In this document: piece after piece, positions 1 through 64,000 of the stretch
Numbering within the stretch: position 1 is the first letter of the stretch
Layout: the number at the start of each line of letters is the position of its first letter
Source of the DNA: Flectonema sp. DT1601
Lineage: Eukaryota
Assembly: GCA_964019425.1 (NCBI GenBank)
Contig: OZ025806.1
Coordinates: 558,001 to 622,000 of the forward strand
Direction of reading: 5' to 3'
Length of the DNA: 64,000 nt
Position numbers and translations under genes: made by a program
Notes under the pieces: generated by a model
Databases searched by the model: none
What the model was told of the DNA's origin: nothing
What the model saw: the letters and a program-made list of their open reading frames with translations, nothing else

Positions 1-97
1 ATTGTTATTACACTCGAGAAACTACACAGACAAATAAAAAACCAATACAGGAATTATGTGTCTTTTGGTAAGAATGTCACAATTGGATTTTTACTTC

Positions 98-383
98 CTA
101 GTTCGAAGTAACGCTTCTCTCAGGGGTGATTAGAGGATTCATCTGTGCCATGTAAACAGTGGCCCAACTCAACCAACAACAGAACGCTGCAGTAGCCATA
201 AGTACTCTTACCAACGCTGTTTTTTTTTTTTTTTTTTTTTTTTGAAGAGGGTATTTTTTTTTTTACATTCAACATTAAAAAAAACATACCGGTGTGCTTA
301 CCTGCCCACAAACCAGAGGTACTAGTGCCAATAAACCCAAGCACTAAATAGATTATCGTACCAATTAACAGCGTTTGAGACAT
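98..383 (-). CDS. V-type ATPase subunit e (V0 9-kDa subunit), 70 aa, 2 exons (383-290, 216-98)
   Basis: Removing a 73-nt GT..AG intron (289-217) gives [70 protein letters not shown]. The CCWLx[10 protein letters not shown] motif is typical of subunit e. Confidence 0.9.
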
Positions 384-625
384 TTTATTAAATTAGTTAA
401 AAGACTTCAACGGAAACGCTGTTATGATGTAAATAAGAAAAAGTAAACACAAATCAGGGTCATTAGAGATTTACGTACATTCTTGCAGACTGTGTAAGAA
501 GTAATTACCGAAATATTATAACAAATAGCGACAATGTCAAAACATAAGGCGGTGCTCATATATGTAATTTGTGAAGTAGTTAGCTCGCTACTTGTGTACT
601 CAAATTCGCCCGCCCCGACTGCAAT

Positions 626-1351
626 TTACTTTTTCTTTCCCCCGTCAGTCTGTGCTCGAACTTGGTTCTGCCACTCTTGTTCTTGTCTAGCACGATTCCA
701 ATCATCTTCTTCTTGCTGAAGTTTTTTTTGGACTTCCTTTTGCTCTTCGAGTTTTGCTTCTAACGTTCGCTCCATTCGTTTTAAGGCCGAGCGACAAGTA
801 CCAGATGATTTCTCAGCCTCTAAGTGTTCCTTGAGCGGGACAAGTTGAGAACGGAAGGTGTCGAGTTGATCCTCAGCAACAAGACGCTGATGACGAATTG
901 AAATCGCTTTTGAGAACATTTCCGAACAGATACCTGGAGGGCATTGAAGGTCAGTGGAGTCGTCATCGAAACCACCTTTTTCAAGGAGGTCTGATTCTTG
1001 TTTTGTTTTCGGTGATTTTATTATTTCTAACAACACTCTAATAATTGTTTCTGCTGCTTCCACATGCAGCTCTCTCAGTGCCTTTGAACAACCCTGAGAA
1101 TCTTCAGAATCACCTGTCACGGCTCTTCTTAACTTGATTGGTCCTTTTCTTTTTATCTCTTCCAGTGGAGACATATGTTCTTCAAGTTTTTTAGCTTCTT
1201 GAGTCTTCTTCATGTTGTCCTCAAGCCGTTCGGTGTATTGAATAATCTTTTCTCTGGAGTCAATTATCTCTGCTTTTAGTGACTGGGCATCAATGTCAGT
1301 CTGCGTCTTTGGTCTTTCTTCAGTATCATTGGCTTTCTTCTTGGGAGGCAT
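626..1351 (-). CDS. Coiled-coil protein, 241 aa, with a segment resembling the C-terminal region of CFAP44/WDR52
   Basis: Long ORF with heptad-rich composition. DDDSTDLQCPPGICSEMFSKAISIRHQRL resembles the 'DD..CPpGCd..lf.....lR..Rl' motif I recall from CFAP44 (recall only, not searched). Confidence 0.55.
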   Translation of the reverse strand: MPPKKKANDTEERPKTQTDIDAQSLKAEIIDSREKIIQYTERLEDNMKKTQEAKKLEEHMSPLEEIKRKGPIKLRRAVTGDSEDSQGCSKALRELHVEAAETIIRVLLEIIKSPKTKQESDLLEKGGFDDDSTDLQCPPGICSEMFSKAISIRHQRLVAEDQLDTFRSQLVPLKEHLEAEKSSGTCRSALKRMERTLEAKLEEQKEVQKKLQQEEDDWNRARQEQEWQNQVRAQTDGGKKK

Positions 1352-1609
1352 TACAACCTGTCGGAAGTATAAATAAATTATTGAACATCACTGACGTACC
1401 AAATCCAGAAGTCAGTTGAAAGACGGTCAACAAGAACCACAGCTCTTCAAGGAATCCCAATACGTGTGGAGGTTTTCCAATTCCTGTTAAGAAGAACAAA
1501 GAAAAAGGTGATGACAAGATTTTTTTATGTTTTATTTTTCTTTTTTGCAAAAAAAGAAAAAAAGAAGAAGAAGAAAAAAAACACATCAACTGAAGTTAGT
1601 GTAAATTGC

Positions 1610-2230
1610 TACGTAATAACAAATAGGAAGGGTCGTAAAAAAAAAAAAAAAAAAAAAATACGTAAAATGAAATAACAAGAGGCGGGAAGCTGTAAAACTT
1701 CGAGAACTGCGGAAAAAACTGTTCGCAACCGAAAACAAGCCAATTAGACTAAGAGTGTTGATGCTACGCTGACACAATTTTTCTTTCGCTCGTAAACATG
1801 TCTTTGAGATGAAAAGAAAAGGAAAAAAGAAAATAGATATATCGCCATTGCATATTGTATCAGTCACACAATGGTAAGACGTAACTGGCCTTTTTTTTTT
1901 TTTTTTTTTTTTTTTCGTTACTAAGTATAACAAATAGGAAGGGCCCGTAAAAAAAAAGTTCCGAGAGAAACCGTAAAAATGAAATAACAAGAGGCGGAAA
2001 GCTGTAAAACTTCAATAGCTGCGGGAAAACTGTTCGCAACGGAAAACAAGCCTCTAAAGTAAAGGTGTTGGCGTTACGCTGACACAGTTTCTCTTTTGCT
2101 TGTAAAAAATGTCCTTGATGAAAAGAAAAGGAAAGAAAATAGATATATCGCCATTGCATTTTGTATCAGTCACACAATGGTAAGACTGGCCTTTTTTTTT
2201 TTTTTTTTTTTTCTTTTTTTTTTTTTTTTT
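1610..2230. repeat. Diverged tandem duplication, ~310-bp unit, 2 copies
   Basis: GAAATAACAAGAGGCGG..GCTGTAAAACTTC..CTGTTCGCAAC..ATCGCCATTGCAT..CAGTCACACAATGGTAAGAC occurs at ~1669-1880 and again at ~1981-2186. Confidence 0.85.
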
Positions 2231-2407
2231 ATAACTAGAGCAAAGAAAGTCAAAAAAAAAAAAAAAAAAAAACTTGACCTTATTGTTTGCCTAAAACAAA
2301 CTCTGATATGTTACATAAAACTACTTTCTTTTAAAAAAGCAGAATCTACAAGTTAAATAAATAAAATGTTAAGATCGCAAGTGAAGAGATACTAATAGTG
2401 ATTTTCA

Positions 2408-3634
2408 TCACGTCACTTTCTCACCTTCCCAAAGATTTCCGAGAGTCAACATAAACGATTTAATCGCCTCCTTCTGAGCTGTTTTTGTATTGTACTCTGA
2501 ACAGGTAGATAAATTCGGAAACGTTCTTATTGTTATACAAACTTCGACCTTTGGATCTTTAAAATAATGGATAGGAAATCTACAACCACCTTTACAAAGG
2601 TTCCTGCCTGAGTAATATTTTACAGTGCTGTGTTGGGTTAGGACTCGATTATTCTTTTCTAATTTTATTGATATCAATGCGTGAGTTGATCGTTGTTGAG
2701 AAACAACAACCCAAGCTTCATTATACATCCCGTGAGTGGCTATTGGAAGAAGTGAGATTCTCCAATTTAGTCCGCCGGTTTGAAAAATTGGAAACTGAGA
2801 AGATGTGGATTTTTTTGAATGGCGAAGCAATTCTGTTGCCGGTACGACAGCTGTTCCATCCCATTCTGAAGATCCAGAAAGATGATTGACTCTTGTCTTC
2901 GATAGGGGATGACAGTTGTGTAAAAGACGAATCTCAAGCTCGATCAAAATCTCAGAACCAAGCGACAACGAAGTCTCTCCAACACTCGACTGTGATGATG
3001 AATAGCAATACGACCAACAAGTACCTTCTGGAACAAAATGTTTAACAAAGTTTGTACCAATCATCGACATGGATATGAAGAGATACTGAAACTGACCCTC
3101 AACTGATACAGTAACAGTACCCATTCCTGGTAACGTTGTTGACTTCGATGATCCTTGTTGAGTTGGTGATGAACTTATAATCGAATACGGATAATGGTTT
3201 ACTTTGTATGTGGTACTTCCTATTGATATGATTCTCGAAATTTCAGATCCACGTGAGAATTGTTTACATGACTTCCAAGGTATTCTTAACGACACAATGA
3301 GTCCTCTCGATGAACGTTTTAAAACCCTGACATCTCTTTCAGCTTTATAGTTAAAAAATGTTTCCTTCCAAGAAGATGGTTTTTTCACATTTGAGAGAAG
3401 TCTATCCGTGTATTTGTAATCTTCTTGTTGAGACTCTTCATAAGGACCTCTAAGACCCCGCGGACATACACACCATCCTTCTGTCTTGGTCTTTTTCTGA
3501 TATAATTTACACCAAGTTCGATGCCACGCTATTAGCGTATTTAAACTTTTGCTGGTTTCTTCAATTCGAAGGATGTCGTGTTCGTTTAAATAGTTAAATA
3601 CCTCGCTGTGGAGATCTGTTCCCAACCTCAACAT
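2408..3634 (-). CDS. F-box-like protein with probable MATH/TRAF-like beta domains, 408 aa
   Basis: N-terminal LGTDLHSEVFNYLNEHDILRIEETSKSL..W..LY is F-box-like. FPIFQTGGLNWRISLLP and IISIGSTTYKVNHYPY resemble MATH strands. Confidence 0.65.
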   Translation of the reverse strand: MLRLGTDLHSEVFNYLNEHDILRIEETSKSLNTLIAWHRTWCKLYQKKTKTEGWCVCPRGLRGPYEESQQEDYKYTDRLLSNVKKPSSWKETFFNYKAERDVRVLKRSSRGLIVSLRIPWKSCKQFSRGSEISRIISIGSTTYKVNHYPYSIISSSPTQQGSSKSTTLPGMGTVTVSVEGQFQYLFISMSMIGTNFVKHFVPEGTCWSYCYSSSQSSVGETSLSLGSEILIELEIRLLHNCHPLSKTRVNHLSGSSEWDGTAVVPATELLRHSKKSTSSQFPIFQTGGLNWRISLLPIATHGMYNEAWVVVSQQRSTHALISIKLEKNNRVLTQHSTVKYYSGRNLCKGGCRFPIHYFKDPKVEVCITIRTFPNLSTCSEYNTKTAQKEAIKSFMLTLGNLWEGEKVT

Positions 3635-4044
3635 GTTGCATCTGAGAAAGAGAATTGATTCTTGAAAAATAGGAAGCCACGCTATGCTGAAGACAGGTCA
3701 CGATAAGTAGTCTTCACACGACCTTGTGAATGTAATACAACAATTGAGTCTATGGGTGTCCTGATGATGGAGGAAAAGGATTGTAATGTACACTGAACAC
3801 ACTCCGTGGGATAATTAAAAAAAAAGGATTCACAAAATAACAATCTAAAAACTAATTATTAAAAACAATAAATAACTTACAGCTTCTACATCAACACACT
3901 TAGTAGTGATGACACAATTAAAGAAATAAAACTAGTTTGATGTCGTTCAGGTACATGAGTCTGACTAGACCTTGCCCCTAGTGGGATCAATAGGGACTGT
4001 CGGAACCTTCATTAATCAGGAACGAGAGTGTGGGGGATCGATAC

Positions 4045-4241
4045 GATCCCAATTCTTATATTTATTGATCACAACCAACAGAGTGCTTACAATAGTCTTT
4101 CAGGTACATGAGTCTGACCTGTAGGAGTTGACTGATCCCAATTCTTATATTTATTGATCACAACCAACAGAGTGCTTACAATAGTCTTTCAGGTACATGA
4201 GTCTGACCTGTAGGAGTTGACTGATCCCAATTCTTATATTT
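4045..4241. repeat. 89-bp tandem duplication of the 3' end of the 4176-4694 gene
   Basis: GATCCCAATTCTTATATTTA recurs at 4045, 4134 and 4223. TCAGGTACATGAGTCTGAC also occurs at ~3946. Confidence 0.9.
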
Positions 4242-4694
4242 ATCAATCAGTGTTGTGATGGTTGGACGTATGTCATTTTGTTTATTTTGAAGTTGGTTTT
4301 CAAGTTCTCTATTTCTATCAGCTTGAGTATCAACACGAGATCGTAGAACTCCCAAGTGAGTCATCGCTTCGTTCAGTTCGATATTTACTTTAGCGAATTG
4401 ATCCGTTGTGAGAGCAGGTTGAGTTAATGATTTTCTAATGTAAACCTGAAGAATTGTCATGTTTTCACGTCCACAAAGACAACCTAATTCAAAAGGACTC
4501 TTCCCCAAGTCAACAACAACACCATTTCCAATTAGTTTCCAATCATTTGTTCCAAGTGAACCAGTGACTCGCTGCGCTATCTTATCTAATCTGTAGTTAC
4601 TTGAAAGACTCAGTGATAGAGGAGGTACTGGCATTCCATCGTCACAAGGAGGAAGGATCACGCTAAAAAAACACTTTGAAGATGTCGGTTTCAT
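4176..4694 (-). CDS. Hypothetical protein, 172 aa (possible ubiquitin-like N-terminal half plus coiled coil)
   Basis: Open frame with coding-like composition, on the same strand as its neighbours. Confidence 0.6.
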   Translation of the reverse strand: MKPTSSKCFFSVILPPCDDGMPVPPLSLSLSSNYRLDKIAQRVTGSLGTNDWKLIGNGVVVDLGKSPFELGCLCGRENMTILQVYIRKSLTQPALTTDQFAKVNIELNEAMTHLGVLRSRVDTQADRNRELENQLQNKQNDIRPTITTLIDKYKNWDQSTPTGQTHVPERLL

Positions 4695-5035
4695 TACTTT
4701 GGAGAGGGGGGGTAAAAATATTAACTGAAATTAAACGATATTACTGTTAGTTAGTCAGAAAAATAGAAATAGTTTTGAGGAGTTTGTTGCTCACTTCACA
4801 ATTGTGTTTACCTGAAATAAAAAATTAAAACATTTTTTTTTTTTTAGTACCATCGATCCCACCGCCTTCACAAATAAAAACATAACAAAAATATCCAATA
4901 CAATACAAATGGTGGGGGTGCTTTTACGGCACTCATTTGGGTTTTTTTTTTTTTTTTTTTTTTGTTGGGGTGTGTGTGATCAGAGATCCCACGTCGCACA
5001 CAACAGGTAGTTTACTAAAAGTCTGTTTATAATTT

Positions 5036-7498
5036 TTATAACAACTTTCGTCTGAGTAATTCTTTCTCAAGATTAGTTTGAGGAGTTGAAGTAGCTTCCT
5101 GAATAGTTTCAGCGAATAACTTTGCGTTGGGAGAAGGTGATTCCTGAACAGGAGATGCAGACTCTGACACAGGAAGAGTTCTGAGTTTTGGATAAACCAA
5201 TCTACGAGAAGGCGACAATTCAACATTGCAGGGTGCAGCAGCCCATTTACGCTGATGACGAACTAATCGTTTTATCTGACAATCTGTTAGGTCTCGATCT
5301 TGAACTCTTGTTGAAGGTTTCTCTTTACGAGTCTCATGTAAGTAACTGAGTTCACGAGCAGACACAGCGCTCCGTTTCTGATGAGATAAAAACTTCGTTT
5401 TGTGAGCATCAAATAATTCCACTCTGGCTGTTTCCCTCTCCGAACCCACTCTTTTCCTTTCAGCAGTTTGTTCGATGGTTAGTACTTCACGGTTTAGTTT
5501 TGTGACTGCCCAGTAATTAGTTTGTAGCTCATCGTAAATAGAAAGGTCTTTTGCTTTAATAGAAAGTTTCATATCCGCTACGGCATCCGACACGGTGTTT
5601 GATAAGAACAGAAGCCACCTTCGATAGGCAAGTTTTAAATGTTCTAAAACAGTTTGTCGATTGAGGAGTCTTTGAGTACAAGCTTGTTCAGCAATGGTGT
5701 TGGAAGAGTATGCTTCTTGTAGTAAGTCATTCCATTCAGTGAGTTGATTGTCTTCTATTTGCCAACGAGATGTTCTTTCTGGTCGATTTACAACTTCCAT
5801 TTCTGATATTTTAATTTCTTCATAGATTCGCTTTCCACGTTCTGGAAGAGTTTCTGGTGTTGGGTCAGTTCCTTCTGGGAATCTGGTTTGAAGTTGCGTC
5901 ACAAAACGATTCTCAAAATGCCGTTCCTTATTAATATCTTCTTCAAAAGATGAGAATTCAATTGGTGCGTATTGCAAACATAATAACAGTGCGAGTTCCT
6001 TTTGAACTTTTGATTCTTCTGGAGTGAGTGGTTCTGGTCCGTACTTGTCAATAAGTACGCCAATGACATCATCAAAGTTGTCAACGTACTTACGTAATAA
6101 ACTTGATATCGAAGCAATCCTGTCCTTGTCGTAAACATTAAAAAAACGTTCTAATCTAACTCTACATGGATCAACTTTACAAGGGAGAGGTTCTTCTCCG
6201 TATCTCTCTAAAACAGACTTCAACAACTGTTCTTCTTGTCCACTATACTTTTCAAGAAGAACTGGTATGGTTGCTAATTTTGCTGTATTGTGAACAGAGT
6301 ATAAGTTTGCAAGACGATGTTCCCAGTTCGATTCCGAGGGAGGGATTTTATAGGAATCGGGTCCTAGTTTTGTGACCAAAAGTGAGTATAAGGCTTCCTC
6401 CTTACCAGAATGCTTAGCCAGCAAGTCATCCACGGTGTGTAATTTAGGTTTTTGGTGCTGGTAATACAAACGATGAATTGCTGCTTCCGTCGGGAACGTG
6501 TATCGTTGCTTTAAATCCGATAGGAGTTCAGTTTCTTGACCAGCTCTGTCTTTTAGTTTTTGAATAATGTCATCACGCGGGATGTCAACACCCATCTCTG
6601 TCAATGCCTTGGAGATATTATCAACGTCAGTTGGGTCTGGACCATACTTCTGAACTAATTGTTTCCATACTTTTAGTTCACTTCCTTTGTATTTTTGTAA
6701 TACAGTTTTTACATTTGAAACCTTTTCTGGTTCATGTGCTTTATACAGGTTCGTGAATCGCTGTTCCCAATTAATAGCCGATATTGAACTTGGTGGTTGC
6801 TGTTCTTCACCGTACTTCTTAATTAATGCTTGTAGCAGTTGTGTTTCTTTTCCCTTATATTTTGTTAGAATAGTTGAAATGTTTTTTGTAGGATCATGTT
6901 TTGTCATTATGGCTCTAATTCTCTCAGCAGTTGACTTTTGTTGTGTTCCTGCAGTCGGTTGATCAGATTTGAAGAATGCTGCGAAAAATCCATTTTTTTG
7001 ATATTTTTTTTCCAACGCTGCGAACAACTGCTTCGGGTTGGCTTCATATTTCTTAACGAGCGCTGGAGCTTTTGCGCTTTCGGAAGGAGAATTTTGTTTG
7101 AAGAATTCTGTAACAGCTTCCAAAGGAGACGGCTGTTTCTTTTTCACCGGACTTTCGCTTGATGTTGCTGCTGCTGCCGCGGGGGCCGATGGAGTTTTGC
7201 CCGCATACTTCGCTTTTAATTTTTCAAAAATCTGGCGCTCATTTCCCTTGTGCTTCGCTAAGAGTGCTCCAGCTGCTCCCTTCTTCTCAGGCTCGTGGGC
7301 CTCCAGTATGCTGACCACGGCTTTACGTATTTTAAAATACGTTGGGCAACCCAGAACCTGCGACATCTTTGTCAGAAGTGCATCTTCCTTTCCCTTACCC
7401 TTCGCTAGGAGGCTTGTGATATTATATTTCTTAGCCGTATCATATGTAGTGAGGAAGGCTTCCAGTGCTGCAGCGGCTGTCTCCGGCATTGTTTGCAA
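5036..7498 (-). CDS. 820-aa protein with 9-10 tandem ~45-55-aa helical repeats (R....Y..H.P.K......L.KY.G.E..L...L..KYG)
   Basis: Long ORF. Repeats are visible, e.g. ILTKYKGKETQLLQALIKKYG, VLQKYKGSELKVWKQLVQKYG, LLEKYSGQEEQLLKSVLERYG. Confidence 0.85.
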   Translation of the reverse strand: MQTMPETAAAALEAFLTTYDTAKKYNITSLLAKGKGKEDALLTKMSQVLGCPTYFKIRKAVVSILEAHEPEKKGAAGALLAKHKGNERQIFEKLKAKYAGKTPSAPAAAAATSSESPVKKKQPSPLEAVTEFFKQNSPSESAKAPALVKKYEANPKQLFAALEKKYQKNGFFAAFFKSDQPTAGTQQKSTAERIRAIMTKHDPTKNISTILTKYKGKETQLLQALIKKYGEEQQPPSSISAINWEQRFTNLYKAHEPEKVSNVKTVLQKYKGSELKVWKQLVQKYGPDPTDVDNISKALTEMGVDIPRDDIIQKLKDRAGQETELLSDLKQRYTFPTEAAIHRLYYQHQKPKLHTVDDLLAKHSGKEEALYSLLVTKLGPDSYKIPPSESNWEHRLANLYSVHNTAKLATIPVLLEKYSGQEEQLLKSVLERYGEEPLPCKVDPCRVRLERFFNVYDKDRIASISSLLRKYVDNFDDVIGVLIDKYGPEPLTPEESKVQKELALLLCLQYAPIEFSSFEEDINKERHFENRFVTQLQTRFPEGTDPTPETLPERGKRIYEEIKISEMEVVNRPERTSRWQIEDNQLTEWNDLLQEAYSSNTIAEQACTQRLLNRQTVLEHLKLAYRRWLLFLSNTVSDAVADMKLSIKAKDLSIYDELQTNYWAVTKLNREVLTIEQTAERKRVGSERETARVELFDAHKTKFLSHQKRSAVSARELSYLHETRKEKPSTRVQDRDLTDCQIKRLVRHQRKWAAAPCNVELSPSRRLVYPKLRTLPVSESASPVQESPSPNAKLFAETIQEATSTPQTNLEKELLRRKLL

Positions 7499-8788
7499 CT
7501 GGTTGGCCTCCTAGTAATAAATGAGTCATTAAAAACAGTAAACAGAACGTAGGTGAAAAAAATTTACCATCAATAGACATTATGCATCGAGATCGATTCG
7601 TCAATGAGAGTAAGAAAAAGGAAGATACCTGTAGACAACTTGCCCTCTAAATATAACCGAATTCCCACCAGGCTTTCAATTACATGTTTTAATTGTTTTT
7701 GTCCTTTTGAAGGAAAAAAAAGAGTAACATTGTGTGCGTAGTTTTTATGTTCATCATTTTGTTTGTAAGTCAATCGGAGAATTGAATAAAAACATCAAAA
7801 AAAAAAAAATAATAATAAATGAAAAATGAAAAATGAAAAATGGAACCATTAAAAAAAAACAAAACAAAAAAATATCACATTGCCAAAACAATGGATACCA
7901 CCAAGAGAGACAGAAGAAGTTATCTTTTTTATGGGTGTTTTTTTTTTTTTTTTTTTTTTTTTTTTCCCCTTTCCTTAGTCCTCTTACGCAAGATGGATGG
8001 TAATAAGTAATTCGAACAAAAAATATAAATAACAAGAAGGTAACGCAGTTATCAGCGGAGGTAAAAAAAAAGTTTATTTGGCATCAACCACTACCACTAT
8101 GTAATGGGACAGGTGAAAACAACACCAAGTCTGGTTTCGACCTCCTTCCCTCAATGGGCTCTTTGATAAAGGCTCCCTTGAGGGGGGACAACTCACTTCA
8201 TGCAAACTATCATCTAAGACGGTAATTTGTTGCTAGAAGTGGAGCAGACCGTTCTGCACTGTCGATTTTTTTTTTTTTTTTTAAACTCAAGACAAACAAT
8301 AGCCGAGAGATGTATATGAATTGGGGAAGAAGGGGAAAAAGCCAAACCAAATAATAATCACATCCCAATGAGAAGTGAGGGTAGAAAATACTACGAACTA
8401 ACTAAAAAGATTCCGTCCCATCGAGAGGTCAGAATGTCTACTATATAAGGAACAAATAAAACAACATTAAGAATTCCCTTCATTCAAAATGTTTATTGGG
8501 ACTACACGTTGAGCATGCAGCTATCGACAACGTCACCTCCGCTCTCCCTGCGGGGATACGGAAGACAAGGCTGGTGAGCTGTATACAACAGTACATTAGG
8601 AGCGACCCTGAGAGGTTCTCAGGTGCCGGATTTTTTTGAAAATCTTCATCATAGTTGAAAAAAAAAAAAAAAACAATAAAACTTTTAATCTTTTAATCTT
8701 TTTTTTTTTTTTTTTTTTTTTGATGTTGCTTTCTAATAAACTACTACAAACTACAATATGATTATATTATAAAAATATATATGGGGAG

Positions 8789-8820
<32 letters not shown>

Positions 8821-9221
8821 CCACATCAGAAAAAAAGACCATTGTTACACGGCCCAAAACAACAATAGAATAGTGCCGAATGCGGATATTTATAATGAGA
8901 TGGGACTCCAGTATCCTTCAGTCAAGTAAAGGGAAGTAAACAACAATATGAGTCAACCATGTTGCTGCTAATAATAAAATTAAAAATAAAAAAGACAGAT
9001 ATCTGTACCCATTGAAAATCGTTGTTGAGAGTGAACCTAGTTCAACTTAGATTATGAGAATAATGTCGGAAATATAAAAAAGAACAAGAGAGAGAGAGGT
9101 AGAATAGATAAGTTATTTAGTTTTCTGTGAAGACGTAGCGTGAGCTGCTTTCCGAGTTAACAACAATTCGAGGTAGTGTATGTCATAGCATCGACAGAAA
9201 GAAGACGTGTAAGTAACATTT

Positions 9222-9827
9222 CTATGCTCGCTGGCGAAACGGTCTTGTAGAAAAGTCTGGGTTATAGTCCCAGGTTATAAACGTATATTCACAATTTTTA
9301 AATGAATTTTCAGAAGAATCAGCTTCAGGGTCGAGAATGGGAAGTAATCCATGATAAAGTACCTGCCAGTGCGATACAACAGCTACGCGAGTTTCTGGTT
9401 GGTCAGCGAGCCACTGAAGGAATTCAAGCGACCTGTCGTAAACTTCTTCAACGGGTTCATCGCGACGGTTTAGATGTGGGTCGAGACCTGGAGCAATATG
9501 ACGATAATTAACACCTGGGAAGTCTTGCTGTTGTTCGTCAACTCTTCTTCTCCAATTACAACTTCCTTTAGTTCTTTCTCTTAACATTTCAACAGCAACT
9601 CTGTCACATCGCTCATCTTTAAAACACAAGTCTGCCGTCTCTAAAGTCCTCCTGAGTGGTGATACACAAATTAAATCCAACTCTCCTTCTTTTCGTAATT
9701 CCCTCCTGGCGTCTCTGCATTGCTGTCGACCCTTAGCAGTTAGAGGAGGATCAAAGCTGAAGCTACCGCCTTTAACATTGTGTTCTCCCTCAGCATGGCG
9801 AATCAAAACTAATTCTTTTCGCTTCAT
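9222..9827 (-). CDS. Histidine phosphatase / phosphoglycerate-mutase-like protein, 201 aa
   Basis: Motifs LIRHAEGEHN, DPPLTAKGRQQ, VSPLRRTLETA, LRE and VAVVSH. Confidence 0.93.
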   Translation of the reverse strand: MKRKELVLIRHAEGEHNVKGGSFSFDPPLTAKGRQQCRDARRELRKEGELDLICVSPLRRTLETADLCFKDERCDRVAVEMLRERTKGSCNWRRRVDEQQQDFPGVNYRHIAPGLDPHLNRRDEPVEEVYDRSLEFLQWLADQPETRVAVVSHWQVLYHGLLPILDPEADSSENSFKNCEYTFITWDYNPDFSTRPFRQRA

Positions 9828-12120
9828 AAATAATTGAAAGGAGGGAAATACTGAAAATAATAATATAATAATTATTTATTTATTTATTTATTGTAAGATT
9901 GTGTAGTGATAACGTCAGGAGAACTGCTTACGCAGCTTTGAATGAAGCAACATACAACCATGTCTGTTTTGTGAGAAGGGAAAAAAAATAGACCTTTTTA
10001 AAAAAAATAATATAATACCAATAGATAAAAAAACCTAATAAGCTGAAATATATAGTCAATAAAACAAAGTTGAGGAGGGAAGAAGAAAGAAAAAAAAAAG
10101 AAGAAAAAAGAAACAATATACAAAACAACCTCACTAATTGTTAAAAGTTGAGAGGGGCTTCACAAGCCTTTATTTTTTTTTTTTTTTTTGACAAAAAGAT
10201 ATAATAAAGTGAAATAGACTCCAGCAGTTTAGGCGGAACAATTTTGTTGTTCGCTGACGCCTGCCGGGTGAGCAACTATTGCGATCAGATTGTGTCTCAC
10301 ATTCGTCAATAAGAACTGATGTTAAATTAATAAACAGGTATCAAATAATGTTGAAATAAGAAACACATTCTGAAGGAGGGGGTTCAAAGTTTTTGGACCA
10401 TTTTTTTTACAACTAATATCGTATAACATTTGTGAACTTTCTTTTTTTTTTTTTTTTTTTTTTTCGGAGGAAACAAACAAAGAAGTACAATTTCCATGCA
10501 GGCTGCACTCCGATACAGCGGATTATAATTATTATTATTATTTTTTTAAAATCAATACTGATAACCCAAATACGACCGGCGTAAAGAAGGCAATAGTCTA
10601 AGGGATGGGAAAGGAAGATAGGAATTCTTTTTTTCTTTTTTTTTTTCGTTCTTCAGATTTCAGAACAGGAAACGGAAGACGGTTTTGATCAAAAGTCTGG
10701 TATACCGACCCCAGTTCGATTCAAACCTCGCTGCCATTTTATACAAATACCACTTGCAGCCAACAACTTCCGCAGGGTTCCAAGAAACAATTTTTTTTTT
10801 TCTCTAAAGTTGCTGAGGCACCTGGAACCATTGACCTATCCAGGATTTTGCTCAGAATTTCATTCTTTTTTTTTTTTTTTTTCCGTTAACACACTTCTTG
10901 CAAAGAAATAAGTCCAGGGGAAAATTCAAGAAGGCAAAAAAAAAAGAAAAGAAAAGAAAGCTAAACATGCCAACGAATGAAGGTAAGAACCCGGAAGAGT
11001 CTTGGTCAATAAGAAGATGAGACAAACCAGCAGAATAGACTGACGGGTTTTAGTCAAGAAAGCGTAACAATATTCAATACCTGATTGAGAGTGATATGAA
11101 TTTCTGTATTCAAACAGAAATAGCAGCCAAAGAGAATGAAAGAAAATAGCAAAACGGCTTCGGTGGCGTTGTGAGATTTTTTGGATTTAAAAAAAAGAAA
11201 CCCCCCTCCGTAAACCCCCATAAACCCCCAGATGAAACCAAACGAAACACCCTTTCAATCCCCTCCCACCATCAACGGGAAAAAAGACCTGTTGCGCTTA
11301 GACTCCAATCATGTGGTTGTTGGGTGTCTGGCTGTTGATATCAATTTTTTTTTTTTCCCGTTTCGTATATCAGTGCGAAAAGAGTGCAGTATTTCAAAAA
11401 AAATAAAAAAAAAATGAAGGAAAAGCTTTCGATCACCTCCCAACTGTTACTTGCTGTTCTTTGCATAACAGGCAATAATTCACTTATAGTTCGGAAGCGC
11501 GCAAATCACAAGAATAGGAACAATTATGTACAATACCCGAGTGGATAATTGAGGAAAGGGTCGTACAAACGTAAAAGGCTGAAGAGATTTCTGTAGTTTC
11601 TTTCTGTTTTATTTTTTTTTCTTCCTCTTGTCCAACAACGCAGTTATCCAAGAAGAAGAATTTTAATCATTTGATGCCAATGTTATTTATGCTTCCATCA
11701 ACTATTTCCCAGACACAAATAACACCGAAATAAGTTCCTCCTGCTTATCTGAACGAGTCACCGTATAATAAGAAGTTGCAGGTGGCTGGGAGAAGGGTGG
11801 AAACCAAACAAAAAGAAGTACAAGAAGAAAAAAAATCGAGACGGAGAATAATTTCTTTTTTTTTCTTTTTCTTTTTCTTTTTTCTCTTTCTTTTTTTAAT
11901 TTCTGTCCTCTCTAAATAGGCAGCCTGAAAAGACTGAAAAAAAATTCAAAAAAAAAAAATAAATAAATAAATAAAAACCTAAGCCAAGGAAGACTACATA
12001 ATTTCATTCACAAATCAATGATCCTGAAAAAAAAATAAATCTCCTTTAAAAAAAAAAAAAAAAAACCCAAACCAAACAAACAAAAAGCCTTCTATAATAC
12101 CATTTTATTTTTTATTTTTT

Positions 12121-13908
12121 ATATGAGTGGATGTCAAAAGTCTGGTACCGTTTTGGTCAACGGTAAACTGCGGGCATGTACAACTCAATCGAGACCCAAC
12201 CCCGTCTGAAACATGCCCCAAAAAATTCAATTCCGGGTGTGGGATCTCACTTTACTCGTAATACTTGTAAAAAAAAAAAAAATTCCTGCATTTTTTGCTT
12301 GTAGCCGGTAACAAAGCTGTTACAGAGAGCCCCAAGCATAACAAAAGCAAAATATGACCACAAAAGCGATAATTGAGCAACTGCAATTACTGATTGACAA
12401 GATGCGAGACCCTCCGAAGTGGAGTGACAGGAAAAAGTTCAATGGGAGTTCAAAAACCTTGGAAGGTAAACGTGCAAAACTGCTAGAATGCCTTTCTGGG
12501 GGTGGTGATGTTACTGCTATGCCCCGTGAGGGTTGTGGGAATAGCAGTGCTGTGGAATGGTGTCAATTGTCCCTTCAGTAGTAAATGAAACAATTGTGAG
12601 CATGGAAACGGGTGACAGGCGAGAAGTGTCTAGAAGAATAGGATGGAAGTTAAGCTTTCTAGAAGAAGCTGGGCTAAAAATAGGCAGAAAGGCCTGGGAT
12701 GCTAGAATCCACGTGCCCATAAGTATAAGAACCAATGAAGATCTTCCTGAAGTTGTGCAGTCAAGTGAGAACGAGCTCAAGGCAGCCTCGTCCGACTTCA
12801 ATGGTATCAAAAAGTCAACGAGGTGAGACTGTTACGTTGCAGGGTGTCCTTGGGGGACATTTAAATCTATCTATAAAGTCAGCAGTATTCGAAATCTGAT
12901 ATCAGAATCTACATACCATCGTATGCGTGGGAATGAATATCATCACCTTGCGCTGTGAACTGATGTCTGCTCCTACTGCCGTGTGGACAGACAATTAGAA
13001 AGAAACTGTCAAAACTACTTAGCAAGTGTTGAATGACAGAATGGTTACCCATTAACTGTTCATTAACCGTTTGGAATGCTGCACATGCCAGTGAGCTGAC
13101 AATAGTGTCCAGTAAGGGGGGCTTACCAGTCATAGCAGCTGGTGTACGACCAGCTGCTATCTCATTATAATGATACAACAGACTTGTTGAGGTTCATTAT
13201 CATGTAGAAGAGTTTATGAGACAGAATGCAGTCTATTCAGAAAACACTTCTGATACGGAGATGATTTAATTATAAAACTTGATTATAAGGAGTCTTCTCC
13301 TTCAGTACCTTGCCACAGGTACCTAAGGAGAAGACTCCTTACCACAAGAGTCATCATCACATTATTAGCAGCAGGAGAAGTACAGTTTGGGTATAACTAT
13401 GCATTTCAAGTTGCACAATGAGACTCGACAAATTGACTTTTTTTTGACGCATACAAATCAACTCAAAACTGATGGTAACTCTTCCGAGGGTTCTACTCAG
13501 GGCTTTCGATCAGAATGTGACTACGTCCAAAGGAAGTGCAAAAAGTGTAGAACGTGGTGCTAAAAACTAATAATAATTATCACAGTAAAAGTATTATTTT
13601 TACTGATAATTCCATTTATTTTTATAATGAAATATTAGAATATAGATTTGGGGGATGATACTTTTGGCAAGGCTGCATATGTAATATTTGGGTTTCTCTG
13701 TAGCCACAAGCCAGTTCTCTGTAAGCCACAAGCAAAAAATGCAGGATTTTTTTTTTTTTTACAAGTATTACGAGTAAAGTGAGATCCCACACCCGGAATT
13801 GAATTTTTTGGGGCATGTTTCAGACCGGGTTGGGACTCGATTGAGTTGTACATGCCCACAGTTTACCGTTGACCAAAACGGTACCAGACTTTTGACATGT
13901 CCTCATAT
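12121..13908. mobile_element. Decayed DNA transposon with ~180-200-bp terminal inverted repeats
   Basis: ATGTCAAAAGTCTGGTACCGTTTTGGTCAACGG...GCATTTTTTGCTTGT at 12131-12302 is mirrored at ~13727-13898. Only short broken ORFs lie inside. The TSD is not resolvable in the AT-rich flanks. Confidence 0.8.
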
Positions 13909-15044
13909 TTTATATTTTTTTTTGTTTTTTTTTTTTTTTACAATGAAAACGAAGAGATAGAAGGGGTAAAAGGTAAAAGAAAAAAAAAAAAAAAAAAAAA
14001 GGAATGTACAATTTCGTAAAATGAATAAAAAAATCGCAACACCTCACACAAGTGATGCAAGCACAGACTGAATATGCGAGAATTTTGAAGGTAATTACTG
14101 AAACGTTCTAATACTGTACAGGCACCATAAAATGAATGCCCTTTATTAACTGTAATAGGAATTATTCCTTCTACGGCATATTGATACAACATATCGATGA
14201 AACAAAAAAAAAAAAGTGAAAAGAATAGCAAATACTTCTTTCCAACAAAAGAAAAATAATGCCATTATTAAACAAATAAATACAGAAATAAAATGGGGAT
14301 GAAAAAGAAAAAAAAAAAAAAAAAAAAAGAATAACGATACAAAACAATAAAGCTCAGGAAAGTACAAATGCTTGCAGAGGGCTTTGAAAGGCAAAAATAA
14401 ATAAGGTGGAAATAAAAACAGCAACTTTGAGTCACAGAGAATTGACAAATGAAAAAAAGTATTTCTTTCTTATTACAGTAAAGAGAGCGTAAAATTGATG
14501 AAAAAGGAAAAGGGACAATACCAATATGCGAGTGGAAATTGTGCGCGCGTTGGTCCAATGGCAGGAAGGGAAAAAAAAAATCACCGCGAGCGATGGTAAA
14601 AAAGTACAAAAAAATGAAAATAAGGGGGAAGTGGGAAAGAAAGAAAAAAATAGCAACAAAGGACCAGGGAAACAGAAAGTCCACAGATAAACAGACGAAT
14701 TAGAAGACTATGTGGTACCACGATTGGATTTTCCTTTTGGTTTCTTTTTTGTAAATCCCTTATCAAATGTCGTATTACTGAGGCTCCATCAGCAGTTTTT
14801 TTTGAACGAAAAAATATATCCAGAGAGTGTAAAGAAGAAAGGAGAATAACGAGAGCTTTGTGTGTCATTGCCCGAAGTAAATAAAATCAACCGTCGGAAC
14901 AACTGACACTATCGTCGGTTTTCACCCAAACCAGTAGCAGTAACAGTGAAGTTACAAATTTGTTCTTGCTTGTGCACGAACTGGGAATAACAGAAAGGGG
15001 TTTTCCGCATGTAAAAACCAAATAAATGCAAAAGAGAAACAAAT

Positions 15045-16409
15045 TTATTTCAATGACGATATGTACGTGCAAACAACCTTGTGGTTTTCCCAATCACATC
15101 GTTGACACGATGGACCGCAGTAGGTGGCTACTTTACAACTGGCGCAAACTTTCAATTCACGAAGACCGTGTTCTGAGTTTCCACATCCTAAACAGTTCAC
15201 TCGGTACCTAAATCTTATCATTCTAATTAGCTGACGAGCCTGTTTTGGTTATTTTATTCAGATCTTAGAAGACACTTTTAATCAACTATTCCAAATGAAC
15301 ACATACCTTCATACACAACTCCTTACCATCTGCTTCAGCCAAGAATGCAATAAGTCGTAATAAAGCTGTTCTAAGATAGCCCATAGCTGTGAGTGTTATT
15401 TATTGGTGTTTCCTTTTCAGATGAAAACAATAATCAAAAACATACATGAAACTACCAAGTCCTCAGTTCTTTTATTCACTTGCAAACACTGACCGATTAT
15501 AACAAAAGTTGTGCAAACTTTCATAATGTTGGTTGCGAGTGAAGTGAATTCCACATTCAGACCCTTTGTATTATTTAGAACACGAAGTTGCGACTCATAT
15601 GAGAGTGCTGCGGCTAACTGAGCTCGAAGAACACCAACAAAGTCAGCAAACGATGAAGGACGAGTCTGAACACCACTAAACAATGTGTGAGAAACCATCT
15701 TATCGAGGTATAGTGAAACTCCTTGACTAAGTCGAGCAAAGCGATGTGTAAAGAATTGAGTAGTAAGAGCTCTAATAGTAGCACGTGATGCCGGAAGTGA
15801 CGCCCATGCTGTTCTATCATCTGAAACAGAACCACAAGTTTGATTCGAATGTTGATCAGCGAATCGTAACAATTCATAAAGTTCTGGAGTTCCCTTAAAC
15901 ATTCCTGCTACGGCATCGAAAGCTGAAACTTCGATTTGACGAACCCACTGCGGGCCAAGTCTCATTGCGAATGAAACGATGTCACTATCCTTCCAACTGC
16001 ATGTTAGTCGTCGCATAAATGCATGAACCTCCACAGGACACATTATCGTAAACTCTTTCATGCTGCTAACACTACTCGCAACCACGTAGTTGTAAGCTCT
16101 GGCAGTGTGTCCAAGAGACAGGATATCCTCTGATACGCTGTAGCAGCACACAATCTTTATCAACTCCGATGGTAACTTGCTGATAGAATCTTTCTTAGAT
16201 AATATTTGTTTTGGTTCAGTACTCATTTCAGCCGGATTTATGTACGTCGCGGATTCTTCCAAAAACTGCCTTCTTTCCCACTGAGCGCTTTCACATTCTG
16301 AAGACAAGCAGGTCATTGTCGGGGGTGACCCCACTTCACTCTCCAACCAGAGCACATCACCCATAAATACTGTCTCCTGCGATAATTCGTTACACGGGGG
16401 ATGCCGCAT
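15045..16409 (-). CDS. F-box + C-terminal MYND zinc-finger protein, 3 exons (16409-15446, 15386-15307, 15239-15045)
   Basis: F-box ISKLPSELIKIVCCY..DILSLGHTAR. Splicing GTATG..ACAG introns 15445-15387 and 15306-15240 keeps the frame and adds CLGC..LKVCASCKVATYCGPSCQRCDWENHKVVC (MYND). The start could alternatively be 16469. Confidence 0.88.
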
Positions 16410-16659
16410 TTTGTGTTGCCCCCGTCTACTACGAAGAAAGAAATAAGGAATATTGACCACCCTGATCATATGCTAACAATATAAATTATCTATCCGAGAA
16501 TGTGTTGTCGGCCTGCAGAGAAAATGTTACACACGAAATGACTCGAAAAAGAACTGTTCGCCGTGTAAACGCCGACGTTCGGCACGCAGCAATATTCTGT
16601 GGTGAGGGTATAAGAAGGGGCAAATCGAAAAAAAATTGTGGTGTATCCTTCGACATTGG

Positions 16660-17355
16660 TTATTTCGGAACAAATGTAGAATATCCCTTGCGGATTGCAC
16701 GTTTTCGTTCTGATTCACGAAGAAGTTGAAGTTTACCTCCCTTCCGTGCTTCTTCTTTACGAATGTCCTCTTCTTCAATAATCTTAAGATCTTCCTGGTG
16801 CTTTACTTGTGCTTCAGTTGTAATCCGATTCCCTTCTTCAATTTCCTTAAGACGGCGTTCACGTTCACGTGATATGACATCGTGGCCGTCAGCGTCGATT
16901 TCTGCAGCCCGTTTTTCGCTGTTTTTGTAGAACATGTCCATCTCTTCGTGGCGAACCCAATCTTCTCTCATCTGATGTAGTTTTGTTCCCATTCGCACTC
17001 TGTGTTCTTTGAATCTTTGTTCAATTTCTGCCAGTTCTTCTCCTTCTTTGTGATCCCGTTCAATTTTTAGTTCCTGTCGACGGGTTGCTATTTGTTGACC
17101 AATCTTAATAATCTGAGCAGTATCCTTTCTCCGTTGTGATATCGATGCCTCGCTGAGCAGAAGAAGTCTCAATTTCCAAAGCTCGTCGTCTGCTTCCCCT
17201 GAACTTCCCTCGATTTCAATTTGAATATCATGGTGTACGTATTGTAGCTCTCGCATTACAAATTCTCGTGCTTCGGGTACATGGTCCTCATCCCACGAAA
17301 TTAAACAGTGCTTCAGTGAATCACTGTAATTCTCTAACTTTTCATGTAAATGCAT
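16660..17355 (-). CDS. Hypothetical charged coiled-coil protein, 231 aa
   Basis: Long E/R/K-rich ORF on the same strand as the cluster. Confidence 0.7.
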   Translation of the reverse strand: MHLHEKLENYSDSLKHCLISWDEDHVPEAREFVMRELQYVHHDIQIEIEGSSGEADDELWKLRLLLLSEASISQRRKDTAQIIKIGQQIATRRQELKIERDHKEGEELAEIEQRFKEHRVRMGTKLHQMREDWVRHEEMDMFYKNSEKRAAEIDADGHDVISRERERRLKEIEEGNRITTEAQVKHQEDLKIIEEEDIRKEEARKGGKLQLLRESERKRAIRKGYSTFVPK

Positions 17356-17722
17356 TGTTTATTAATGACCTATTTTAATTCCCCTCCCAACTTTTCAACA
17401 TTACCTCAATAATATTCATAGTATCAGTTGCGCGCGTGAACAAACAATCATATTTTCTACCTGCTTGATGTGTTTTTTTTTATAAAATGAAGGAACCATA
17501 CTAAACATTGCGCGATGCATTACGTACTTTCTTTACATGTTTTAAGCTAAAACGTTGTGCAAGTCGGAGTTGAGAGGAAGATTAACACACAAAAGGGAAT
17601 ATAAAACAATCTGGATCAGCTATATCGACCGTGATACAGGTTATCACAATCATTTCAAACTAAGGAAGGGAATCACTTTATGGTAAGAAGTAGCAGAACA
17701 ATAATAAATACAATTCAAGTCA

Positions 17723-18373
17723 TTACATATGTTGATGTTGATAATGAACATAGGCTAAGTACAGCAGAATTGATTCATGAAAACACAGACCAAGTTGCTG
17801 TGCAATAACAAATCCTGGAACCCGATAGTGAGCATTTTTTAAGTAGCCAAGTGCATATGCAAACCTACCGATTGCCCAAACAACAAAACTTTGTGCAGCT
17901 AACTCTGGATAGTATAAAGAGGCTACTATATGATATACTAAAAAGAATGCGATATACTCTGAGAAGTTACCAGCTGCTCGTTGGATTCTATTAAACTCAC
18001 CATTTGAACCACGTGGATCTAACAGAACTAATTCACCAGATGCAGTTGTGTACACTGCCTGATCAGGCCATTTAATCCCAGCCATTTCTCTGCAGTACAG
18101 GGCCATGCAGCAAGTTATATCGTAAACAAATCGTGCAAGGCTCAAGTTCATGAACACCCACCAAGGAACTATGTCCAGTAGCTGTCTGTTCTGCATCTTC
18201 ATTCCAGTTGTTGAGTAATAAACCATTCCAAAAGTAATTAATCTAATTACTATTAAAGCAAATGGTATCACACCTCTCGGTGGAGTGTGGTCACCCATAC
18301 CAAGTTCAACCACTGCTGGTTCCTCCGATTTCTTTGTAGCCTGTTGAATGCTGGGTTCTCTTCTGTTCGACAT
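17723..18373 (-). CDS. MAPEG family membrane protein (microsomal GST3-like), 216 aa
   Basis: FNRIQRAAGNFSE..YPELAA...WAIGRFAYALGY..RVPGF matches the MAPEG signature. Confidence 0.88.
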   Translation of the reverse strand: MSNRREPSIQQATKKSEEPAVVELGMGDHTPPRGVIPFALIVIRLITFGMVYYSTTGMKMQNRQLLDIVPWWVFMNLSLARFVYDITCCMALYCREMAGIKWPDQAVYTTASGELVLLDPRGSNGEFNRIQRAAGNFSEYIAFFLVYHIVASLYYPELAAQSFVVWAIGRFAYALGYLKNAHYRVPGFVIAQQLGLCFHESILLYLAYVHYQHQHM

Positions 18374-19101
18374 TCTCGTTGATTTTTTGTTAGATTTACT
18401 TGCAACTATCCTGCTTAAAATATATTATAAATATAAGATAAATATGGCTCAGTTATACACTACAGTGCAGTATTGCACCTATTCGAGCTATTCTAGTCTA
18501 CTGAGTACTCACACGGTGCTGATCTAACATTTAATCCGAGCAGAAACTACACCGAAAAACTTACACTTGGTATCTTCATCATGTCACCTGTTGAAAGAAG
18601 TAATTTTCTTTCCATGTGTCTGTACAGCACCTGAATAAAGAATATAAAGTAATACGCACAACTGGCAGAACAGATACTAAGGACATTCATGTGACCCTAT
18701 CCTAATCTTAGATAGGTTCACCGCGCTGGGGTAGTGCCAGGTACTGACGGGACACCGCAGGTGGGTTTTGAATTGAAGAGCGGAAGTGAGTGAACTTTAG
18801 AAGAAGTTCGATAATAACAATAAAACTAATAACAGTACCACTCACACCAAAGTAAATAATATGCATGAAGTAAGAGAAGTGGAATAAAATATACACAAAG
18901 TAATTTTGGTACTTTATGTTTTCTTTATCATCGGTGCTGCTTTAGGACAGGTTAGCATATTACCCAAACGGAATTTCAAGAAGGATAGCAAAAGATTTTC
19001 ATGAGACCAAGAAGGCTTCGCATTTTCTTTGTTCTCTTCTTTCATCAATTACTAAGCAAAAAAAGGGCTGCGGTGAACCAAGTCCGTTTATTTTCTGTAT
19101 A

Positions 19102-19173
19102 CTGCAAGTGGAAATATTACTGCGCTGAATAATTACTGCGGGGAAATTTTAGTGCGGTATTTTCCACTTGCAG
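19102..19173. mobile_element. 72-bp mini-MITE flanked by TA, same family as 30914-31215
   Basis: TA|CTGCAAGTGGAAA...TTTCCACTTGCAG|TA. Confidence 0.75.
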
Positions 19174-20350
19174 TATGAGTTGCTTTTTTGTTCTGGAAGG
19201 CATCACAGCAGGAAAATATTACTGGAAAAAGAAGAGGAAGAATAAAAGAAAAGAAAAAGTGCCCTAGTGGCAGACTCTACACTCTATGCAGTGTAATTTA
19301 CATGGGCAACATGGGGAGTGCATTGCAGCCTCCAAGGTTAGTAACGACACCTCCCGTTTGCGACCGTCGCGCGGGGGAGTCGGCGAGCAAAGACTCGCAA
19401 ACTGTTAGTCTCTTCTGATCATTTCTTTTTTTTTAATCAAATAGATCAACATGGTTGGATTGGTGCAGAGCGCAGGGCCACTTGGGGCGATAATACCAAG
19501 GTAAGACACTTGTAGCTGCTCACATATCCAGATCTTATTACTTCACGGACGCCACCAGTGAATGGGTATGAAATCCAATTGGATCAAACAGTTTGCTTTC
19601 CTTTCCTTTCTTTGCTGCCGATGCGCAGCTGTAGACAAAGAAGTCCAACTTCAATGTCATTTGTTTACTTAGATACAAATAATAAAAACAAAACACATAC
19701 AGCTACAGGATACTCACATCTGTTGGACCGATATCGATGCTTCCGTTGTCTTCCCTGGCATTGTTTTTAAAATAACACTTGTTTTCTCCCTGTTATTCAA
19801 ATTCTCTGCTAAAATTACAACACAAATAAAGCAGGTTTGTCTTGCTTTTTTTCCGTTACCTGTTTTTGCCAAGGGACGATAGAAGCAGATCGATGGAGGT
19901 TCAGCAAGCGATGTGATGTACTTGTATGTGTGTTCTTTGTGTATGTTTTCTTCCGGTGCGAGTAGTTTTTTTGTTCTTGCCTTTTCAGAGAGAGCCTTAG
20001 CCAAAAAGGAACCATTGTTTTTCGTTCCTGGCCTCAGGCAATGCAACTATCCAGGATTGACAAGTTGGGCCAGCACCCCTTATTGTTGAAAAAAAAATAC
20101 AAAAAAATTTTAAAAAAAGGAACACCCAGTGGAGGGTGTCATAAAGATGTCCAAGCAGCGTGAGTCACTTGGGTCATGAGGAGGCAGATTTCTCCAACTT
20201 CACATGCCATCCACCTCATGACCAAGTGTGCTTGCAGGGAAGAGAAGAGGCTGCTCTGCGCTCACAAGCATAGTGCAGATGAGGGACGGAGGGCTGTTGC
20301 CACATTGCAACATGCATGGAGCGCCAGCGCTGATACTGATTCTTCGAGGT

Positions 20351-20750
20351 ACAGGTAGCATTGGTAGTCTGTTGATCCTGAGTGATCCCAGCTACAGTTT
20401 TGTTTTTCTTTCTTTTTTTTAGAAGAAGATCAGGACATCCAAGCACTGCTGGATAGTTGCTGAATGCAGGGCCTGCCTGTGGCATTATAATAACAGGCTA
20501 AGTCATTTGTAGTTCATAGTTTACCTTTGATTTTATAACTTCACATAGGTACTATGAACAATGAGAGATAGGCAAGGTGACCAACCTTGACATTCTTTCT
20601 TTTCTCTCCTGTTGTGACAAACACAAAATACACACAAAGCTTACAGTGTGTTCTTTGTGTATGTTTTCTTCAGGTGTGAGTATTTCTTGCTTTTCAGGGA
20701 GGGCCTTAGCCAAAAGCTAACAGTCCAAATCTCACCTGGTAATTCAACTC
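20351..20750 (+). repeat. Family C repeat fragment ending in the conserved stem-loop
   Basis: Reverse complement of part of 53115-53575. It ends GGGCCTTAGCCAAAAGCTAACAGTCC..CTGGTAATTCAACTC. A more diverged piece lies at ~19925-20005. Confidence 0.85.
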
Positions 20751-22653
20751 TGGGGGCACTGTTCGGGATGGAGGAACACTGCCAGGAGTTTGTTGACAGG
20801 AAGGTGACACAGCTGGAGAACAAAGTGGAGCTGCTAGTGGACCTGCAGGACTGGCAGGTGGCCATGGTGCTCTTAAGGCAATGCATGGGCTTCTGCAAGG
20901 TGACCCACCTGATGCGATGCTGCATGCATGGGAAAATGGACACCTCGATGAGGAAGGTGGACGAGCTGATGAGGTCCATGGTGAGCCGAGTGTTGGGCCT
21001 GACACTGGAGGGGCCAAAGTGGATGCAAGCACAACTGCCGACCCGGATGGGGGGATTGGGGCTGCGGTCCTGCCTGGAGAAGCTGTCCAAGATGTTCGAC
21101 CTGCTACAAGACAGGCGGCAGGGGGAGGTAGTAGGAACCCTGACGTCAGACGCCCTGTTGGAGGAGAAGAAAGAGGAGTGCGAACTGTTGTTCTCGGCAG
21201 TACAGCTGAAACAGCTGGTCTGCATGGGATGTGCGGACGCCTCCGGATCGACGGATGAGTTGACGCTGATCCCACTGTGTGGCCGTACACCACAGGTGAG
21301 GCTTCAGCCGACGAAGGAGAGAGTCGAGCGGTCCTGCGAGAAGCTGTGCGGCAGCAATGAGGCCACGTTGGAAGAGAGTTTCGCCTTGCTCCCAAGCTCC
21401 TTGATCTTCCAGAGAGACAAGCAGGACACACAAGGGTCCTTGGGATGGGAAGAGCACTTCCAGGTGCAGGTTGGGGAGAGGGTGATGACGTACCAGCAAA
21501 CGGGAGCGATCGCACACCTCGGGAGTGACAACGCGGGGCACTACGTGTCATACATGTGGGACGGAGTAGGCTGGCAGAAGCAAGACGAGAAGGCAATAAG
21601 CCAAGTGTCGACAGAGGAGATCACGGTACGAAACCAGTAGTAGTGGTCTACTCGAGGGTAGAGGGATCGACCCAAGAGGACGTCGGGGTGCCGGTGAGAT
21701 GGATTCCGGTGGCGAACAAGGACCGGATGGAGGTACGCGAGGCACCGCCGTCGGAGGAGGACACCGCAGGGTACACGTCCAGGGAAGAGGTGGAGTGTGT
21801 CCTCCGGACGCGAGTAGTAGGGGGGCAGGCACAGTGTAAGCTGCTCCTACTGGTATTGAGCGTCTGGAACGCGGAGATGGAGAAGCTGGGGGCGGCGGCA
21901 TGCCTGATACACATGGGAACGCTTGAGGAGGTTCATGTGGTTGGGCTGCCTACTGACATGGGACGAAGCGACTGCGGAGTATGTGGCAGCGCTGCTAGGG
22001 CTCAATGCGATCAGGGAGAGATCGCAACTGCTGGGGGGTGAGACACAGATCGAGGTGGTCACACCGCAGGGCTGAGAGACGAGCCAGCACAGGAAGTGGG
22101 ACAACCTGAGGAAAAAGAGCCCCCATCCCCCGACCCCCCGTCGAAGGAGGAGACGCTGTATGTGGTGGCGGTGGGATGGAAACTGGGAGTGTATGCATTG
22201 TGGGAGGAGGCGAAGGCACAGACGGAAGGGTGCCCGAATGCGACACACCCTCCAGGAAGGAGGCGGACAGTTTGTAGAGAGGTGGCAGCTGGATCCTGGT
22301 GGGGCTGGTAGCAGCCAAGGCATGTGGAGGCCTCGTCCCAGCGGAGGCATCCCTGCTGCTGCAAGGAAGTACGACACACTGGTCGACAGACCAGAGAGAG
22401 GTGCTGGAGGATGGGGAGGCATACGACGCTGGTGGAGATGCCAGAGAGGATGAGAACACATGCGACGGAAAAAGCGGCGAAAGAGGGCTCTACCTCAGTG
22501 ACGGAAGCCGTGATGAAGGTTTTCACAGAGGGGGCAAAGAACTAGAGACGAGAGCCACTGTCAGACGGCATGGACGGAGTGGAGGGGTTGAAGGACCTGG
22601 AAGACTCACAGTCGGAGATGGAAGTCGACGGAGAAGACGTGACGGAAGGGTCA
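20751..22653 (+). pseudogene. GC-rich retroelement relic: CRE-like RT C-terminal/thumb fragment, USP (C19) His-box domain, RNase H1 N-terminal (Cauli_VI) domain
   Basis: Peptides LGALFG..FVDRKV..QVAMVLLRQC..QAQLPTRMGGLGL, then GAIAHLGSDNAGHYVSY..W..QDEKAIS..VVVYSR, then LYVVAVGWKLGVYALWEEAKAQTEGCPNA. Frameshifts and stops are present, and both ends are cut by repeats. Confidence 0.7.
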
Positions 22654-23044
22654 GAATTCGATAGAGTGGGAAGTAACGGACTGGGAGCTTTTGGCTCCTG
22701 CCCTATTCCCGATGTAAACTTTTCTTTTTATTTTTTTTTTTTTTTTTTTTAACAGGCCCAAAGGGCGACAATGACTGTTGCTGACCAAGGAATAATATTC
22801 AAATGAATTTTCGTTTCAAAGAAACGAACAGAATTAAGAGAGAGGCAGAGAGAAAAAAAAAAGAAAAAAAAAATATGAAGAGGAAGTAATCAAACATGAA
22901 AAAAAAAATAAAATAAAATATAAATAAAAAAACGTTGTATGAAAAAGGAAAAAAAAAAAAAAAAAAAAAAAAAAAGACCAGAAAAGGAAAGAGAAAATGA
23001 AAAGGTATAATATTATTGTGGGGATATGGGGATAGCAGGGAGAT

Positions 23045-23075
<31 letters not shown>

Positions 23076-25202
23076 TATTATTTAAAAAAAAGAAACAATC
23101 AGTTTAGCGTCTCGATCAGGACGGAAAATAGAAATTAATCGACATAGTCGATCGATAGAAAAAAAACAATGATAGCATTGTTTATTTTTTTTTTTTTTTT
23201 TTAAATCCTTTTAACCCTTACACCACCGGAGCTGATATATCAGTCTGAAAAAAAAAATTTTTTTTGCTAAGTGAAAATTTTGCATTTCTGAGTACAACGA
23301 TTTCACGGGAGAGGTATTATTGCGATGTCTTTTATGTTCCTTACGTGTTGCGCCGCAATAGTTTTTATTAAATGGTAAATTTTCCATTTGCTAAAGCTGG
23401 CCAAAATCAACTTGGGAAATATGTCGGTCCACAGTTCTGATGAGGATGCAACAGTATTTGTTAATCCATCGTCGGTGTGCTCCGATTCGTCACTTGACGA
23501 AGTATCTGACTCCAAATGGGGAGGGGAGGTAACAAGGGTTACCAAGAATAAAAACGCGTTTCCAAGAAACGTTAAAGATTGGAGTTGCACGCAAGTCGGA
23601 GCTGCAGGTTTTTGAGTTTTTCTTCGGATAGTCAGTTTTCCAGCTGATGAAGAAAAACTCTGAGGTCTATGCCTCACAGAGGGGAAGAAAATTTAAAACC
23701 AGTACGCAGGAGCGAAGGGCCTTTGTTGGCACAACACTACTGACGCGCGCCTCCCAATAAAATCTAACCTGGGGGATTCCTGGGGTTTGAATGACATGCT
23801 GTTGACCCCCCTGTTGTTCTTTCCGCAAGTGTTTTCACGTAATCGCTTTGCCGAAATACTGAGGAACTTACACTTCTCTGCGATATTACCTGCTCCCGAG
23901 CATGAGGATCCGAAGTGGAGACGTGTATTTTGAATTCCTTTATCCTGATGCGACGTGGGCATGGTGGAATTTGGACGGATAGTAGTGAATCTGGCTGGAG
24001 AAGCAAGAGATTCTTATCCTTCAAATTGGCTTTGTTTTGGGCAGCTTAGGTACATTTAAACGTACCAGAGCGGCACCAACACTATTAATAACACCATCAG
24101 TACCGCCTTCTCCACAATCAGTATCAATCCCTGATCGCCTCAAGCCAGCTTTTGGACACTACCCCGGAAAGATGGAAAAGGCTCGTCGGTGTGCAGTTCG
24201 CGCAAAGCGCGCACAATCACTAGATTACTGTGAGCGATGCAACCAAGCGCTTTGTGCTTACCCATATTTCAAAAGGTATCACATTCTCCAAAACTACAAA
24301 ATTCCTTGTGATGTTCCTAAACCGCCAACTTCCCAAAAATCCAGTATGCCAGGCTGGTGGGGTAAAGAGGTGGAAGTTTATAGATCCGGCCCAACACGGT
24401 CTGATCTAAGTAGCTGCACTGTTACTAATGAAGTTCCATGATCTGGGATCGATGTTATTTGTATTTTTCGAGCTTATCAACCCCGATGCGGTAATCCTCC
24501 TGTGTGTCTGAACCTGCTGTGCCATGATGCGGGTTGTTTGTGTATTTTCCGCGACCACAGAGGGCTTTTACAAGCTCAAAAAACAGGGAAAAAATCTGAT
24601 TTTTCGATTTAATATCGGCCGTGATTTGGCATTCTCTTTACTTGGGCTCCCTCTGACATGATGTTGCGCAGAAACATCATCCCTTTCAAAATACGGGAAG
24701 GGAATAACATGCAGCTGCTATGAATGGAAACCGTTGAGTACGTTATTGCGACACTGCCGACTTTGTTAGTTCTGCTGAATGTGCAACAACGCACCAAGGT
24801 ACGCACCGTTAGGTGTGTGGGTGACAGGTGTTATTGACCCGTAGGAGTAGTTGTGTCCGGCTTGGTACATAGGTTTTCTGGGGGGGTACCTTTTCTCTTT
24901 TTGAAAAAACAGTAAAATTTTGGACCCGTTGTTTTGGGGGTTCTTACGGTGGTGTAAGGGTTAATTATTTTAAAGAAAAAAATCAGTTTAGCGTCCCGAC
25001 CAGGACGGGAAATAGAAAATAATCGACATAGTCGATCGATAAAAAAAAAAACAATGATAACATTGTTTATTCCTTTTTTTTTTTTTTTTTATTATTCTTT
25101 TTATTTATTTTTAAAGAAAAAACAATCAGTTTAGCGTCTTGACCAGGACGGAAAATAGAAAGTGATCGACATAGTCGATCGATAAAAAAAACAATGATAA
25201 CA
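22654..25202 (-). mobile_element. Family A element (fixed end plus hairpin array), interrupted by piggyBac
   Basis: Head GAATTCGATAGAGTGGGAAGTAACGGACTGGGAGC.. at 22654. Array monomers lie on both sides of the TTAA insertion. Confidence 0.85.
23215..24960 (+). mobile_element. Decayed piggyBac-like transposon
   Basis: TTAA|CCCTTACACCACCG...CGGTGGTGTAAGGG|TTAA. Remnants include an acidic N-terminus (SSDEDA..DSSLDEVSD) and a Cys-rich C-terminal domain (HYP..RRCAV..YCERCNQALC..YH). Confidence 0.88.
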
Positions 25203-25492
25203 TTCTTCAGGTGTGAGTAGTTTTTTTGTTCTTGCTCTTCAGGGAGGGCCTTAGCCAAAAGCTAACAGTCCAAATCTCACCTGGTAACTTAACTCATTCT
25301 TTGTCAGTTTTGGCATCAAACCTGTAATGGTTACATTAACTACCATTTCAACAGGTTATTTACTTAATTATTTGTTCTAAAAGTTGCTAAGTATCTCATA
25401 TCCCCACAATAATATTATACCTTTTCATTTTCTCTTTCCTTTTCTGGTCTTTTTTTTTCTTTTTTTTCCTTTTTCATACAACGTTTTTTATT

Positions 25493-25524
<32 letters not shown>

Positions 25525-26006
25525 TTTTTCATGTTTGATTATTTCCTCTTCATTTTTTTTTTTCTTTTCTTTTCTTTCTTTTTATTTTTTTTTTTTTCTC
25601 TGCCTCTCTCTTAATTCTGTTCGTTTCTTTGAAACGAAAATTCATTTGAATATTATTCCTTGGTCAGCAACCATCATTGTCGCCCTTTGGGCCTGTTAAA
25701 AAAAATAAAAATAAAAAGAAAGTTTACATTGGGAATAGGGCAGGAGCCAAAAGCTCCCAGTCCGTTACTTCCCACTTTATCGAAACTCTCGCTTAGAAAT
25801 TTTTTATTTTTTTTATTTTCAGCTCAATTAGCTACAAAGCGTTACGGACGCTAAACTGATTGTTTTTTCTTTAAAAATAAAGGGAAAACCTACAGATCCA
25901 CCCCCAGGTTTGGAGAAACGTATACTACGGTCACGGCCTTGTGTAGCTTTTTTGACATTTTTTCCCAAATCGACAGCCCTCTATTCTGGGCGAGAAAATT
26001 TTTCAA

Positions 26007-26078
26007 TCCGTGATAGCGCAGTGGTGTTGGTGCCGGACTGAAGCCCTGAAGGTAGGAGGTTCGATTCCCTCGGGGGGA
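26007..26078 (+). pseudogene. tRNA-like Pol III module inside MULE end
   Basis: A box TAGCGCAGTGG, B box GGTTCGATTCC, 72 nt long, followed by a poly-T run. Anticodon stem is poorly paired. Confidence 0.7.
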
Positions 26079-26324
26079 TTTTTTTTTTTTCCGAAATTTT
26101 TTTTTCTGGGCATCTGTTCATCCCTGTTACTCATTAAATACTACCAACGTGGTGCAGCGTAGCAACGCAATGCCCTCGAGGTTTGTTATTAGCCACAAAT
26201 CATCGTTAGGGTTAAGCGTAATTAAGGTAAAGAGTATGCTGGGGACAGGTGAGTGATGACTGCAACCGACAACATGCAAGTCAGTGATCCAATTTTTTCG
26301 TTCAGCTTTTGGGGCCTGCAAACC

Positions 26325-26446
26325 CAGCCAAGCGTTCATAGCGACGTTGCTTTTGATCCTTCAATGTCGGCTCTTCCTAACCTAGACAAGCAGAATTGTC
26401 ACCCACTAACAGGACCGTCGTGAGACAGGTTTTACCCTTACTGATG
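26325..26446 (+). pseudogene. Fragment of LSU (28S) rRNA domain V, with internal deletions
   Basis: GCCAAGCGTTCATAGCGACGTTGCTTTTGATCCTTC..GTCGGCTCTTCCT, ACCCACTAACAGG, ACCGTCGTGAGACAGG and TTTTACCC are universally conserved LSU segments. Confidence 0.9.
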
Positions 26447-27167
26447 GTAAGTCAATTTTTTTCTTATAAAATATTTACGTCAATCGCAGAGTATACCTAC
26501 ACTAACATTACCTTTAGTCACTGTATCTCAGAACTAATGTTAAATTATCGTTATGTTATTTATGATACAACACATTTGTATTTTACGTACAAACTTGAAC
26601 AGGTAACCCCCTTAAGTCGACAGCAATACGGGGTAGTCCCGTTTCTAGTCCCTGGTATCTACGGTTCTCCGATCGGAGCCGTGATGCTACGCAACACATC
26701 TGCAGTGACTGTGCTTGACTATGTTAGCCTTTGAAGTAAGTCAGTCAATTATGGAGACTGGATCACTTAGTCACCAGTGGTGGTTACTTTTTGATCGTGT
26801 TAGGGTTGCGTCCAAAACGATGGATTACTCTCTTATGTTAAAGTTTAACTTAACTTAAGGAAGAATTGCGCGATGACAGAAGGCTTCCAAGAGAGGTCCT
26901 AAGTCGAGTGGAAGTTTACACTATTGACCTTGAAGAACGACCCGCATGTGAATTTGATGCAGGGTCTTTGTAAGGTTCTGGTGTGAGACTGACTCTGTGC
27001 AGACTTTCAAACGATGTTGCCAGGTTATGAGTCAGCAACCTGCACTAAGCAATGTCTCAGAGTACGACGAGTGTCCGAACGTGATAGAACGAATTAGCAG
27101 TACGGATACGTCACGCACGACGTCAGCGGCGGCGTTCCCGACCGAACGGCCAGTGCAGACACTGGGG

Positions 27168-27202
<35 letters not shown>

Positions 27203-27204
<2 letters not shown>

Positions 27205-27273
27205 CCCGACAGGGGTTCGAACCGCAGCCTAGCGAATGCAAGTCTGCAATCATACCACTCGACAATTTGCGTC
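27203..27273 (-). pseudogene. tRNA-like Pol III module inside the other MULE end (GCA at the anticodon position)
   Basis: Minus strand reads GACGCAAATTGTCGAGTGGT..TTGCATT..GGTTCGAACCC..GGGTC, then poly-T. Confidence 0.65.
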
Positions 27274-27836
27274 GTCTTCGATTTTGCGGATTTAAACACA
27301 TATCCAGGGGTCAAAAAAGTTACACAAGGCCGTGACCGTAGTGTACGTTTCCCCAAACCTGGGGGTGGATCTGTAGGTTTTCCCAAAAATAAATAAAAAG
27401 AATTAAAAAAAAAAAAAAGGAATAAACAATGTTATCATTGTTTTTTTTTATCGATCGACTATGTCGATTACTTACTATTTTCCGTCCTGGTCAAGACGCT
27501 AAACTGATTGTTTTTTCTTTAAAATAATTAAAAGGATTTAAAAAAAAAAAAAAAAAAAAAAGAATAAACAATGTTATCATTGTTTTTTTTTCTATCGATC
27601 AACTATGTCGATTACTTTCTATTTTCCGTCCTGGTCGAGACGCTAAACTGATTGTTTCCTTTTTTTAAATAATAAATAAGAAAAAAAAAAAAAAAAAAAA
27701 AAAAAAGAGCATCTCCCTGCTATCCCTCATATCCCCACAATAATATTATACCTTTTCATTTTCTCTTTCCTTTTCTGGTCTTTTTTTTTCTTCTTTTTTT
27801 TCCTTTTTCATACAACGTTTTTTATTTATATATATA

Positions 27837-28615
27837 TCAGTCATTCCTTTTTTTTGCGAACAAAAAACACCTTTTTCTCACCGCCTGAGCAAGGTTACAC
27901 GATATGTTACTTTTGCTCGATTTTTTATTTTTTGGAATCGGGGAGGGTGCGATCTGTAAAATTAGGCATAGGGATATACTTTTAAACATGGTAAGTGCTG
28001 CTAAAAAGAGATAAACGTCTCTTTGCAAAATTTCCTTGGTACTACTCAATGATAAATATTAATCCCAGACCTGGAATGGAAAGATCGAGAAAATCTGAGT
28101 AAAAAACACCCCTAATTTTTTTTTTTTTACTATTTTTTCCCCCTTCTCCCGCACTCAAGAGATATGCACCTTTTTACTAACAAATCAACCCTAGTAGCAA
28201 TTATGTAAGGAAAATGTTGCATCTGTGGTGGTGATAATGATCATTAAGTATCAAAGTAGGTCCAAAAAGACAGGTAGTAACAATCTGCCTCACCGGCACA
28301 TGCTTAGTACTCTTTAATATATTTTTGCTCGATTATTTTTTCTCTGGATCCCGCTGGGCCAGCAGTGTAAAATTAGACCCTTCGATTAATTTTTAGTTTT
28401 GGTACTTGTCCACGGCTGAGCTGATTTAGTAAACCGCAAAATCTCTTTTCTCAATTCGGGAGACAAGTATGTGATGCCAACCTCCCGATTTCGGACGGAA
28501 ATGAACCCAACGATGCAGCGCATTAAAATGCCGCTTCGATCGAAATTTTTACAATTTTTTTTTGAAATTTTTTTTCAGTGTCCAGAATTTGTTCGCAAAA
28601 AAAAGGAATGACTGA
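27837..28615. mobile_element. ~780-bp non-autonomous TIR element in the (TA)n tract of a family A head
   Basis: TIR TCAGTCATTCCTTTTTTTTGCGAACAAA at both ends, flanked by TA. Confidence 0.85.
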
Positions 28616-29980
28616 TATTTTTTTTTTTTTTTTTTTTTCATGTTTGATTATTTCCTCTTCATTTTTTTTTTTTTTTTTTTCCTTTTCTTTCTTTTTTTTT
28701 TTTTTTTTTCTCTGCCTCTCTCTTAATTCTGTTCGTTTCTTTGAAACGAAAATTCATTTGAATATTATTCCTTGGTCAGCAACCATCATTGTCGCCCTTT
28801 GGGCCTGTTAAAAAAAAATAAAAAATAAAAAGAAAGTTTACATCGGGAATAGGGCAGGAGCCAAAAGCTCCCAGTCCGTTACTTCCCACTTTATCGAAAT
28901 TCACTAAGTGTTTCTCACTTAGATTTTTTTTTTTGCTTTTCAGCTCCTTAAAAGCTGCTAAGTATTTCTGCTAAGTGTTTCTCACTTAGAATTTTATTTT
29001 TATGTTCGTTTTCTATCCCTTCTCCAATCCCTTTTGTTCAAAAAAAGCGGGAGGAAATTCTCTCATTCACGCTAAGATGCACTCTGAACTTTGATTTTTT
29101 GATCTGAGTGTGAGGGAATGACCTGTTAGTGCATTGGGCATAGGCTGGGCTGCAGTTTAGATGTCTTAGGTGTTAATAGGGGGTTCCTCTTAGCATTTTT
29201 CTTTGTTCCCACCTTATGATTTTCTTGAAGAAAAAAAATAGAAGTCATAATGGTGCTTCCCTCTGGAAGGGTTGTAAGCCATGGTGTCCAACTAAATTAA
29301 AGGACAAGTCTGGGATAATCCCTGCCAGAGGGCGAGTATTCTACCATGGTTGAAATACTCTGGCAACTGATCTTCAATTTTATGTTGTTTGTTAGCTGCT
29401 GGTGTATCCTGATCATGTGTTGATACTTGCATTTTTTTATTTGTAATCTTCTATTACAATTCTCTTTCTGTTCTGGTCTGTTACTTCATTTGTCTTGTTT
29501 AACTTCAGTTATATCCATTTTACTTTTTATTGTTTCCCATCTACTTTTTATTTTCTATTAGTTCTGGTCAGAAACTCCTGGGCAGCAAGAAGGAAAGCAG
29601 TTTAGTACTTCTGGGTGTTTGGCATCACCCCCCATAGTGAGCAAGTACAACAGGTAGCATTGGTAGTCTGTTGATCCTGAGTGATCCCAGCTACAGTTTT
29701 GTTTTTCTTTCTTTTTTTTTAGAAGAAGATCAGGACATCCAAGCACTGCTGGATAGTTGCTGAATGCAGGGCCTGCCTGTGGCATTATAATAACAGGCTA
29801 AGTCATTTGTAGTTCATAGTTTACCTTTGATTTTATAACTTCACACAGGGTACTATGAACGATGAGAGATCCAGTGGGATCACTCAGGGTCTAGTAGAGA
29901 CCACCAATGTTGTGCGTTGATAGGCAAGGTGACCAACCTTGACATTCTTTCTTTTCTCTCCTGTTGTGACAAACACAAAA

Positions 29981-31380
29981 GAATTTAAAATAAAATAAAA
30001 AAAAAAAGAATAAACAATGTTATCATTGTTTTTTTATCGATCGACTATGTCGATCACTTTCTATTTTCCGTCCTGGTCAAGACGCTAAACTGATTGTTTT
30101 TTTTTTCAAAATTAATAAAAAAGAATATAAAAAAATACAAAAAAAGGAATAAACAATGTTATCATTGTTTTTTTTTATCGTTCCACTTTGTCGACTAATT
30201 TCTATTTTCCGTTTTTTTTTTTCTTTAAAAAATAAATAAAAAGAATTTAAAATAAAAAAAAAGAATAAACAATGTTATCATTGTTTTTTTTTATCGATCG
30301 ACTATGTCGATTACTTTCTATTTTCCGTCCTGGTCAAGACGCTAAACTGATTGTTTTTTTTCAAAATTAATAAAAAAGAATATAAAAAAAATAAAAAAAA
30401 AAGAATAAACAATGTTATCATTTTTTTTTTTATCGTTCGACTTTGTTGACTAATTTCTATTTTCCATTTTTTTTTTCTTTTTAAAAATAAATAAAAAGAA
30501 TTAAAAAAAAAAAAAAAAAAAGAATAAACAATGTTATCATTGTTTTTTTTTATCGATCGACTATGTCGATTACTTTCTATTTTCCGTCCTGGTCAAGACG
30601 CTAAACTGATTGTTTTTCTTTAAAAATAAATAAAAAGAATAAAAAAAAAAAAAAAAAGGAATAAACAATGTTATCATTGTTTTTTTTATCGATCGACTAT
30701 GTCGATTACTTTCTATTTTCCGTCCTGGTCAAGACGCTAAACTGATTGTTTTTTCTTTAAAATAATAAAAGGATTTAAAAAAAAAAAAAAAAAAAAAAGA
30801 ATAAACAATGTTATCATTGTTTTTTTTTTCTATCGATCGACTATGTCGATTAATTTCTATTTTCCGTCCTGATCGAGACGCTAAACTGATTGTTTCCTTT
30901 TTTTTAAATAATACTGCAACTGGAAATATTACTGCGCTGAATAATTACTGCGGGGAAATATTACTGCGCGGAAAAATTAGTGCGGTTTTTTTGAGAAAAT
31001 ATTAGTGCGGTTTTTTCCACTTGGTGGTAGAAAAAAATTTGGTTGCTTTTTTGCTGTGTAAGGCACCAGCAGAAAAATGCAGCTGGAGAAAAAATCACTT
31101 CTGAGCAGAAATATTAGTGCGGTGGAAATATTACTGCGTGGAAAAATTAGTGCGGTTTTTTGCAGATTTGGAAATTAGTGCGGTATTTTCCGCGCAGTAA
31201 TATTTCCAGTTGCAGTAAATAAAAAAAAAAAGAAAAAAAAAAAAAAAGAGCATCTCCCTGCTATCCCTCATATCCCCACAATAATATTATACCTTTTCAT
31301 TTTCTCTTTCCTTTTCTGGTCTTTTTTTTTTTTTTCTTCTTTTTTTTTTCCTTTTTCATACAACGTTTTTTATTTATATA
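29981..31380 (+). repeat. Family A array and partial head in inverted orientation
   Basis: Monomers read GAATAAACAATGTTATCATTG..TCGATCGACTATGTCGAT..CCGTCCTGGTCAAGACGCTAAACTG. The head is cut at the TATATA tract by the 31381 copy. Confidence 0.85.
30914..31215. mobile_element. 302-bp MITE with TA duplication (Tc1/mariner-type target)
   Basis: TIR CTGCAACTGGAAATATTACTGCGC. Comparison with the empty site AAATAATAAATAA in other family A copies shows TA duplicated. Internal ATTAGTGCGG/ATTACTGCG repeats. Confidence 0.88.
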
Positions 31381-31595
31381 GAATTTCGATAAAGTGGGAA
31401 GTAACGGACTGGGAGCTTTTGGCTCCTGCCCTATTCCCGATGTAAACTTTCTTTTTATTTTTATTTTTTTTAACAGGCCCAAAGGGCGACAATGATGGTT
31501 GCTGACCAAGGAATAATATTCAAATGAATTTTCGTTTCAAAGAAACGAACAGAATTAAGAGAGAGGCAGAGAAAAAAAAAAAAAAAAAATATATA

Positions 31596-32373
31596 TCAGT
31601 CATTCCTTTTTTTTGCGAACAAATTCTGGACACTGAAAAAAAATTTCAAAAAAAAATTGTAAAAATTTCGATCGAAGCGGCATTTTAATGCGCTGCATCG
31701 TTGGGTTCATTTCCGTCCGAAATCGGGAGGTTGGCATCACATACTTGTCTCCCGAATTGAGAAAAGAGATTTTGCGGTTTACTAAATCAGCTCAGCCGTG
31801 GACAAGTACCAAAACTAAAAATTAATCGAAGGGTCTAATTTTACACTGCTGGCCCAGCGGGATCCAGAGAAAAAATAATCGAGCAAAAATATATTAAAGA
31901 GTACTAAGCATGTGCCGGTGAGGCAGATTGTTACTACCTGTCTTTTTGGACCTACTTTGATACTTAATGATCATTATCACCACCACAGATGCAACATTTT
32001 CCTTACATAATTGCTACTAGGGTTGATTTGTTAGTAAAAAGGTGCATATCTCTTGAGTGCGGGAGAAGGGGGAAAAAATAGTAAAAAAAAAAAATTAGGG
32101 GTGTTTTTTACTCAGATTTTCTCGATCTTTCCATTCCAGGTCTGGGATTAATATTTATCATTGAGTAGTACCAAGGAAATTTTGCAAAGAGACGTTTATC
32201 TCTTTTTAGCAGCACTTACCATGTTTAAAAGTATATCCCTATGCCTAATTTTACAGATCGCACCCTCCCCGATTCCAAAAAATAAAAAATCGAGCAAAAG
32301 TAACATATCGTGTAACCTTGCTCAGGCGGTGAGAAAAAGGTGTTTTTTGTTCGCAAAAAAAAGGAATGACTGA
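31596..32373. mobile_element. Second, inverted copy of the 27837-28615 TIR element
   Basis: Near-identical reverse complement, at the same position within the family A head. Confidence 0.88.
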
Positions 32374-32639
32374 TATATACAAATAAAAAACGTTTTATGA
32401 AAAAGGAAAAAAAAGAAAAAAAAAAGACCAGAAAAGGAAAGAGAAAATGAAAAGGTATAATATTATTGTGGGGATATGAGGGATAGCAGGGAGATGCTCT
32501 TTTTTTTTTTTTTTTTTTTTTCTTATTTATTATTTAAAAAAAGGAAACAATCAGTTTAGCGTCTCGATCAGGACGGAAAATAGAAATTAATCGACATAGT
32601 TGATCGATAGAAAAAAAAACAATGATAACATTGTTTATT

Positions 32640-32672
<33 letters not shown>

Positions 32673-33474
32673 TTTTTAATTATTTTAAAGAAAAAACAAT
32701 CAGTTTAGCGTCTTGACCAGGACGGAAAATAGTAAGTAATCGACATAGTCGATCGATAAAAAAAAAACAATGATAACATTGTTTATTCCTTTTTTTTTTT
32801 TTTTTATTCTTTTTATTTATTTTTAAAGAAAAAACAATCAGTTTAGCGTCCTGACCAGGACGGAAAATAGAAAGTAATCGACATAGTCGATCGATAAAAA
32901 AAACAATGATAACATTGTTTATTCTTTTTTTTTTTTTTTTTTTAATTCTTTTTATTTATTTTTAAAAAGAAAAAAAATGGAAAATAGAAATTAGTCAACA
33001 AAGTCGAACGATAAAAAAAAACAATGATAACATTGTTTATTCTTTTTTTTTTTTTTTTTTTATATTCTTTTTTATTAATTTTGAAAAAAAAAACAATCAG
33101 TTTAGCGTCTTGACCAGGACGGAAAATAGAAAGTAATCGACATAGTCGATCGATAAAAAAAACAATGATAACATTGTTTATTCTTTTTTTTTTTATTTTA
33201 AATTCTTTTTATTTATTTTTTAAAGAAAAAAAAACGGAAAATAGAAATTAGTCGACAAAGTCGAACGATAAAAAAAAACAATGATAACATTGTTTATTCT
33301 TTTTTTTGTATTTTTTTATATTCTTTTTTATTAATTTTGAAAAAAAAACAATCAGTTTAGCGTCTTGACCAGGACGGAAAATAGAAAGTAATCGACATAG
33401 TCGATCGATAAAAAAAACAATGATAACATTGTTTATTCTTTTTTTTTTTTTTTTTTTTAAATTATTTTTATTTA

Positions 33475-36400
33475 GGAGAATTCTCCGTTGCCTACATAAA
33501 AAAAAGTTTTTTCTCCGTTGCCTGTCACCTTAACTTTTTTTTCTCCGTTGCCTGCACCCAAAAAGTTTTTTCGCTGTTGTGAACAACTCTTTTTTTTTTT
33601 TCTCTGTTGGGTACCAGCACTTTTTTTTTTTCTCTAAAAAAAAATTTTTTTTCTGGAAAAAAAAAAAAAAAAAAAAAAAAAGAAAAAAGAAATAAGAAAA
33701 AAAATCAGAGGTAGAATCTTCATATCTTCTCACATTCTTGACAGTGTTTCCTTGTTAGACGAAAAGTTTTATAAAGCAAGAATAGAAAACACTATAAATG
33801 AATCAGATGATGACCTTGCATCGAAAAATATTAAAGCTCATCAGATGATGAACTTGAATCACACTTCTTTCTCTTTCCGGATATCCGGTTTCTCCTAATC
33901 GATGTATCGACAGTCTTCTTGGGGGCCGACTTCTTCGCTGATTTCTTGGGGGCCGACTTCTTGGGGGCCGATTTCTTAGGGGCTGACTTCTTCGGGGCCG
34001 ACTTCTCGTGTAAGGGGTTTTTACACGTAGTCTTATTGTGGCCCACCTTACCACAACGACTACACAAGTTCTTTCCCTCCCCTTTGGAAGGAATCCTCTT
34101 CGTGGGGGCACCCTTCGGCTTCTTCGTTGTTGGCGGTAACAGTTCAGTCTTCGCCGACTGAAACTGATACAGCCCAACTGGCCGTACTGGGTCGTCATAC
34201 GCCTTTCGTAAGGCTCCCAAACGAAAGCAGGTTGGAACGTACTGCATCTCGTTGAAACCAAGAAACCTGTTTATTTAGTCCAATAAATTCGCCACAAGTA
34301 GCGTTGACCACGACAACAAAAAGACAAAAAGAAGAAGTACCTGATAGCCGCACAGGTATGAACGCATGGCAAGGCAGTCTGCTCTGGGAGCAAACAGGTG
34401 CAAGCCATTTCTTTACCCACCAGCTTGACCAACTCCTGCCTCTGTCCATGTACAACGTTCGCTGTTTGTTGTTATTATCCCTGCAGATGATTCTACAAGC
34501 CCCGAGAAAGATACCATACCTTCAAACACTTCGCCTTCGTGCATCACTGGTTCAACAGTGAACACTGCTGCTTCAACGGCAGCCGTCTCCACGATCTCTC
34601 GCACCCACCCCAAAACCATCTCGTCATCACCCTCTGCATCGTGCGCACTACGCCGTCGCTCGTAGTGCCACTTCTGCACAATGCTGACAATGCTGTTAAG
34701 CATCCCCAACACATTCTTGTCCCTGGCTGAAGAGATAACATTGTTAAACCCTTCAGCCAGGTTGTTCGTACTTTGATTGTACGTCCTAGAGCGGATTGCA
34801 CCGCGAGCCCAAGTCTCAGGCTCCTTTTCATCCAGGTATTCGTGGAGTACTTCAAGCTCGTTCTCCTCCGCAGACTCACCAAGAGCATCAAACATGGGTA
34901 GGAACCTGTATGAAGGTGCCGTACACAGATGTTTGAACCTACCAAACATCTCCTTGCTGAACTTGGCCTTGATGTTTCGACCCATGTGTTGTGTGCATTT
35001 GAGGGCAATCACATCGTTGTAATCCCCACGAAGCACCGACAGTAGGCCCTTGTCCTGATCGGCCATAAGGCCAAACCCTTCGCCCAAAAACTCCGGAACC
35101 TTCACCGCCGACTCCAGCTTCCCAAGGAAGTACTTCCACCCTTCGGCGTCTTCATTGCCTATCAAGGCGAAACCCACAGGGAATTGACTTCCCAGTGGGT
35201 CCATTGCAACAAATGTAAGCAATGTCCCCAAGTAATGTGCTCGTAAGAAGCACCCATCAACAACCCCAAATCCCCCCGGACATGCACCTACACCCTCCAG
35301 CGATGCCCCCAAAGCAAGGAAAAAGGACTTAAACCTTCCACCCTCTTCTTTTATGTCCCACTGGGTACCGGGGTTTTGTTCCGCCAGTGAGGTGAACCAG
35401 GCCTGTAACCAGGCAAATCCCTCATGGGGGTCACCATTGATCTCTTTATCGGCCTCTCCGAGGGCCCGGTATACAGTATCCTTCCCTACTGTTATGCCGC
35501 AAGACTTTAAGTCTTGTACAAGGTGGGACTTTTTATATTTTGTACCCAACTCCTTGTATTTTGCCAGGGAAAGGTAGGCTATTGTGGTCTTGAGCCCGTA
35601 CACCCTCCCCTCCCCAGGGTTGCAAGCGTCCGTATGCCGCAGCTGTGACACCGTCACAGTTCTCTCTTCACAACTCCCTGTAGCGCACACCCTCCACTCA
35701 CATGAGTCGGATGTGCAATGGAACGATATCCGGTTCTCACGCTTTTGTCTGCTAAACCTCCTTCCAGTGGAGCAGCAGGCGAGGGTGACGCTTGCCAGGA
35801 GTGCACTCTCGCTAGGGAAGACACGTCCCAGGGTTGGTGTCGGAACATTGAACACCGGCACGTTTATGGTCGGGACAGGTGTAACAGTATCCTCAGATGC
35901 GATCACAGGTGCAGTCTGCGGGGAGTCCATGTTTCCAGGCATTTGGTAGTAGGTAGGTAGGTAGGTAGGTGTTGAGTAGTTATTATCTGGAAACGTAGAG
36001 TAAAAAAACAAACAAACTATCAAGGGGACCTAGGTCCAGAACAGCAAGAAAAAAATGAGAATCCCTAAAACCACTACCAAAATTTATTTTCAGCCACAAA
36101 GTTTCCATGAACACCCTCTCACCTTAAGCGCACACGGATGTTGAGATAACGTTTGTACGATGTTCATCTGGCTTGACGAGATTAGCAAAGACAAGTACTC
36201 ACGGAAAGGTTGGGTTGTTCGTCAGGTCTTGATAGTGTTCTCAGCCTCTGGGAGTTTTACTACAAGTGCATGCAAAGAACGGTATGTGTGCAGGGCTGGG
36301 TCACCTTACAGAGAACTGTTGTCCTCTTACACGTCATTCCAACCGAATTTCAAGGCCAAGACACCTGCGAGTTACAGACAGCCTGGTCGCAAGCGACACT

Positions 36401-36689
36401 CCTGTTTCTGACCGGGTTATCAGGGTATCTAACTCATGCAAGCATGAGAGCTTTTTTAAGGCTACCTTAAATTATCAAGAGCGCAGTACTGCCCGAAGGG
36501 TTCCCGCGTGTCAAGATGCATTTGCGTGTACTGAGCAGAAGTTCCAGAAGGAAGATTACTTTTATCATTTCCCAAGTCATCACATCCTTAACCGTTTGTG
36601 TTATTAGCTTTCAATCAATCCATCAGATGAGTGTATGGTATCTAACTAACTAACCAGGTAGACAGGTGCACAAAAAAAAAAAAAAAGGG

Positions 36690-36728
<39 letters not shown>

Positions 36729-36981
36729 AAAAGGGAAAAAAGGTCAAGTGACACACAACAGAGAAAAATAAATATAGGTGGCACACAACAGCGAAAAATA
36801 AATATAGGTGGCACACAACAGCGAAAAATAAATATAGGTGGCACACAACAGCGAAAAAAAAGTTTAGGTGGCACACAACAGCGAAAAAAAAAAAGAAAAA
36901 AAAACACAACGGAGAAAAATTCTTTTAGGTGGACTACAACGGAGAAAAATAAAGTTTTGGGGTAGCAACGGAGAATTTTCC
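33475..36981 (-). mobile_element. Autonomous-looking Mutator/MuDR transposon
   Basis: TIR GGAGAATTCTCCGTTGC / GCAACGGAGAATTTTCC. 9-bp TSD TTTTATTTA at 33466-33474 and 36982-36990. 30-bp subterminal repeats at ~36750-36885. Confidence 0.93.
33831..35942 (-). CDS. MULE transposase, ~659 aa, 3 exons (35942-34520, 34461-34341, 34266-33831)
   Basis: DDE motifs VDGCFL, ADQDKGL, CTQH and NLAEGFN. After splicing introns 34519-34462 and 34340-34267 the SWIM finger CTC..LPCVH and the knuckle CSRCGKVGHNKTTC fall in frame. Confidence 0.9.
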
Positions 36982-38566
36982 TTTTATTTATTTTTTAAAG
37001 AAAAAAAAACGGAAAATAGAAATTAGTCAACAAAGTCGAACGATAAAAAAAAACAATGATAACATTGTTTATTCTTTTTTTTTATTTTTTTTTTTTAATA
37101 TTTTTTTTTATTTTGAAAAAAAAACAATCAGTTTAGCGTCTTGACCAGGACGGAAAATAGAAAGTAATCGACATAGTCGATCGATAAAAAAAACAATGAT
37201 AACATTGTTTATTCTTTTTTTTTTTTTTTTTTTTTTTTTAAATTCTTTTTATTTATTTTTTAAAGAAAAAAAAAACGGAAAATAGAAATTAGTCAACAAA
37301 GTCGAACGATAAAAAAAAAAAAAAAAAAAAAACAATGATAACATTGTTTATTCTTTTTTTTTATTTTTTTTTTTTAATATTTTTTTTTATTTTGAAAAAA
37401 AAACAATCAGTTTAGCGTCTTGACCAGGACGGAAAATAGAAAGTAATCGACATAGTCGATCGATAAAAAAAACAATGATAACATTGTTTATTCTTTTTTT
37501 TTTTTTTTTTTTTTTTTTAAATTCTTTTTATTTATTTTTTAAAGAAAAAAAAAACGGAAAATAGAAATTAGTCAACAAAGTCGAACGATAAAAAAAAAAA
37601 AAAAAAAAAAACAATGATAACATTGTTTATTCTTTTTTTTTATTTTTTTTTTTTAATATTTTTTTTTTATTTTGAAAAAAAAAAAACAATCAGTTTAGCG
37701 TCTTGACCAGGACGGAAAATAGAAAGTAATCGACATAGTCGATCGATAAAAAAAAACAATGATAACATTGTTTATTCTTTTTTTTTTGTATTTTTTTTAT
37801 ATTCTTTTTTATTAATTTTGAAAAAAAAAACAATCAGTTTAGCGTCTTGACCAGGACGGAAAATAGAAAGTGATCGACATAGTCGATCGATAAAAAAACA
37901 ATGATAACATTGTTTATTCTTTTTTTTATTTTAAATTCTTTTTATTTATTTTTTAAAGAAAAAAAAAAAAACGGAAAATAGAAATTAGTCGACAAAGTCG
38001 AACGATAAAAAAAACAATGATAACATTGTTTATTCTTTTTTTTGTATTTTTTTATATTCTTTTTTATTAATTTTGAAAAAAAAAAAACAATCAGTTTAGC
38101 GTCTTGACCAGGACGGAAAATAGAAAGTGATCGACATAGTCGATCGATAAAAAAAACAATGATAACATTGTTTATTCTTTTTTTTTATTTTAAATTCTTT
38201 TTATTTATTCTTTAAAGAAAAGAAACGGAAAATAGAAATTAGTCGACAAAGTCGAACGATAAAAAAAAACAATGATAACATTGTTTTTCCTTTTTTTTTT
38301 TTTTTTTTATATTCTTTTTTATTAATTTTGAAAAAAAAAAACAATCAGTTTAGCGTCTTGACCAGGACGGAAAATAGAAAGTGATCGACATAGTCGATCG
38401 ATAAAAAAACAATGATAACATTGTTTATTCTTTTTTTTTATTTTAAATTCTTTTTATTTATTCTTTAAAGAAAAGAAACGGAAAATAGAAATTAGTCGAC
38501 AAAGTCGAACGATAAAGAAAAAACAATGATAACATTGTTTATTCTTTTTTTTTTTTTTTTTTTATA

Positions 38567-38775
38567 TAAGACATCTAAACTGCAGCCCAGCTTATGCCCA
38601 ATGCACTAACAGGTCATTCCCTCACACTCAGATCAAAAAATCAAAGTTCAGAGTGCATCTTAGCATGAATGAGAGAATTTCTCATCGCTTTTTTTGAACA
38701 AAAGGGATAGAAGAGGGGATAGAAAACGAACATAACAATAAAATTCTAAGTGAGAAACACTTAGCAGAAACACTT
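38567..38775 (-). repeat. Family C internal fragment
   Basis: Matches ~54053-54261. Confidence 0.85.
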
Positions 38776-38784
38776 CCAACGATT

Positions 38785-38821
38785 CCAACGATTCTAAAGC
38801 TACAGTTTCTGTACTTTATTG
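38785..38821 (+). other. Spliced-leader (mini-exon) sequence, diplonemid type, fused to a 5' UTR
   Basis: CCAACGATTCTAAAGCTACAGTTTCTGTACTTTATTG matches the euglenozoan SL core ACAGTTTCTGTACT.TATTG. It is followed by CAAA rather than the GT of an SL-RNA gene. Confidence 0.9.
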
Positions 38822-40113
38822 CAAATTTTGCTCTTCTTTCTGTTTATATTAAAACAAAAGAATGTCTACACCACCAATTGTGGAAATTCCGCATGTAGAA
38901 TCTGAGATGGATTTAGATTCAATTCTGTTTGAGGATTTGAGGACGGTGAGAGCACAATCACCACGTGCCACCATCGGGGAAGCAGGGACGTTTTGGGATC
39001 CCCAATCCAAAATGTCCGAAGAAATGATGAAGAACAATTCGTTGGCCTTGATTGGAAGAGAAGCAGTATATTGTATGAGGAAGGAAGGGGAATCAAGTTG
39101 GAATTGGTATTGTGGCTTATTGTCAATGGTGGGTAATATGGGGAGGGTAACCTTGTCAAATTCGACAAGTCTTTTAAGGGGTGTGTATCGACACACGGGG
39201 CCGGACGAAACGTTCGACTTTCCACATGCGGGCTTTGAATATGCCCATGTGATAAGCAAGGATGTGTATTGGGATGAGTGGTCAAAAAGGTTAGTTCTAG
39301 AAAATGAACAAAAGATGTTAGGCATGTGCCAAAAGGTAACTAATTTGGAATCGCAGGTGGCGTCATTGTTATCGCCACAGATGCATGGTGCGCAACCCCA
39401 GCCACAGGTGCATGGTGCGCAACCTCAGCCACAGATGCATGGTGCGCAACCCCAGCCACAGATGCATGGTGCGCAACCCCAGCCACAAATACAACAAGAG
39501 AGTAGTATGATGCAACAAATGATGGCACTATTATCGCAAAATCAACAATTATGTCAGATGCAGATACAACAAACAAACGAATTGTTAAAAAACAAGGGCG
39601 GCGTAAAATGCCAATTGTCACCGGAAAATGTGGATTGCATCGAATTTGAGCTGGCGTCAGAAGCAACGAATGTGTTGCAGTGGCGCAATATACTGATACA
39701 AGGAGGGGCGGAAAGATTACTCGATAAGTTGGAGAATAAATATTGGTTACCACATAGTGGCAAAGTAGCAACCCGTGAACTGAGAGAGTTAAGGGGAGCA
39801 TTTGAAGTAGTGCGAGACAACATCAAAGCCATGAGCGTATCAACTATAGACTGGGTCACTTCAAAGCCCCTTGTCAGGAGCATGAACAAGTCGCTAGAGA
39901 ACTTGATCATGAAGTGGCAGCTGAATTTCGATAAAGTGGGAAGTAACGGACTGGGAGCTTTTGGCTCCTGCCCTATTCCCGATGTAAACTTTCTTTTTAT
40001 TTTTATTTTTTTTAACAGGCCCAAAGGGCGACAATGATGGTTGCTGACCAAGGAATAATATTCAAATGAATTTTCGTTTCAAAGAAACGAACAGAATTAA
40101 GAGAGAGGCAGAG

Positions 40114-40144
<31 letters not shown>

Positions 40145-40235
40145 GAGAAAAAAAAATGAAGAGGAAATAATCAAACATGAAAAAAAAAAAAAAAAAAAAA
40201 TATATATATAAATAAAAAACGTTGTATGAAAAAGG

Positions 40236-40285
<50 letters not shown>

Positions 40286-40503
40286 CCAGAAAAGGAAAGA
40301 GAAAATGAAAAGGTATAATATTATTGTGGGGATATGAGGGATAGCAGGGAGATGCTCTTTTTTTTTTTTTTTTTTTTTTTTTTCTTATTTATTATTTAAA
40401 AAAAGGAAACAATCAGTTTAGCGTCTCGATCAGGACGGAAAATAGAAATTAATCGACATAGTTGATCGATAGAAAAAAAAACAATGATAACATTGTTTAT
40501 TCA

Positions 40504-40535
<32 letters not shown>

Positions 40536-40797
40536 ATTTTAAAGAAAAAACAATCAGTTTAGCGTCTTGACCAGGACGGAAAATAATAAGTAATCGACAT
40601 AGTCGATCGATAAAAAAAAAACAATGATAACATTGTTTATTCCTTTTTTTTTTTTTTTTTTATTCTTTTTATTTATTTTTAAAGAAAAAACAATCAGTTT
40701 AGCGTCCTGACCAGGACGGAAAATAGAAAGTAATCGACATAGTCGATCGATAAAAGAAACAATGATAACATTGTTTATTCTTTTTTTTTTTTTTTAT

Positions 40798-41558
40798 CAT
40801 AGATGGAAGTGCCCTACAATTTGGAGGGCGTGTAGGGCGCTTTTAATATAAATATTATTTTGGAGGGCGCTTTTTTTTACCTTTTTTATTACTATAAGAC
40901 AGCTAAATTGACGTCGACTTACACTGACGCACAAGTATTTTGACGCAGAAGCCAAAAATTTTTTTGACATGCTTGGCAGTCTTTCGAAAAAGAGAAAAAA
41001 GGGTGTCACGGGGTTCGAACCCGAGACCTCCAGGTCATGGTTCGGAGGTCAACAATGGCAAAAACAATGGGCCACTCCTTGAGAGCTTCCGGAGCCTAGT
41101 GCAATCCCTGAAGCTGAAACTCATTTCAGTGGACGATGCATCCCAGATCTACAAGGAGCTGATTAGCCCGCAGAATGCACCGAGTCGAATATAGAGGGAT
41201 TCGAGGAGGGAGAGAGTGCGTTCTTGCTAGCCTGTTAATAGGTCGGTCTTCACGGTACCTTGTGAGAAAAAAAAAGAAGTTTACTGGTGGCAAGTAAACT
41301 GATATCCCAGAGACGCATTTGATCGGGCGAACCGGAGAAAAGTCAAATAAGATGCGATTCGACCCTCGCTGAGGGCAGGGGTGTGTCAAAATGAGCTCGG
41401 CATTATATTAAATTTAATTAAAAAAGCGCCCTACGCGCCCTCCAGCGCCCTATTTTGGCCCTATTTTGGCCCTACAATGGCACTATTTTGGCCCTACAAA
41501 TTTTTGTGGCTGATTTTCACCAGGCGCCCTCCAAATTTGGAGGGCACTTCCATCTATG
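40798..41558. mobile_element. 761-bp non-autonomous TIR element, 6-bp TSD, superfamily uncertain
   Basis: TIR CATAGATGGAAGTGCCCT.CAA.TTTGGAGGGCG. TTTTAT is duplicated relative to empty array monomers. A tRNA-like A/B box lies on the minus strand at ~41002-41078. Confidence 0.85.
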
Positions 41559-42095
41559 TTTTATTTTAATTCTTTTTATTTATTTTTAAAAAGAAAAAAA
41601 TGGGAAATAGAAATTAGTCAACAAAGTCGAACGATAAAAAAAAACAATGATAACATTGTTTATTCTTTTTTTTTTTATTTTTTTTATATTCTTTTTTATT
41701 AATTTTGAAAAAAAAAACAATCAGTTTAGCGTCTTGACCAGGACGGAAAATAGAAAGTGATCGACATAGTCGATCGATAAAAAAAGCAATGATAACATTG
41801 TTTATTCTTTTTTTTTTTTTTTTTTTTTAAATTCTTTTTATTTATTTTTTAAAGAAAAAAAAACGGAAAATAGAAATTAGTCAACAAAGTCGAACGATAA
41901 AAAAAAACAATGATAACATTGTTTATTCTTTTTTTTTATTTTTTTTTTTTAATATTTTTTTTTTATTTTGAAAAAAAAAAACAATCAGTTTAGCGTCTTG
42001 ACCAGGACGGAAAATAGAAAGTAATCGACATAGTCGATCGATAAAAAAACAATGATAACATTGTTTATTCTTTTTTTTGTATTTTTTTATATTCT

Positions 42096-42926
42096 GGATA
42101 GGAGATTTGGGAGAGGAATAGGGGCAGTGAACTTTTGGTTCAGGCCCTTCCCATCGAACAGGACGAAGACTTCTAAAACCTGAGATGAACCAATTGAGTT
42201 GAAACAAACAAATAACAGAGACGCAACACATACCGGAACATCATCGCAAGCAATGCTTCGGACCTCCGTCGACCTTCGTTCTTCCGGCGGCAAAGGGAAA
42301 CAAGAAAGAACGGGCAATGAGACAAACCTGTTAGTTGGTGTTGTGTTGTTGTTAAAAACAAAAACATAAACGCCAGGAAGTTCGACAACGAAGACATCGA
42401 CATCGATCGCTGCTCTGCAGATGTCCGGCGGGTGTTTGTCTACACTGTGTTTATTGTTTGTTTTTTTCCCAAGGTTCAACCTTGGGAAGAGAAGTAAAAA
42501 ATTCCGTCAATGTTGGCCTTCCTGTTCGAAGGTGCGCACCAATGACGATAAATAGAGTGGGGGGAGAAAACCTTTGATCCAACTGGATCCCTTCACGAGC
42601 TGACATTGCCATGTGAAGTTAAATATTCTGGCGATGCCAGCTCAGGCGACTTAGCCTGCTTTTTTCTTTAAATAAAAAAAATAAAAAGATACCAACAGGT
42701 GGGGTGATGGGTTGCGCCACTGCAATCCAGTCACAAAAAGAAACAAAGGTAATCTCAAGGGTTCTCGACCCTTGGCTCTCCCTGCGCAAGCATCGCATGG
42801 AGGGTGACGCTAAGCACCCGGGGGGTACGAAACAAACTTTCCCCCTGCTGTCCTGTTTGAAATAAAAAAAAAAACAAAGGGATAGAAGTAAACAGAATAC
42901 GTTACACCTCAACAGGTGACGCTAAA
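42096..42926 (-). repeat. Family D element with the conserved terminal stem-loop
   Basis: Stem-loop at 42122-42148. A second copy is split at 47818-47941 and 58534-59160. Confidence 0.85.
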
Positions 42927-43625
42927 TTTTTATTAATTTTGAAAAAAAAACAATCAGTTTAGCGTCTTGACCAGGACGGAAAATAGAAAGTGATCGACAT
43001 AGTCGATCGGTAAAAAAACAATGATAACATTGTTTATTCTTTTTTTTTTTTTTTTTTTTTTAATATTTTTTTTTATTTTGAAAAAAAAAAAACAATCAGT
43101 TTAGCGTCTTGACCAGGACGGAAAATAGAAAGTAATCGACATAGTCGATCGATAAAAAAAAACAATGATAACATTGTTTATTCTTTTTTTTTATTTTAAA
43201 TTCTTTTTATTTATTTTTTAAAGAAAAGAAACAGAAAATAGAAATTAGTCGACAAAGTCGAACGATAAAAAAAAAACAATGATAACATTGTTTATTCTTT
43301 TTTTTTTGTATTTTTTTTAATATTCTTTTTTATTAATTTTGAAAAAAAAAACAATCAGTTTAGCGTCTTGACCAGGACGGAAAATAGAAAGTGATCGACA
43401 TAGTCGATCGATAAAAAAACAATGATAACATACCACTAAGAGAATAAGCTCAGATGATATCGAGCGCTTAGTGAAGTCTGGAAAGACGTTTGATAAAGCA
43501 GTGAGGCTAGCCGAGTTAGATGCAGAGAAAAAGCTGAAGAACGAGTGGAATGGGAAAGGGGATAAGGGGAGAGGAAGTTGGAATCCGCAGAATAAATTTA
43601 AGAGCAGTTATTCAAAGGGATTTTC

Positions 43626-44539
43626 GGGAAACGTTGGGGGGGCTGGCAAAGGTCAAAAGTGAACCGAGGCCAGCCCCGAGTAAAGCGGTGTTTAGTCCGC
43701 GTTGGTCCAGCAAGTTTTCAGAATTTCCATGGTATCAAAGGTTCAGGAAAGGTTTCCCTAGGAAAGTCGGTGTCAGAAGGGTCGACCCTTATTCCGGAAC
43801 GGATTTGGGAGATAAGGGAGAATCTCATGCAGTCGGAAGGAGCAGAGGTTTCCACATTGATTGGAAGCCTTATGAAAAACCAGATCGAGGATCAAGTAAG
43901 GAAGATTCAGCGGGTACGGAACAGAGAGTACACGTCGGATTTGACCGACTCGTTAATGGTGATGGAACAAATCGCCGGGAAGATCTGGGCGCAAAGCACA
44001 ATGAGAAGTCGACAGTGCTTGTGGGACCGTCTGCTAATTTGGGTGGAGAGAAACGATGTCCCTGTAAATCAGGATACAGTTGCGTTGTTTGTGACAGCGA
44101 CAAAGGTATCGAAGCAAGGAATGTTGGCCTACGCAAAGGCGTTCTCAGGCATGCTGAAGAGGATGGGATTGGAGAACGAGACATTGAAGCAGCTAGCGGC
44201 GGCGCTAAGGGCAGACGGCGCTGCGGTGCCGTTGGAGCAGGCGGAACCGATAAATCGTTCTGTTTTGATTGCGTGGGCAATGAAGCAAGATGTTCAGCTG
44301 AAGACGGGCTTACTGATCGCATGGAAATCGGCGGCGAGATGGGGGGAGGTATGGAAGCTGGGGAGAAGAAATTTCGTTTTCATTTCTGTGGAGGAAATAA
44401 TTGTGGATTGGTGGGATGTTCCGAAGGGACGGAGGGAAGATCCTTTCAAACCATCGAGATGGGTAGTGATAAAAGGCTTTTTGACTCCAGAGATAGCCCA
44501 GGGTTTGCTGGTTCTAGGGGACTTTGTAAGTCTGACAAA
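43626..44539 (+). pseudogene. Tyrosine recombinase of TATE/VIPER/DIRS type, 3'-truncated by family A
   Basis: SAM-like N-domain (RQCLWDRLLIW..VALFV..YAKAF), then LRADGA.VP..QAEPI and the first catalytic Arg box LLIAWKSAARWGEV. The H-x-x-R and Tyr part is missing. Confidence 0.8.
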
Positions 44540-44730
44540 GAATTCGATAGAGTGGGAAGTAACGGACTGGGAGCTTTTGGCTCCTGCCCTATTCCCGATG
44601 TAAACTTTCTTTTTATTTTTTTTTTTTTAACAGGCCCAGAGGGCGACAATGACTGTTGCTGACCAAGGAATAATATTCAAATGAATTTTCGTTTCAAAGA
44701 AACGAACAGAATTAAGAGAGAGGCAGAGAA

Positions 44731-44763
<33 letters not shown>

Positions 44764-45085
44764 AAAAAAAAAAAAAATATGAAGAGGAAATAATCAAACA
44801 TGAAAAAAATAAAAAAAAAAATAAAATATAAATAAAAAACGTTGTATGAAAAAGGAAAAAAAAGAAGAAAAAAAAAAAAGACCAGAAAAGGAAAGAGAAA
44901 ATGAAAAGGTATAATATTATTTTGGGGATATGAGGATAGCAGGGAGATGCTCTTTTTTTTTTTTTTTTTTTATTTATTATTTAAAAAAAAGGAAACAATC
45001 AGTTTAGCGTCTCGATCGGGACGGAAAATAGAAATTAATCGACATAGTCGATCGATAGAAAAAAAAACAATGATAACATTGTTTA

Positions 45086-45120
<35 letters not shown>

Positions 45121-47817
45121 CTTTTAATTATTTTAAAGAAAAAACAATCAGTTTAGCGTCTTGACCAGGACGGAAAATAGAAAGTGATCGACATAGTCGA
45201 TCGATAAAAAAACAATGATAACATTGTTTATTCTTTTTTTTTTTTTTTTAAATTCTTATTATTTATTTTTTAAAGAAAAAAAAACGGAAAATAAAAATTA
45301 GTCGACAAAGTCGAACGATAAAAAAAAAACAATGATAACATTGTTTATTCTTTTTTTTTTTGTTTTTTTTTTATATTCTTTTTTATTAATTTTGAAAAAA
45401 AAAACAATCAGTTTAGCGTCTTGACCAGGACGGAAAATAGAAAGTAATCGACATAGTCGATCGATAAAAAAACAATGATAACATTGTTTAATCTTTTTTT
45501 TTTTTTTAAATTCTTTTTATTTATTTTTTAAAGAAAAAAAAACGGAAAATAGAAATTAGTCGACAAAGTCGAACGGTAAAAAAACAATGATAACATTGTT
45601 TATTCTTTTTTTTTATTTTTTTTATATTTTTTTTAATTAATTTTGAAAAAAAAAACAATCAGTTTAGCGTCTTGACCAGGACGGAAAATAGAAAGCGATC
45701 GACATAGTCGATCGATAAGAAAACAATGATAATATTGTTTATTCTTTTTTTTTTATTTTAAATTCTTTTTATTTATTTTTTAAAAAGAAAAAAAAACGGA
45801 AAATAGAAATTAGTCAACAAAGTCGAACGATAAAAAAAAAAACAATGATAACATTGTTTATTCTTTTTTTTTATTTTAAATTCTTTTTATTTATTTTTTA
45901 AAGAAAAAAAAAAAAAGGAAAATAGAAATTAGTCGACAAAGTCGAACGATGAAAAAAAACAATGATAACATTGTTTATTCTTTTTTTTATTTTTTTTTTT
46001 TATTCTTTTTTATTAATTTTGAAAAAAAAAAACAATCAGTTTAGCGTCTTGACCAGGACGGAAAATAGAAATTAGTCGACAAAGTCGAACGATAAAAAAA
46101 ACAATGATAACATTGTTTATTCTTTTTTTATTTTTTTTTTATATTCTTTTTTATTAATTTTGAAAAAAAAAAAACAATCAGTTTAGCGTCTTGACCAGGA
46201 CGGAAAATAGAAAGTAATCGACATAGTCGATCGATAAAAAAAACAATGATAACATTGTTTATTCTTTTTTTTATTTTTTTTTTTTATTCTTTTTTATTAA
46301 TTTTGAAAAAAAAAAACAATCAGTTTAGCGTCTTGACCAGGACGGAAAATAGAAATTAGTCGACAAAGTCGAACGATAAAAAAAACAATGATAACATTGT
46401 TTATTCTTTTTTTATTTTGTTTTTATATTCTTTTTTATTAATTTTGAAAAAAAAAAAACAATCAGTTTAGCGTCTTGACCAGGACGGAAAATAGAAAGCG
46501 ATCGACATAGTCGATCGATAAGAAAACAATGATAATATTGTTTATTCTTTTTTTTTTATTTTAAATTCTTTTTATTTATTTTTTAAAAAGAAAAAAAAAC
46601 GGAAAATAGAAATTAGTCAACAAAGTCGAACGATAAAAAAAAAAACAATGATAACATTGTTTATTCTTTTTTTTTATTTTAAATTCTTTTTATTTATTTT
46701 TTAAAGAAAAAAAAAAAAAGGAAAATAGAAATTAGTCGACAAAGTCGAACGATGAAAAAAAACAATGATAACATTGTTTATTCTTTTTTTTATTTTTTTT
46801 TTTTATTCTTTTTTATTAATTTTGAAAAAAAAAAACAATCAGTTTAGCGTCTTGACCAGGACGGAAAATAGAAAGTAATCGACATAGTCGATCGATAAGA
46901 AAACAATGATAACATTGTGTATTCTTTTTTTTTTATTTTAAATTCTTTTTATTTATTTTTTAAAGAAAAAAACTGAAAATAGAAATTAGTCGACAAAGTC
47001 GAACGATAAAAAAAACAATGATAACATTGTTTATTCTTTTTTTTTATTTTAAATTCTTTTTATTTATTTTTTAAAGAAAAGAAACGGAAAATAGAAATTA
47101 GTCCGATAAAAAAAAAAACAATGATAACATTGTTTATTCTTTTTTTTATTTTTTTTTTTTATATTCTTTTTTATTAATTTTGAAAAAAAAAAACAATCAG
47201 TTTAGCGTCTTGACCAGGACGGAAAATAGAAATTAGTCGACAAAGTCGAACGATAAAAAAAAACAATGATAACATTGTTTATTCTTTTTTTTTTAAATTC
47301 TTTTTATTTATTTTTTAAAGGAAAAAAAACGGAAAATAGAAATTAGTCGACAAAGTCGAACGATAAAAAAACAATGATAACATTGTTTATTCTTTTTTTT
47401 TTTTTTTTATTTCTTTTTATTTATAAAAAAAAACAATCAGTTTAGCGTCTTGACCAGGACGGAAAATAGAAAGTGATCGACATAGTCGATCGATAAAAAA
47501 ACAATGATAACATTGTTTATTCTTTTTTTTATTTTAAATTCTTTTTATTTATTTTTTAAAGAAAAAAAAACGGAAAATAGAAATTAGTCGACAAAGTCGA
47601 ACGATGAAAAAAAACAATGGTAACATTGTTTATTCTTTTTTTTATTTTTTTTTTTTTTATTCTTTTTTATTAATTTTGAAAAAAAAAACAATCAGTTTAG
47701 CGTCTTGACCAGGACGGAAAATAGAAAGTAATCGACATAGTCGATCGATAAAAAAACAATGATAACATTGTTTATCCTTTTTTTTTTTTTTTACTTCTTT
47801 TTATTTATAAAAAAAAA
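44540..47817 (-). mobile_element. Family A element, long array (resumes at ~59161-59816)
   Basis: Head at 44540. Distinctive monomer variants (AAACTGAAAATAG; TTTCTTTTTATTTATAAAAAA) recur after 59160. Confidence 0.82.
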
Positions 47818-48341
47818 GGACAGCAGGGGGAAAGTTTGTTTCGTACCCCCCGGGTGCTTAGCGTCACCCTCCATGCGATGCTTGCGCAGGGAGAGCCAAG
47901 GGTCGAGAACCCTTGAGATTACCTTTGTTTCTTTTTGTGACTTTTTTTTTCGATAAAGTGAGAAGTAACGGACTGGGAGCTTTTGGCTCCTGCCCTATTC
48001 CCGATGTAAACTTTCTTTTTTTTTTTTTTTTTTTTTTTAACAGGCCCAAAGGGCGACAATGATGGTTGCTGACCAAGGAATAATATTCAAATGAATTTTC
48101 GTTTCAAAGAAACGAACAGAATTAAGAGAGAGGTAGAGAAAAAAAAAAAAAAAAAAAAAGAAAGAATAGAAAAAAAATATGAAGAGGAAATAATCAAACA
48201 TGAAAAAAAAAAAAAAAAAAATAAAATATAAATAAAAAACGTTGTATGAAAACGGAAAAAAAGAAAAAAAAAGACCAGAAAAGGAAAGAGAAAATGAAAA
48301 GGTATAATATTATTGTGGGGATATGAGGATAGCAGGGAGAT

Positions 48342-48372
<31 letters not shown>

Positions 48373-49045
48373 ATTTATTATTTAAAAAAAGGAAACAATC
48401 AGTTTAGCGTCTCGATCAGGACGGAAAATAGAAATTAATCGACATAGTCGATCGATAGAAAAAAAAACAATGATAACATTGTTTATTCTTTTTTTTTTTT
48501 TTTTTTTTTTAAATCCTTTTTATTATTTTTAAAGAAAAAACAATCAGTTTAGCGTCTTGACCAGGACGGAAAATAGAAAGTAATCGACATAGTCGATCGA
48601 TAAAAAAAAAACAATGATAACATTGTTTATTCCTTTTTTTTTTTTTTTTTTTTATTCTTTTTATTTATTTTTAAAGAAAAAACAATCAGTTTAGCGTCCT
48701 GACCAGGACGGAAAATTGAAAGTGATCGACATAGTCGATCGATAAAAAAACAATGATAACATTGTTTATTCCTTTTTTTTTTTTTTTTTTTATTCTTTTT
48801 ATTTATTTTTAAAGAAAAAACAATCAGTTTAGCGTCCTGACCAGGACGGAAAATTGAAAGTGATCGACATAGTCGATCGATAAAAAAACAATGATAACAT
48901 TGTTTATTCCTTTTTTTTTTTTTTTTTTTATTCTTTTTATTTATTTTTAAAGAAAAAACAATCAGTTTAGCGTCCTGACCAGGACGGAAAATTGAAAGTG
49001 ATCGACATAGTCGATCGATAAAAAAACAATGATAACATTGTTTAT

Positions 49046-49083
<38 letters not shown>

Positions 49084-50412
49084 TTTTAATTATTTTTTAA
49101 AGAAAAAACAATCAGTTTAGCGTCTTGACCAGGACGGAAAGTAGAAAGTGATCGACATAGTCGATCGATAAAAAACAATGATAACATTGTTTATTCTTTT
49201 TTTTTTTTTTTTTTTTTAATCCTTTTTATTATTTTAAAGAAAAAACAATCAGTTTAGCGTCTTGACCAGGACGGAAAATAGAAAGTGATCGACATAGTCG
49301 ATCGATAAAAAAACAATGATAACATTGTTTATTCTTTTTTTTTTCTTTTTTTTTTTTTTTTTTAACCTTTTAATTATTTTTTAAAGAAAAAACAATCAGT
49401 TTAGCGTCTTGACCAGGACGGAAAGTAGAAAGTGATCGACATAGTCGATCGATAAAAAACAATGATAACATTGTTTATTCTTTTTTTTTTTTTTTTTTTT
49501 TTTTTAATCCTTTTTATTATTTTAAAGAAAAAACAATCAGTTTAGCGTCTTGACCAGGACGGAAAGTAGAAAGTGATCGACATAGTCGATCGATAAAAAA
49601 CAATGATAACATTGTTTATTCTTTTTTTTTTTTTTTTTTTTTTTTTAATCCTTTTTATTATTTTAAAGAAAAAACAATCAGATTAGCGTCTTGACCAGGA
49701 CGGAAAATAGAAAGTGATCGACATAGTCGATCGATAAAAAAACAATGATAACATTGTTTATTCTTTTTTTTTTTTTTTTTTTAAATTCTTTTTATTTATT
49801 TTTAAAGAAAAAAAAAAAACGGAAAATAAAAATTAGTCGACAAAGTCGAACGATAAAAAAAAAACAATGATAACATTGTTTATTCTTTTTTTTTTTGTTT
49901 TTTTTTATATTCTTTTTTATTAATTTTGAAAAAAAACAATCAGTTTAGCGTCTTGACCAGGACGGAAAATAGAAAGAAATTGACATAGTCGATCGATAAA
50001 AAAAAACAATGATAACATTGTTTACTCTTTTTTTTTTTTTTTTTTAAATTCTTTTTATTTATTTTTTAAAAAGAAAAAAAAACGGAAAATAGAAATTAGT
50101 CAACAAAGTCGAACGATAAAAAAAAAAACAATGATAACATTGTTTATTCTTTTTTTTTTTATTTTTTTTTATATTTTGAAAAAAAAAAAAAAAAAAACAA
50201 TCAGTTTAGCGTCTTGACCAGGACGGAAAATAGAAAGTGATCGACATAGTCGATCGATAAAAAAAAACAATGATAACATTGTTTATTCTTTTTTTTTTTT
50301 TGGGAAAACCTACAGATCCACCCCCAGGTTTGGAGAAACGTACACTACGGTCACGGCCTTGTGTAGCATTTTCGACCCCAGAAGATTAAATAAAAAAAAA
50401 CTTTTTTTGCAT

Positions 50413-50484
50413 GTCACCACTGGTTTAGTGGTAGATATTTGGATTTGCATTCGCCAGGCTGCAGGTTCGAATCCGTGTCGGTCG
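50413..50484 (+). pseudogene. tRNA-like Pol III module (GCA at the anticodon position)
   Basis: A box TGGTTTAGTGG, B box GGTTCGAATCC, then a T run. Homologous to 27203-27273. Confidence 0.7.
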
Positions 50485-50726
50485 TTTTTTTTCCCCCCCC
50501 CCTTTTTTTTTGCTTCCACGTCATGTGATTTAACTGAGAACGATGCGGTGAATATCGACCAGACAGTAGACTACACAAAAAAAACAATCTTGACACAAAC
50601 AGAGAGGAAGGGTTGTGTGTGCTTCCATAAAAACACACAGTCTACAAAAAAGACATGCACGTTTTAAATCAAAACGTGAACAAAAAAGATAAAAGCTAGT
50701 AGTTAAATGTACAAAGGAGCCAGTGA

Positions 50727-52529
50727 TTATCTGATGGAATCGGGATTGCTTGAAGATGATGATGTCGACATGTCACGCTTCTTCCTCTTCCCTACAATGC
50801 GGGAAGCTCCTTCCGAAGGACCGTAGCGACAACTACGGCTGTTGTGCCCACGCCTTCTACACTTGCCACATTTATTCGGTATTGTCTCACCTGCACTGCG
50901 GATGCGAGTCTTCTTCGGCCTGCCAACACCCTTCCTCACTTCAGGTGGTAGTGTTCCATCAGATGTGGTGTCATGCGCGGGTTCAGGCTTCAGTGTGAGT
51001 TGATAGAGGCTGTCATAGGAAGTTGTCCACAGGTATGCTGGGCACACACGGCTGTCTGTCAATGTGTTTATATCCAGGTGCGCTGCAACTCTCAGAATAT
51101 GCATGCAAGGCAGGTTGTAGCGCCTGTAACTTGGACAGCTACATGTAAAGGGATGCCCTTCCTTCACAACAGAACCTGTTTGGGGTTGGTTTGGCTTGCC
51201 AACTTCAAACTCACCGTCTTCGAGGCTTGTGACTTGATACGTGAAAGCCACAGTTTCCTCACGTATCTTTTGCTCGATCGGTGGGATCGGTCTGTTGGTT
51301 GAGGTTTGTTCGGAGAATGCACCTCGCCTCTCCGCGAGCTTGTCGGTCAACCACCTTCGAGTCTGCTGGATCAGAGTTAAAACTGACCCCTCGCGTGCCG
51401 GCTTCAGCAAAGAGTTTATGCTTTCCACGGCGTTGCTGGTGTAGGTATCACACCTCGCAACATCATCTGGCCAGTAAGCATCTGCCCATCGCTTCATATC
51501 GGTGTTCTTGAGGTACCGATGGGCCTTCTTCCCGTGTTGCTGCTTAACATCCTTCAGCACCTCCACCACCTTCGTGCTGTCCGCCTTTGCCAGTTCCCAC
51601 ACTGTTTTTGTGGCTTCTTGCTTCGTCAGGCTAGTCTCCACAGCAACATTCTTAACCAGGTGGTTAATACAAATAGCGTGGTGGCGAATGGTGTCGTCCA
51701 ACGACGTGTCGGACTCCAGTCCCTTCTGCCTGTCGGAGAACAGTGTAAATCGGGATAGTCGATTTCCATACACAGCCAGTATTTTTCTGTTGTGGAGTGT
51801 CCACGACTGCAAGTCCTCCGACGCGGATATTGTGAACCCCAATGGCAGGAGCTTCCTGTTGGCGTCCAGACCCAGGGTCACCAGTAACACACCGCGAAAT
51901 GACCCATAAAGGCCACATGCGTCAGAGAAGATTACCGGTAGCAGGTAATCAATTGCCACAGGTGGCAGAAACGCCCAGAAGCAGCTGGCGAAAACCAAAT
52001 CCCTGCGTCGTTCAATGGAGAATGTCATCTCCGGATTTTTTTCTTTTAGGGCTTCGAAGTATGATTGGAGCTGCCCATACTCCGACCCTCGCTTTCCATA
52101 CACCTTCTCCTTCGCTATCGCTAACCCCTTTTCCACGGTGCCTTTCTTCACCGGAATATCCCTGAAGCTCTTCAGGTCAACTGCAGCGGCTTTAGGCCCG
52201 TAGTCTGGAAAACTACGCACCTTTTCCTCCAGCACCGATGCCACCCACTCTGCTACTCCATCCCCTTCTCTGTTGCACAAGCCAGGGGAACATGTGTGAG
52301 CTTTCACCTCCCTCACCTGGAGCTCACCTTCCTTGACTACCGCCTTCACAACATACAAGCAGTCTTCTTCATTCTTGCATACCAGGGTGGTTCGGTTGCG
52401 ATCACTCCTTTTCACCCTGAAGGTGTGGCCGTGCGTTGTTGACCACTCAAATACCCTGGCCTTCAGCGCTATGACGGTGGCAAACACTTCACCTTCCGAC
52501 ACCTGCAGTTGTGCAACGTTGTTGTTCAT
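50727..52529 (-). CDS. MULE transposase, 600 aa, intronless
   Basis: MuDR N-domain (GEVF..C...DCLY..HTC), DDE motifs FSDACGL, SDRQKGL, CINH and NAVESIN, SWIM CSC..LPCMH, knuckle CGKCRRRGHNSRSC. Confidence 0.95.
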   Translation of the reverse strand: MNNNVAQLQVSEGEVFATVIALKARVFEWSTTHGHTFRVKRSDRNRTTLVCKNEEDCLYVVKAVVKEGELQVREVKAHTCSPGLCNREGDGVAEWVASVLEEKVRSFPDYGPKAAAVDLKSFRDIPVKKGTVEKGLAIAKEKVYGKRGSEYGQLQSYFEALKEKNPEMTFSIERRRDLVFASCFWAFLPPVAIDYLLPVIFSDACGLYGSFRGVLLVTLGLDANRKLLPLGFTISASEDLQSWTLHNRKILAVYGNRLSRFTLFSDRQKGLESDTSLDDTIRHHAICINHLVKNVAVETSLTKQEATKTVWELAKADSTKVVEVLKDVKQQHGKKAHRYLKNTDMKRWADAYWPDDVARCDTYTSNAVESINSLLKPAREGSVLTLIQQTRRWLTDKLAERRGAFSEQTSTNRPIPPIEQKIREETVAFTYQVTSLEDGEFEVGKPNQPQTGSVVKEGHPFTCSCPSYRRYNLPCMHILRVAAHLDINTLTDSRVCPAYLWTTSYDSLYQLTLKPEPAHDTTSDGTLPPEVRKGVGRPKKTRIRSAGETIPNKCGKCRRRGHNSRSCRYGPSEGASRIVGKRKKRDMSTSSSSSNPDSIR

Positions 52530-52631
52530 TTGAAACTTAAGGATTAATAACTAACGGGGGGTTAAAAAAAAAAATGACGCAACCGGGACTCGAACCGACG
52601 CAGCTGGAAAAAAATTGAGCGGGGAAAAAAG

Positions 52632-52703
52632 TACCCCCGGGGGATTCGAACCCGCGACCCCCCGAATGTCAACCCGCTACCAACACCACTGTGCTATCCC
52701 GGA
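52632..52703 (-). pseudogene. tRNA-like Pol III module upstream of the transposase
   Basis: Minus strand reads TCCGGGATAGCACAGTGG..GGTTCGAATCC..TTTTTT. Homologous to 26007-26078. An extra B box GGTTCGAGTCC lies at ~52586-52596. Confidence 0.7.
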
Positions 52704-53114
52704 TTTCAAAAAATCGGCGCTCGGAATAGAGGGGCAAAGATTTTTGACACGAGCTTCACAAGGCCGTGACCGTAGTATACGTTTCTCCAAACCTGGGGGT
52801 GGATCTGTAGGTTTGCCCTTTTTTTTTTTAATCCTTTTTTTTTTTTTTAAAGAAAAAACAATCAGTTTAGCGTCTTGACCAGGACGGAAAATAGAAAGTA
52901 ATCGACATAGTCGATCGATAAAAAAAAAAACAATGATAACATTGTTTATTCTTTTTTTTTTTTTTTTAAATTCTTTTTATTTATTTTTTAAGAAAAAAAA
53001 AACGGAAAATAGAAATTAGTCGACATGGTCGAACGATAAAAAAACAATGATAACATTGTTTATTCTTTTTTTTATTTTTTTTTTTTATATTCTTTTTTAT
53101 TAATTTTGAAAAAA

Positions 53115-54900
53115 GTTGAATTTCCAGGTGAGATTTGGACTGTTAGCTTTTGGCTAAGGCCCTCCCTGAAGAGCAAGAACAAAAAAACTACTCACACCTG
53201 AAGAAAACATACACAAAGAACACACTGTAAGCTGTGTGTGTATTTTGTGTTTGTCACAACAGGAGAGAAAAGAAAGAATGTCAAGGTTGGTCACCTTGCC
53301 TATCAACGCACAACATTGGTGGTCTCTACTAGACCCTGAGTGATCCCACTGGATCTCTCATCGTTCATAGTACCCTGTGTGAAGTTATAAAATCAAAGGT
53401 AAACTATGAACTACAAATGACTTAGCCTGTTATTATAATGCCACAGGCAGGCCCTGCATTCAGCAACTATCCAGCAGTGCTTGGATGTCCTGATCTTCTT
53501 CTAAAAAAAAGAAAGAAAAACAAAACTGTAGCTGGGATCACTCAGGATCAACAGACTACCAATGCTACCTGTTGTACTTGCTCACTATGGGGGGTGATGC
53601 CAAACACCCAGAAGTACTAAACTGCTTTCCTTCTTGCTGCCCAGGAGTTTCTGACCAGAACTAATAGAAAATAAAAAGTAGATGGGAAACAATAAAAAGT
53701 AAAATGGATATAACTGAAGTTAAACAAGACAAATGAAGTAACAGACCAGAACAGAAAGAGAATTGTAATAGAAGATTACAAATAAAAAAAATGCAAGATC
53801 AACACATGATCAGGATACACCAGCAGCTAACAAACAACATAAAATTGAAGATCAGTTGCCAGAGTATTTCAACCATGGTAGAATACTCGCCTCTGGCAGG
53901 GATTATCCCAGACTTGTCCTTTAATCTAGTTGGACACCATGGCTTACAACCCTTCCAGAGGGAAGCACCATTATGACTTCTATTTTTTTTCTTCAAGAAA
54001 ATCATAAGGTGGGAACAAAGAAAAATGCTAAGAGGAACCCCCTATTAACACCTAAGACATCTAAACTGCAGCCCAGCCTATGCCCAATGCACTAACAGGT
54101 CATTCCCTCACACTCAGATCAAAAAATCAAAGTTCAGAGTGCATCTTAGCGTGAATGAGAGAATTTCCTCCCGCTTATTTTGAACAAAAGGGATAGGAGA
54201 AGGGATAGAAAACGAACATAACAATAAAATTCTAAGTGAGAAACACTTAGCAGAAACACTTAGCAGTTTTTAGGAGCTGAAAAGCAAAAAAAAAATCTAA
54301 GTGAGAAACACTTAGTAGAAACAATTTGTAGCTAATTAAGCTGAAAATAAAAAAATAAAAAATTCCTAAGTGAGAAATACTTAGCAACTTTTAGAACAAA
54401 TATTTCAGTAAATAACCTGTAATGATTAAACCATTACAAGTTTGATGCCAAAACTGACAAGGACTGAGTTGAATTTCCAGGTGAGATTTGGACTGTTAGC
54501 TTTTGGCTAAGGCCCTCCCTGAAGAGCAAGAACAAAAAAACTACTCACACCTGAAGAAAACATACACAAAGAACACACTGTAAGCTGTGTGTGTATTTTG
54601 TGTTTGTCACAACAGGAGAGAAAAGAAAGAATGTCAAGGTTGGTCACCTTGCCTATCAACGCACAACATTGGTGGTCTCTACTAGACCCTGAGTGATCCC
54701 ACTGGATCTCTCATCGTTCATAGTACCCTGTGTGAAGTTATAAAATCAAAGGTAAACTATGAACTACAAATGACTTAGCCTGTTATTATAATGCCACAGG
54801 CAGGCCCTGCATTCAGCAACTATCCAGCAGTGCTTGGATGTCCTGATCTTCTTCTAAAAAAAAGAAAGAAAAACAAAACTGTAGCTGGGATCACTCAGGA
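53115..54900 (-). mobile_element. Family C element: 1353-bp unit plus a ~430-bp partial tandem copy
   Basis: GTTGAATTTCCAGGTGAGATTTGGACTGTTAGC starts at 53115 and again at 54468. Confidence 0.88.
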
Positions 54901-56913
54901 AAATAGAAAGTAATCGACATAGTCGATCGATAAAAAAAAAAACAATGATAACATTGTTTATTCTTTTTTTTTTTTTTTTAAATTCTTTTTATTTATTTTT
55001 TAAGAAAAAAAAAACGGAAAATAGAAATTAGTCGACATGGTCGAACGATAAAAAAACAATGATAACATTGTTTATTCTTTTTTTTATTTTTTTTTTTTAT
55101 ATTCTTTTTTATTAATTTTGAAAAAAAAAAAAAAAACAATCAGTTTAGCGTCTTGACCAGGACGGAAAATAGAAAGTAATCGACATAGTCGATCGATAAA
55201 AATACAATGATAACATTGTTTAATCTTTTATAATTTTTTATTTTTTTTTTGTTTTAAAAAAAAAAAAAAAAAAACAAGCGGAATTGATCATAATGGGTGG
55301 TAGGGGTTGTTATAACTTCGTTTGAAAATTCTTCTTTTTTGATTTCTTTTTTTTTTTTTTTCTTTTTACAGGAGTTAAGATCACTTTCAGGAGACAACAC
55401 ATACACATTAACAAGAGCAGCAAGCAGAGTTGACACTATCAATTCAAATTTGAAATACCGGGAATTAATTTACAAGGAGGTATCTCAAGTGACTTGGTAT
55501 CTCTAGCGTGTCGGTATCTCTGGAGTGCTGGTATCTCGTATGTGCGTTGGTATCTCATGAGTGATGGTATCTCTTGTGCATTAGAGAAACGAAAAAGAAT
55601 GTCATGACCATGACGGAAGAATTGAGGAATTGAGTTAACATGTTCAATTTAACTTATTTAAACTTTTTTTTTTTTTAACAGACCGTAACTATTTGAAAAT
55701 AAAATGTAGATGGGAAACAGTGAAAAGTAAAATGGATGATAAAATTAAATGAGAAATATGACATAACAGACCAGATAGAGAGTATTAAAGGGAAATTGAA
55801 AAGGAAAAGAGAAACTAGGTTAACACTTATTTAAAATTAAGACCGGTTAGTCAGTTTAAGGTCTTGACTAGGACCAACAAAAAAGAAAGAAAAAAAATTA
55901 ACGATCAAGCTGAGCTGATCCTGTTTTTATTACAAATAGGGGAGCGGGAGGGATGGAAGGAATAGAGGAAAAAAAAAGAAAAGGTTGATCAATTGGATCT
56001 GATCGTCGAGAAGAAGAAATTATTTTAAAGGTTGATCGGTATAGCCGATCGTTGAGAAAAATAAACAGATATAAATAGGAATTTCGATAAGTGGGAAGTA
56101 ACGGACTGGGAGCTTTTGGCTCCTGCCCTATTCCCGACGTAAACTTTCTTTTTATTTTTTTTTTTTTTTTTTAACAGGCCCAAAGGGCAATCAGTTTAAA
56201 TTAAAAAAAGAAAAAAAGATTAACGATCAAGCTGAGCTGATCTTGTTTTTATTTAAAATTAGGGGAGCGGGAGGGATGGAAGGAATAAAGGAAAAAAAAA
56301 AAAAAAAGGTCGATCAATTGGATCTGATCGTCGAGAAGAAGAAAACAATTATTTATAAAAAAAAAGAAAAAAATGGTCGGTATAGCCGATCGTTGAGAAA
56401 AGAACAGATATAAATACAATCGGTTTTGGTGATCGACGAGTGGAGCGATCACTTGACAAGAAGGAAAAAGAAAGGACCGATTAATTGGGGCTTTGATTGT
56501 ATTCCCAAGGCATGTTTTTTTTTTTTTTTTTATTATTCAATTACATTATTATTATTTTTTTTTTTTTTTAAATTAATAATCACATTTTGTTCAAAAATAT
56601 TTCATATTAGAGTAAAAGAAAAAGAAAAAAAGAAATAAGAGAAAAAAAAAAAAAAAACCATTGCTGGCCCCCTCACCACTCATAGAGGATGAGGAGGCCA
56701 GTAAGGCGTCACTCAAATCTATGCCAAGCCTTGGGAACTTGGATTGGGGTTTAGACCATTTATAATTAACAATTAACAATTAACCTGATTAACGTTATGA
56801 TCTGACGGACATAAACATATCGATAAAATAATACAAACAAAAACGAACAATAAATAATAAATAAGCTAAAAAACTAAATAAACAAAGTGATGTGAAAGTA
56901 AGGAAAAAGAGAA

Positions 56914-58068
56914 TTACAAGGGGGTGGAGTCACCGTGAACGTCATCAGCAGAACATCTCCTTCGATTGTAACGATATCTTGATGGAGGGGTTCGTTTTTT
57001 CAGAGTTGAACGCTCAGACTTTCTCGGCGGAGTTTCATTTTCCTCATGTTCTTCTGTGTCTGGCGGACTCAAACCTTCTGCCCATGAAGCTAATTGGAAC
57101 TTCAGGGCCGCTATTTGAGACCGTGCCAAGGCGAGTTGAGCATTTAAATCGCTCGCCAGTCCCGTTAACATCATGGATTGCTCAAGCTGCTCTGCGTGAG
57201 TTGTACACCGTTGGTGATTCAGCTCCGAGAGGCGAAGTTGGGCATCCAAAAGTTGTTCTGAGAGCTCTGCCGCTTTCTCGTTTGTTTCGAGAGAGTCATC
57301 TACTGCTCGACAGTAGTTCTCGAGTAAGTCAATTCTACCCTCGGACCATTGTCTCGCAATAGGTGTATTCTCTTTAACGGAGATAACGTGACTCTCTTGT
57401 CGTAAAATCTTGGTCGGCGTGCGGTCGAGAGCTTCACTCTGCGGCATTGTCGGAGGAATTGAGGCTAGAGGACAAAGAGGGGTGATATAATTAAGGGTAG
57501 GGATAAGGGGTTTAATAAGAGGAGTAAAAAGACTACTCGTAGTTGTAAAGAGCGAGAGGTAGTTCTTTGCTATCTTCATCATAGCAACAGATTCATACAG
57601 AACGGGGGTTCGGGGGGAAACTTGTTGACTAAAGTGGGTCATACGGGGACGCGCGGCACGCAAACTCTCGACCTCCTGTTGAGTATAGAAAAGTCTTATT
57701 TTACTTTCTCTTTCCTCATTACATTTGGTCTCCAATTCGTTCGACAGAAGAACAAACCTTTGATGGTAATTAAAGAGCGCCATTTCCGATAGGTCTGCTC
57801 TCTGAGTCAGATTTGCGAGCTCACGTTTCCTGTAATCTTCCACTAAGTCATATTGTCGAACTAGTGCAGAAAGAGAAGTCTTCGATTCATCGCGTTCTGC
57901 TGTTAACCGTTGAATTACTCCTTCCAGAAGTTCATATTCTTTTCTATCTTTTTCAATAATTAAAACAGGGGGCGCAGGAGGAAGTGAGGATGGATCCTGG
58001 TTGGTAGCTTTGATCTCAACAGGTAATCCATTTAGTAACTGCTTGTCTTTCTCGAGGGAGGCTGACAT
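56914..58068 (-). CDS. Coiled-coil protein of block B (~384 aa from MSASLEK), basic C-terminus
   Basis: Long ORF that stays open in both copies despite substitutions. Confidence 0.7.
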   Translation of the reverse strand: MSASLEKDKQLLNGLPVEIKATNQDPSSLPPAPPVLIIEKDRKEYELLEGVIQRLTAERDESKTSLSALVRQYDLVEDYRKRELANLTQRADLSEMALFNYHQRFVLLSNELETKCNEERESKIRLFYTQQEVESLRAARPRMTHFSQQVSPRTPVLYESVAMMKIAKNYLSLFTTTSSLFTPLIKPLIPTLNYITPLCPLASIPPTMPQSEALDRTPTKILRQESHVISVKENTPIARQWSEGRIDLLENYCRAVDDSLETNEKAAELSEQLLDAQLRLSELNHQRCTTHAEQLEQSMMLTGLASDLNAQLALARSQIAALKFQLASWAEGLSPPDTEEHEENETPPRKSERSTLKKRTPPSRYRYNRRRCSADDVHGDSTPL

Positions 58069-58072
58069 CGCA

Positions 58073-58531
58073 TTAAAGTAAAATAAAAAATAGAACATAA
58101 AAAATTCGTTCTTTCATTTGCTCTAATTCGTTTTCTAAAATCTGGCATTTCAAGGAAAGTTTCAGCCTTAATTTTCCTTCTTTTTTTTTGTACAAGGGGG
58201 TTTGAGAACCCATGTCAGATTGAGTTCTTATCACTATAGCGAAATCAGCAGGAAGTGTTTGCGATCCCGTTGACATGAGTTCAGGTGGGGGAGTCTGGAA
58301 AGAGATGGAAGAAATAGAAGAGAATGACAAGGAGAGTCCAGTGAGCTCATCCTCATCTAACAAAACAGAAGGGGCCGGGGAGGAAGAAGAACCATTGGCA
58401 ATAAGTAGAATAGAAAGAGCCGATGCGTAACAAGTTTGCCAGATAAAACATTTCTCAAGCCACGATCTTTCAATGGTGAGCTTTTCGATCGTTTTCAGTT
58501 TTGTTACTTTGTGGATTTTGACTTCTTCCAC
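58073..58531 (-). CDS. Upstream ORF of block B, 5'-truncated at the family D junction, hydrophobic C-terminus
   Basis: 152-codon open frame. Its stop lies 4 nt before the next ATG. Confidence 0.45.
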   Translation of the reverse strand: MEEVKIHKVTKLKTIEKLTIERSWLEKCFIWQTCYASALSILLIANGSSSSPAPSVLLDEDELTGLSLSFSSISSISFQTPPPELMSTGSQTLPADFAIVIRTQSDMGSQTPLYKKKEGKLRLKLSLKCQILENELEQMKERIFYVLFFILL

Positions 58532-59816
58532 ATTGGATTGCAGTGGCGCAACCTATCACCCCAACTGTTGGTATCTTTTTATTTTTTTTATTTAAAGAAA
58601 AAAGCAGGCTAAGTCGCCTGAGCTGGCATCGCCAGAATATTTAACTTCACATGGCAATGTCAGCTTGTGAAGGGATCCAGTTGGACCAAAGGTTTTCTCC
58701 CCCCACTCTATTTATCGTCATTGGTGCGCACCTTCGAACAGGAAGGCCAACATTGACGGAATTTTTTTTACTTCTCTTCCCAAGGTTGAACCTTGGGAAA
58801 AAAACAAACAATAAACACAGTGTAGACAAACACCCGCCGGACATCTGCAGAGCAGCGATCGATGTCGATGTCTTCGTTGTCGAACTTCCTGGCGTTTATG
58901 TTTTTGTTTTTAACAACAATACAACACCAACTAACAGGTTTGTCTCATTGCCCGTTCTTTCTTGTTTCCCTTTGCCGCCGGAAGAACGAAGGTCGACGGA
59001 GGTCCGAAGCATTGCTTGCGATGATGTTCCGGTATGTGTTGCGTCTCTGTTATTTGTTTGTTTCAACTCAATTGGTTCATCTCAGGTTTTAGAAGTCTTC
59101 GTCCTGTTCGATGGGAAGGGCCTGAATCAAAAGTTCACTGCCCCTATTCCTCTCCCAAATTTCTTATTTTTATTTTAAATTCTTTTTATTTATTTTTTAA
59201 AGAAAAAAAACTGAAAATAGAAATTAGTCGACAAAGTCGAACGATAAAAAAACAATGATAACATTGTTTATTCTTTTTTTTTTTTTTTATTTCTTTTTAT
59301 TTATAAAAAAAAACAATCAGTTTAGCGTCTTGACCAGGACGGAAAATAGAAAGTGATCGACATAGTCGATCGATAAAAAAACAATGATAACATTGTTTAT
59401 TCTTTTTTTTTATTTTAAATTCTTTTTATTTATTTTTTAAAGAAAAAAAAAACGGAAAATAGAAATTAGTCGACAAAGTCGAACGATGAAAAAAAACAAT
59501 GATAACATTGTTTATTCTTTTTTTTATTTTTTTTTTTTTTATTCTTTTTTATTAATTTTGAAAAAAAAAAAACAATCAGTTTAGCGTCTTGACCAGGACG
59601 GAAAATAGAAAGTAATCGACATAGTCGATCGATAAGAAAACAATGATAACATTGTTTATTCTTTTTTTTTATTTTAAATTCTTTTTATTTATTTTTTAAA
59701 GAAAAAAAACTGAAAATAGAAATTAGTCGACAAAGTCGAACGATAAAAAAAACAATGATAACATTGTTTATTCTTTTTTTTTTTTTTATTTTAAATTCTT
59801 TTTATTTATTTTTTAA

Positions 59817-62676
59817 CAGGAGTTAAGATCACTTACATGAGTTAACACAACACAGATACGAGAGTCGCAAACTGAGGTAACACTACCAATTCAACAAAAA
59901 ATAATCAGGATCGTACACAAGGAGGAGAGTTCATTCTACCTCTCATTGTCCTTGCTGGTATCTTAAGTGTCTTGGTATCTCTTGTGTGTCGGTATCTCGG
60001 AAGTGCTGGTATCTCGTATGTCGCCCTCTGGGCCTGTTAAAAAAAAAAAAAAATAAAAAGAAAGTTTACATCGGGAATAGGGCAGGAGCCAAAAGCTCCC
60101 AGTCCGTTACTTCCCACTCTATCGAATTCTGCGTTGGTATCTCTTGCGTGTTGGTATCTCTTGCACATAAAAAAAAAATTGAGTTAACATGATCAGTTTT
60201 ATTTAACATTAAAGACAGACCGGAACTATTTGAAAATAAAATGTAGATGGGAAACAGTGAAAATTAAAATGAATGATAAAATTAAATGAGATTTATGACA
60301 TAACAGACCATAATAAAAAAAGAGCATCTCCCTGCTATCCTCATATCCCCACAATAATATTATACCTTTTCATTTTCTCTTTCCTTTTCTGGTCTTTTTT
60401 TTTTCTTTTTTTCCTTTTTCATACAACGTTTTTTATTTATATTTTATTTTTTTTTTTTTTTTTCATGTTTGATTATTTCCTCTTCATATTTTTTTTCTAT
60501 TCTTTCTTTTTTTTTTTTTTTTTTTCTCTACCTCTCTCTTAATTCTGTTCGTTTCTTTGAAACGAAAATTCATTTGAATATTATTCCTTGGTCAGCAACA
60601 GTCATTGTCGCCCTTTGGGCCTGTTAAAAAAAAAAAAAAAAATAAAAAGAAAGTTTACATCGGGAATAGGGCAGGAGCCAAAAGCTCCCAGTCCGTTACT
60701 TCCCACTTTATCGAAATTCATAGAGAGTAATAAAGGGAAAAGGAAAACGGGAAGGGTTCATTCACTTAGTTAAAGTTAAGACCGATTAGTCAGTTTAAGG
60801 TCTTGACTAGGACCAACAAAAAAAAAAAAAAAAATAACGATCAAGCTGAGCTGATCTTGTTTTTATTAAAATAAGGGGAGCGGGAGGGATGGGAGGAATA
60901 AAGGAAAAAAAAAGAAAAGGTCGATCAATTGGATCTGATCGTCGAGAAGAAGAAGACAATTATTTTAAAGGTCGATCGGCATAGCCGATCGTTGAGAAAA
61001 AATAACCAGATATAAATACAATCAGTTTAAATTTAAAAAAAAAAAAAAAAAGATTAACGATCAAGCTGAGCTGATCTTGTTTTTATTAAAATAAGGGGAG
61101 CGGGAGGGATGGAAAGAATAAAGGAAAAAAAAAAAAAAAAAAAAAAAGGTCGATCAATTGGATCTGATCGTCGAGAAGAAGAAAACAATTATTTTAAAAA
61201 AAAATGATCGGTATAGCCGATCGTTGAGAAAAGAACAGATATAAATACAATCGGTTTTGGTGATCGACGAGTGGAGCGATCACTTGACAAGAAGGAAAAA
61301 AGAAAGGACCGATTAATTGGGGCTTTGGTTGTATTCCCAAGGCATGTTTTTTTTTTTTTTTTTTTATTATTCATTTACATTATTTTTTTTTTTTTTTTTT
61401 TAAATTAATAATCACATTTTGTTCAAAAATATTTCATATTAGAGTAAAAGAAAAAGAAAAAAAAAGAGATAAGAGAAAAAAAAAAAAAAAACCATTGCTG
61501 GCCCCCTCACCACTCATAGAGGATGAGGAGGCCAGTAAGGCGTCACTCAAATCTATGCCAAGCCTTGGGAACTTGGATTGGGGTTTAGACCATTTACAAT
61601 TAACAATTAACAATTAATCTGATTAACGTTATGATCTGACGGACATAAACATATCGACAAAATATTACAAACAAAACGAACAATAAATAATAAATAAGCT
61701 AATAAACTAAATAAACAAAGTGATGTGAAAGTAAGGAAAAAGAATTACAAGGGGGTGGAGTCACCGTGAACGTCATCAGCAGAACATCTCCTTCGATTAT
61801 AACGATATCTTGATGGAGGGGTCCGTTTTTTCAGAGTTGAACGCTCAGACTTTCTCAGCGGAGTTTCAATTTCCTCATGTTCTTCTGTGTCTGGCGGACT
61901 CAAACCTTCTGCCCATGAAGCTAATTGGAACTTCAGGGCCGCAATTTGAGACCGTGCCAAGGCGAGTTGAGCATTTAAATCGCTCGCCAGTCCCGTTAAC
62001 ATCATGGATTGCTCAAGCTGCTCTGCGTGAGTTGTACACCGTTGGTGATTCAGCTCCGAGAGGCGAAGTTGGGCATCCAAAAGTTGTTCTGAGAGCTCTG
62101 CCGCTTTCTCGTTTGTTTCGAGAGAGTCATCTACTGCTCGACAGTAGTTCTCGAGTAAGTCAATCCTACCCTCGGACCATTGTCTCGCAATAGGTGTATT
62201 CTCTTTAACGGAGATAACGTGGCTCTCTTGTCGTAAAATCTTGGTCGGCGTGCGGTCGAGAGCTTCACTCTGCGGCATTGTCGGAGGAATTGAGGCTAGA
62301 GGACAAAGAGGGGTGATATAATTAAGGGTAGGGATAAGGGGTTTAATAAGAGGAGTAAAAAGACTACTCGTAGTTGTAAAGAGCGAGAGGTAGTTCTTTG
62401 CTATCTTCATCATAGCAACAGATTCATACAAAATAGGGGATCGGGGGGAAACTTGTTGACTAAAGTGGGTCATGTGGGGACGTGCGGCACGCAAACTCTC
62501 GACCTCCTGTTGAGTATAGAAAAGTCTTATTTTACTTTCTCTTTCCTCATTACATTTGGTCTCCAATTCGTTCGACAGAAGAACAAACCTTTGATGGTAA
62601 TTGAAAAGCGCCATTTCCGATAGGTCTGCTTTCTGAGTCAGATTTGCGAGCTCACGTTTCCTGTAATCTTCCACTA
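59817..62676 (-). repeat. Block B copy 2, with short family A insertions at ~60021-60129 and ~60310-60719
   Basis: Collinear with copy 1 once the insertions are removed. Confidence 0.85.
61745..62676 (-). pseudogene. 5'-truncated second copy of the block B coiled-coil ORF
   Basis: Near-identical to 56914-57845. The N-terminus is replaced by the family A head at 62677. Confidence 0.8.
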
Positions 62677-62868
62677 GAATTTCGATAAAGTGGGAAGTAA
62701 CGGACTGGGAGCTTTTGGCTCCTGCCCTATTCCCGATGTAAACTTTCTTTTTATTTTTATTTTTTTTTAACAGGCCCAAAGGGCGACAATGATGGTTGCT
62801 GACCAAGGAATAATATTCAAATGAATTTTCGTTTCAAAGAAACGAACAGAATTAAGAGAGAGGCAGAG

Positions 62869-62899
<31 letters not shown>

Positions 62900-63085
62900 G
62901 AAAAGAGAAAAAAAAATGAAGAGGAAATAATCAAACATGAATAAAAAAAAAACAAAAAAAATATATATATAAATAAAAAACGTTGTATGAAAAAGGAAAA
63001 AAAAGAAAAAAAAAAGACCAGAAAAGGAAAGAGAAAATGAAAAGGTATAATATTATTGTGGGGATATGAGGGATAGCAGGGAGAT

Positions 63086-63116
<31 letters not shown>

Positions 63117-64000
63117 CTTATTTATTATTTAAAAAAAGGAAACAATCAGTTTAGCGTCTCGATCAGGACGGAAAATAGAAATTAATCGACATAGTTGATC
63201 GATAGAAAAAAAAACAATGATAACATTGTTTATTCATTTTTTTTTTTTTTTTTTTTTTTTTAAATCTTTTTAATTATTTTAAAGAAAAAACAATCAGTTT
63301 AGCGTCTTGACCAGGACGGAAAATAGTAAGTAATCGACATAGTCGATCGATAAAAAAAAAACAATGATAACATTGTTTATTCCTTTTTTTTTTTTTTTAT
63401 TCTTTTTATTTATTTTTAAAGAAAAAACAATCAGTTTAGCGTCCTGACCAGGACGGAAAATAGAAAGTAATCGACATAGTCGATCGATAAAAAAAACAAT
63501 GATAACATTGTTTAATCTTTTTTTTTTTTTTTATTTTAATTCTTTTTATTTATTTTTAAAAAGAAAAAAAATGGAAAATAGAAATTAGTCAACAAAGTCG
63601 AACTTTAATTCTTTTTATTTATTTTTAAAAAAAAAAAAAAAAAAAAAGAATAAACAATGTTATCATTGTTTTTTTATCGATCGACTATGTCGATCACTTT
63701 CTATTTCCCGTCCTGGTCAGGACGCTAAACTGATTGTTTTTTCTTTAAAAATAAATAAAAAGAATAAAAAAAAAAAAAAAAGGAATAAACAATGTTATCA
63801 TTGTTTTTATTTTATCGATCGACTATGTCGATTACTTTCTATTTTCCGTCCTGGTCAAGACGCTAAACTGATTGTTTTTTCTTTAAAAAATAAAAAGAAG
63901 GATTTAAAAAAAAGAAAAAAAAAAAAAAAAAGAATAAACAATGTTATCATTGTTTTTTTATCGATCGACTATGTCGATCACTTTCTATTTTTCGTCCTGG
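62677..64000. mobile_element. Family A element; the array flips orientation at ~63604-63645
   Basis: Head at 62677. Monomers read in one direction to 63603 and reverse-complemented from ~63647. Confidence 0.85.

Follow-up and report, generated by a model that had tools for sequence, protein, structure and literature searches.

Three repeat families lying in one genomic region, designated A, C and D, carry the same small stem-loop close to one of their ends, and the question is what purpose a terminus shared in this way may serve and what kind of mobile element would use it. The window analysed here is a stretch of 64,000 nucleotides, in which the preliminary description had proposed that the stem-loop is the cis-signal of an undescribed mobile system, with an enzyme encoded outside the window.

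A hairpin shared by three repeat families

The 27-nt motif was searched with the pattern AGGGC-N6-CAAAA-N7-GNCC. It occurs 17 times in the window (11 copies in family A, four in C, two in D) against 0.06 expected by chance, and all 17 matches are exact, although one mismatch was permitted; the highest count obtained in 100 shuffles was 1. The identical 17 sites were returned by a scan for pairing only (5+4 pairs, with at least four of the five loop letters), which gave 0-2 sites in 20 shuffles, and by a covariance model run on the window with filters off (E <= 8.3e-9, the next matches having E >= 1.1). The motif sequences and coordinates quoted previously proved correct on re-reading; the range given for them, 22654..62745, is valid for 16 copies, the family C copy at 20700 lying outside. 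Among the 11 family A copies none of the 27 motif columns is variable, whereas the flanks vary.

All nine base pairs are kept in each of the four distinct motif sequences (36/36 cells paired). Three pairs are changed on both sides and two vary only between G-C and G-U; while these compensatory changes preserve the stem, neither the CAAAA loop nor the 1x2 internal loop changes. The observed covariation is reached by 6 of 500 shuffles, and slid controls pair only 25-47% of cells. In 16 of the 17 copies the G-U wobbles of the motif strand correspond to A-C mismatches on the opposite strand. The upper-stem compensation (three pairs, from four distinct sequences) and the strand preference noticed earlier both hold. 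On the motif strand the minimum-energy fold of all three families contains the hairpin together with a family-specific outer helix, the folding energies by themselves being unremarkable (z from -0.5 to -1.9); the minimum-energy structure of the opposite strand lacks the hairpin (z from -0.5 to +0.3). The comparison with Rfam that had been suggested returned no match to the motif or the elements, nor to any part of 19000-64000 at E <= 5.

Copies of the three families and their ends

The copies are listed below, with the strand on which the motif reads toward the fixed (3') end.

Family A
22654..23212, minus strand, motif 22678-22704; 3' end meets a GC-rich block, 5' end is the start of one satellite unit
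25393..25788, plus strand, motif 25737-25763; 5'-truncated, inside a long family C copy
27385..28902, plus strand, motif 28851-28877; contains MITE 'E' (27838-28614); 3' end directly followed by a long family C fragment (28903-29980)
31381..33474, minus strand, motif 31406-31432; contains MITE 'E' (31597-32372), inserted into another A copy
39923..40804, minus strand, reference copy; 25-nt tail 39923-39947, motif 39948-39974, then an A-rich run, the hairpin GCCCTTTGGGC, a T/CT-rich unique part and, on the 5' side, three satellite units
44540..47808, minus strand, motif 44564-44590; long copy with about 20 satellite units on the 5' side
47942..50301, minus strand, motif 47970-47996; long copy ending in GAAA plus six extra A, adjoining the end of repeat F; satellite part broken by a MULE, continuing at 52819-53114
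56078..56188, minus strand, motif 56103-56129; short copy, 111 nt with one extra C
60022..60129, plus strand, motif 60079-60105; short copy, 108 nt
60311..60719, plus strand, motif 60668-60694; 409 nt
62677..63572, minus strand, motif 62702-62728; 3' end joins a duplicated gene mid-way (ORF 61745-62833; intact paralog 56914-58113)

Family C
20370..20750, plus strand, motif 20700-20726; internal deletion of 51 nt, 3' end meets the GC-rich block
25204..25295, plus strand, motif 25245-25271; 92 nt; a long C copy follows directly, beginning with its 5' start (partial tandem)
53113..54465, minus strand, motif 53137-53163; longest copy, about 1353 nt, with 65-bp tandem units near the 5' end; 3' end meets satellite
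54466..54900, minus strand, motif 54490-54516; 5'-truncated, about 434 nt, head-to-tail and directly upstream of the preceding copy (partial tandem)

Family D
42098..42729, minus strand, motif 42122-42148; 3' end within satellite
58532..59167, plus strand, motif 59117-59143 (TGAAT variant, top pair U-G in place of C-G); 3' end within satellite of opposite orientation

Between the motif and the sharp end of the element there are 17-25 nt in all 17 copies (family A 24-25 nt, family C 24 nt, family D 17-24 nt), while the opposite end is variable. The family A end reads GAAATTC in six of 11 copies, GAATTC in three, GAAACTC in one and GAAA with an A-run in one; in family C, GAAATTC or a variant stands 6 nt ahead of the element end. 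The same end is found next to at least 14 different flanks, and a contig in another sequencing data set carries the A tail with yet another flank beginning at the same base. Taken together, the chance counts, the end distances and the pairing bear out the view that the motif is a hairpin of conserved structure placed at a fixed terminus of the element. The variable truncation reported for the other end was likewise found: lengths range from 108-111 bp up to more than 3 kb, satellite included, in family A, and from 92 to about 1350 bp in family C. Tail-to-head junctions occur twice between C copies, with differing truncation lengths, and once between A and C. The two D copies have a common 5' start; the 5' termini of full-length D and of the long C copy share nothing with each other or with A. 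On the other hand, the two shortest A copies, each from another subfamily, both begin at a GC hairpin and no more than 3 nt apart, which has the look of a defined end, not of random truncation. Compared in register, the families agree at 20-22 of 27 motif positions, but at only 13-21 of the 60 positions before the motif (upstream) and at 6-10 of the 24 after it (downstream), consistent with the earlier opinion that they are unrelated apart from the motif.

Filled and empty sites of family A insertions

The mobility of these elements, presumed in the preliminary description, can be read directly from four filled/empty sites, three of them between two paralogous segments that are 96% identical and one inside a family C copy.

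55351..57845, no strand assigned, paralogous segment r1, with empty and filled sites for three family A insertions; its counterpart r2 spans 59800-62676

The copy 56078..56188 is missing from the paralogous segment at 61018/61019, the copy 60022..60129 is missing at 55543/55544 (with one T ambiguous), and in place of 60311..60719 the paralogous segment has a single G (55774). The fourth copy, 25393..25788, has its empty site at about 54370 on the minus strand, with 3 nt (TTC/CTC) ambiguous at the 3' junction. All four insertions are exact at the hairpin (3') end, none of the four has a target-site duplication, and the four sites have no sequence in common; the three insertions polymorphic between the segments all lie in AT-rich non-coding DNA. 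The family A copies are therefore real insertions, precise at the hairpin end, which adds to the earlier account. The details of the 3' junctions (one 3-nt overlap with the target, one extra nucleotide, one 1-nt target loss) are typical of untidy cDNA joining. Furthermore, the copies 27385-28902 and 31381..33474 have everything in common up to the exact 3' end and diverge beyond it: after a mariner-like MITE had entered a family A copy, the composite was copied once more, and again precisely to this 3' end.

A putative 3'-tail handle for a reverse transcriptase

The explanation we favour, and to which we give roughly even credence, is that the hairpin serves as an RNA 3'-tail handle which non-autonomous retroposons have in common and to which a stringent-type reverse transcriptase, encoded elsewhere, binds. 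The kind of system is probably ordinary, and the epithet "undescribed" finds no support as it stands, since the anatomy matches the known sharing of 3' tails by non-autonomous retroposons and a stringent-type reverse transcriptase (PMC1636434, PMC4176376). If this reading is true, the known LINE/SINE logic would be at work in a new lineage, a little-studied and probably diplonemid group.

According to this scenario, the elements would be transcribed, and an enzyme of the stringent type, probably non-LTR (LINE-type) and perhaps endowed with a restriction-like endonuclease cutting both strands nearly opposite, would recognise the loop sequence together with the stem shape. Synthesis of cDNA would begin on the nicked target at a fixed distance beyond the hairpin. 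Frequent early stops of copying would generate the 5'-truncated copies, template jumps from one 5' end to another's 3' end could generate tail-to-head chimeras and partial tandems, and near-blunt target cleavage might explain the lack of target-site duplications.

We count in favour of this reading the sharp subterminal motif, far more frequent than chance, combined with variable 5' ends and with the A-run in one copy, the lack of relationship between the families outside the motif, the covariation, the wobbles and the folds of the motif strand, the invariance of the motif within family A, the four insertions exact at the 3' end with their untidy junctions and the tail-to-head junctions, as well as the A-plus-MITE composite recopied with its exact 3' end. 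Against it we count the window's ORFs: among the 216 scanned there is no reverse transcriptase, endonuclease, Rep/helicase or GIY-YIG domain, in agreement with the earlier statement that the mobilising enzyme is not encoded here, and the two MULE transposases present reside inside elements with inverted repeats of their own. Most LINE-driven insertions have a target-site duplication, so the absence of one at all four sites also counts against this reading and keeps a DNA route alive. Further points against it are the kilobases of satellite in the long A copies, which are unusual retroposon cargo, the 3' end without poly(A) or a short tandem repeat in all copies save one, the defined-looking start of the two shortest A copies, and the unremarkable folding energies and a covariation drawn from four distinct sequences. 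No tRNA and no Rfam match at E <= 5 was found that would indicate a Pol III-type head, therefore the elements are not classical SINEs.

Among known systems, the stringent LINE/SINE pairs (eel UnaL2/UnaSINE1, zebrafish ZfL2-1 and ZfL2-2) are similar in that a short 3' tail alone is common to unrelated bodies, that this tail forms a hairpin whose internal loop or bulge is essential, with a constant loop sequence that is read specifically and a stem that is read generally, by its shape, and that copies are 5'-truncated (PMC1636434, PMC4176376). Also in favour of the main reading, the one published diplonemid nuclear genome contains far more reverse-transcriptase gene models (about 2500) than DNA-transposon ORFs (more than 60) (PMC10161547). 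Unlike the LINE/SINE pairs, the elements of the window have no autonomous partner in sight, neither poly(A) nor a short tandem repeat at the terminus, no Pol III head and no target-site duplication (4/4 sites); their long copies carry satellite arrays, and their host is a euglenozoan protist instead of a vertebrate.

R2-type non-LTR retrotransposons, which possess a restriction-like endonuclease, and their internally deleted derivatives have precise 3' ends without poly(A), recognition through 3' UTR structure, near-blunt cleavage with tiny deletions rather than duplications, extra junction nucleotides, 5' truncation and end-to-end template jumping, and resemble the present elements in their 3' ends, junctions and truncation. 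However, the R2 group is mostly site-specific, in contrast to the four dissimilar sites observed here, and no such ORF was found in the window. The trypanosomatid pairs ingi/RIME and L1Tc/NARTc, likewise euglenozoan, include non-autonomous retroposons that lack a Pol III head and need a LINE enzyme, but they display poly(A) ends, target-site duplications and a common 5' signature, none of which was seen here.

Alternative explanations

It seems unlikely to us, yet deserves consideration, that the elements move as rolling-circle or single-strand DNA transposons (Helitron-like or with another HUH enzyme) and that the hairpin is their subterminal 3' signal, the families being non-autonomous and sharing only the ends that the enzyme needs, and imprecise choice of the second end producing the variable termini. 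Helitrons leave no target-site duplication, have a subterminal 3' hairpin, include non-autonomous families with only termini in common, and are often reported with internal tandem arrays, gene-fragment junctions and head-to-tail arrangements. All this has counterparts in the window, where the hairpin is subterminal on the strand with the fixed 3' end, every insertion is exact at that end with no duplication (0/4), satellite arrays are internal, a gene fragment is joined to an element end and copies stand head-to-tail. However, the Helitron hallmarks are 5'-TC and 3'-CTRR termini, insertion between A and T and a hairpin about 10-12 nt from the end; the elements here have neither terminus, 0/4 sites lie between A and T and the hairpin is 17-25 nt away. 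Full-length D, long C and A also lack a common 5' terminus, an added A-run, an extra nucleotide and a 1-nt target loss are each seen with one copy, and the 216 ORFs contain no Rep or helicase domain. A partner in the form of a Penelope-like element (reverse transcriptase plus GIY-YIG nuclease) in place of a LINE, with the hairpin as RNA priming signal, has in our estimate a low probability. Such elements are marked by partial tandems with the truncated copy upstream, by 5' truncation and by target duplications that vary or are missing; these traits correspond to the junctions C54490|C53137 and C25245|long-C start, to the truncated copies and to the insertions without duplications. Nonetheless, template jumping, known from R2, by other reverse transcriptases explains the tandems equally well, no hammerhead, HDV-like or other ribozyme was matched in 19000-64000 (Rfam, E <= 5), and neither a GIY-YIG nor a reverse-transcriptase ORF was found in the window. 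In favour of rolling-circle transposition, Helitron-like ORFs are reported from Diplonema papillatum (PMC10161547).

It is very improbable that the opposite strand is the functional one, carrying a short exon with a GT...AG intron (an "introner") or a spliced-leader-like or other small RNA gene that starts at the fixed end. Read in that direction, family A does offer about 20 nt, GTAAC...(about 85 nt)...TTTTTAACAG and then GCCC, and family C has CAG|GTGAGA 15 nt from the fixed end; but the corresponding position in D lacks a GT, a matching acceptor is absent from C, the A-C mismatches, the absence of the hairpin from the minimum-energy structure and the lack of an Rfam match speak against this strand, and so does the AT-rich non-coding location of the three polymorphic insertions. 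We regard it as equally improbable that recombination or duplication in a satellite-rich region, and not transposition, left the sharp ends as breakpoints, the hairpin being a fragile or recombinogenic DNA structure. The region is indeed a nest of satellite, duplications and inverted duplications, and several "ends" coincide with boundaries of duplicated blocks. However, small units of 108-409 bp interrupt, with clean borders and at four separate sites, paralogous sequence that is collinear apart from them, and the same end recurs before the many different flanks, including the one that begins at the same base after the A tail in the other data set.

A hairpin motif shared by three repeat families

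A 27-nt hairpin motif (AGGGC-N6-CAAAA-N7-GNCC) lies near the fixed 3' end of three repeat families, A, C and D, the bodies of which are unrelated apart from the motif itself. A pattern search identified 17 exact copies in the window, against 0.06 expected, and the identical 17 sites were returned by a scan that considered only the pairing (20 shuffles gave 0-2 sites) and by a covariance model run with the filters off (E <= 8.3e-9, the next matches having E >= 1.1). Eleven of these copies belong to family A, four to C and two to D. In-register identity between the families amounts to 20-22/27 inside the motif, but only to 13-21/60 and 6-10/24 outside it, and in all 17 copies the likeness to the own family ends 17-25 nt beyond the motif, while on the other side it extends over a variable length. 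Within family A none of the 27 motif columns is variable versus 18/74 in the flanks, a difference (Fisher p = 0.003) that is inflated by the ragged ends of the alignment and should be read qualitatively. The preliminary description was thus correct in regarding the motif as common to three unrelated families and as terminal; 16 copies fall in the range it claimed (22654..62745), while a C copy at 20700 lies just outside. The likeness of a C-like fragment at 19928-20006 breaks off within the hairpin loop (AGAGCCTTAGCCAAAA), and the sequence beyond is unrelated; the fragment may represent a relic, or may point to where the tail came from.

According to the alignment of the 17 motifs, the hairpin has two tiers: 4 bp, a 1x2 internal loop, 5 bp and the CAAAA loop. 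Every one of the 36 cells of the 4 distinct sequences is paired, and in 3 of the 9 pairs, all in the upper stem, both sides have changed, as had been claimed from the sequence. One lower-stem pair varies between G-U in A and C and G-C in D; in a single D copy, U-G forms the top pair. The observed values of pairing and covariation were reached by 6/500 shuffles, and sliding the partner by 1-3 columns lowered the pairing to 25-47%. The wobbles favor the motif strand (the one reading AGGGC...GNCC toward the fixed end), as also noted previously, since on the opposite strand they turn into A-C mismatches. RNA folding of the motif strand places the hairpin within the minimum-energy structure of A, C and D, where it is joined by an outer helix that differs between the families: GGGAA/UUCCC for A, GGGAA/UUCCU for D and the longer-range CAGGUG.GA/UC.CACCUG for C. 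Hairpin and outer helix together are predicted to leave a short single-stranded 3' end. The folding energies are unremarkable (z -0.5 to -1.9; worse for the opposite strand). Given these energies and the 4 distinct sequences, the case for compensatory pairing being kept in the tail stem-loop is good in kind but thin in numbers.

Genomic surroundings and anatomy of the elements

The DNA of the window is nuclear and eukaryotic, with a G+C content of 37%. Its histidine-phosphatase ORF has its nearest relatives in the EukProt protist transcriptomes, one of them labelled 'Sspe_', which we take to stand for the diplonemid Sulcionema specki; the host is likely a diplonemid. From ~20 kb onward the DNA forms a repeat island, with 47% of positions matching elsewhere in the window, and 22900-64000 contains ~92 copies of an AT-rich satellite unit of 115-140 bp in which three palindromes occur. 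The repeats other than A, C and D are as follows.

Satellite arrays, e.g. 45021-47808 and 48344-50301: most arrays in one orientation; they form the 5' part of long A copies
MULE 1, 50302-52818: 66-nt inverted repeats (50302-50367 / 52753-52818, 95%); ORF with MULE, SWIM and MuDR DNA-binding domains
MULE 2, ~33507-36889: repeat-rich inverted arms; MULE-domain ORF at 34413-36029
MITE 'E', 27838-28614 and 31597-32372: 777 bp, perfect 24-nt inverted repeats starting CAGT
Repeat 'F', 47818-47941 (+) and 42730-42853 (-): ~124 nt; 7-bp hairpin CAAGGGT-CGAGA-ACCCTTG 26 nt before the sharp end

Both MULEs are inserted in satellite and differ from each other. The MITE looks Tc1/mariner-like, since it is TA-flanked within a TA-rich stretch. 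One copy of repeat 'F' adjoins the 5' start of a D element and the other the 3' end of an A element; this repeat could represent an additional family, built alike but with another hairpin.

Families A, C and D exhibit a fixed 3' end, and A and C variable 5' truncation. In long A copies, 1 to ~20 satellite units are followed by ~410 nt of unique sequence, then an A-rich run and finally the tail; the two shortest A copies (108 and 111 nt), which belong to different subfamilies, have their starts no more than 3 nt apart, at a GCCCTTTGGGC hairpin. The longest C copy (~1353 nt, from 54465 to 53113) is directly preceded, head-to-tail, by a truncated copy of 434 nt (C54490, named after the start of its motif), and the 92-nt C25245 is followed directly by the start of another long C copy, so that family C provides two partial tandems in which the upstream copy is truncated. 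A long C fragment also directly adjoins the 3' end of an A element (at 28903). The 5' start (TGGATT) is common to the two D copies, which are embedded in satellite of opposite orientations. The elements end with ...ATTC (A), ...ACTC (C) and ...AAAT or ...TAT (D); a single copy of the 17, A47970, has an A-run at its end, where GAAA plus six A replace GAAATTC. A 51-nt gap in the C copy at 20700 was considered as a spliced-out intron, which would have pointed to an RNA stage, and rejected because it does not have GT...AG ends.

Insertions and mobility

Elements of the A, C and D type are mobile, as supported by filled and empty sites of family A. The paralogous segments 55351-57845 and 59800-62676 are 96% identical, and three A copies present in one of them are absent from the other (60022-60129, 60311-60719 and 56078-56188). 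These insertions postdate the duplication, now 3.5% diverged, so that the activity can be dated. A fourth A copy (25393-25788) splits a long C copy, the uninterrupted counterpart of which is found near 54370. At all four sites the insert ends with ...GAA(A)TTC or a variant thereof, and a target-site duplication was found in none of the four comparisons of filled and empty sites. The junctions (G^T, A^(G)A, G^T and T^T(TC) in the target) exhibit small irregularities, namely one ambiguous T, one lost target G, one extra C and, in one case, a 3-nt TTC/CTC overlap of the element end with the target. The two A copies that contain MITE 'E' (27385-28902 and 31381-33474) agree fully as far as the exact 3' end of A, beyond which their sequences part, and this argues that an A element already bearing the MITE was recopied as a unit. 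A contig of another public data set also has the A tail, adjoined from the same base by a different flank.

Search for the enzyme and for relatives

Domains of reverse transcriptase, endonuclease, Rep, helicase, GIY-YIG nuclease or tyrosine recombinase were found in none of the 216 window ORFs compared with Pfam: 15 selected ORFs of at least 120 aa, 53 of at least 90 aa from 19-64 kb, and 148 of the 265 non-low-complexity ORFs of 50-89 aa located from 19 kb onward outside the satellite. This agrees with the earlier view that the window does not encode the enzyme. The MULE transposases of the window were rejected as candidates because each lies within its own inverted repeats and belongs to a separate transposon; A, C and D are conserved at a single end, and the MULE ends do not contain the hairpin motif. 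MITE 'E', with its own TA-flanked inverted repeats, was likewise rejected as a part of the hairpin system.

The comparison with Rfam proposed in the preliminary description gave no match over the whole window at gathering scores; at E <= 5 over 19000-64000, nothing on the elements matched a ribozyme, snRNA, SL RNA or tRNA-like family. Weak NPPA-AS1_3 matches to the A-rich part of family A (19-23 bits, cut-off 55) were taken as chance. A tRNA search found no tRNA-like head, and no Rfam family matched the 5' parts of A, C and D at E <= 5. Public contigs were scanned with AGGGC-N6-CAAAAG-N4-C-N-G-N-CC followed by AAAT 12-20 nt later, a requirement that could have missed true relatives; the scan matched 2 viral and 67 metagenome stretches, none of these 69 with a fully paired upper stem and five with 4/5 pairs, which is the chance level. 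The best sequencing runs contain 0.2-0.3 of the sampled words, and two RNA runs match only the low-complexity stretch 40099-40130.

Possible mechanism of insertion

We consider that there is about an even chance that the hairpin is a shared 3' module bound by a reverse transcriptase of the stringent LINE/SINE type, encoded outside the window. The enzyme would bind the 3' stem-loop by recognition that is specific for the loop and general for the stem. In stringent LINEs, according to two reports, the reverse transcriptase binds a 3' stem-loop in precisely this manner, and an internal loop or bulge is essential (PMC1636434, PMC4176376). The likeness to stringent LINE/SINE pairs includes unrelated bodies that share a short 3' tail, the stem-loop fold with compensatory pairing, and the fixed 3' end with variable 5' truncation (the caveat being the almost coincident starts of two short A copies). 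Other traits of this type seen here are the constant loop and internal loop, the irregular junctions, the single A-tailed copy and the tail-to-head chimeras. The lack of target-site duplications at the four sites is a difference from such pairs. A, C and D were rejected as SINEs in the strict sense, as no head derived from a Pol III RNA (tRNA, 5S, 7SL or other) was detected in the tRNA and Rfam searches. Enzymes that cut both strands nearly opposite and jump between templates, such as those of R2-like and Penelope-like elements, fit insertion with neither target-site duplication nor poly(A), and the absence of both from these elements points in that direction.

A Penelope-like variant of the reverse-transcriptase reading would agree with the partial tandems of family C, for which Penelope-like elements are noted, yet we regard it as very unlikely: the RNA search at E <= 5 over 19000-64000 detected no ribozyme, hammerhead included, and the window ORFs compared with Pfam contain neither a reverse transcriptase nor a GIY-YIG domain. 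The absence of the enzyme from the window ORFs weighs against any reading that involves reverse transcription, as does the fact that insertion without duplication beside a subterminal hairpin is a signature of Helitrons too. The satellites carried by the long copies, as by many Helitrons, speak against reverse transcription as well. Transposition of single-stranded DNA by a Helitron-like enzyme is nevertheless unlikely in our opinion. Helitrons are recognized by 5'-TC and 3'-CTRR termini and by insertion between A and T; here the D elements start with TGGATT, none of the three families ends in CTRR, no 5' end is common to the families, and the four target junctions include no A^T. The remaining probability falls to an RNA of the opposite strand or an intron, and to recombination artefacts.

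It is tantalizing, if quite improbable, to trace the insertions to a diplonemid-specific, duplication-free mode of DNA movement, driven by a reverse transcriptase of an uncharacterized clade or by a single-strand DNA enzyme other than that of Helitrons. Such an enzyme would select any transcript or strand with the two-tier CAAAA hairpin, start exactly 17-25 nt past it and routinely string templates together, building satellite-rich repeat islands between diplonemid gene clusters as well as chimeras with gene fragments.

In the sea, diplonemids belong to the most abundant eukaryotes. The report on Diplonema papillatum, the sole published diplonemid nuclear genome, states that about half of it is repeat, that it contains many reverse-transcriptase and some MULE and Helitron ORFs, and that the non-coding parts of diplonemid transposable elements have yet to be rigorously described (PMC10161547). 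We found no description of these elements in the literature searched on diplonemid transposable elements and retrotransposons, no occurrence of three 15-nt stem-loop strings in the literature searched, and no motif-like feature in the excerpts of a paper on diplonemid introns (PMC12621601). The 27-nt covariance model provides a searchable cis-signal for cataloguing non-autonomous families, finding their partner and dating their activity. If the partner is an ordinary LINE, the outcome will be routine annotation; if the duplication-free, tandem-forming insertions are due to an unusual enzyme, they will offer a new model of template choice.

Genes and gene fragments near the elements

An ORF without functional annotation is duplicated at 56914-58113 and 61745-62676, and the second copy is devoid of the 5' part; the loss begins exactly where a family A 3' end joins in the same orientation, and a stop-to-stop frame runs from the A element into the gene. 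Two long plus-strand frames with no Pfam match (38853-40037 and 43538-44662) enter a reverse-complemented A tail before their stop; the native 3' ends of both genes may have been replaced by the inserted A elements. Two further segments deserve mention.

GC-rich block, 20751-22653: 1.9 kb, ~60% G+C vs 37% in the window, bounded exactly by facing C and A 3' ends
rRNA fragment, 26313-26448: isolated; matches positions 2832-2984 of the eukaryotic large-subunit rRNA model (42.5 bits, E 6.6e-7)

The rRNA fragment resembles the scattered 28S pieces described in D. papillatum (PMC10161547). On the plus strand, in shifting frames, the GC-rich block has a weak match to ubiquitin hydrolase (E 1.4e-4, below the cut-off) and a match to the N-terminal domain of RNase H1 at 22042-22308 (E 1.4e-7, above the cut-off).

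What the first reader, a model, noticed from the sequence alone, without database searches (positions are those of the whole stretch)
25882..52818. Mutator family with inward-facing tRNA-like Pol III modules just inside both TIRs
Seen: both the autonomous (50302-52818) and non-autonomous (25882-27384) members carry a ~72-nt tRNA-like unit about 110-125 bp in from each end, pointing inward and ending in poly-T. The pairs are 26007/52703 and 27273/50413. A and B boxes and spacing are kept, while stems and the anticodon triplet drift (GAA vs GAC). A further B box lies ~60 nt before the transposase ATG. Inference: built-in TFIIIC/Pol III sites serving as promoter or insulator in a genome with polycistronic Pol II transcription, rather than chance SINE insertions.
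Basis: partly seen in the sequence, partly recalled or inferred. Interest (0 to 1): 0.75.

Follow-up and report, generated by a model that had tools for sequence, protein, structure and literature searches.

The report
Mutator transposon ends carry tRNA-like units
A cut-and-paste (Mutator-type) transposon family of an unnamed eukaryote carries a worn-down tRNA gene copy inside each of its roughly 200-base end arms; each copy keeps the polymerase III promoter boxes and terminator and likely still binds polymerase III factors, but no expression data could be obtained.

Summary
Two Mutator-like elements share 65-75-bp TIRs: 50302-52818, with an intact 600-aa transposase ORF, and 25882-27384, non-autonomous, with a proven 9-bp TSD. 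Their homology extends 191-204 bp into each end. Each of the four arms holds an inward-facing 72-77-nt tRNA-like unit that starts 112-124 bp from the terminus. In each unit, AGTGG lies 36-38 nt before a perfect B box (GGTTCGANNCC), and a T-run starts 10-11 nt after the box. This composite occurs only at these four sites in the window (0 of 100 shuffles).

The units are not tRNAs. ARAGORN finds them only at relaxed thresholds, the Rfam tRNA model never hits, and none folds as a cloverleaf.

Between the two elements, box positions are better kept (38/44) than other non-TIR arm positions (130/217, p=0.0004). Spurious ORFs in a protein database show the same module in 11 more type-A ends and 2 more type-B ends on other contigs.

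Reading: a tRNA gene with its terminator became part of an ancestral long TIR. The boxes likely still bind TFIIIC/Pol III (about 0.45). An inert relic is the main rival (about 0.33). A promoter or insulator role, and polycistronic transcription in the host, are untested.

The parts
25882..27384 (.). Non-autonomous MULE copy (1503 bp), inverted relative to the autonomous copy. Its interior is unrelated to the autonomous copy.
   Evidence: TIR matches. BLAST shows homology only in the arms: 25882-26085 matches the autonomous right arm and 27194-27384 matches the autonomous left arm.
25873..25881 (.). 9-bp target site duplication AAAAATAAA. The second copy is at 27385-27393.
   Evidence: Flanks read. 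Empty-site test: 7 satellite matches with <=1 edit only when 9 bp are removed.
25882..25956 (+). Outer, highly conserved TIR of the non-autonomous copy. Its partner is 27310-27384 on the minus strand.
   Evidence: 72 of 75 positions alike between the two arms.
26005..26090 (+). Type-A tRNA-like unit (A box 26014-26024, B box 26058-26068) with T12 at 26079-26090, facing inward.
   Evidence: ARAGORN -ps85/-ps80 'Phe GAA', boxes, composite pattern, T-run.
27168..27273 (-). Type-B tRNA-like unit 27202-27273 (B box 27213-27223, AGTGG at 27255-27259) with T35 at 27168-27202, facing inward.
   Evidence: ARAGORN -ps90 'Ala TGC', boxes, composite pattern, T-run.
26313..26449 (+). Decayed fragment of eukaryotic LSU rRNA carried inside the non-autonomous copy, showing that the family picks up host DNA.
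   Evidence: Rfam RF02543: 35.5-42.5 bits, E 2e-6 to 9e-7, model positions 2832-2984, with internal deletions.
50302..52818 (.). Autonomous MULE copy (2517 bp), lying in poly-T of the satellite.
   Evidence: TIR matches; intact ORF.
50302..50367 (+). Outer TIR of the autonomous copy. Its partner is 52753-52818 on the minus strand.
   Evidence: 63 of 66 positions alike.
50413..50492 (+). Type-B tRNA-like unit 50413-50486 (AGTGG at 50427-50431, B box 50464-50474) with T8 at 50485-50492, then C10 and T9. It faces inward, antisense to the transposase gene.
   Evidence: ARAGORN -ps85 'Cys GCA'.
52625..52704 (-). Type-A tRNA-like unit 52631-52704 (A box 52686-52696, B box 52642-52652) with T6 at 52625-52630. 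It faces inward, on the same strand as the transposase ORF and upstream of it.
   Evidence: ARAGORN -ps85 'Val GAC'.
52564..52610 (-). Extra 3'-half tRNA-like piece, present only in the autonomous right arm. Its B box is at 52586-52596 and T11 at 52564-52574, 57 nt before the ATG. It is most like the 3' half of the type-B unit (32/42).
50727..52529 (-). Transposase ORF, 600 aa (P0001).
   Evidence: Pfam: DBD_Tnp_Mut 21.5 bits, MULE 24.8 bits, SWIM 21.7 bits. 26% identity (E 1e-18) to the window's other MULE ORF, and 44% to P0007. A second full-length copy differing at 2 of 600 residues lies on another contig (P0003).

Best explanation
Each ~200-bp terminal arm of this Mutator-like family contains a decayed copy of a tRNA gene with its T-run terminator, and its preserved A/B boxes likely still recruit TFIIIC/Pol III. 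That would make each end a short inward-firing Pol III unit.

Shown:
- The units are part of the arms that the autonomous and non-autonomous members share.
- They lie in the same register and inward orientation at both ends.
- They keep the geometry of a type-2 Pol III gene: A-box core, perfect B box, canonical spacing, and a terminator at the 3' end of the tRNA body.
- They have lost the tRNA fold.

Inferred origin:
- One tRNA gene with its terminator was picked up at the DNA level. The family demonstrably carries host DNA, namely an rRNA piece.
- It became part of a long TIR and so came to lie in both arms.
- The two arms then diverged into types A and B.

Inferred function:
- The boxes are kept because factor binding at the DNA level serves the element.
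- The most plausible service is a nucleosome-free, transcription-blocking complex next to the transposase-binding outer TIR.
- At the right end, this complex would sit upstream of the transposase ORF. There the unit, a second B-box half-unit and two pyrimidine tracts followed by AG precede the ATG.
- The position and orientation mirror the inward promoters in maize MuDR TIRs.
For: - Geometry. The composite AGTGG / B box / T-run occurs only at the four units, and 0 of 100 shuffles have any match. AGTGG-to-B-box spacing is 36-38 nt, and the B-box-to-T-run gap is 10-11 nt in 4 of 4 units. AGTGG lies 126-139 bp and the B box 162-177 bp from the terminus.
- B-box enrichment. 5 of the 6 distinct B-box sites in 64 kb lie in the two copies, against 0.28 matches expected.
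- Shared arms. Homology between the autonomous and non-autonomous copies is limited to 204 and 191-198 bp arms that end in the T-run after each unit.
- Conservation between the two elements. TIR 63/65 in both pairs; spacer 29/58 and 26/51; boxes 20/22 and 18/22; other non-TIR positions 67/115 and 63/102 (Fisher p=0.002 and 0.057). Pooled, 38/44 against 130/217, p=0.0004.
- Invariant motifs. AGTGGT and GGTTCGA..CC are the only invariant blocks of the unit across all four arms.
- More copies. 11 database ORFs from 11 other contigs read through type-A ends, and 2 read through type-B ends. All carry the unit and the K-run that is the antisense T-run. Their 3 variable codons in the unit fall on the N position of the B box, on a T-stem base and on the 'anticodon'. 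None falls on a constrained box position visible at the amino-acid level.
- RNA fold not kept. Stems carry mismatches, no unit gives a cloverleaf as its minimum-energy fold, and z-scores are -0.09, -1.63, +0.13 and -2.53. Any constraint therefore acts on DNA, not RNA.
- Precedents. In Leishmania major, the A and B boxes of a degenerate 'tRNA-like' are needed for transcription of the neighbouring U2 snRNA gene, and the tRNA-like is itself transcribed (PMC4950102, abstract). tRNA genes lie at Pol II termination regions in trypanosomatids, with T-runs 0-7 nt after the gene (PMC2695483, passages). Long Mutator TIRs harbour promoters (PMC3310237, abstract start in the listing).
Against: - No RNA, ChIP or accessibility data. 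No run listed as RNA holds the element.
- The between-subfamily comparison has only two independent pairs. The boxes were chosen after seeing the data, and the counts depend on the alignment.
- In the type-B pair the stretch between the boxes (25/32) is kept about as well as the boxes, and its A box is off consensus at 1-2 positions. In the type-A pair the whole 5' part is kept, not just the A box. That looks more like blocks of general cis-constraint than a pure promoter footprint.
- Within the young non-autonomous subfamily the unit changes less than the spacer (3 changes in 25 codons against 11 in 20, p=0.010). However, 10 of the 11 spacer changes sit in codons that read A/T homopolymer runs. 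The variable-column count is not significant (3/25 against 6/20, p=0.13).
- One low-coverage contig of run X1 appears to carry a type-B variant without the TAGTGGTA stretch (record 2; read by eye).
- A T-run directly after the unit would stop Pol III about 100 nt before the transposase ORF. A direct Pol III promoter role for the mRNA is therefore unlikely.
- T-runs of 6 or more are common here, at 10.8 per kb over both strands.
Confidence: 0.45

Rival explanations
1. Inert relic. A tRNA gene piece was captured once, was copied into both arms as part of a long TIR, and now merely rides along. It persists because the whole ~200-bp arm is needed in cis or is young. It binds nothing specific.
For: - The family carries other host DNA, an LSU rRNA fragment.
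- An unrelated small TIR element (40798-41558) also holds a tRNA-like 3' half plus T-run. It is single and faces outward, like a passenger.
- Earlier scan notes on other genomes read similar cassettes as passengers.
- The tRNA fold is gone and the Rfam tRNA model never hits.
- Conserved blocks extend beyond the boxes.
- The within-subfamily evidence is weak once homopolymer runs are set aside.
Against: - The arms outside the TIR are only about 50-60% alike between the two elements. Even so, all 9 constrained B-box positions are intact in 4 of 4 units and in the extra half-unit, and AGTGGT is intact in 4 of 4.
- Spacing and terminator distance are held to within 1-2 nt.
- The two arms have diverged to 52-61% in the unit and still keep the same motifs in register.
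Confidence: 0.33
2. The conserved blocks, including the B-box-like motif, are subterminal binding sites for the transposase or a host cofactor of transposition. They would have been co-opted from the tRNA relic.
For: - The conserved blocks differ between arms: the 5' part in type A and the 3' part in type B. They extend beyond the boxes.
- The B-box motif is repeated twice in the same orientation in the autonomous right arm.
- Recalled, not tested here: subterminal binding sites are usual in cut-and-paste elements.
Against: - This does not explain why the full Pol III gene geometry is kept, including the AGTGG spacing and a T-run exactly at the tRNA 3' end.
- The window's second MULE family has quite different subterminal repeats and no B box.
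Confidence: 0.1
3. Mosaic upkeep by ectopic gene conversion with the genome's true tRNA genes. This would restore the positions common to all tRNAs (the boxes) and scramble the rest, with no function for the element.
For: - The middle of the type-A unit differs strongly between the two copies (19/33).
- The middle of the autonomous type-A unit is as close to type B (20/34 and 19/34) as to its own partner.
- The 'anticodon' calls differ: GAA, GAC, TGC, GCA.
Against: - The tracts are very short and diverged for conversion.
- No true tRNA gene is available from this genome to identify donors, since none lies in the window and no genome is held.
Confidence: 0.05
4. Independent insertions of a tRNA-derived SINE, or working tRNA genes that happen to lie in the elements.
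For: A and B boxes are present, and a 99-nt contig of depth 232 in run X1 resembles the extra half-unit (34 nt, 4 mismatches).
Against: - The units keep the same register and orientation in four arms and in 13 further ends.
- Each unit is followed by a T-run, not an A-rich tail, and has no clear TSD of its own (low-complexity flanks read by eye).
- ARAGORN at default gives 0 calls and the Rfam tRNA model gives no hit, even in 96- and 161-nt searches at E<=10.
- None of the units folds as a cloverleaf.
Confidence: 0.02

Closest known systems
Maize MuDR/Mu elements (Mutator superfamily): ~200-bp long TIRs shared by autonomous and non-autonomous members, with inward promoters inside the TIRs
   Same: - The autonomous and non-autonomous members share only ~200-bp arms and have unrelated interiors.
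- 9-bp TSD.
- MuDR-type DNA-binding, MULE and SWIM domains.
- Promoter-like modules lie inside both arms and face inward. The statement that long Mutator TIRs harbour promoters comes from PMC3310237 (abstract start in the listing).
   Different: - The modules here have the architecture of a Pol III type-2 gene (A/B boxes plus T-run) and derive from a tRNA gene. They are not Pol II promoters.
- Only the outer 65-75 bp are still a good inverted repeat.
- There is one ORF, not two.
Pack-MULEs and other TIR elements carrying captured host DNA, including decayed tRNA pieces
   Same: - The non-autonomous copy carries an LSU rRNA fragment.
- The tRNA-like units most likely began as a DNA-level capture, because the terminator came along.
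- The small element 40798-41558 carries a single tRNA-like relic.
   Different: - Captured pieces normally lie once, between the TIRs, and differ from copy to copy.
- Here the unit lies in both arms, in register, in the autonomous member and in every end seen (17 of 17).
Trypanosomatid snRNA/7SL promoters that use the A/B boxes of a neighbouring tRNA or degenerate 'tRNA-like'
   Same: A degenerate tRNA-like that keeps only boxes A and B acts at the DNA level as a Pol III control element and is itself transcribed (PMC4950102, abstract).
   Different: - There the element serves a divergently placed host small-RNA gene.
- Here no small-RNA gene is found next to the units (Rfam).
- The carrier is a transposon, and the organism is not known to be a trypanosomatid.
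tDNA / extra-TFIIIC (B-box-only) sites acting as barriers, insulators or Pol II terminators
   Same: - Perfect B boxes, including one B-box-only half-unit (52586-52596).
- tRNA genes at Pol II termination regions in trypanosomatids (PMC2695483, passages).
- Insulator roles of tDNAs in yeast and mammals are recalled, not checked here.
   Different: Those are host loci or retroposed SINEs. A barrier role for sites carried in the arms of a DNA transposon did not appear in my literature searches (only listed titles and abstract starts were inspected).
tRNA-derived SINEs
   Same: tRNA-derived head with A and B boxes.
   Different: - No A-rich or LINE-related tail, and no TSD of their own.
- A terminator follows directly after the tRNA body.
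- They move only as part of a TIR element.

Membership tests
Mutator-like elements (MULE superfamily) | Transposase with MULE (DDE) domain | tested here: met
   - Pfam MULE scores 24.8 bits (E 2.9e-5), just under the 27.6-bit cut-off.
- P0001 is 26% identical (E 1e-18) over 410 aa to the window's other MULE ORF, which passes the cut-off at 37.2 bits.
- Relative P0002 carries PF10551 precomputed.
- The D...D...CxxH...E pattern was read from the alignment. The motif itself is recalled.
Mutator-like elements (MULE superfamily) | Target site duplication of 8-11 bp (PMC6446971, Introduction) | tested here: met
   9 bp for the non-autonomous copy: identical flanks, and the empty-site test works only with 9 bp removed. 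It is unreadable for the autonomous copy, which lies in poly-T.
Mutator-like elements (MULE superfamily) | TIRs, typically long (PMC6446971) | tested here: met
   The outer 65-75 bp are 95-97% alike. The shared arms are 191-204 bp.
Mutator-like elements (MULE superfamily) | Zinc-finger / MuDR-type DNA-binding domain | tested here: met
   SWIM scores 21.7 bits, above the 19.6 cut-off. DBD_Tnp_Mut scores 21.5 bits, below the 25 cut-off. A C-terminal CCHC-like CGKCRRRGHNSRSC was read.
Functional tRNA gene | Cloverleaf with paired stems; passes tRNA detectors | tested here: not met
   - ARAGORN at default gives 0 calls.
- The units are detected only at 80-90% thresholds, where 6 of 10 calls in the window are background.
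- The Rfam tRNA model gives no hit in 6 searches.
- No unit gives a cloverleaf as its minimum-energy fold.
Type-2 Pol III transcription unit (by sequence) | A box, B box, 30-60-nt spacing, T-run terminator just after the gene body | tested here: met
   The B box is perfect in 4 of 4 units. The A box is perfect in 2 of 4 and off by 1-2 positions in the other 2. Spacing is 36-38 nt, and T6-T35 starts 10-11 nt after the B box. The consensus motifs are recalled.
Type-2 Pol III transcription unit (by function) | Transcribed by Pol III / bound by TFIIIC | not testable with these tools
   No RNA run holds the element. The only run found (X1) is low-coverage contigs of unknown kind.
tRNA-derived SINE | 3' A-rich or LINE-derived tail and its own TSD; dispersed free-standing copies | tested here: not met
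   Each unit is followed by a T-run. No free-standing copy lies in the window: the composite pattern occurs only in the four arms, and BLAST of both elements finds no other copy. Genome-wide dispersal could not be tested.
Pack-MULE | Non-autonomous MULE carrying host gene fragments between the TIRs | tested here: met
   An LSU rRNA fragment lies at 26313-26449 inside 25882-27384. It is an rRNA piece, not a protein-coding piece, so this is Pack-MULE-like in the wide sense only.
Trypanosomatid-type extragenic tRNA-like promoter | Divergent Pol III small-RNA gene about 100 bp upstream of the tRNA-like | tested here: not met
   Only the TIR lies upstream of each unit. Rfam finds no small-RNA family there.

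The most novel reading that the evidence does not exclude
A DNA transposon has turned a tRNA gene's internal Pol III promoter into a working part of its long terminal repeats. TFIIIC/TFIIIB would load on both arms next to the transposase-binding TIR. That would keep the ends nucleosome-free and shield them from read-through transcription. It would also give the transposase gene an insertion-site-independent open 5' region in a genome that seems to lack gene-by-gene Pol II promoters. This would be a Pol III-based counterpart of the MuDR TIR promoters.
Probability: 0.25. Interest if true: 0.75.

Novelty: new variant of a known kind. Interest (0 to 1): 0.45.

Why it matters
If the boxes are bound, this would be a cut-and-paste transposon that carries its own Pol III/TFIIIC landing pads in both arms. 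It would link three known things that have not been seen together:
- promoters inside Mutator TIRs;
- degenerate tRNA-likes used as DNA-level control elements;
- tDNAs as barriers to Pol II and to chromatin spreading.

It would also offer a compact, mobile B-box cassette for asking how Pol III factors shape chromatin and transcription in a genome with same-strand gene arrays.

If the units are inert, the finding is still a clean example of a tRNA-gene capture fixed inside a long TIR. That is of interest mainly for transposon annotation, since such units are easily mistaken for tRNA pseudogenes or SINEs.

Tried and rejected
- **Whole genome.** None is held, so no genome-wide copy census or tRNA set was possible.
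- **Public collections.** The TIR pattern found 0 loci in metagenome and prokaryote-genome contigs. The transposase found 0 confirmed relatives there.
- **Sequencing runs.** One holder (X1) with a word share of 0.06, and no RNA holder listed. Laying X1 gave 4 and 6 short contigs. These were too few for a per-site analysis and say nothing on expression.
- **Protein representatives search.** The queue was full on 5 tries and the search never ran.
- **Protein Atlas.** One call failed. One call on a host protein gave no usable hit. The organism stayed unidentified.
- **Earlier scan notes.** None for this genome or for look-alike sequence.
- **Rfam.** No tRNA, spliced-leader or snRNA family anywhere in the window at E<=1.
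- **A box alone.** It is not enriched: 13 matches at <=1 mismatch against 9.56 expected, and 16 of 100 shuffles reach 13. I do not use it as stand-alone evidence.
- **Second MULE family (ORF 34413-35942).** Checked for the same units. It has different subterminal repeats and no B box. The units are therefore not a general MULE feature here.
- **Within-subfamily rate test.** I first read it as support for constraint on the unit. I then discounted it because the spacer changes cluster in homopolymer codons.
- **Literature.** Four searches listed no paper describing a MULE or other TIR transposon with tRNA-like Pol III units in its arms. Only the listed titles and abstract starts were inspected, so absence from print is not established.

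Full report
**What is there.** The window holds two members of one Mutator-like family.
- The TIR core occurs exactly four times, at 25890, 27376, 50310 and 52810, and in none of 100 shuffles.
- The copy at 50302-52818 has an uninterrupted 600-aa ORF on the minus strand (50727-52529). Its Pfam matches are weak but concordant: MuDR DNA-binding, MULE and SWIM domains.
- That ORF is 26% identical (E 1e-18) to a second MULE ORF in the window, which passes the Pfam cut-off.
- It is 44% identical to a sister family on other contigs (P0007).
- A second full-length copy differing at 2 of 600 residues exists elsewhere in the same data set (P0003). The family therefore looks recently active.
- The copy at 25882-27384 has no transposase.
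- The non-autonomous copy's 9-bp TSD is proven. With one AAAAATAAA removed, the joined flanks match the surrounding satellite at 7 places with <=1 edit in 44 nt. With 0 or 18 bp removed there is no match.
- MULE criteria (DDE transposase, zinc finger, long TIRs, 8-11-bp TSD; PMC6446971, passages) are met.

**Architecture of the ends.** BLAST shows that the two elements share only their arms. Positions 2324-2517 of the autonomous copy match 26085-25882 (204 bp, 75%). Positions 1-191 match 27384-27194 (77%).
- The non-autonomous copy is therefore inverted relative to the autonomous one, and there are two arm types. Type A is 25882 onward and 52818 backward. Type B is 27384 backward and 50302 onward.
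- The shared arms end inside the T-run that follows each tRNA-like unit.
- This is the classical Mutator pattern of ~200-bp terminal arms shared by otherwise unrelated members.
- Only the outer 65-75 bp are still a good inverted repeat (63/66 and 72/75).
- The inner parts of the left and right arms are 52-61% alike in the unit. Even so, they keep AGTGG at 126-139 bp and the B box at 162-177 bp from the terminus.
- I read this as an ancestral long TIR whose inner part has diverged between the arms.

**The units.**
- Each unit has AGTGG 36-38 nt before a perfect GGTTCGANNCC. A T-run of 6-35 begins 10-11 nt after the box, which is where a tRNA body ends.
- This composite occurs only at the four units, and in 0 of 100 shuffles.
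- Five of the six B-box sites in 64 kb lie in the two copies, against 0.28 matches expected.
- The A-box consensus alone is not enriched in the window. It is exact only in the type-A units.
- The units are not tRNAs. ARAGORN finds none at default, one at 90% and all four at 85%, where six other calls are background.
- The Rfam tRNA model never reports them, even in 96- and 161-nt searches at E<=10.
- None gives a cloverleaf as its minimum-energy fold, and z-scores are -0.09, -1.63, +0.13 and -2.53.
- A third B box with T11 lies 57 nt before the transposase ATG. It belongs to a 3'-half unit most like type B (32/42).

**Are the boxes kept selectively?**
- Between the two elements the TIR is 63/65 in both pairs and the spacer only 29/58 and 26/51.
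- In type A the A box is 10/11, the inter-box stretch 19/33 and the B box 10/11.
- In type B the figures are 8/11, 25/32 and 10/11.
- Pooled, boxes are 38/44 against 130/217 for other non-TIR arm positions (p=0.0004).
- This is real but thin. There are two pairs, the box choice is post hoc, and the counts depend on the alignment.
- In type B the inter-box stretch is as well kept as the boxes.

**More copies through the protein database.**
- Spurious ORFs that read outward through unit, spacer and TIR had been called on other contigs.
- One search found 4 clusters with 11 proteins for type-A ends. A second found 2 proteins for type-B ends.
- All 13 carry the unit and the adjacent K-run, which is the antisense T-run. 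After the last TIR codon their sequences diverge into different flanks, so they are separate insertions.
- Among the 12 type-A ends of the non-autonomous subtype, the unit shows 3 changes in 25 codons: the N position of the B box, a T-stem base, and the 'anticodon' GAA/GGA. The spacer shows 11 changes in 20 codons and the TIR 0 in 21 (binomial p=0.010).
- Ten of the 11 spacer changes lie in codons that read A/T homopolymer runs, so I give this test little weight.

**What it is not.**
- Not SINE insertions. Each unit is followed by a terminator rather than an A-tail, the register is the same in every arm, and no free-standing copy lies in the window.
- Not a general property of MULEs here. The second family (ORF 34413-35942) has T-rich CTCCGTTGCC-type subterminal repeats and no B box.
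- tRNA-like debris is, however, not confined to this family. A 760-bp TIR element (40798-41558) carries one 3'-half unit with a palindromic B box and a T-run. It is single and faces outward, as expected of a passenger.
- The non-autonomous MULE also carries a decayed LSU rRNA piece. The family therefore does pick up host DNA, which is the likely origin of the units.

**Mechanism.**
- Shown: a tRNA-gene-derived cassette with full Pol III gene geometry lies in both arms of every end seen (17 of 17). DNA motifs are kept and RNA pairing is lost.
- Inferred (about 0.45): the boxes are kept because TFIIIC, and with it TFIIIB/Pol III, still binds them. That would give short inward transcripts and a stable complex beside the transposase-binding TIR.
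- What this would do for the element is open. The options are keeping the ends open, blocking read-through across the TIRs, or opening the transposase 5' region.
- Upstream of the transposase ATG lie the type-A unit, the half-unit and two pyrimidine tracts followed by AG.
- Precedents exist for each piece: tRNA-like A/B boxes as DNA-level control elements (PMC4950102, abstract), tRNA genes at Pol II termination regions (PMC2695483, passages), and promoters in Mutator TIRs (PMC3310237, listing).
- A direct Pol III promoter for the mRNA is unlikely, because each unit ends in a terminator.
- The main rival (about 0.33) is an inert relic kept as part of a cis-required or young arm.
- Smaller rivals are transposase-binding sites (0.10) and upkeep by gene conversion with tRNA genes (0.05).

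**Limits.**
- The organism is unknown.
- 'Polycistronic' rests on 8 of 8 ORFs between 626 and 18373 lying on one strand and on pyrimidine tracts upstream of two of them.
- No RNA data, no genome and no DNA of other copies could be had.

**Verdict.** This is a new variant of known kinds (long-TIR MULE plus captured Pol III gene), moderately interesting and directly testable.

Noticed in passing
window 26313-26449 (+): Decayed fragment of eukaryotic LSU rRNA (model positions 2832-2984, with internal deletions) inside the non-autonomous MULE. This is a Pack-MULE-like capture of rDNA.
   Followed up: partly
window 40798-41558: A 760-bp non-autonomous TIR element inserted in the satellite (TIR TAGATGGAAGTGCCCT...TTTGGAGGGCG, with GCGCCCT/GGCCCTA subterminal repeats). 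It carries one tRNA-like 3' half with a palindromic B box (41011-41022) and a T-run on the minus strand. The relic faces outward, about 195 bp from the left end. The superfamily and TSD are not resolved.
   Followed up: partly
window 33480-36890: A second, distinct MULE family. Its ORF at 34413-35942 (-) scores 37.2 bits for the Pfam MULE domain and is 26% identical to P0001. Further coding-like sequence lies at 33800-34330, possibly after an intron or frameshift. Its ends carry T-rich CTCCGTTGCC-type repeats (33480-33640 and 36750-36890), and it has no B box.
   Followed up: partly
window 27820-28830 and 31450-32390: Large, near-perfect inverted repeat. The arms total about 1 kb and are 97-99% complementary in three blocks, around a 2.6-kb centre. 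Its nature is unknown; it may be a foldback-type element or an inverted duplication.
   Followed up: no
window about 27400-33500, 36900-38600, 40100-43400, 44700-56700: AT-rich satellite with a period of roughly 130-140 bp by eye. It is built around AACAATGATAACATTGTTTATTC and AATCAGTTTAGCGTCTTGACCAGGACGGAAAATAGAAAGT.ATCGACATAGTCGATCGAT, with long A/T runs. All three TIR elements described sit in it, and one database copy (P0018) ends in the same satellite.
   Followed up: no
window 38862-40037 (+) and 43550-44662 (+): Two ORFs end in the same peptide (...DKVGSNGLGAFGSCPIPDVNFLFIF). The overlapping frame 43827-44603 looks by eye like the N-terminal part of a tyrosine recombinase, but it has no Pfam hit. 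These are probably pieces of another repeat family.
   Followed up: no
window 20600-22500: GC-rich island (53% against about 37%) with long overlapping ORFs on both strands and a weak UCH-domain hit (22.3 bits). It is probably a different mobile element or a foreign insert.
   Followed up: no
window 56914-58098 (-) and 61745-62614 (-): Two nearly identical copies of a coiled-coil-like ORF (394 and 289 aa) about 4.8 kb apart. This is a local segmental duplication.
   Followed up: no
run X1, contig laid at window 52564-52597: A 99-nt contig of depth 232, against about 2 for the element itself, resembles the extra half-unit (34 nt, 4 mismatches). It may be a true tRNA or a high-copy relative in that sample.
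   Followed up: no

Follow-up and report, generated by a model that had tools for sequence, protein, structure and literature searches.

A young, truncated copy of a VIPER/TATE-like tyrosine recombinase (YR) retrotransposon in a Diplonema-like genome carries the spliced leader (SL) in its DNA, and its 5′ end has probably been reverse-transcribed from a mature, SL-trans-spliced mRNA of the element. In Euglenozoa the SL is joined to mRNAs by trans-splicing. The copy occupies positions 38776-44539 of the window, i.e. the 64-kb stretch of DNA that was analysed. The original prediction for this region had already derived the copy from a mature trans-spliced RNA that was reverse-transcribed, and this origin is supported by the identity of the sequence with the true SL, by the AG acceptor that sister copies carry where the SL ends and by membership of the copy in a retroelement family.

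The DNA copy of the SL comprises nucleotides 3-39 of the exon and maps to 38785-38821 (+), where the 37-mer CCAACGATTCTAAAGCTACAGTTTCTGTACTTTATTG agrees with SL RNA gene contigs at 37 of 37 positions; SL nucleotides 1 and 2 (AA) are missing. Directly ahead of it lies a 9-nt stutter, CCAACGATT (38776-38784, +), which by direct reading repeats SL nucleotides 3-11 and is identical to the 9-mer that opens the 37-mer. Microhomology between CCAA (SL nucleotides 3-6) and CTAA (SL nucleotides 12-15) could permit a jump back at this point. On the other side the SL is followed immediately by the 40-nt 5′ UTR of ORF1 (38822-38861, +), which begins with CAAATT and leads to the ORF1 ATG at 38862 with neither a GT nor an SL intron in between. 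While the SL gene reads ...TATTG/GTACAG at the end of the exon, the window reads ...TATTG/CAAATT, so that the copied exon stops precisely at the donor site. The predicted arrangement of 37 nt of SL exon, a 9-nt stutter and a direct fusion to the 40-nt UTR and ATG without GT is therefore confirmed by reading of the sequence and, for the exon, by the match to the SL RNA gene. Even with up to 3 mismatches allowed, the window contains the 37-mer only once (0 of 100 shuffles matched), and the SL 3′ 19-mer also occurs once, with 6 of 100 shuffles matching at ≤3 mismatches. A second SL piece was not found in the window.

Contigs from sequencing runs X1, X3 and X4 carry the SL RNA gene, in which AA and the 37-mer (37/37) are followed by a GT intron starting with GTACAG. 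Upstream of the 37-mer these contigs read ...TTTTTAAGGTTAA and downstream GTACAGTCTCAA, and their depth is 8-28 compared to 2-4 for ORF1 contigs. In a supplement of PMC3795323 the sequence AACCAACGATTYWAAAGCTACAGTTTCTGTACTTTATTG is entered as the SL of 'Diplonema sp', and the window 37-mer fits the Diplonema consensus given there at 37 of 37 positions for nucleotides 3-39. A true SL that differs from the window 37-mer, one of the concerns attached to the original prediction, is thus not the case, as both the SL RNA gene contigs and the Diplonema consensus match exactly. No SL RNA gene was found in the window: the 23-mer that precedes the exon in the SL gene contigs has no match there at ≤3 mismatches, and no GT follows the exon. 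Scans of the window for Rfam families and for tRNAs each returned 0.

Sister copies were compared as contigs from four sequencing runs, X1-X4 (10 runs listed, no RNA holder among them, with a best share of 0.27 of the sampled words). Two contigs of 614 nt each, X2 rec7 and X3 rec16, match the window from 38821 on. They read ...TTACTTCCTTTCCTTAG immediately followed by CAAATTTT..., i.e. a pyrimidine tract and AG where the window has the SL. Ahead of the shared G the two contigs read ...TTACTTCCTTTCCTTA, and their junction, ...CTTCCTTTCCTTAG/CAAATT, is a predicted splice acceptor. Comparison of the 5′ ends of the element, as had been proposed, hence places SL and AG acceptor at the same base. 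An SL in one copy and an AG acceptor in its sisters, both at one base, are what trans-splicing and subsequent reverse transcription would leave behind. With no run types on record, the AG-type contigs are presumed to represent DNA. The tally in the four runs is two AG-type copies and 0 SL-type copies. As contigs that extend past the last SL nucleotide run into the intron (X1, X3 and X4, with the same loose end in X2) and none in the four runs continues from the SL into the UTR, the SL-tagged form is not the standard form of the element. None of the 28 contig pieces from these runs (26 displayed, 2 not) bridges the junction between family C, the repeat adjoining the SL upstream, and the SL, or that between SL and UTR. 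The 30-mer upstream of the acceptor was not found in the window, and family C is therefore not the normal 5′ flank of the element within 30 nt.

The copy is collinear from ORF1 to the YR ORF, was later split by a 3.5-kb insertion and is cut by a second copy of a 'tail' element; the nested insertion and the truncation on the 3′ side are features of 38776-44539 that the original prediction did not contain. The first 353 codons of ORF1 (38862-39920, +) are in frame and gag-like by position only. They have seven homologs, the best of which is P0001 (412 aa, 94% identity), and alignment A1 shows collinearity with the homologs as far as ...NLIMKWQ. There ORF1 is divided by the nested insertion (39921 to ~43430, no strand assigned), which is delimited by uninterrupted full-length homologs; the intact proteins read ...MKWQ/YTTKRISSDD.... 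ORF1 resumes at the very next codon following 39920, and its C-terminal 76 codons and stop lie at 43432-43662 (+), as established by translation, alignment A1 and tblastn with P0001 aa 336-412 (97.4%, 75 of 77 residues the same). The whole ORF1 amounts to 412 aa, with the position and length expected for a gag-like first ORF and without a recognised domain: no Pfam domain was found in ORF1, and there is no CCHC motif. The insertion contains a ~430-bp 'tail' element, which begins CTGAATTTCGATAAAGTGGG, as well as 142/115-bp satellite units. Within it also lie a 761-bp TIR element (40798-41558) and, at 42106-42729, part of another repeat. We considered whether 38776-44539 consists of two unrelated fragments and rejected this, as ORF1 continues at the next codon in alignment A1; the region holds a single copy of the element. 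Searches of 120 metagenome loci by tblastn found no encoded relatives of ORF1 or YR.

The YR ORF is represented by its N-terminal ~238 codons (43827-44539, +), assigned through homologs and a profile, which cover the core-binding domain, the first catalytic Arg and the region of the Lys; nothing of the H-x-x-R/K, H and Y parts lies in the window. It has 376 relatives at E ≤ 1e-3 and is identical to P0008 in 224 of 225 aligned residues. A profile from 60 YR relatives matches Cre recombinase with E 1.1e-5, and the folds that rank highest for the predicted structure of relative P0010 (pLDDT 92) are Cre/Tre complexes (probability 1.00, TM 0.5-0.57). The presence of a YR in the element, as originally predicted, is thus borne out at the family level. 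Conserved residues of the family in alignment A2 are R177, K206, H266, K269, H297 and Y310, a lysine replacing the second Arg of Cre. Pfam Phage_integrase does not reach this family, with one weak match among 18 relatives. Pfam gave nothing significant for the YR fragment and P0008, phmmer against the PDB with the fragment, P0008 and P0014 gave nothing relevant, and the single-sequence structure of the fragment is unusable (pLDDT 34).

At its 3′ side the YR ORF is interrupted by the second 'tail' copy (44540-44975, +), which is 89% identical to 39927-40380. Beyond aa 225, P0008 has no tblastn match anywhere in the window, which thus lacks both the remainder of the YR and the RT/RH. The 'tail' was tried as the 3′ end of the element and rejected, as each of its 11 window copies follows unrelated sequence. 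In one family C copy it forms a clean insertion compared to an uninterrupted family C copy, and it is an independent mobile unit of ~400 bp.

Relatives extend the picture of the family. P0008 continues from the YR into a region aligned with aa 860-937 of the D. papillatum polyprotein P0014, in the RT part of the latter. Among 55 relatives of P0014 aa 840-1190, precomputed Pfam annotation gives RT_RNaseH in 12 and RVT_1 in one; P0014 itself reaches only E 0.04. The combination of a gag-like ORF, a Cre-like YR and an RT/RH, the latter known from relatives and not from the window, supports the assignment to a retroelement family. Its predicted architecture is VIPER/TATE-like, a term that covers TATE and VIPER alike here. 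The order of a gag-like ORF without recognisable domain, YR and, in relatives, RT/RH would be shared with the VIPER/TATE elements of kinetoplastids (PMC6681497), as would the single polyprotein of some relatives (P0014); the euglenozoan host is shared. The same paper reports TATE Gag-like proteins without a domain and VIPER/TATE-like elements with a 5′ repeat, and contains 0 occurrences of 'spliced leader'. In contrast to these elements, neither split direct repeats nor an RT/RH part are seen in the window copy. In the pattern A1 ... B1-A2-B2, the 5′ repeat is expected upstream of the acceptor, where the SL is found instead, and the 3′ end is missing. For the relative D. papillatum, PMC10161547 reports TATE-like ORFs as well as ~2500 gene models of retroelements, with LINE-1, SLACS, R2 and jockey types among them.

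Upstream of the chimeric 5′ junction lies a 209-bp internal fragment of repeat family C (38567-38775, +), which is 95-96% identical to 54053-54261 (+) and 29168-28960 (-). This agrees with the family C fragment that had been noted next to the SL. The full repeat measures at least 1.07 kb (53253-54320 vs 29970-28900, 98.8%). Both other copies read ...CACTT/AGCAG..., whereas in the copy at the SL junction ...CACTT is followed by CCAACGATT. As ORF1 and YR are in frame on either side of the insertion and nearly identical to their relatives (224/225 for P0008 and 75/77 for the ORF1 C-terminus of P0001), the copy appears to be young.

These observations suggest how the 5′ end may have formed. cDNA synthesis would have halted 2 nt short of the cap, as might be expected if modified bases near the cap form a block. 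The cDNA end could then have slipped back once via the CCAA/CTAA microhomology, giving the 9-nt stutter, and would subsequently have been joined to the 209-bp piece of family C, either through a template switch or by end-joining. The most likely enzyme, to which we give an even chance, is the family's own RT/RH acting on spliced mRNA from which the 5′ terminal repeat is missing. In this case integration would have been non-canonical, and the copy would represent a dead end and not a regular product of replication. The 64 kb contain one SL-tagged copy; its 3′ end, with any poly(A), target-site duplication or terminal repeats, is missing from the window.

Somewhat less probable, though a serious competitor, is a non-LTR (LINE-type) RT acting in trans. 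Target-primed reverse transcription of a polyadenylated, trans-spliced mRNA would then have produced a processed pseudogene of the retrotransposon, with the stutter and the family C piece as template switches at the 5′ end. Chimeras formed by template switching of LINE RTs do resemble such 5′ junctions. LINE-1, SLACS, R2 and jockey types are among the D. papillatum models (PMC10161547), and dinoflagellate SL-relic retrogenes are attributed to such off-target RT activity in PMC12014239. However, neither a poly(A) tail nor a target-site duplication can be shown for a copy whose 3′ end is absent, a scan of 15 long ORFs in the window gave 0 RT matches and hence no non-LTR RT, and reaching the SL requires a full-length copy of a ~5-kb mRNA.

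YR elements copy their own RNA, and SL-capped RNA could in principle be the regular replication template of the family, with SL-tagged copies as a propagating lineage and not a dead end. The youth of the copy with its two ORFs in frame is compatible with this, as is the amplification of DIRS-1 via linear single-stranded cDNA reported in PMC7192593. We nevertheless regard it as unlikely. The window holds one SL-tagged copy in 64 kb against two AG-type and 0 SL-type copies in the contigs, the irregular 5′ junction with its stutter and foreign fragment appears accidental, and spliced RNA would lack the 5′ repeat described for VIPER/TATE-like elements (PMC6681497).

It is improbable to a still greater degree that the junction is an artefact of a chimeric read or of cDNA that entered the assembly, even if no contig of the four runs confirms it. 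The two ends of the contiguous window are 38 kb and 25 kb away from the junction, its flanks are repeats present elsewhere in the window and the two later nested insertions in the copy speak for a history in DNA; moreover, a cDNA contaminant would not show a 9-nt stutter linked to satellite DNA and an internal piece of a repeat. SLACS-type elements sit inside the SL exon between nucleotides 11 and 12 and leave the intron downstream, unlike the anatomy in the window. Capture of an SL RNA gene piece at the DNA level without an RNA intermediate, by ectopic recombination or a SLACS/CZAR/CRE-type element, is the least credible origin: SL RNA genes are multi-copy (depth 8-28) and SLACS-type RTs are annotated in D. 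papillatum (PMC10161547), but it is contradicted by boundaries that are exon-exact and acceptor-exact, as the exon alone is present and ends exactly at the donor site, the SL gene upstream 23-mer is not in the window and the downstream partner begins exactly at the AG acceptor.

The closest described analogue of a copy reverse-transcribed from SL-spliced mRNA would be the SL-relic retrogenes of dinoflagellates, 'recycled' processed cDNAs with DinoSL and DinoRL (PMC12014239, PMC5585692 and PMC6050394). In both, an SL that is normally added after transcription is part of the DNA where a gene copy begins, and this is taken as the mark of mature-mRNA reverse transcription and re-integration. In contrast to the dinoflagellate case, the lineage of the window is euglenozoan with a Diplonema-type 39-nt SL, and the copied RNA is the retrotransposon's own mRNA, not that of a host gene. 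The relic lacks only nucleotides 1-2 and has a 9-nt stutter, while DinoRL is described as losing its first 7 nt to re-splicing; in the window there is no sign of re-expression or tandem relics. SLACS, CZAR and CRE are SL-gene-specific non-LTR retrotransposons that insert within the SL exon, so that the remaining exon and the intron follow the element. They share with the window copy the SL exon sequence adjoining the 5′ end of a retroelement in a euglenozoan, but here SL nucleotides 3-39 lie wholly upstream of the element, without surrounding SL gene sequence. Mammalian U6-L1 chimeras are chimeric retrocopies that result from RT template switching. They likewise consist of unrelated RNA pieces that are linked head to tail via short microhomologies where the retrocopy begins, whereas the partner here is an internal piece of an uncharacterised repeat. 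A comparable report for diplonemids, kinetoplastids or other Euglenozoa was not found in the literature searched; RT-mediated intron loss has been proposed for kinetoplastids (PMC11613528).

An SL found in DNA documents physically that a mature trans-spliced RNA has been reverse-transcribed and integrated. In dinoflagellates the SL tag opened the study of retrogenes, and in Euglenozoa the SL is usable as a genome-wide screen for retrocopies. The locus maps a predicted trans-splice acceptor of ORF1 of a YR retrotransposon without RNA data, and the missing nucleotides 1-2 together with the stutter are a naturally occurring measure of the distance that a cellular RT covers on a capped SL. It is a long shot that diplonemid VIPER/TATE-like YR retrotransposons can propagate from SL-trans-spliced RNA, with hard-wired SLs marking a replicating sub-lineage and a pervasive flow of mature mRNA back into euglenozoan genomes. 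If true, this backflow would parallel the DinoSL relics of dinoflagellates.

Read directly on the forward strand, the DNA around 38776 runs ...GAAACACTT CCAACGATT CCAACGATTCTAAAGCTACAGTTTCTGTACTTTATTG CAAATTTTGC...(40 nt)...ATG. A 37-mer matching the spliced leader (SL) exon occupies 38785-38821, is preceded by a 9-nt stutter (38776-38784) repeating its own first nine bases, and is followed 40 nt further on by the ATG of ORF1 at 38862, with no GT directly 3' of it. The original prediction had described the SL, the stutter, the missing GT and the ATG exactly. With up to three mismatches tolerated, the 64-kb window still contains a single copy of the 37-mer (matches in 0 of 100 shuffles). Rfam and a motif search found no SL RNA gene within the window. 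According to PMC3795323, the last 19 bases of the 37-mer form the SL core conserved in kinetoplastids and diplonemids.

The identity of this exon was analysed in public sequencing runs. A search with 38560-40000 gave 10 runs, none of them recorded as RNA, with a best share of 0.27. Contigs from four of these runs, X1-X4, were compared with window 38500-40100. Short, comparatively deep contigs from X1 (72 nt, depth 27.9), X3 (68 nt, depth 14.3) and X4 (284 nt, depth 8.05) show 0 differences to 38785-38821. They read ...TTTTTAAGGTTAA on the upstream side and GTACAGTCTCAA(CATCC) on the downstream side, and X2 has the same downstream loose end. Judged by their sequence, these contigs represent an SL RNA gene, with an exon of AA plus the 37-mer followed by a GT intron; the true SL is 39 nt long, of which the window carries nt 3-39. 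The window SL also agrees at all positions with AACCAACGATTYWAAAGCTACAGTTTCTGTACTTTATTG, given as the 'Diplonema sp' SL in PMC3795323. Judged by both the SL RNA gene contigs and the Diplonema consensus, the organism's true SL does not differ from this exon. Metagenome contigs were scanned for SL nt 15-39 with a base other than G behind them, which yielded at least 120 loci, in most of which the SL lies at the contig end, as in transcript assemblies; among the matches listed, the full 39-mer of exactly this sequence is present in 4 loci.

Two further contigs (X2 rec7 and X3 rec16, 614 nt each, depth 2-3) match window 38821-39031 with 6-7 differences. Upstream of the shared G they read (A/T)TTTAACTAATATGTTACTTCCTTTCCTTA, demonstrating sister copies of the element in which a pyrimidine tract and AG end at the base occupied in the window by the final G of the SL. 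With its exon-exact SL end and acceptor-exact UTR start, the junction is that of a trans-splicing product, and its presence in DNA requires reverse transcription. Together, SL identity and this AG acceptor at the junction base support the proposal of the original prediction that the window SL derives from reverse transcription of a trans-spliced RNA. In the four runs the SL 3' end is followed by the intron in every contig or loose end that spans it and by the UTR in none, so that the SL-tagged form is not detectably present there. We infer that these runs are DNA, not mRNA.

ORF1 has seven database relatives, the best of which (P0001) comprises 412 aa. Full-length ORF1 proteins in the alignment of these relatives run ...SLENLIMKWQ|YTTKRISSDDIERLV..., while the first ORF1 fragment of the window ends after ...MKWQ at 39920 and the second begins with (H)TTKRISSDD at 43429/43432 and reaches its stop at 43660-43662. 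Since the fragments are continuous against the aligned proteins, 38776-44539 is one element copy with a 3.5-kb nested insertion (39921-~43430), and a reading as two separate fragments was dropped. The stretch originally marked as the element therefore stands as a single copy, but it also includes this insertion, whose first part is a ~430-bp 'tail' unit (CTGAATTTCGATAAAGTGGG...). Then come satellite units of 142/115 bp, a 761-bp element with terminal inverted repeats (TIR) and a fragment of another repeat, and the insertion ends within a satellite unit. A second ORF (YR) has its ATG at 43827 and stays in frame until another copy of the tail breaks it at ~44539. The 535-aa relative P0008 is identical to the window YR at 224/225 aligned residues (tblastn) and has no further match in the window; the recombinase catalytic half, any RT and the element 3' end are absent from the window.

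Neither Pfam nor PDB sequence searches gave any match to the window proteins. HMMER, run exhaustively with the 239-aa YR fragment, gave 376 relatives at E<=1e-3, and a profile of 60 of these matches Cre recombinase (E 1.1e-5), the family S-a-H-S-i-K-r-G-A lining up with the Cre H-x-x-R box; conserved columns are R177, K206, H266, K269, H297 and Y310. For the AlphaFold model of the YR relative P0010 (pLDDT 92.2), the top-ranking folds among 34 matches at E<=1e-3 are complexes of Cre/Tre with DNA (prob 1.00, TM 0.5-0.57), with Xer and lambda integrases next. Beyond the YR, P0008 is alignable with aa 860-937 of P0014, a 1190-aa polyprotein named Diplonema papillatum hypothetical protein at NCBI, and precomputed domains among relatives of P0014 aa 840-1190 include RT_RNaseH in 12/55 and RVT_1 in 1/55. 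The YR profile and fold, the continuity of P0008 with P0014 and the RT-RH in relatives thus point to a gag-like / YR / RT-RH architecture at the family level, the same as that of the kinetoplastid VIPER-like group (VIPER and TATE) in PMC6681497. PMC10161547 reports for D. papillatum numerous LINE-type RTs as well as MULE elements and TATE-like ORFs. The organism of the window is a relative of D. papillatum belonging to another species: identity to P0014 amounts to 37%, and the nearest proteins to those of the window come from ENA contigs.

At the 5' junction the stutter is preceded by 209 bp from the interior of the repeat family C, which measures at least 1.07 kb and has two longer copies elsewhere in the window. 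On their left, at 38567, these 209 bp adjoin satellite DNA. From left to right, the order is satellite, an interior part of another repeat, the 9-nt stutter, SL nt 3-39 and the element. The longer family C copies read ...CACTT|AGCAG..., and at the SL junction CACTT is followed by CCAACGATT. As the 30-mer upstream of the acceptor is not found in the window, the element does not normally have family C as its 5' flank. The first four nucleotides of the kinetoplastid SL carry heavy modifications, and in the window copy cDNA synthesis may have halted once SL nt 3 was copied. The cDNA 3' end ...TTGG could re-pair with CUAA (nt 12-15), in the same SL or in another, after which SL nt 11-3 would be copied again, and the cDNA end may have been joined to family C sequence, with TT in common, by a further template switch or end-joining.

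We favour the family's own RT as the enzyme that made the copy, with about even confidence, since element RNA is its natural template. A trans-spliced mRNA would be without the 5' repeat that the canonical YR route needs, which would explain the irregular, patchwork junction. The main rival, that a LINE-type RT made the copy in trans, is a tenable if less probable explanation. A regular SL-capped replication cycle is unlikely, given one SL-type copy in the window against two AG-type contigs and no SL-type contig in the four runs. That the junction arose as an assembly artefact is improbable, as it sits deep within the window and the copy later took two nested insertions, although no independent read confirms it.

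The ~400-bp tail unit has 11 copies in the window, at 39921-40350, 44540-44975, 62677-63015, 47949-48272, 22657-23082, 31385-31588 and 56083-56188 and, on the minus strand, at 25784-25395, 60715-60395, 28898-28615 and 60126-60019. Between its start, GAATT(T)CGATA(A/G)AGTGGGAAGTAACGG, and its end, ...ATTGTGGGGATATGAG, lie a GGAGC-TTTT-GGCTCC hairpin and runs rich in A. Each copy has unrelated sequence ahead of a sharp 5' boundary, and satellite often follows downstream. Family C at 25400-25800 (minus strand), compared with the uninterrupted copy at 54300-54470, reveals a clean tail insertion with no evident target duplication. The tail may be a mobile element of the non-autonomous kind, perhaps comparable to SIRE of VIPER. 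The satellite, which makes up much of 23-64 kb, alternates 142-bp and ~115-bp units with a core AACAATCAGTTTAGCGTCTTGACCAGGACGGAAAATAGAAAGTAATCGACATAGTCGATCGATAAAAAAACAATGATAACATTGTTTATTC and a T-run; blocks include 36978-38567, 40356-40798, 41553-42095, 42923-43431, 44953-47808, 48344-50301 and 63088-64000, and mobile-element fragments sit embedded in it. The TIR element (40798-41558), located in the satellite of the nested insertion, is bounded by TIRs of 25 nt (CATAGATGGAAGTGCCCT...), with a further inverted pair of 36 nt inside them. Long minus-strand ORFs encode a MULE transposase domain (34413-36029) and MULE transposase, SWIM and MuDR DNA-binding domains (50727-52550). Direct repeats of 430 bp, 100% identical (53115-53544 and 54468-54897), bracket 923 bp of family C between two satellite blocks. 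The arrangement corresponds either to a 1353-bp tandem repeat present in 1.3 units or to an element whose termini are long direct repeats.

Four metagenome loci (L043, L045, L076 and L084) carry the full 39-nt SL inside 3.8-5.8 kb contigs, at about position 587 or 287. Upstream lies AT-rich coding DNA (GC 0.27-0.33) with a common motif, AAAAAATGA(A/T)TT.TGCT / AAAATTGA, which ends ~18-20 nt before SL nt 1 and is reminiscent of a giant-virus early promoter; downstream, a higher-GC ORF (0.41-0.64) starts shortly past the SL. These loci are either chimeras that the assembler made via the common SL or genes whose DNA encodes the SL behind a promoter of their own. Many transcript-like contigs among the at least 120 loci (L098, L103, L105 and others) contain tandem SLs, in which a complete SL is directly followed by a relic from SL nt 6, 7 or 9; the 14 letters ahead of the match are ...TATTGACGATTCTA in at least 16 cases and ...TTATTGCGATTCTA in at least 4, and L103 has up to four SL matches in a row. 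Template switching in vitro, as libraries were prepared, could explain the tandem SLs, as could real relics encoded in DNA.

A literature search on SL and retroposition, covering journals other than subscription titles, returned no report for Euglenozoa, which does not prove absence, and 'spliced leader' occurs 0 times in the text of the VIPER/TATE survey PMC6681497. In dinoflagellates, SL relics in DNA are well described as the mark of retroposed mature mRNA (PMC12014239, PMC5585692 and PMC6050394). The window locus would represent the same phenomenon, an SL in DNA that marks a reverse-transcribed mature RNA.

Follow-up and report, generated by a model that had tools for sequence, protein, structure and literature searches.

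A predicted −1 ribosomal frameshift signal at the gag/pol overlap of a dead, rearranged VIPER-like retroelement copy

The retroelement copy and its genes

The window, i.e., the whole 64-kb stretch of DNA that was analyzed, is A+T-rich and eukaryotic and carries MULE transposases. Its forward strand holds a rearranged retroelement copy, which opens with a 5′ untranslated or terminal region (38600..38861). The first 176 nt of this region recur in short derivatives of the element, and blastn finds 38600-38775 also at 28960-29135 on the reverse strand and at 54086-54261 on the forward strand. The N-terminal 354 codons of a gag-like ORF1 follow (38862..39923, forward strand, ending ...LIMKWQ), as located by tblastn with the full-length Gag proteins P0005-P0008. 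The gene is then interrupted by a 3.5-kb block (39924..43431) composed of the family's own 3′-terminal segment (at 39927-40085), an A-rich stretch, 142-bp satellite arrays and other repeats. Behind the block stands the gag tail (43432..43662, forward strand, frame 1), comprising the last 76 codons and the stop codon TGA (43660-43662), with 97% identity to the C-terminus of P0005/P0010. Further downstream, a tyrosine recombinase (YR) ORF in frame 3 (43827..44536 from its first ATG, forward strand) and the pol leader overlapping it are both cut at 44536 and joined directly to another 3′-terminal segment of the family (44537..44700, forward strand). This segment is present in 11 copies within the window, and in the short copy at 28738-29135 it adjoins the 5′ segment. 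The shared flank at the gag split could be taken for a foreign transposon ("TE-X") inserted into gag, but it is this 3′-terminal segment of the family itself. With a split gag, a truncated recombinase and no pol, the window copy is dead, and we infer that it makes nothing functional.

In intact copies, ORF1 is a real gene: six gene models of 412-426 aa (P0005, P0007, P0008, P0010, P0013 and P0019) map onto 38862-39953 plus 43429-43659 of the window, and P0012 is 100% identical to 38862-40034. A preliminary description of this DNA had placed a gag-like ORF1 next to the candidate frameshift site; the gene itself is upheld, but what adjoins the site here is only an ATG-less tail of 77 codons (the ORF 43429..43662, which carries the slippery heptamer), the N-terminal part lying at 38862-39923. 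None of seven Gag proteins contains a CX2CX4HX4C zinc knuckle, and no Pfam family matched Gag at E ≤ 0.1, so the gene is "gag-like" by position only.

The assignment of the downstream ORF to the tyrosine recombinases, also made in that description, holds for the N-terminal two thirds that the window copy retains (core-binding domain, box-I Arg and hairpin Lys); the catalytic half with H..K, H and Y is missing. A profile of 40 relatives' recombinases matches Cre (E 1.1e-4). The structural model of the family member P0036 (pLDDT 90.9) displays the two-domain fold (core-binding and catalytic domains) of a tyrosine recombinase and yielded 33 Foldseek matches at E ≤ 1e-3, headed by Tre/Cre (E 1.6e-5, TM 0.54), which it matches over its full length. 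All 40 relatives have R177 and K206, and H266, H297 and Y310 are almost invariant among them; Lys (K269, HSxK) takes the position of the second Arg. Other searches were less productive: Pfam was silent or sub-threshold on the window ORFs, a protein search gave no homologue among proteins longer than the 333-aa recombinase-frame ORF, the YR alignment retrieved no related loci from metagenome, viral and genome contigs, and AlphaFold on three sequences was uninformative (pLDDT 42.8). The earlier statement that the YR ORF has no nearby ATG has to be corrected: the ATG at 43827 lies 5′ of all conserved recombinase sequence and puts the box-I Arg at residue 166, the median in the gene models of 59 relatives being 161.

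Frame 2 over the recombinase gene forms a stop-free pol leader (43682..44536, forward strand). It contains no stop codon vs. 14.4 expected, and not one of 5000 synonymous-codon permutations of the 333-codon recombinase-frame ORF (43602-44600) was stop-free; the same relative frame in gag has 14 stops in 354 codons. In a comparison of the window with the X1 copy (43997-44219, 40 listed substitutions), changed codons in the recombinase frame were mostly synonymous (32 synonymous, 2 non-synonymous) and those in frame 2 mostly non-synonymous (2 and 36, respectively), which indicates that the pol leader stays open and that its residues are free. The leader is thus held open by selection.

The pol ORF of intact copies is 945 aa long, with a leader of ~400 aa that overlaps the whole recombinase gene in another frame. 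A complete recombinase is nested in this leader. When the hidden +1 frame of P0172 is compared with the catalytic half of a relative's recombinase (P0079), 55 of 65 positions agree (shuffled sequences reach at most 28, and a shift of +2 gives 24). Of 23 pol representatives with a leader of at least 180 aa and without an in-frame recombinase, 19 show a hidden HSxKxGA-type motif at shift +1 and none at shift +2, and 8 of the 19 have the box-I motif in addition. A Smith-Waterman search for a hidden frame in P0001, run against distant YRs, gave no significant result. P0001 is not a spliced model of the window locus; it comes from another copy, and its gene model contains a change of frame. In a few relatives (P0025, P0026, P0029 and P0127) the recombinase is in frame with the reverse transcriptase (RT).

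The heptamer, the hairpin and the frame entered by a −1 shift

The slippery heptamer G_GGA_AAC (43626..43632, forward strand) is in the gag register, the codons TCG GGA AAC (43624-43632) sharing their frame with the TGA at 43660-43662. It is followed by the 6-nt spacer GTTGGG (43633..43638, forward strand) and by a stem-loop (43639..43677, forward strand) in which the 9-bp arms GGGGCTGGC (43639-43647) and GCCAGCCCC (43669-43677) pair with each other and the gag stop falls inside the loop. Heptamer, spacer and stem are all present where the preliminary description had put them. On its own, 43633-43682 folds into this G+C-rich stem, which encloses a small hairpin (−26.5 kcal/mol, z −4.12), a stability equaled by none of 200 shuffles.

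The 64-kb window contains, on both strands, 406 non-homopolymer X_XXY_YYZ heptamers, among which G_GGA_AAC is the sole one followed by a qualifying stem (perfect, at least 8 bp with at least 5 G-C pairs, starting 4-9 nt past the heptamer). The 50-nt fold downstream of it is likewise the most stable of the 406 (−26.5 vs. −19.6 for the runner-up). Three XXXYYY-type heptamers occur in the gag register (at 39587, 43614 and 43626), and only the last precedes a qualifying stem. From this heptamer to the gag stop the distance is 28 nt, within a gag/pol overlap of 61 nt. The canonical −1 layout claimed for the site is therefore borne out in register, spacing and stem stability. An Rfam search over 38000-49000 returned nothing relevant.

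In the window copy, the −1 frame across the slip site is open from 43602 to 44603 and runs from the signal into the YR ORF, as had been reported. The conclusion drawn from it, that a −1 shift produces a Gag-YR fusion, is not supported by comparison with other copies: P0023, P0172, P0015 and the X1 contig put pol in the −1 frame, and the segment of frame 3 that spans the slip site (43602..43681, forward strand) corresponds to the start of the pol ORF in intact copies. P0023 (573 aa; found by a protein search with P0001, among the best 150 of 632 matches at E ≤ 1e-3) and its cluster mate P0172 (945 aa) both belong to the window's own subfamily. Both start with MNRGQPR, which is window frame 3 at 43659-43679 (their ATG is GTG in the window), then show one additional residue and proceed in window frame 2, which has 97.6% identity to P0023 aa 5-299 over 295 aa, on to RT/RNase H. 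The contigs bearing P0023 and P0172 are of the same length as those bearing the intact Gag models P0010 and P0005, respectively. A pol profile matches caulimovirus and Ty3 RT/RNase H structures in the PDB (E 2.4e-7 to 3.7e-4); Pfam on P0172 named no family, one sub-threshold match aside.

This match pattern implies that intact copies of the window's subfamily hold four more bases between 43681 and 43682. The bases absent from the window copy at this place are present in P0023, P0172, P0015 and the X1 contig. The latter (a 537-nt read-contig of the sister subfamily) matches 43614-43681 and has four additional letters in its loose end, and P0015 (sister subfamily, P0008 type), with a one-base slip farther upstream, is read in frame 2 across the site until it reaches a stop formed by the extra bases. 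Their loss transfers the −1 frame of the window copy from pol to the recombinase. With the four bases in place, the −1 frame would be that of pol, and the recombinase would lie in gag's own frame behind the TGA, as judged from these protein and contig readings. Most likely, then, the Gag-recombinase reading of the window arises from a 4-base loss in a dead copy. The gap could in principle be an assembly error, since none of the four sequencing runs contains this stretch (three match only flanking repeats, and the X1 run represents diverged copies). P0100, from a third subfamily, has a frame-3-like leader (43677-43814) that is read without the four extra bases and then passes into frame 2; if its gag is placed as in P0007, its pol would likewise extend without interruption from the frame into which the slip site leads.

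We regard it as highly improbable that a −1 shift at G_GGA_AAC, joining Gag to the recombinase, is the normal way in which the element expresses its YR. Such a fusion would agree with the window's −1 frame, open from 43602 through the recombinase domain, with a similarity between the window and P0002 that reaches ~20 codons 5′ of the ATG at 43827 (the Met positions differ), and with the reading of the P0100 leader as protein without the four extra bases. That leader, however, likewise ends in pol, and all four other sequences covering the place have the four bases and pol in the −1 frame. Furthermore, stand-alone YR models beginning at a comparable Met are the rule in the 59 relatives (box-I Arg at median 161, here 166), and pol would be untranslatable without entry into frame 2.

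Conservation of the signal

Conservation of the heptamer and stem, which the preliminary description had proposed to check across homologues, is indicated for one sister subfamily, with base identity as deduced from protein and a G-U pair in the 3′ arm (p 0.021). At the protein level, 11 of 13 aligned Gag tails, drawn from three subfamilies and including the window, end in GF[SQ]GNVGGAGKG[QH]K; the two exceptions (P0015 and P0006) are frameshifted or truncated. This conserved terminus directly follows a stretch variable in both sequence and length. The Gag tails of the third subfamily were compared as protein only.

For the sister subfamily, the bases at 43624-43662 were deduced from P0008, read in the gag frame, together with P0015, read in frame 2, i.e., from protein readings of two copies of one 90% cluster. 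The three solutions obtained vary only in the stop codon, which the next frame-2 residue fixes as TGA. Just two positions, 43656 and 43659, set the deduced stretch apart from the window; by this deduction the heptamer, the spacer and the 5′ arm are base-identical in the two subfamilies. In the 3′ arm, a frame-2 change of Pro to Ser implies a C>T change at 43670, by which a G-C pair becomes G-U and the pairing is kept. In 43624-43647, none of 8 gag third positions is changed, whereas 30 of 74 are changed in the recombinase region (Fisher p 0.021). With DNA divergence between the two subfamilies at only ~9-18%, the conservation of these 7+6+9 bases is weakly significant (p ~0.02), and double coding could account for part of it. 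The X1 contig has six differences from the window within 43614-43681; two or three of these mismatches have no assigned position in that interval and might lie in the 3′ arm. An exact 30-nt pattern gave no match in metagenome and viral contigs.

These data bear on the view that the site is a product of chance, a G-rich and Gly-rich gag tail (GNVGGAGKG) simply happening to hold GGGAAAC and a G/C palindrome of no function. A G-rich tail and multi-frame coding are indeed other causes of conservation, and the conservation is only modestly significant (p 0.021). We nevertheless find this very unlikely, because a one-in-406 anatomy falls exactly at the gag/pol overlap: the heptamer has the right register and stands 28 nt short of the gag stop, within the 61-nt overlap. 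In three subfamilies, moreover, the final 13 residues of Gag vary little or not at all, with a hypervariable stretch next to them.

Predicted Gag-Pol expression and relation to known elements

Overall, we consider it moderately probable that the window holds a dead, rearranged copy of a VIPER-like element and that, in intact copies, the heptamer and hairpin at the end of gag shift ribosomes by −1 into pol, not into the recombinase; the predicted product of the signal is, most likely, Gag-Pol. In an intact element, some of the ribosomes translating gag would be held up at G_GGA_AAC by the hairpin that begins after the 6-nt spacer and would slip back by one base, so that the Gly codon GGA would be re-paired as GGG and the Asn codon AAC as AAA. 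The shifted ribosomes would carry on as ...FSGN-RWGGWQ... and traverse the stop-free, otherwise unconstrained leader to RT/RNase H, yielding Gag-Pol as in retroviruses. Another route would serve to make the recombinase, which is encoded in the +1 frame of the leader and, past the TGA, in the gag frame. The −1 shift is favored because the register, the spacing, the structure, the 61-nt overlap, the open leader of ~400 codons and the VIPER layout all fit it.

Pol might instead be made with no frameshift at all, from its own AUG located at the gag stop or shortly past it. This AUG would be used either by termination-reinitiation, on an AUGA in which it overlaps the stop, or on an mRNA processed separately, and another reason (such as two-frame coding, RNA packaging or reinitiation) would keep the heptamer and hairpin in place. 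The pol-frame ATG at the gag stop in intact copies means that pol could start independently: it overlaps the gag TGA in P0023 and P0172, the sister subfamily is deduced to read AAATGA, and in P0100 an ATG stands 12 nt behind the gag stop. Its position varies between subfamilies, however, the window copy has GTG there, and an ATG within the first 25 codons is not unusual (an estimated ~0.4 per ORF). Reinitiation after an ORF of 420 codons is rare in eukaryotes, which also counts against a separate start. In addition, such a start leaves unexplained why an in-register heptamer stands at the canonical distance from the only hairpin of this strength in 64 kb. Overall, we judge independent initiation of pol, the leading alternative to the −1 shift, to be unlikely, with some chance of being right.

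A −1 shift into pol may also be combined with a second recoding event at the end of gag. The recombinase of intact copies and of VIPER lies in the gag frame behind a single UGA, so that readthrough of this codon could give a Gag-recombinase fusion. We consider the operation of both recodings quite unlikely, and the arrangement in P0100 speaks against UGA readthrough being general.

The layout to which the −1 shift into pol is fitted is already known from VIPER. In the Trypanosoma cruzi VIPER consensus, ORF1 is given as 169-1509, YR as 1510-2517 and RT/RH as 1386-4214 (PMC5146736). By arithmetic on these coordinates, pol is in the −1 frame relative to gag, starts before the gag stop and covers the whole YR, as here, and YR stands directly behind the gag stop in the gag frame, as in the intact copies of the present family. 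The order of the gag-like, YR and RT/RNase H genes is common to both, and the sizes are comparable, with a gag product of 446 aa in VIPER vs. 412-426 aa here and a pol product of 942 vs. 945 aa (the VIPER YR has 335 aa). Short derivatives consisting of the 5′ and 3′ ends are represented by SIRE in the one case (excerpts of PMC6681497) and by 28738-29135 in the other. The classification as a VIPER/TATE-type element, as first proposed from the sequence, therefore stands on a VIPER-type layout in which pol overlaps both YR and the end of gag (cf. excerpts of PMC5146736). VIPER and TATE are kinetoplastid elements, and the window's host is an A+T-rich eukaryote with MULE transposases; among Atlas clusters, the one closest to a recombinase of this family is Euglenozoan (score 0.98), which serves as a lead only.

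Two other arrangements known among tyrosine-recombinase elements deserve comparison. In DIRS1-like elements, according to the passages at hand, the YR and pol ORFs often overlap extensively (PMC3266345, PMC3783388, PMC6681497), the pol domains lie 5′ of the catalytic YR part, and a methyltransferase domain is present (PMC3266345). Unlike in these, YR here lies between gag and RT, and a general Pfam search of P0172 gave no family above threshold. Copies of TATE in Bodo saltans with a single ORF are described in part of PMC6681497, and P0025/P0026 resemble them in having the Gag-like, YR and RT parts in one frame; these cases indicate that YR-containing fusion proteins exist in the group. The window's family differs from single-ORF TATE in having three genes in three frames.

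The slippery site and hairpin present here go without mention in the VIPER/TATE literature consulted (excerpts of PMC5146736 and PMC6681497). No literature linking VIPER, TATE, DIRS or Ngaro to a slippery site or to ribosomal frameshifting was found in a search that did not extend to the original 2006 VIPER description, which is possibly relevant.

The cassette itself resembles the −1 frameshift signals between gag and pol of retroviruses and some LTR retrotransposons, with an X_XXY_YYZ heptamer in the gag register, a 6-nt spacer and a stable structure, a short gag/pol overlap and a gag stop ~30 nt past the heptamer. Frameshifting by −1 from gag into pol is textbook knowledge for retroviruses and some LTR retrotransposons, and G_GGA_AAC is also used by some plant RNA viruses. 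Unlike a retrovirus, the element integrates by a tyrosine recombinase, has neither protease nor DDE integrase, and opens its pol with an unconstrained leader of ~400 aa; since this leader houses the recombinase gene, the sole demand on it is freedom from stops.

How the overlapping genes of tyrosine-recombinase retrotransposons are translated is unsettled in the literature searched. Some caution applies to any single decayed copy, in which a small deletion can create an apparent frame relation. The heptamer, the stem and the junction peptide together define a concrete, testable site in a group of elements known to date chiefly from trypanosomatids. Should the cassette be functional, the classical gag-pol frameshift of retroviruses operates in VIPER-like elements too, which would account for a pol ORF that starts before the gag stop and for its long leader, free in sequence yet free of stops.

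The recombinase gene and the overlapping pol leader

Arg is usual at the second catalytic Arg position of tyrosine recombinases, and in the recombinases of this clade that position is occupied by Lys (within HSxK[KR]G), with the other catalytic residues (R, K, H, H, Y) retained, as seen in alignment A6 of gene models P0003, P0004, P0036 and 37 others. Over the recombinase gene runs the pol leader, a frame-2 reading frame on the forward strand that is free of stops from 43538 to 44662. Against 14.4 stops expected over the recombinase-frame ORF (43602-44600) this frame contains 0, and its codon changes relative to the X1 copy (43997-44219) are 36 non-synonymous vs. 2 synonymous, such that its residues vary freely. 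The pol leader is an ORF under selection for openness only, lying atop a strongly conserved recombinase gene in a different frame.

Derivatives, satellites and neighboring repeats

The 3'-terminal segment of the element is present in 11 copies in the window (at approximately 22653, 25626, 28738, 31380, 39927, 44537, 47949, 56083, 60019, 60554 and 62676). In a short derivative on the reverse strand (28738-29135) it is fused straight to ~215 nt of the 5' end with the coding part absent, an arrangement resembling SIRE of VIPER; a further place with a short derivative lies at 54086-54261 on the forward strand. Arrays of an A+T-rich satellite with a 142-bp unit directly adjoin the 5' end of the element and also come after the 3' segment (40328-41920, 42870-43431, 45064-47800 and 48318-50300; further examples at 23046-25207, 29977-30911, 32498-33474, 37009-38567, 59210-59812 and 63088-64000). 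These arrays may form part of the element or may be the target it prefers.

The gag-tail/recombinase fragment and its satellites are enclosed by a 145-nt inverted repeat (42729-42873 and 47798-47942; arms 94% complementary), the left arm of which adjoins a 525-nt segment (42099-42620) with an inverted second copy of 98.5% identity (58643-59167, reverse strand). Two G+C-richer reverse-strand ORFs encode MULE transposase domains (34413-36029 and 50727-52550, the latter also with SWIM and MuDR DNA-binding domains), and DNA transposons therefore lie next to the retroelement debris.

Gag subfamilies and the break point

A second canonical slippery heptamer, A_AAA_AAC, occurs mid-gag in the gag register (39587-39593, forward strand), its downstream fold falling outside the 12 most stable among the 406 heptamers of the window. 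In alignment A4, the Gag proteins of the window's subfamily (P0005 and P0010) and of the sister subfamily (P0008, P0013 and P0019) are near-identical over the first ~190 residues and clearly divergent in the C-terminal half, a sequence pattern that suggests recombination between subfamilies. On another contig, a second element copy (gene models P0009, P0011 and P0001) has its gag broken no more than 4 codons from the break in the window, which possibly marks a hot spot where rearrangements or template switches occur.

What the first reader, a model, noticed from the sequence alone, without database searches (positions are those of the whole stretch)
44540..62676. Family A arrays may be the 3' part of a large coding element (head + array + block B ORFs), Terminon-like in layout
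Seen: after removing nested insertions, an A head and array run into block B twice (47948 to 58532, and 44540 to 62676 via 59161-59816). The inner ~10.6-kb A+B block sits between two contiguous halves of a D copy, as if inserted as one piece. The B ORFs point toward the A head, so the stem-loop would be the RNA 3' end. B carries a covarying version of the A hairpin (CAGTTTAAGGTCTTGACTAGGACC vs CAGTTTAGCGTCTTGACCAGGACG) and shares GTAGATGGGAAACA..AAAAGTAAAATGGAT..TAACAGACCAGA with family C. Established: Terminons, the giant Athena PLE elements, carry coiled-coil ORFs and are 5'-truncated. The analogy is inference, since no RT is visible here.
Basis: inference. Interest (0 to 1): 0.8.

Follow-up and report, generated by a model that had tools for sequence, protein, structure and literature searches.

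The report
R2-type retrotransposon with long hairpin tail
This stretch holds two broken rear ends of a copy-and-paste jumping gene of the R2 type, whose enzyme carries an unusual 559-amino-acid extra arm of unknown use; its RNA likely ends in a 4-5 kb tail of repeated hairpins and a small stem-loop that the enzyme is predicted to grip, also on two shorter hitch-hiking elements.

Summary
The layout is real; the Terminon analogy is wrong. Head + array + block B sits between two contiguous halves of a D copy with no target duplication, and a second head/array also runs into B. The two B 'ORFs' are one frame broken in a T-run. Database copies 98% identical to it continue upstream in frame through a restriction-like endonuclease, CCHC knuckle, reverse transcriptase and two N-terminal zinc fingers (about 1,740 aa; clusters of 235 and 47 members); best solved matches are R2 proteins. 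So B is the 3' end of an RLE non-LTR retrotransposon (R2 group, HERO-like, clade not proven), not a Penelope-like element. Unusual: a 559-aa coiled-coil extension after the endonuclease (55 of 68 relatives end 54-83 aa after the same motif), present in two recombined versions; an inferred 4.3-4.8 kb 3' UTR with 17-23 hairpin units; no poly(A) tail but a terminal stem-loop that covaries across families A, C and D; and insertions with either 0-1 bp or 228/530 bp flanking duplications. That array + head is the regular 3' UTR rests on two junctions only.

The parts
44540..44955 (-). A head of the outer element: constant 3' end of the retrotransposon RNA (3' terminus at 44540, ...ATCGAATTC, no poly(A)); inserted into a tyrosine-recombinase-like ORF
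   Evidence: 11 A termini in the window share this end
44564..44589 (-). terminal stem-loop GGGC-A-GGAGC-CAAAA-GCUCC-CA-GUCC, shared with compensatory changes by families C and D; predicted RT recognition signal
   Evidence: 54 of 54 cells paired, 3 of 9 pairs change on both sides, G-U pairs fall on this strand
44956..47807 (-). hairpin array of the outer element (22 units of about 115-145 bp), inferred 3' UTR
47808..47941 (+). D copy, 5' half (non-coding element inserted into the outer array in opposite orientation)
47942..48345 (-). A head of the inner element; last 3 bases of the usual terminus replaced by a short A run on the sense strand
48346..50301 (-). hairpin array of the inner element, part 1 (14 units)
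50302..52818 (-). nested MULE DNA transposon (66-bp TIRs, 607-aa frame), inserted in a T run; not part of the element
   Evidence: (MULE, SWIM, DBD_Tnp_Mut)
52819..53113 (-). inner array, part 2; 52886-53113 is duplicated at 54898-55125 around the C insertion
   Evidence: 228 bp, 100% identical; next best of 71 matches 93.9%
53114..54897 (-). nested C element: 1353-bp unit plus a 5'-truncated head-to-tail second unit; non-coding, same terminal stem-loop, shares a motif with B
54898..55276 (-). target duplication (228 bp) and last unit of the inner array
55277..56913 (-). B1 non-coding part: ORF-proximal 3' UTR with GGTATCTC repeats, the motif shared with C, and two 210-bp repeats carrying variants of the array hairpins
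56083..56187 (-). 105-bp 5'-truncated A head inserted into B1, no target duplication
   Evidence: absent from B2; contigs of 3 of 4 runs join across it
56914..58531 (-). 3' end of the retrotransposon ORF: residues 23-559 of the C-terminal extension after the RLE (Ser-rich linker, long helices, Pro-rich linker, long helices, basic tail); frameshifted in a T run near 58085-58090; 5'-truncated at 58531
   Evidence: (P0055 651-813 and 789-1187 match at 90% and 98%)
58533..59163 (+). D copy, 3' half with its terminal stem-loop
59160..59816 (-). outer array resumes; 59160-59691 duplicates 47278-47807 around the D insertion
   Evidence: 530 bp, 97.0%; next best of 44 matches 92.6%
59817..61744 (-). 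B2 non-coding part (3' UTR), with two nested A heads in opposite orientation at 60019-60129 and 60312-60719
61745..62676 (-). last 310 codons of the ORF in the outer element, cut by a further A insertion at 62676
62676..64000 (-). further A element (head + array) with an inversion junction near 63603; runs off the window

Best explanation
Block B is the 5'-truncated end of the single ORF of an R2-group (restriction-like endonuclease) non-LTR retrotransposon, and the A array plus head is likely its 4.3-4.8 kb 3' UTR, which the protein is predicted to grip at the terminal stem-loop to start target-primed reverse transcription. Shown: the ORF is ZnF-ZnF-RT-thumb-CCHC-RLE followed in frame by a 559-aa extension (about 1,740 aa when overlapping database copies are laid end to end); copies have a fixed end at the head and random other ends. 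Inferred: the RLE nicks many unrelated sites; cDNA starts at the ...AAUUC end without a poly(A) tail and usually stops early, giving the 105-bp to 10-kb A pieces; second-strand cleavage is usually opposite the first nick (0-1 bp change) and sometimes far away (228 and 530 bp duplications); C and D are non-autonomous RNAs moved in trans through the same stem-loop; the array grows and shrinks by RT slippage or unequal exchange. For the extension my best guess (about 1 in 3) is an oligomerisation and RNA-binding arm (long helices plus basic tail) that does the job of an ORF1 protein on the long UTR.
For: phmmer with P0002 gave proteins where RLE motifs run into the B ORF; 16 of the 125 stored proteins carry that junction motif; P0055, P0048, P0052, P0056 run from RT or thumb to the window's stop codon at 96-98% identity. 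Pfam RVT_1 E 2.4e-26 and zf-RVT; PDB sequence hits R2 6.6e-33 before LINE-1 1.9e-20; the model's top 7 structural matches are R2 proteins, E 7.9e-20; RH, PD-E, K..KY and RG motifs (PMC4838377) are present. Unit of movement: clean insertion into D; 2 of 2 B copies abut an array in the same orientation and neither has a terminal stem-loop of its own; arrays keep one polarity, long units at the head and long/short alternation towards B; B repeats carry a covarying array hairpin. Stem-loop covariation across A, C, D. 10 synonymous against 6 replacement codon differences in 309 codons between B1 and B2. Long duplications beside RLE elements are published (R9 126 bp, Dualen median 900 bp; PMC9977147).
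Against: The array-B link is seen only twice, at junctions about 93 bases apart; 9 of 11 A termini do not reach B, and one array abuts a C fragment instead (38567). No RT or RLE DNA lies in the window (tblastn); the upstream part comes from unnamed database proteins without DNA. P0032 and P0052 begin in array sequence, so truncated copies also sit inside arrays. The first array hairpin has its G-U pair on the opposite strand. Folding z-scores of the C and D termini are weak (-0.9, -1.1), and the covariation rests on three families. The extension has low pLDDT and no homolog, so its role is a guess.
Confidence: 0.85

Rival explanations
1. The LINE ends inside B near the array junction. A is a separate non-autonomous element; the LINE landed in A arrays and read-through to the A stem-loop carried the composite along (3' transduction), so head + array is a passenger in some lineages only.
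For: Junctions differ by about 93 bases and the B 3' parts are only 69-86% alike next to the array against 97-100% in the ORF; P0032 and P0052 show 5'-truncated copies inside arrays in the same orientation; some HERO families target repeats (PMC4640811); A occurs 9 of 11 times without B.
Against: No array remnant at the 5' end of B1 and no loss of D bases; B has no terminal stem-loop or tail at the junction; B repeats and array units share hairpins; array polarity is the same in the four longer arrays.
Confidence: 0.1
2. Terminon-like Penelope element with separate coiled-coil ORFs.
For: 5' truncation, a partial tandem in C, an inversion near 63603 and coiled coils are PLE-like (PMC8557442; PMC5408684).
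Against: The coiled-coil frame is fused to an R2-type RT-CCHC-RLE; no hammerhead core with a stem II in A, B, C or D and no telomeric repeats. C or D could still be moved by an unseen PLE, but they share the A stem-loop.
Confidence: 0.02
3. Rolling-circle (Helitron/Replitron) or tyrosine-recombinase mobilisation of hairpin-ended, TSD-less elements.
For: Terminal hairpin, no target duplication, tandem arrays; a YR-like ORF lies at 43602-44539 (motif recalled, no Pfam hit).
Against: The linked enzyme is RT + RLE; the hairpin end is fixed and the other end is randomly truncated; the YR-like ORF is a target of A, not a part.
Confidence: 0.02
4. The nesting is an assembly artefact of a repeat pile.
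For: Long homopolymers; the B1 frameshift lies in a T run.
Against: Base-exact D halves; B, C and A pieces occur in contigs of 4 runs from 4 studies (one may be the source); family proteins lie on many separate contigs.
Confidence: 0.01

Closest known systems
HERO clade of RLE non-LTR retrotransposons
   Same: Single ORF with N-terminal zinc fingers, RT, CCHC knuckle, RLE; no fixed target (PMC4640811 says HERO holds many non-specific families). The RT nests among 60-odd unnamed relatives that include a lancelet protein; the GRxTWRHD / ELTxP / EVGxRG pattern as HERO-typical is recalled.
   Different: 559-aa extension after the RLE; 4.3-4.8 kb structured 3' UTR; no tail repeat; protist-like host. 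No named HERO sequence was available, so the clade is not proven.
R2 (R2Bm, R2Tg)
   Same: Best sequence and structure matches; protein binds a structured 3' UTR for TPRT, copies are 5'-truncated (PMC13580325).
   Different: Not in 28S rDNA; about 20% identity; ORF does not end after the RLE.
CRE/SLACS/CZAR of trypanosomatids
   Same: RT + RLE, internal repeat regions, zinc fingers (PMC12278014).
   Different: Those target spliced-leader genes and have a poly(A) tail; this has neither.
R9 (Adineta) and Dualen (Chlamydomonas)
   Same: RLE-bearing elements with very long target duplications (PMC9977147).
   Different: Here most insertions have 0-1 bp change and only two have 228/530 bp; no APE domain seen.
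Terminons (Athena PLE)
   Same: Long, 5'-truncated, coiled-coil coding sequence near a structured 3' end.
   Different: Different RT class; one fused ORF; own endonuclease; no hammerheads or telomeric repeats; roughly 10 kb rather than up to 40 kb (PMC5408684).
LINE/SINE pairs sharing a 3' end (e.g. EhLINE1/EhSINE1)
   Same: Non-autonomous partners C and D share the 3' recognition structure (papers seen as search listing only; details recalled).
   Different: Sharing is by structure with compensatory changes over about 26 nt, not by long sequence identity; no tRNA head found.

Membership tests
RLE non-LTR retrotransposon (R2 group) | non-LTR-type RT | tested here: met
   P0026 RVT_1 E 2.4e-26; P0053 vs R2 E 6.6e-33; in database copies, not in the window
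RLE non-LTR retrotransposon (R2 group) | CCHC knuckle followed by RLE with RH, PD-(D/E), K..KY, RG motifs | tested here: met
   motifs from PMC4838377; model matches R2 structures
RLE non-LTR retrotransposon (R2 group) | fixed 3' end, 5' truncation, no LTRs | tested here: met
   11 A termini share one end; other ends lie at 105 bp to more than 10 kb
RLE non-LTR retrotransposon (R2 group) | TPRT activity | not testable with these tools
   needs biochemistry
HERO clade | RT groups with named HERO families | tested here: inconclusive
   FastTree on 67 of 71 rows (P0121, P0122 dropped for gaps; P0055, P0034 as near-duplicates): nested among unnamed relatives incl. a Branchiostoma protein, apart from an oomycete RNase H-bearing group; no labelled HERO, NeSL or R4 reference was available
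HERO clade | mostly no strict target site | tested here: met
   A heads sit in B, C, D, a Gag-like and a YR-like ORF and a LINE remnant with unlike flanks
R2 clade | insertion in 28S rDNA | tested here: not met
   only a 136-bp LSU scrap in 19000-64000, far from any A end
CRE clade | poly(A) tail and spliced-leader gene target | tested here: not met
   10 of 11 termini have no A tail, one has about 9 A; flanks are unrelated
Terminon / Athena PLE | Athena-type PLE RT | tested here: not met
   linked RT is R2-type
Terminon / Athena PLE | hammerhead ribozymes and reverse-complement telomeric repeats at the 3' end | tested here: not met
   Rfam: none; pattern scan: cores in C lack stem II, none in A, B, D; 0 hits for 5 telomere repeat types
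Terminon / Athena PLE | several separate co-oriented ORFs | tested here: not met
   the two B frames are one ORF fused to the RLE
SINE (for C and D) | Pol III head derived from tRNA, 5S or 7SL | tested here: inconclusive
   no tRNA in the window, no Rfam hit, no clear box B at their 5' ends; the D 5' end is known from one copy only

The most novel reading that the evidence does not exclude
A new structural type of RLE LINE: a swappable coiled-coil arm fused behind the endonuclease replaces ORF1p, assembles on a variable-length hairpin array in the 3' UTR and lets the second nick fall hundreds of bases away, while a 26-nt tail-less stem-loop is enough for trans-mobilisation of unrelated RNAs; relatives use the same C-terminal slot for deubiquitinase domains (UCH, JAB), making it a cargo position not described in the papers searched.
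Probability: 0.2. Interest if true: 0.75.

Novelty: new variant of a known kind. Interest (0 to 1): 0.5.

Why it matters
RLE retrotransposon proteins normally end shortly after the endonuclease. Here a young, high-copy family keeps a 559-aa in-frame arm in two versions on a 99% identical enzyme, and a branch of relatives carries ubiquitin proteases in the same slot, which points to a modular cargo position. The three-family covariation defines a minimal 3' signal that can be tested directly, and R2-type proteins are being developed for RNA-templated gene insertion (PMC13580325), so a non-site-specific one with a small tail-less recognition element is of practical interest. It also explains the satellite-like arrays in this genome as a 3' UTR and warns that partial tandems, inversions and coiled coils do not by themselves indicate a Penelope-like element.

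Tried and rejected
No whole genome is held, so B copies could not be counted in DNA. Pfam on both B frames: only sub-threshold coiled-coil hits. ESM Atlas: generic coiled-coil neighbours with low recognition; nothing usable for a host protein. Single-sequence model pTM 0.25, no Foldseek match. Metagenome scan: 1 locus of 259 candidates, L001, a bacterial chance match, dropped. Rfam: nothing above gathering score. P0007 alone gave no Pfam or PDB hit. No second RLE and no clear membrane helix in the extension (best 19-residue hydropathy 1.4); no homology between the extension and any of 68 relatives (best E 0.93). A degenerate array unit in B1's extra 93 bases scored 87 against a shuffle maximum of 80 on AT-rich sequence, and a whole-unit A/B alignment scored 74 against 80, so neither is claimed. 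Read laying on the array-B junction was inconclusive: contigs of 3 of 4 runs extend 98-195 letters towards the array beyond their last aligned base, but the tool skipped that part as repeat and showed no letters; no reads were laid on the ORF side. No RNA holder listed. Earlier findings: none. The Terminon paper itself is not held; Repbase was not available, so similar HERO entries may exist there. Literature searches for a C-terminal extension, HERO in diplonemids/Euglenozoa or deubiquitinase cargo listed no paper describing them; only listings were seen and no supplements were read.
Full report
Setting. The window has a run of intron-poor host genes on the minus strand (8 of 8 long host-like frames in 1-18.5 kb) followed by 45 kb of nested mobile elements. 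No genome is held. The host was not identified; the one-strand gene cluster next to a repeat block with MULE and YR-like elements resembles what is described for Diplonema (PMC10161547, passages), which is a resemblance only.

Observation. The D copy that hosts the inner block is split between ...TTTTTGTGAC (47941) and TGGATTGCAG (58533), which are adjacent in the intact D copy. Inside are an A head, an array of 17 units interrupted by a MULE and a C element, and B1. The outer element runs from 44540 through 23 units into B2 and is cut at 62676. Net of nested insertions the distance from the ORF stop to the head terminus is 4,330 and 4,802 bases. The two junctions differ: B1 has about 93 extra bases; B1 and B2 are 69-86% alike next to the array and 97-100% in the ORF.

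What B encodes. The first homolog search gave 2 proteins; P0002 joins the two B frames into one, and the window copy is frameshifted in a T run. phmmer over 1.84 billion representatives gave 22 hits, among them P0007 and P0008, where the B ORF is preceded in frame by RPD...ILELTCP...KEKKY...EVGVRG, and P0006 with a CCHC knuckle. A search for longer forms gave P0024, P0025 and P0026, clusters of 47, 1 and 235 members (15 members listed for each large cluster). P0055, P0048, P0052 and P0056 run from the RT or thumb to the window's own stop at 96-98% identity; 16 of 125 stored proteins carry the RLE-to-extension junction motif; P0057 adds two N-terminal CCHC-type fingers read by eye. The overlaps add up to about 1,740 aa. 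Pfam finds RVT_1 and zf-RVT, PDB sequence search ranks R2 above LINE-1, and an alignment-based model (pLDDT about 90 over residues 30-630, low beyond) matches seven R2 structures first. The RH, PD-E, K..KY and RG motifs described for R2Bm (PMC4838377, passages) are all present. No RT or RLE DNA is in the window itself.

The extension. It is 559 aa: Ser-rich linker, helices of about 50 and 100 residues, Pro-rich linker, about 95 helical residues, basic tail. Two versions exist on a 99% identical enzyme: nearly identical for about 190 residues, then roughly half identical with indels that keep the frame, which suggests recombination between old subfamilies and selection for translation; B1 and B2 differ by 10 synonymous and 6 replacement codons in 309. 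Of 68 relatives (only 586-1866 aa searched), 55 end 54-83 aa after the EVG motif, 6 are cut short, and 7 are longer; four of the seven carry a C-terminal UCH (P0078) or JAB (P0088, P0089, P0092) domain and group together, apart from this family. None resembles the extension. Its function is not shown.

The 3' end. A pattern scan found 17 terminal hairpins: 11 A, 4 C, 2 D. On six aligned copies the nine-pair stem is paired in 54 of 54 cells, 3 pairs change on both sides, slid controls reach 24-48%, and the G-U/U-G pairs fall on the ORF's sense strand; with three families this is three events, not six. The end is ...AAUUC with no tail in 10 of 11 A copies. Where the empty site can be read (D; B1 against B2 at three sites; C) the change is 0-1 base; contigs of 3 of 4 public runs lack the 105-bp head in B1. 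In contrast C and the reversed D are flanked by 228 bp (100%, next best 93.9% of 71 matches) and 530 bp (97.0%, next best 92.6% of 44) duplications; long duplications are reported for R9 and Dualen (PMC9977147, passages). C has a head-to-tail partial tandem, and the last A copy has an inversion, features also typical of PLEs (PMC8557442, passages). No hammerheads or telomeric repeats were found.

How it most likely works. Shown: enzyme architecture, fixed end, random truncation, clean insertion of head + array + B. Inferred: the RNA runs ORF, B UTR, array, head; the protein binds the terminal stem-loop, nicks DNA with little site preference and reverse transcribes from the head, mostly stopping early; C and D borrow the enzyme through the same stem-loop. 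Against this: only two array-B junctions, unequal; 9 of 11 A ends never reach B; P0032 and P0052 show truncated copies inside arrays, so a LINE-into-array origin with read-through remains possible (0.1). Read laying did not settle the junction.

Comparison. It is a member of the RLE non-LTR group. HERO is the likely clade (PMC4640811, passages; PMC9004415, passages; PMC5678591, passages), but no labelled reference was available; in a FastTree of 67 of 71 rows it pairs with P0058 and P0077 (support 0.998) among unnamed relatives, rooted on three proteins one of which is an oomycete RNase H-bearing element. It fails R2 (no rDNA target), CRE (no poly(A), no SL target; PMC12278014, passages) and Terminon tests (PMC5408684, passages; the Terminon paper was not held). 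Six searches (listings only) showed no paper on a post-RLE coiled-coil or deubiquitinase extension; Repbase and supplements were not seen and may hold such cases.

Verdict. Observation confirmed; interpretation partly supported. New variant of a known kind; interest 0.5.

Noticed in passing
P0078, P0088, P0089, P0092 (database proteins): RLE LINE relatives with a ubiquitin protease fused after the endonuclease: UCH (E 8e-60) or JAB/MPN (E 1e-16); they form one branch. Not found described.
   Followed up: partly
window 38781-39926 and 43432-44539: Gag-like ORF and YR-like ORF of a probable DIRS/VIPER/TATE-type element, each interrupted by an A insertion; no Pfam hit, assignment from recalled motifs.
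   Followed up: partly
window 50302-52818, 33475-36980, 25882-27384, 40800-41560: Two coding MULEs, a non-coding MULE derivative holding a 136-bp LSU rRNA scrap, and another TIR element; three of them carry box B-like GTTCGAA motifs inside their ends. All sit in A arrays.
   Followed up: no
window 23215-24961: Element with CCCTT...AAGGG ends at a TTAA site inside an A array, piggyBac-like by recalled signature; degenerate.
   Followed up: no
window 27834-28614 and 31597-32376: Two 99.9% identical 780-bp TIR elements in opposite orientation, each inside an A head; the heads look exchanged around them, suggesting an inversion.
   Followed up: no
window 20618-22650: Remnant of another LINE-like element (LPxRxGGLG motif, weak UCH hit E 1e-4) with a C and an A inserted at its ends.
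   Followed up: no
window 38567-38775: An A array joins an internal C fragment in the same orientation, the one array end in the window that abuts C rather than B.
   Followed up: partly
window 626-18424: Eight host-like ORFs all on the minus strand, without evident introns (F-box, histidine phosphatase, MAPEG among them), as in polycistronic protist genomes.
   Followed up: no
window 30912-31217 and 19100-19233: 300-bp element of 16-bp repeats with inverted ends, inserted between an A array and its head.
   Followed up: no
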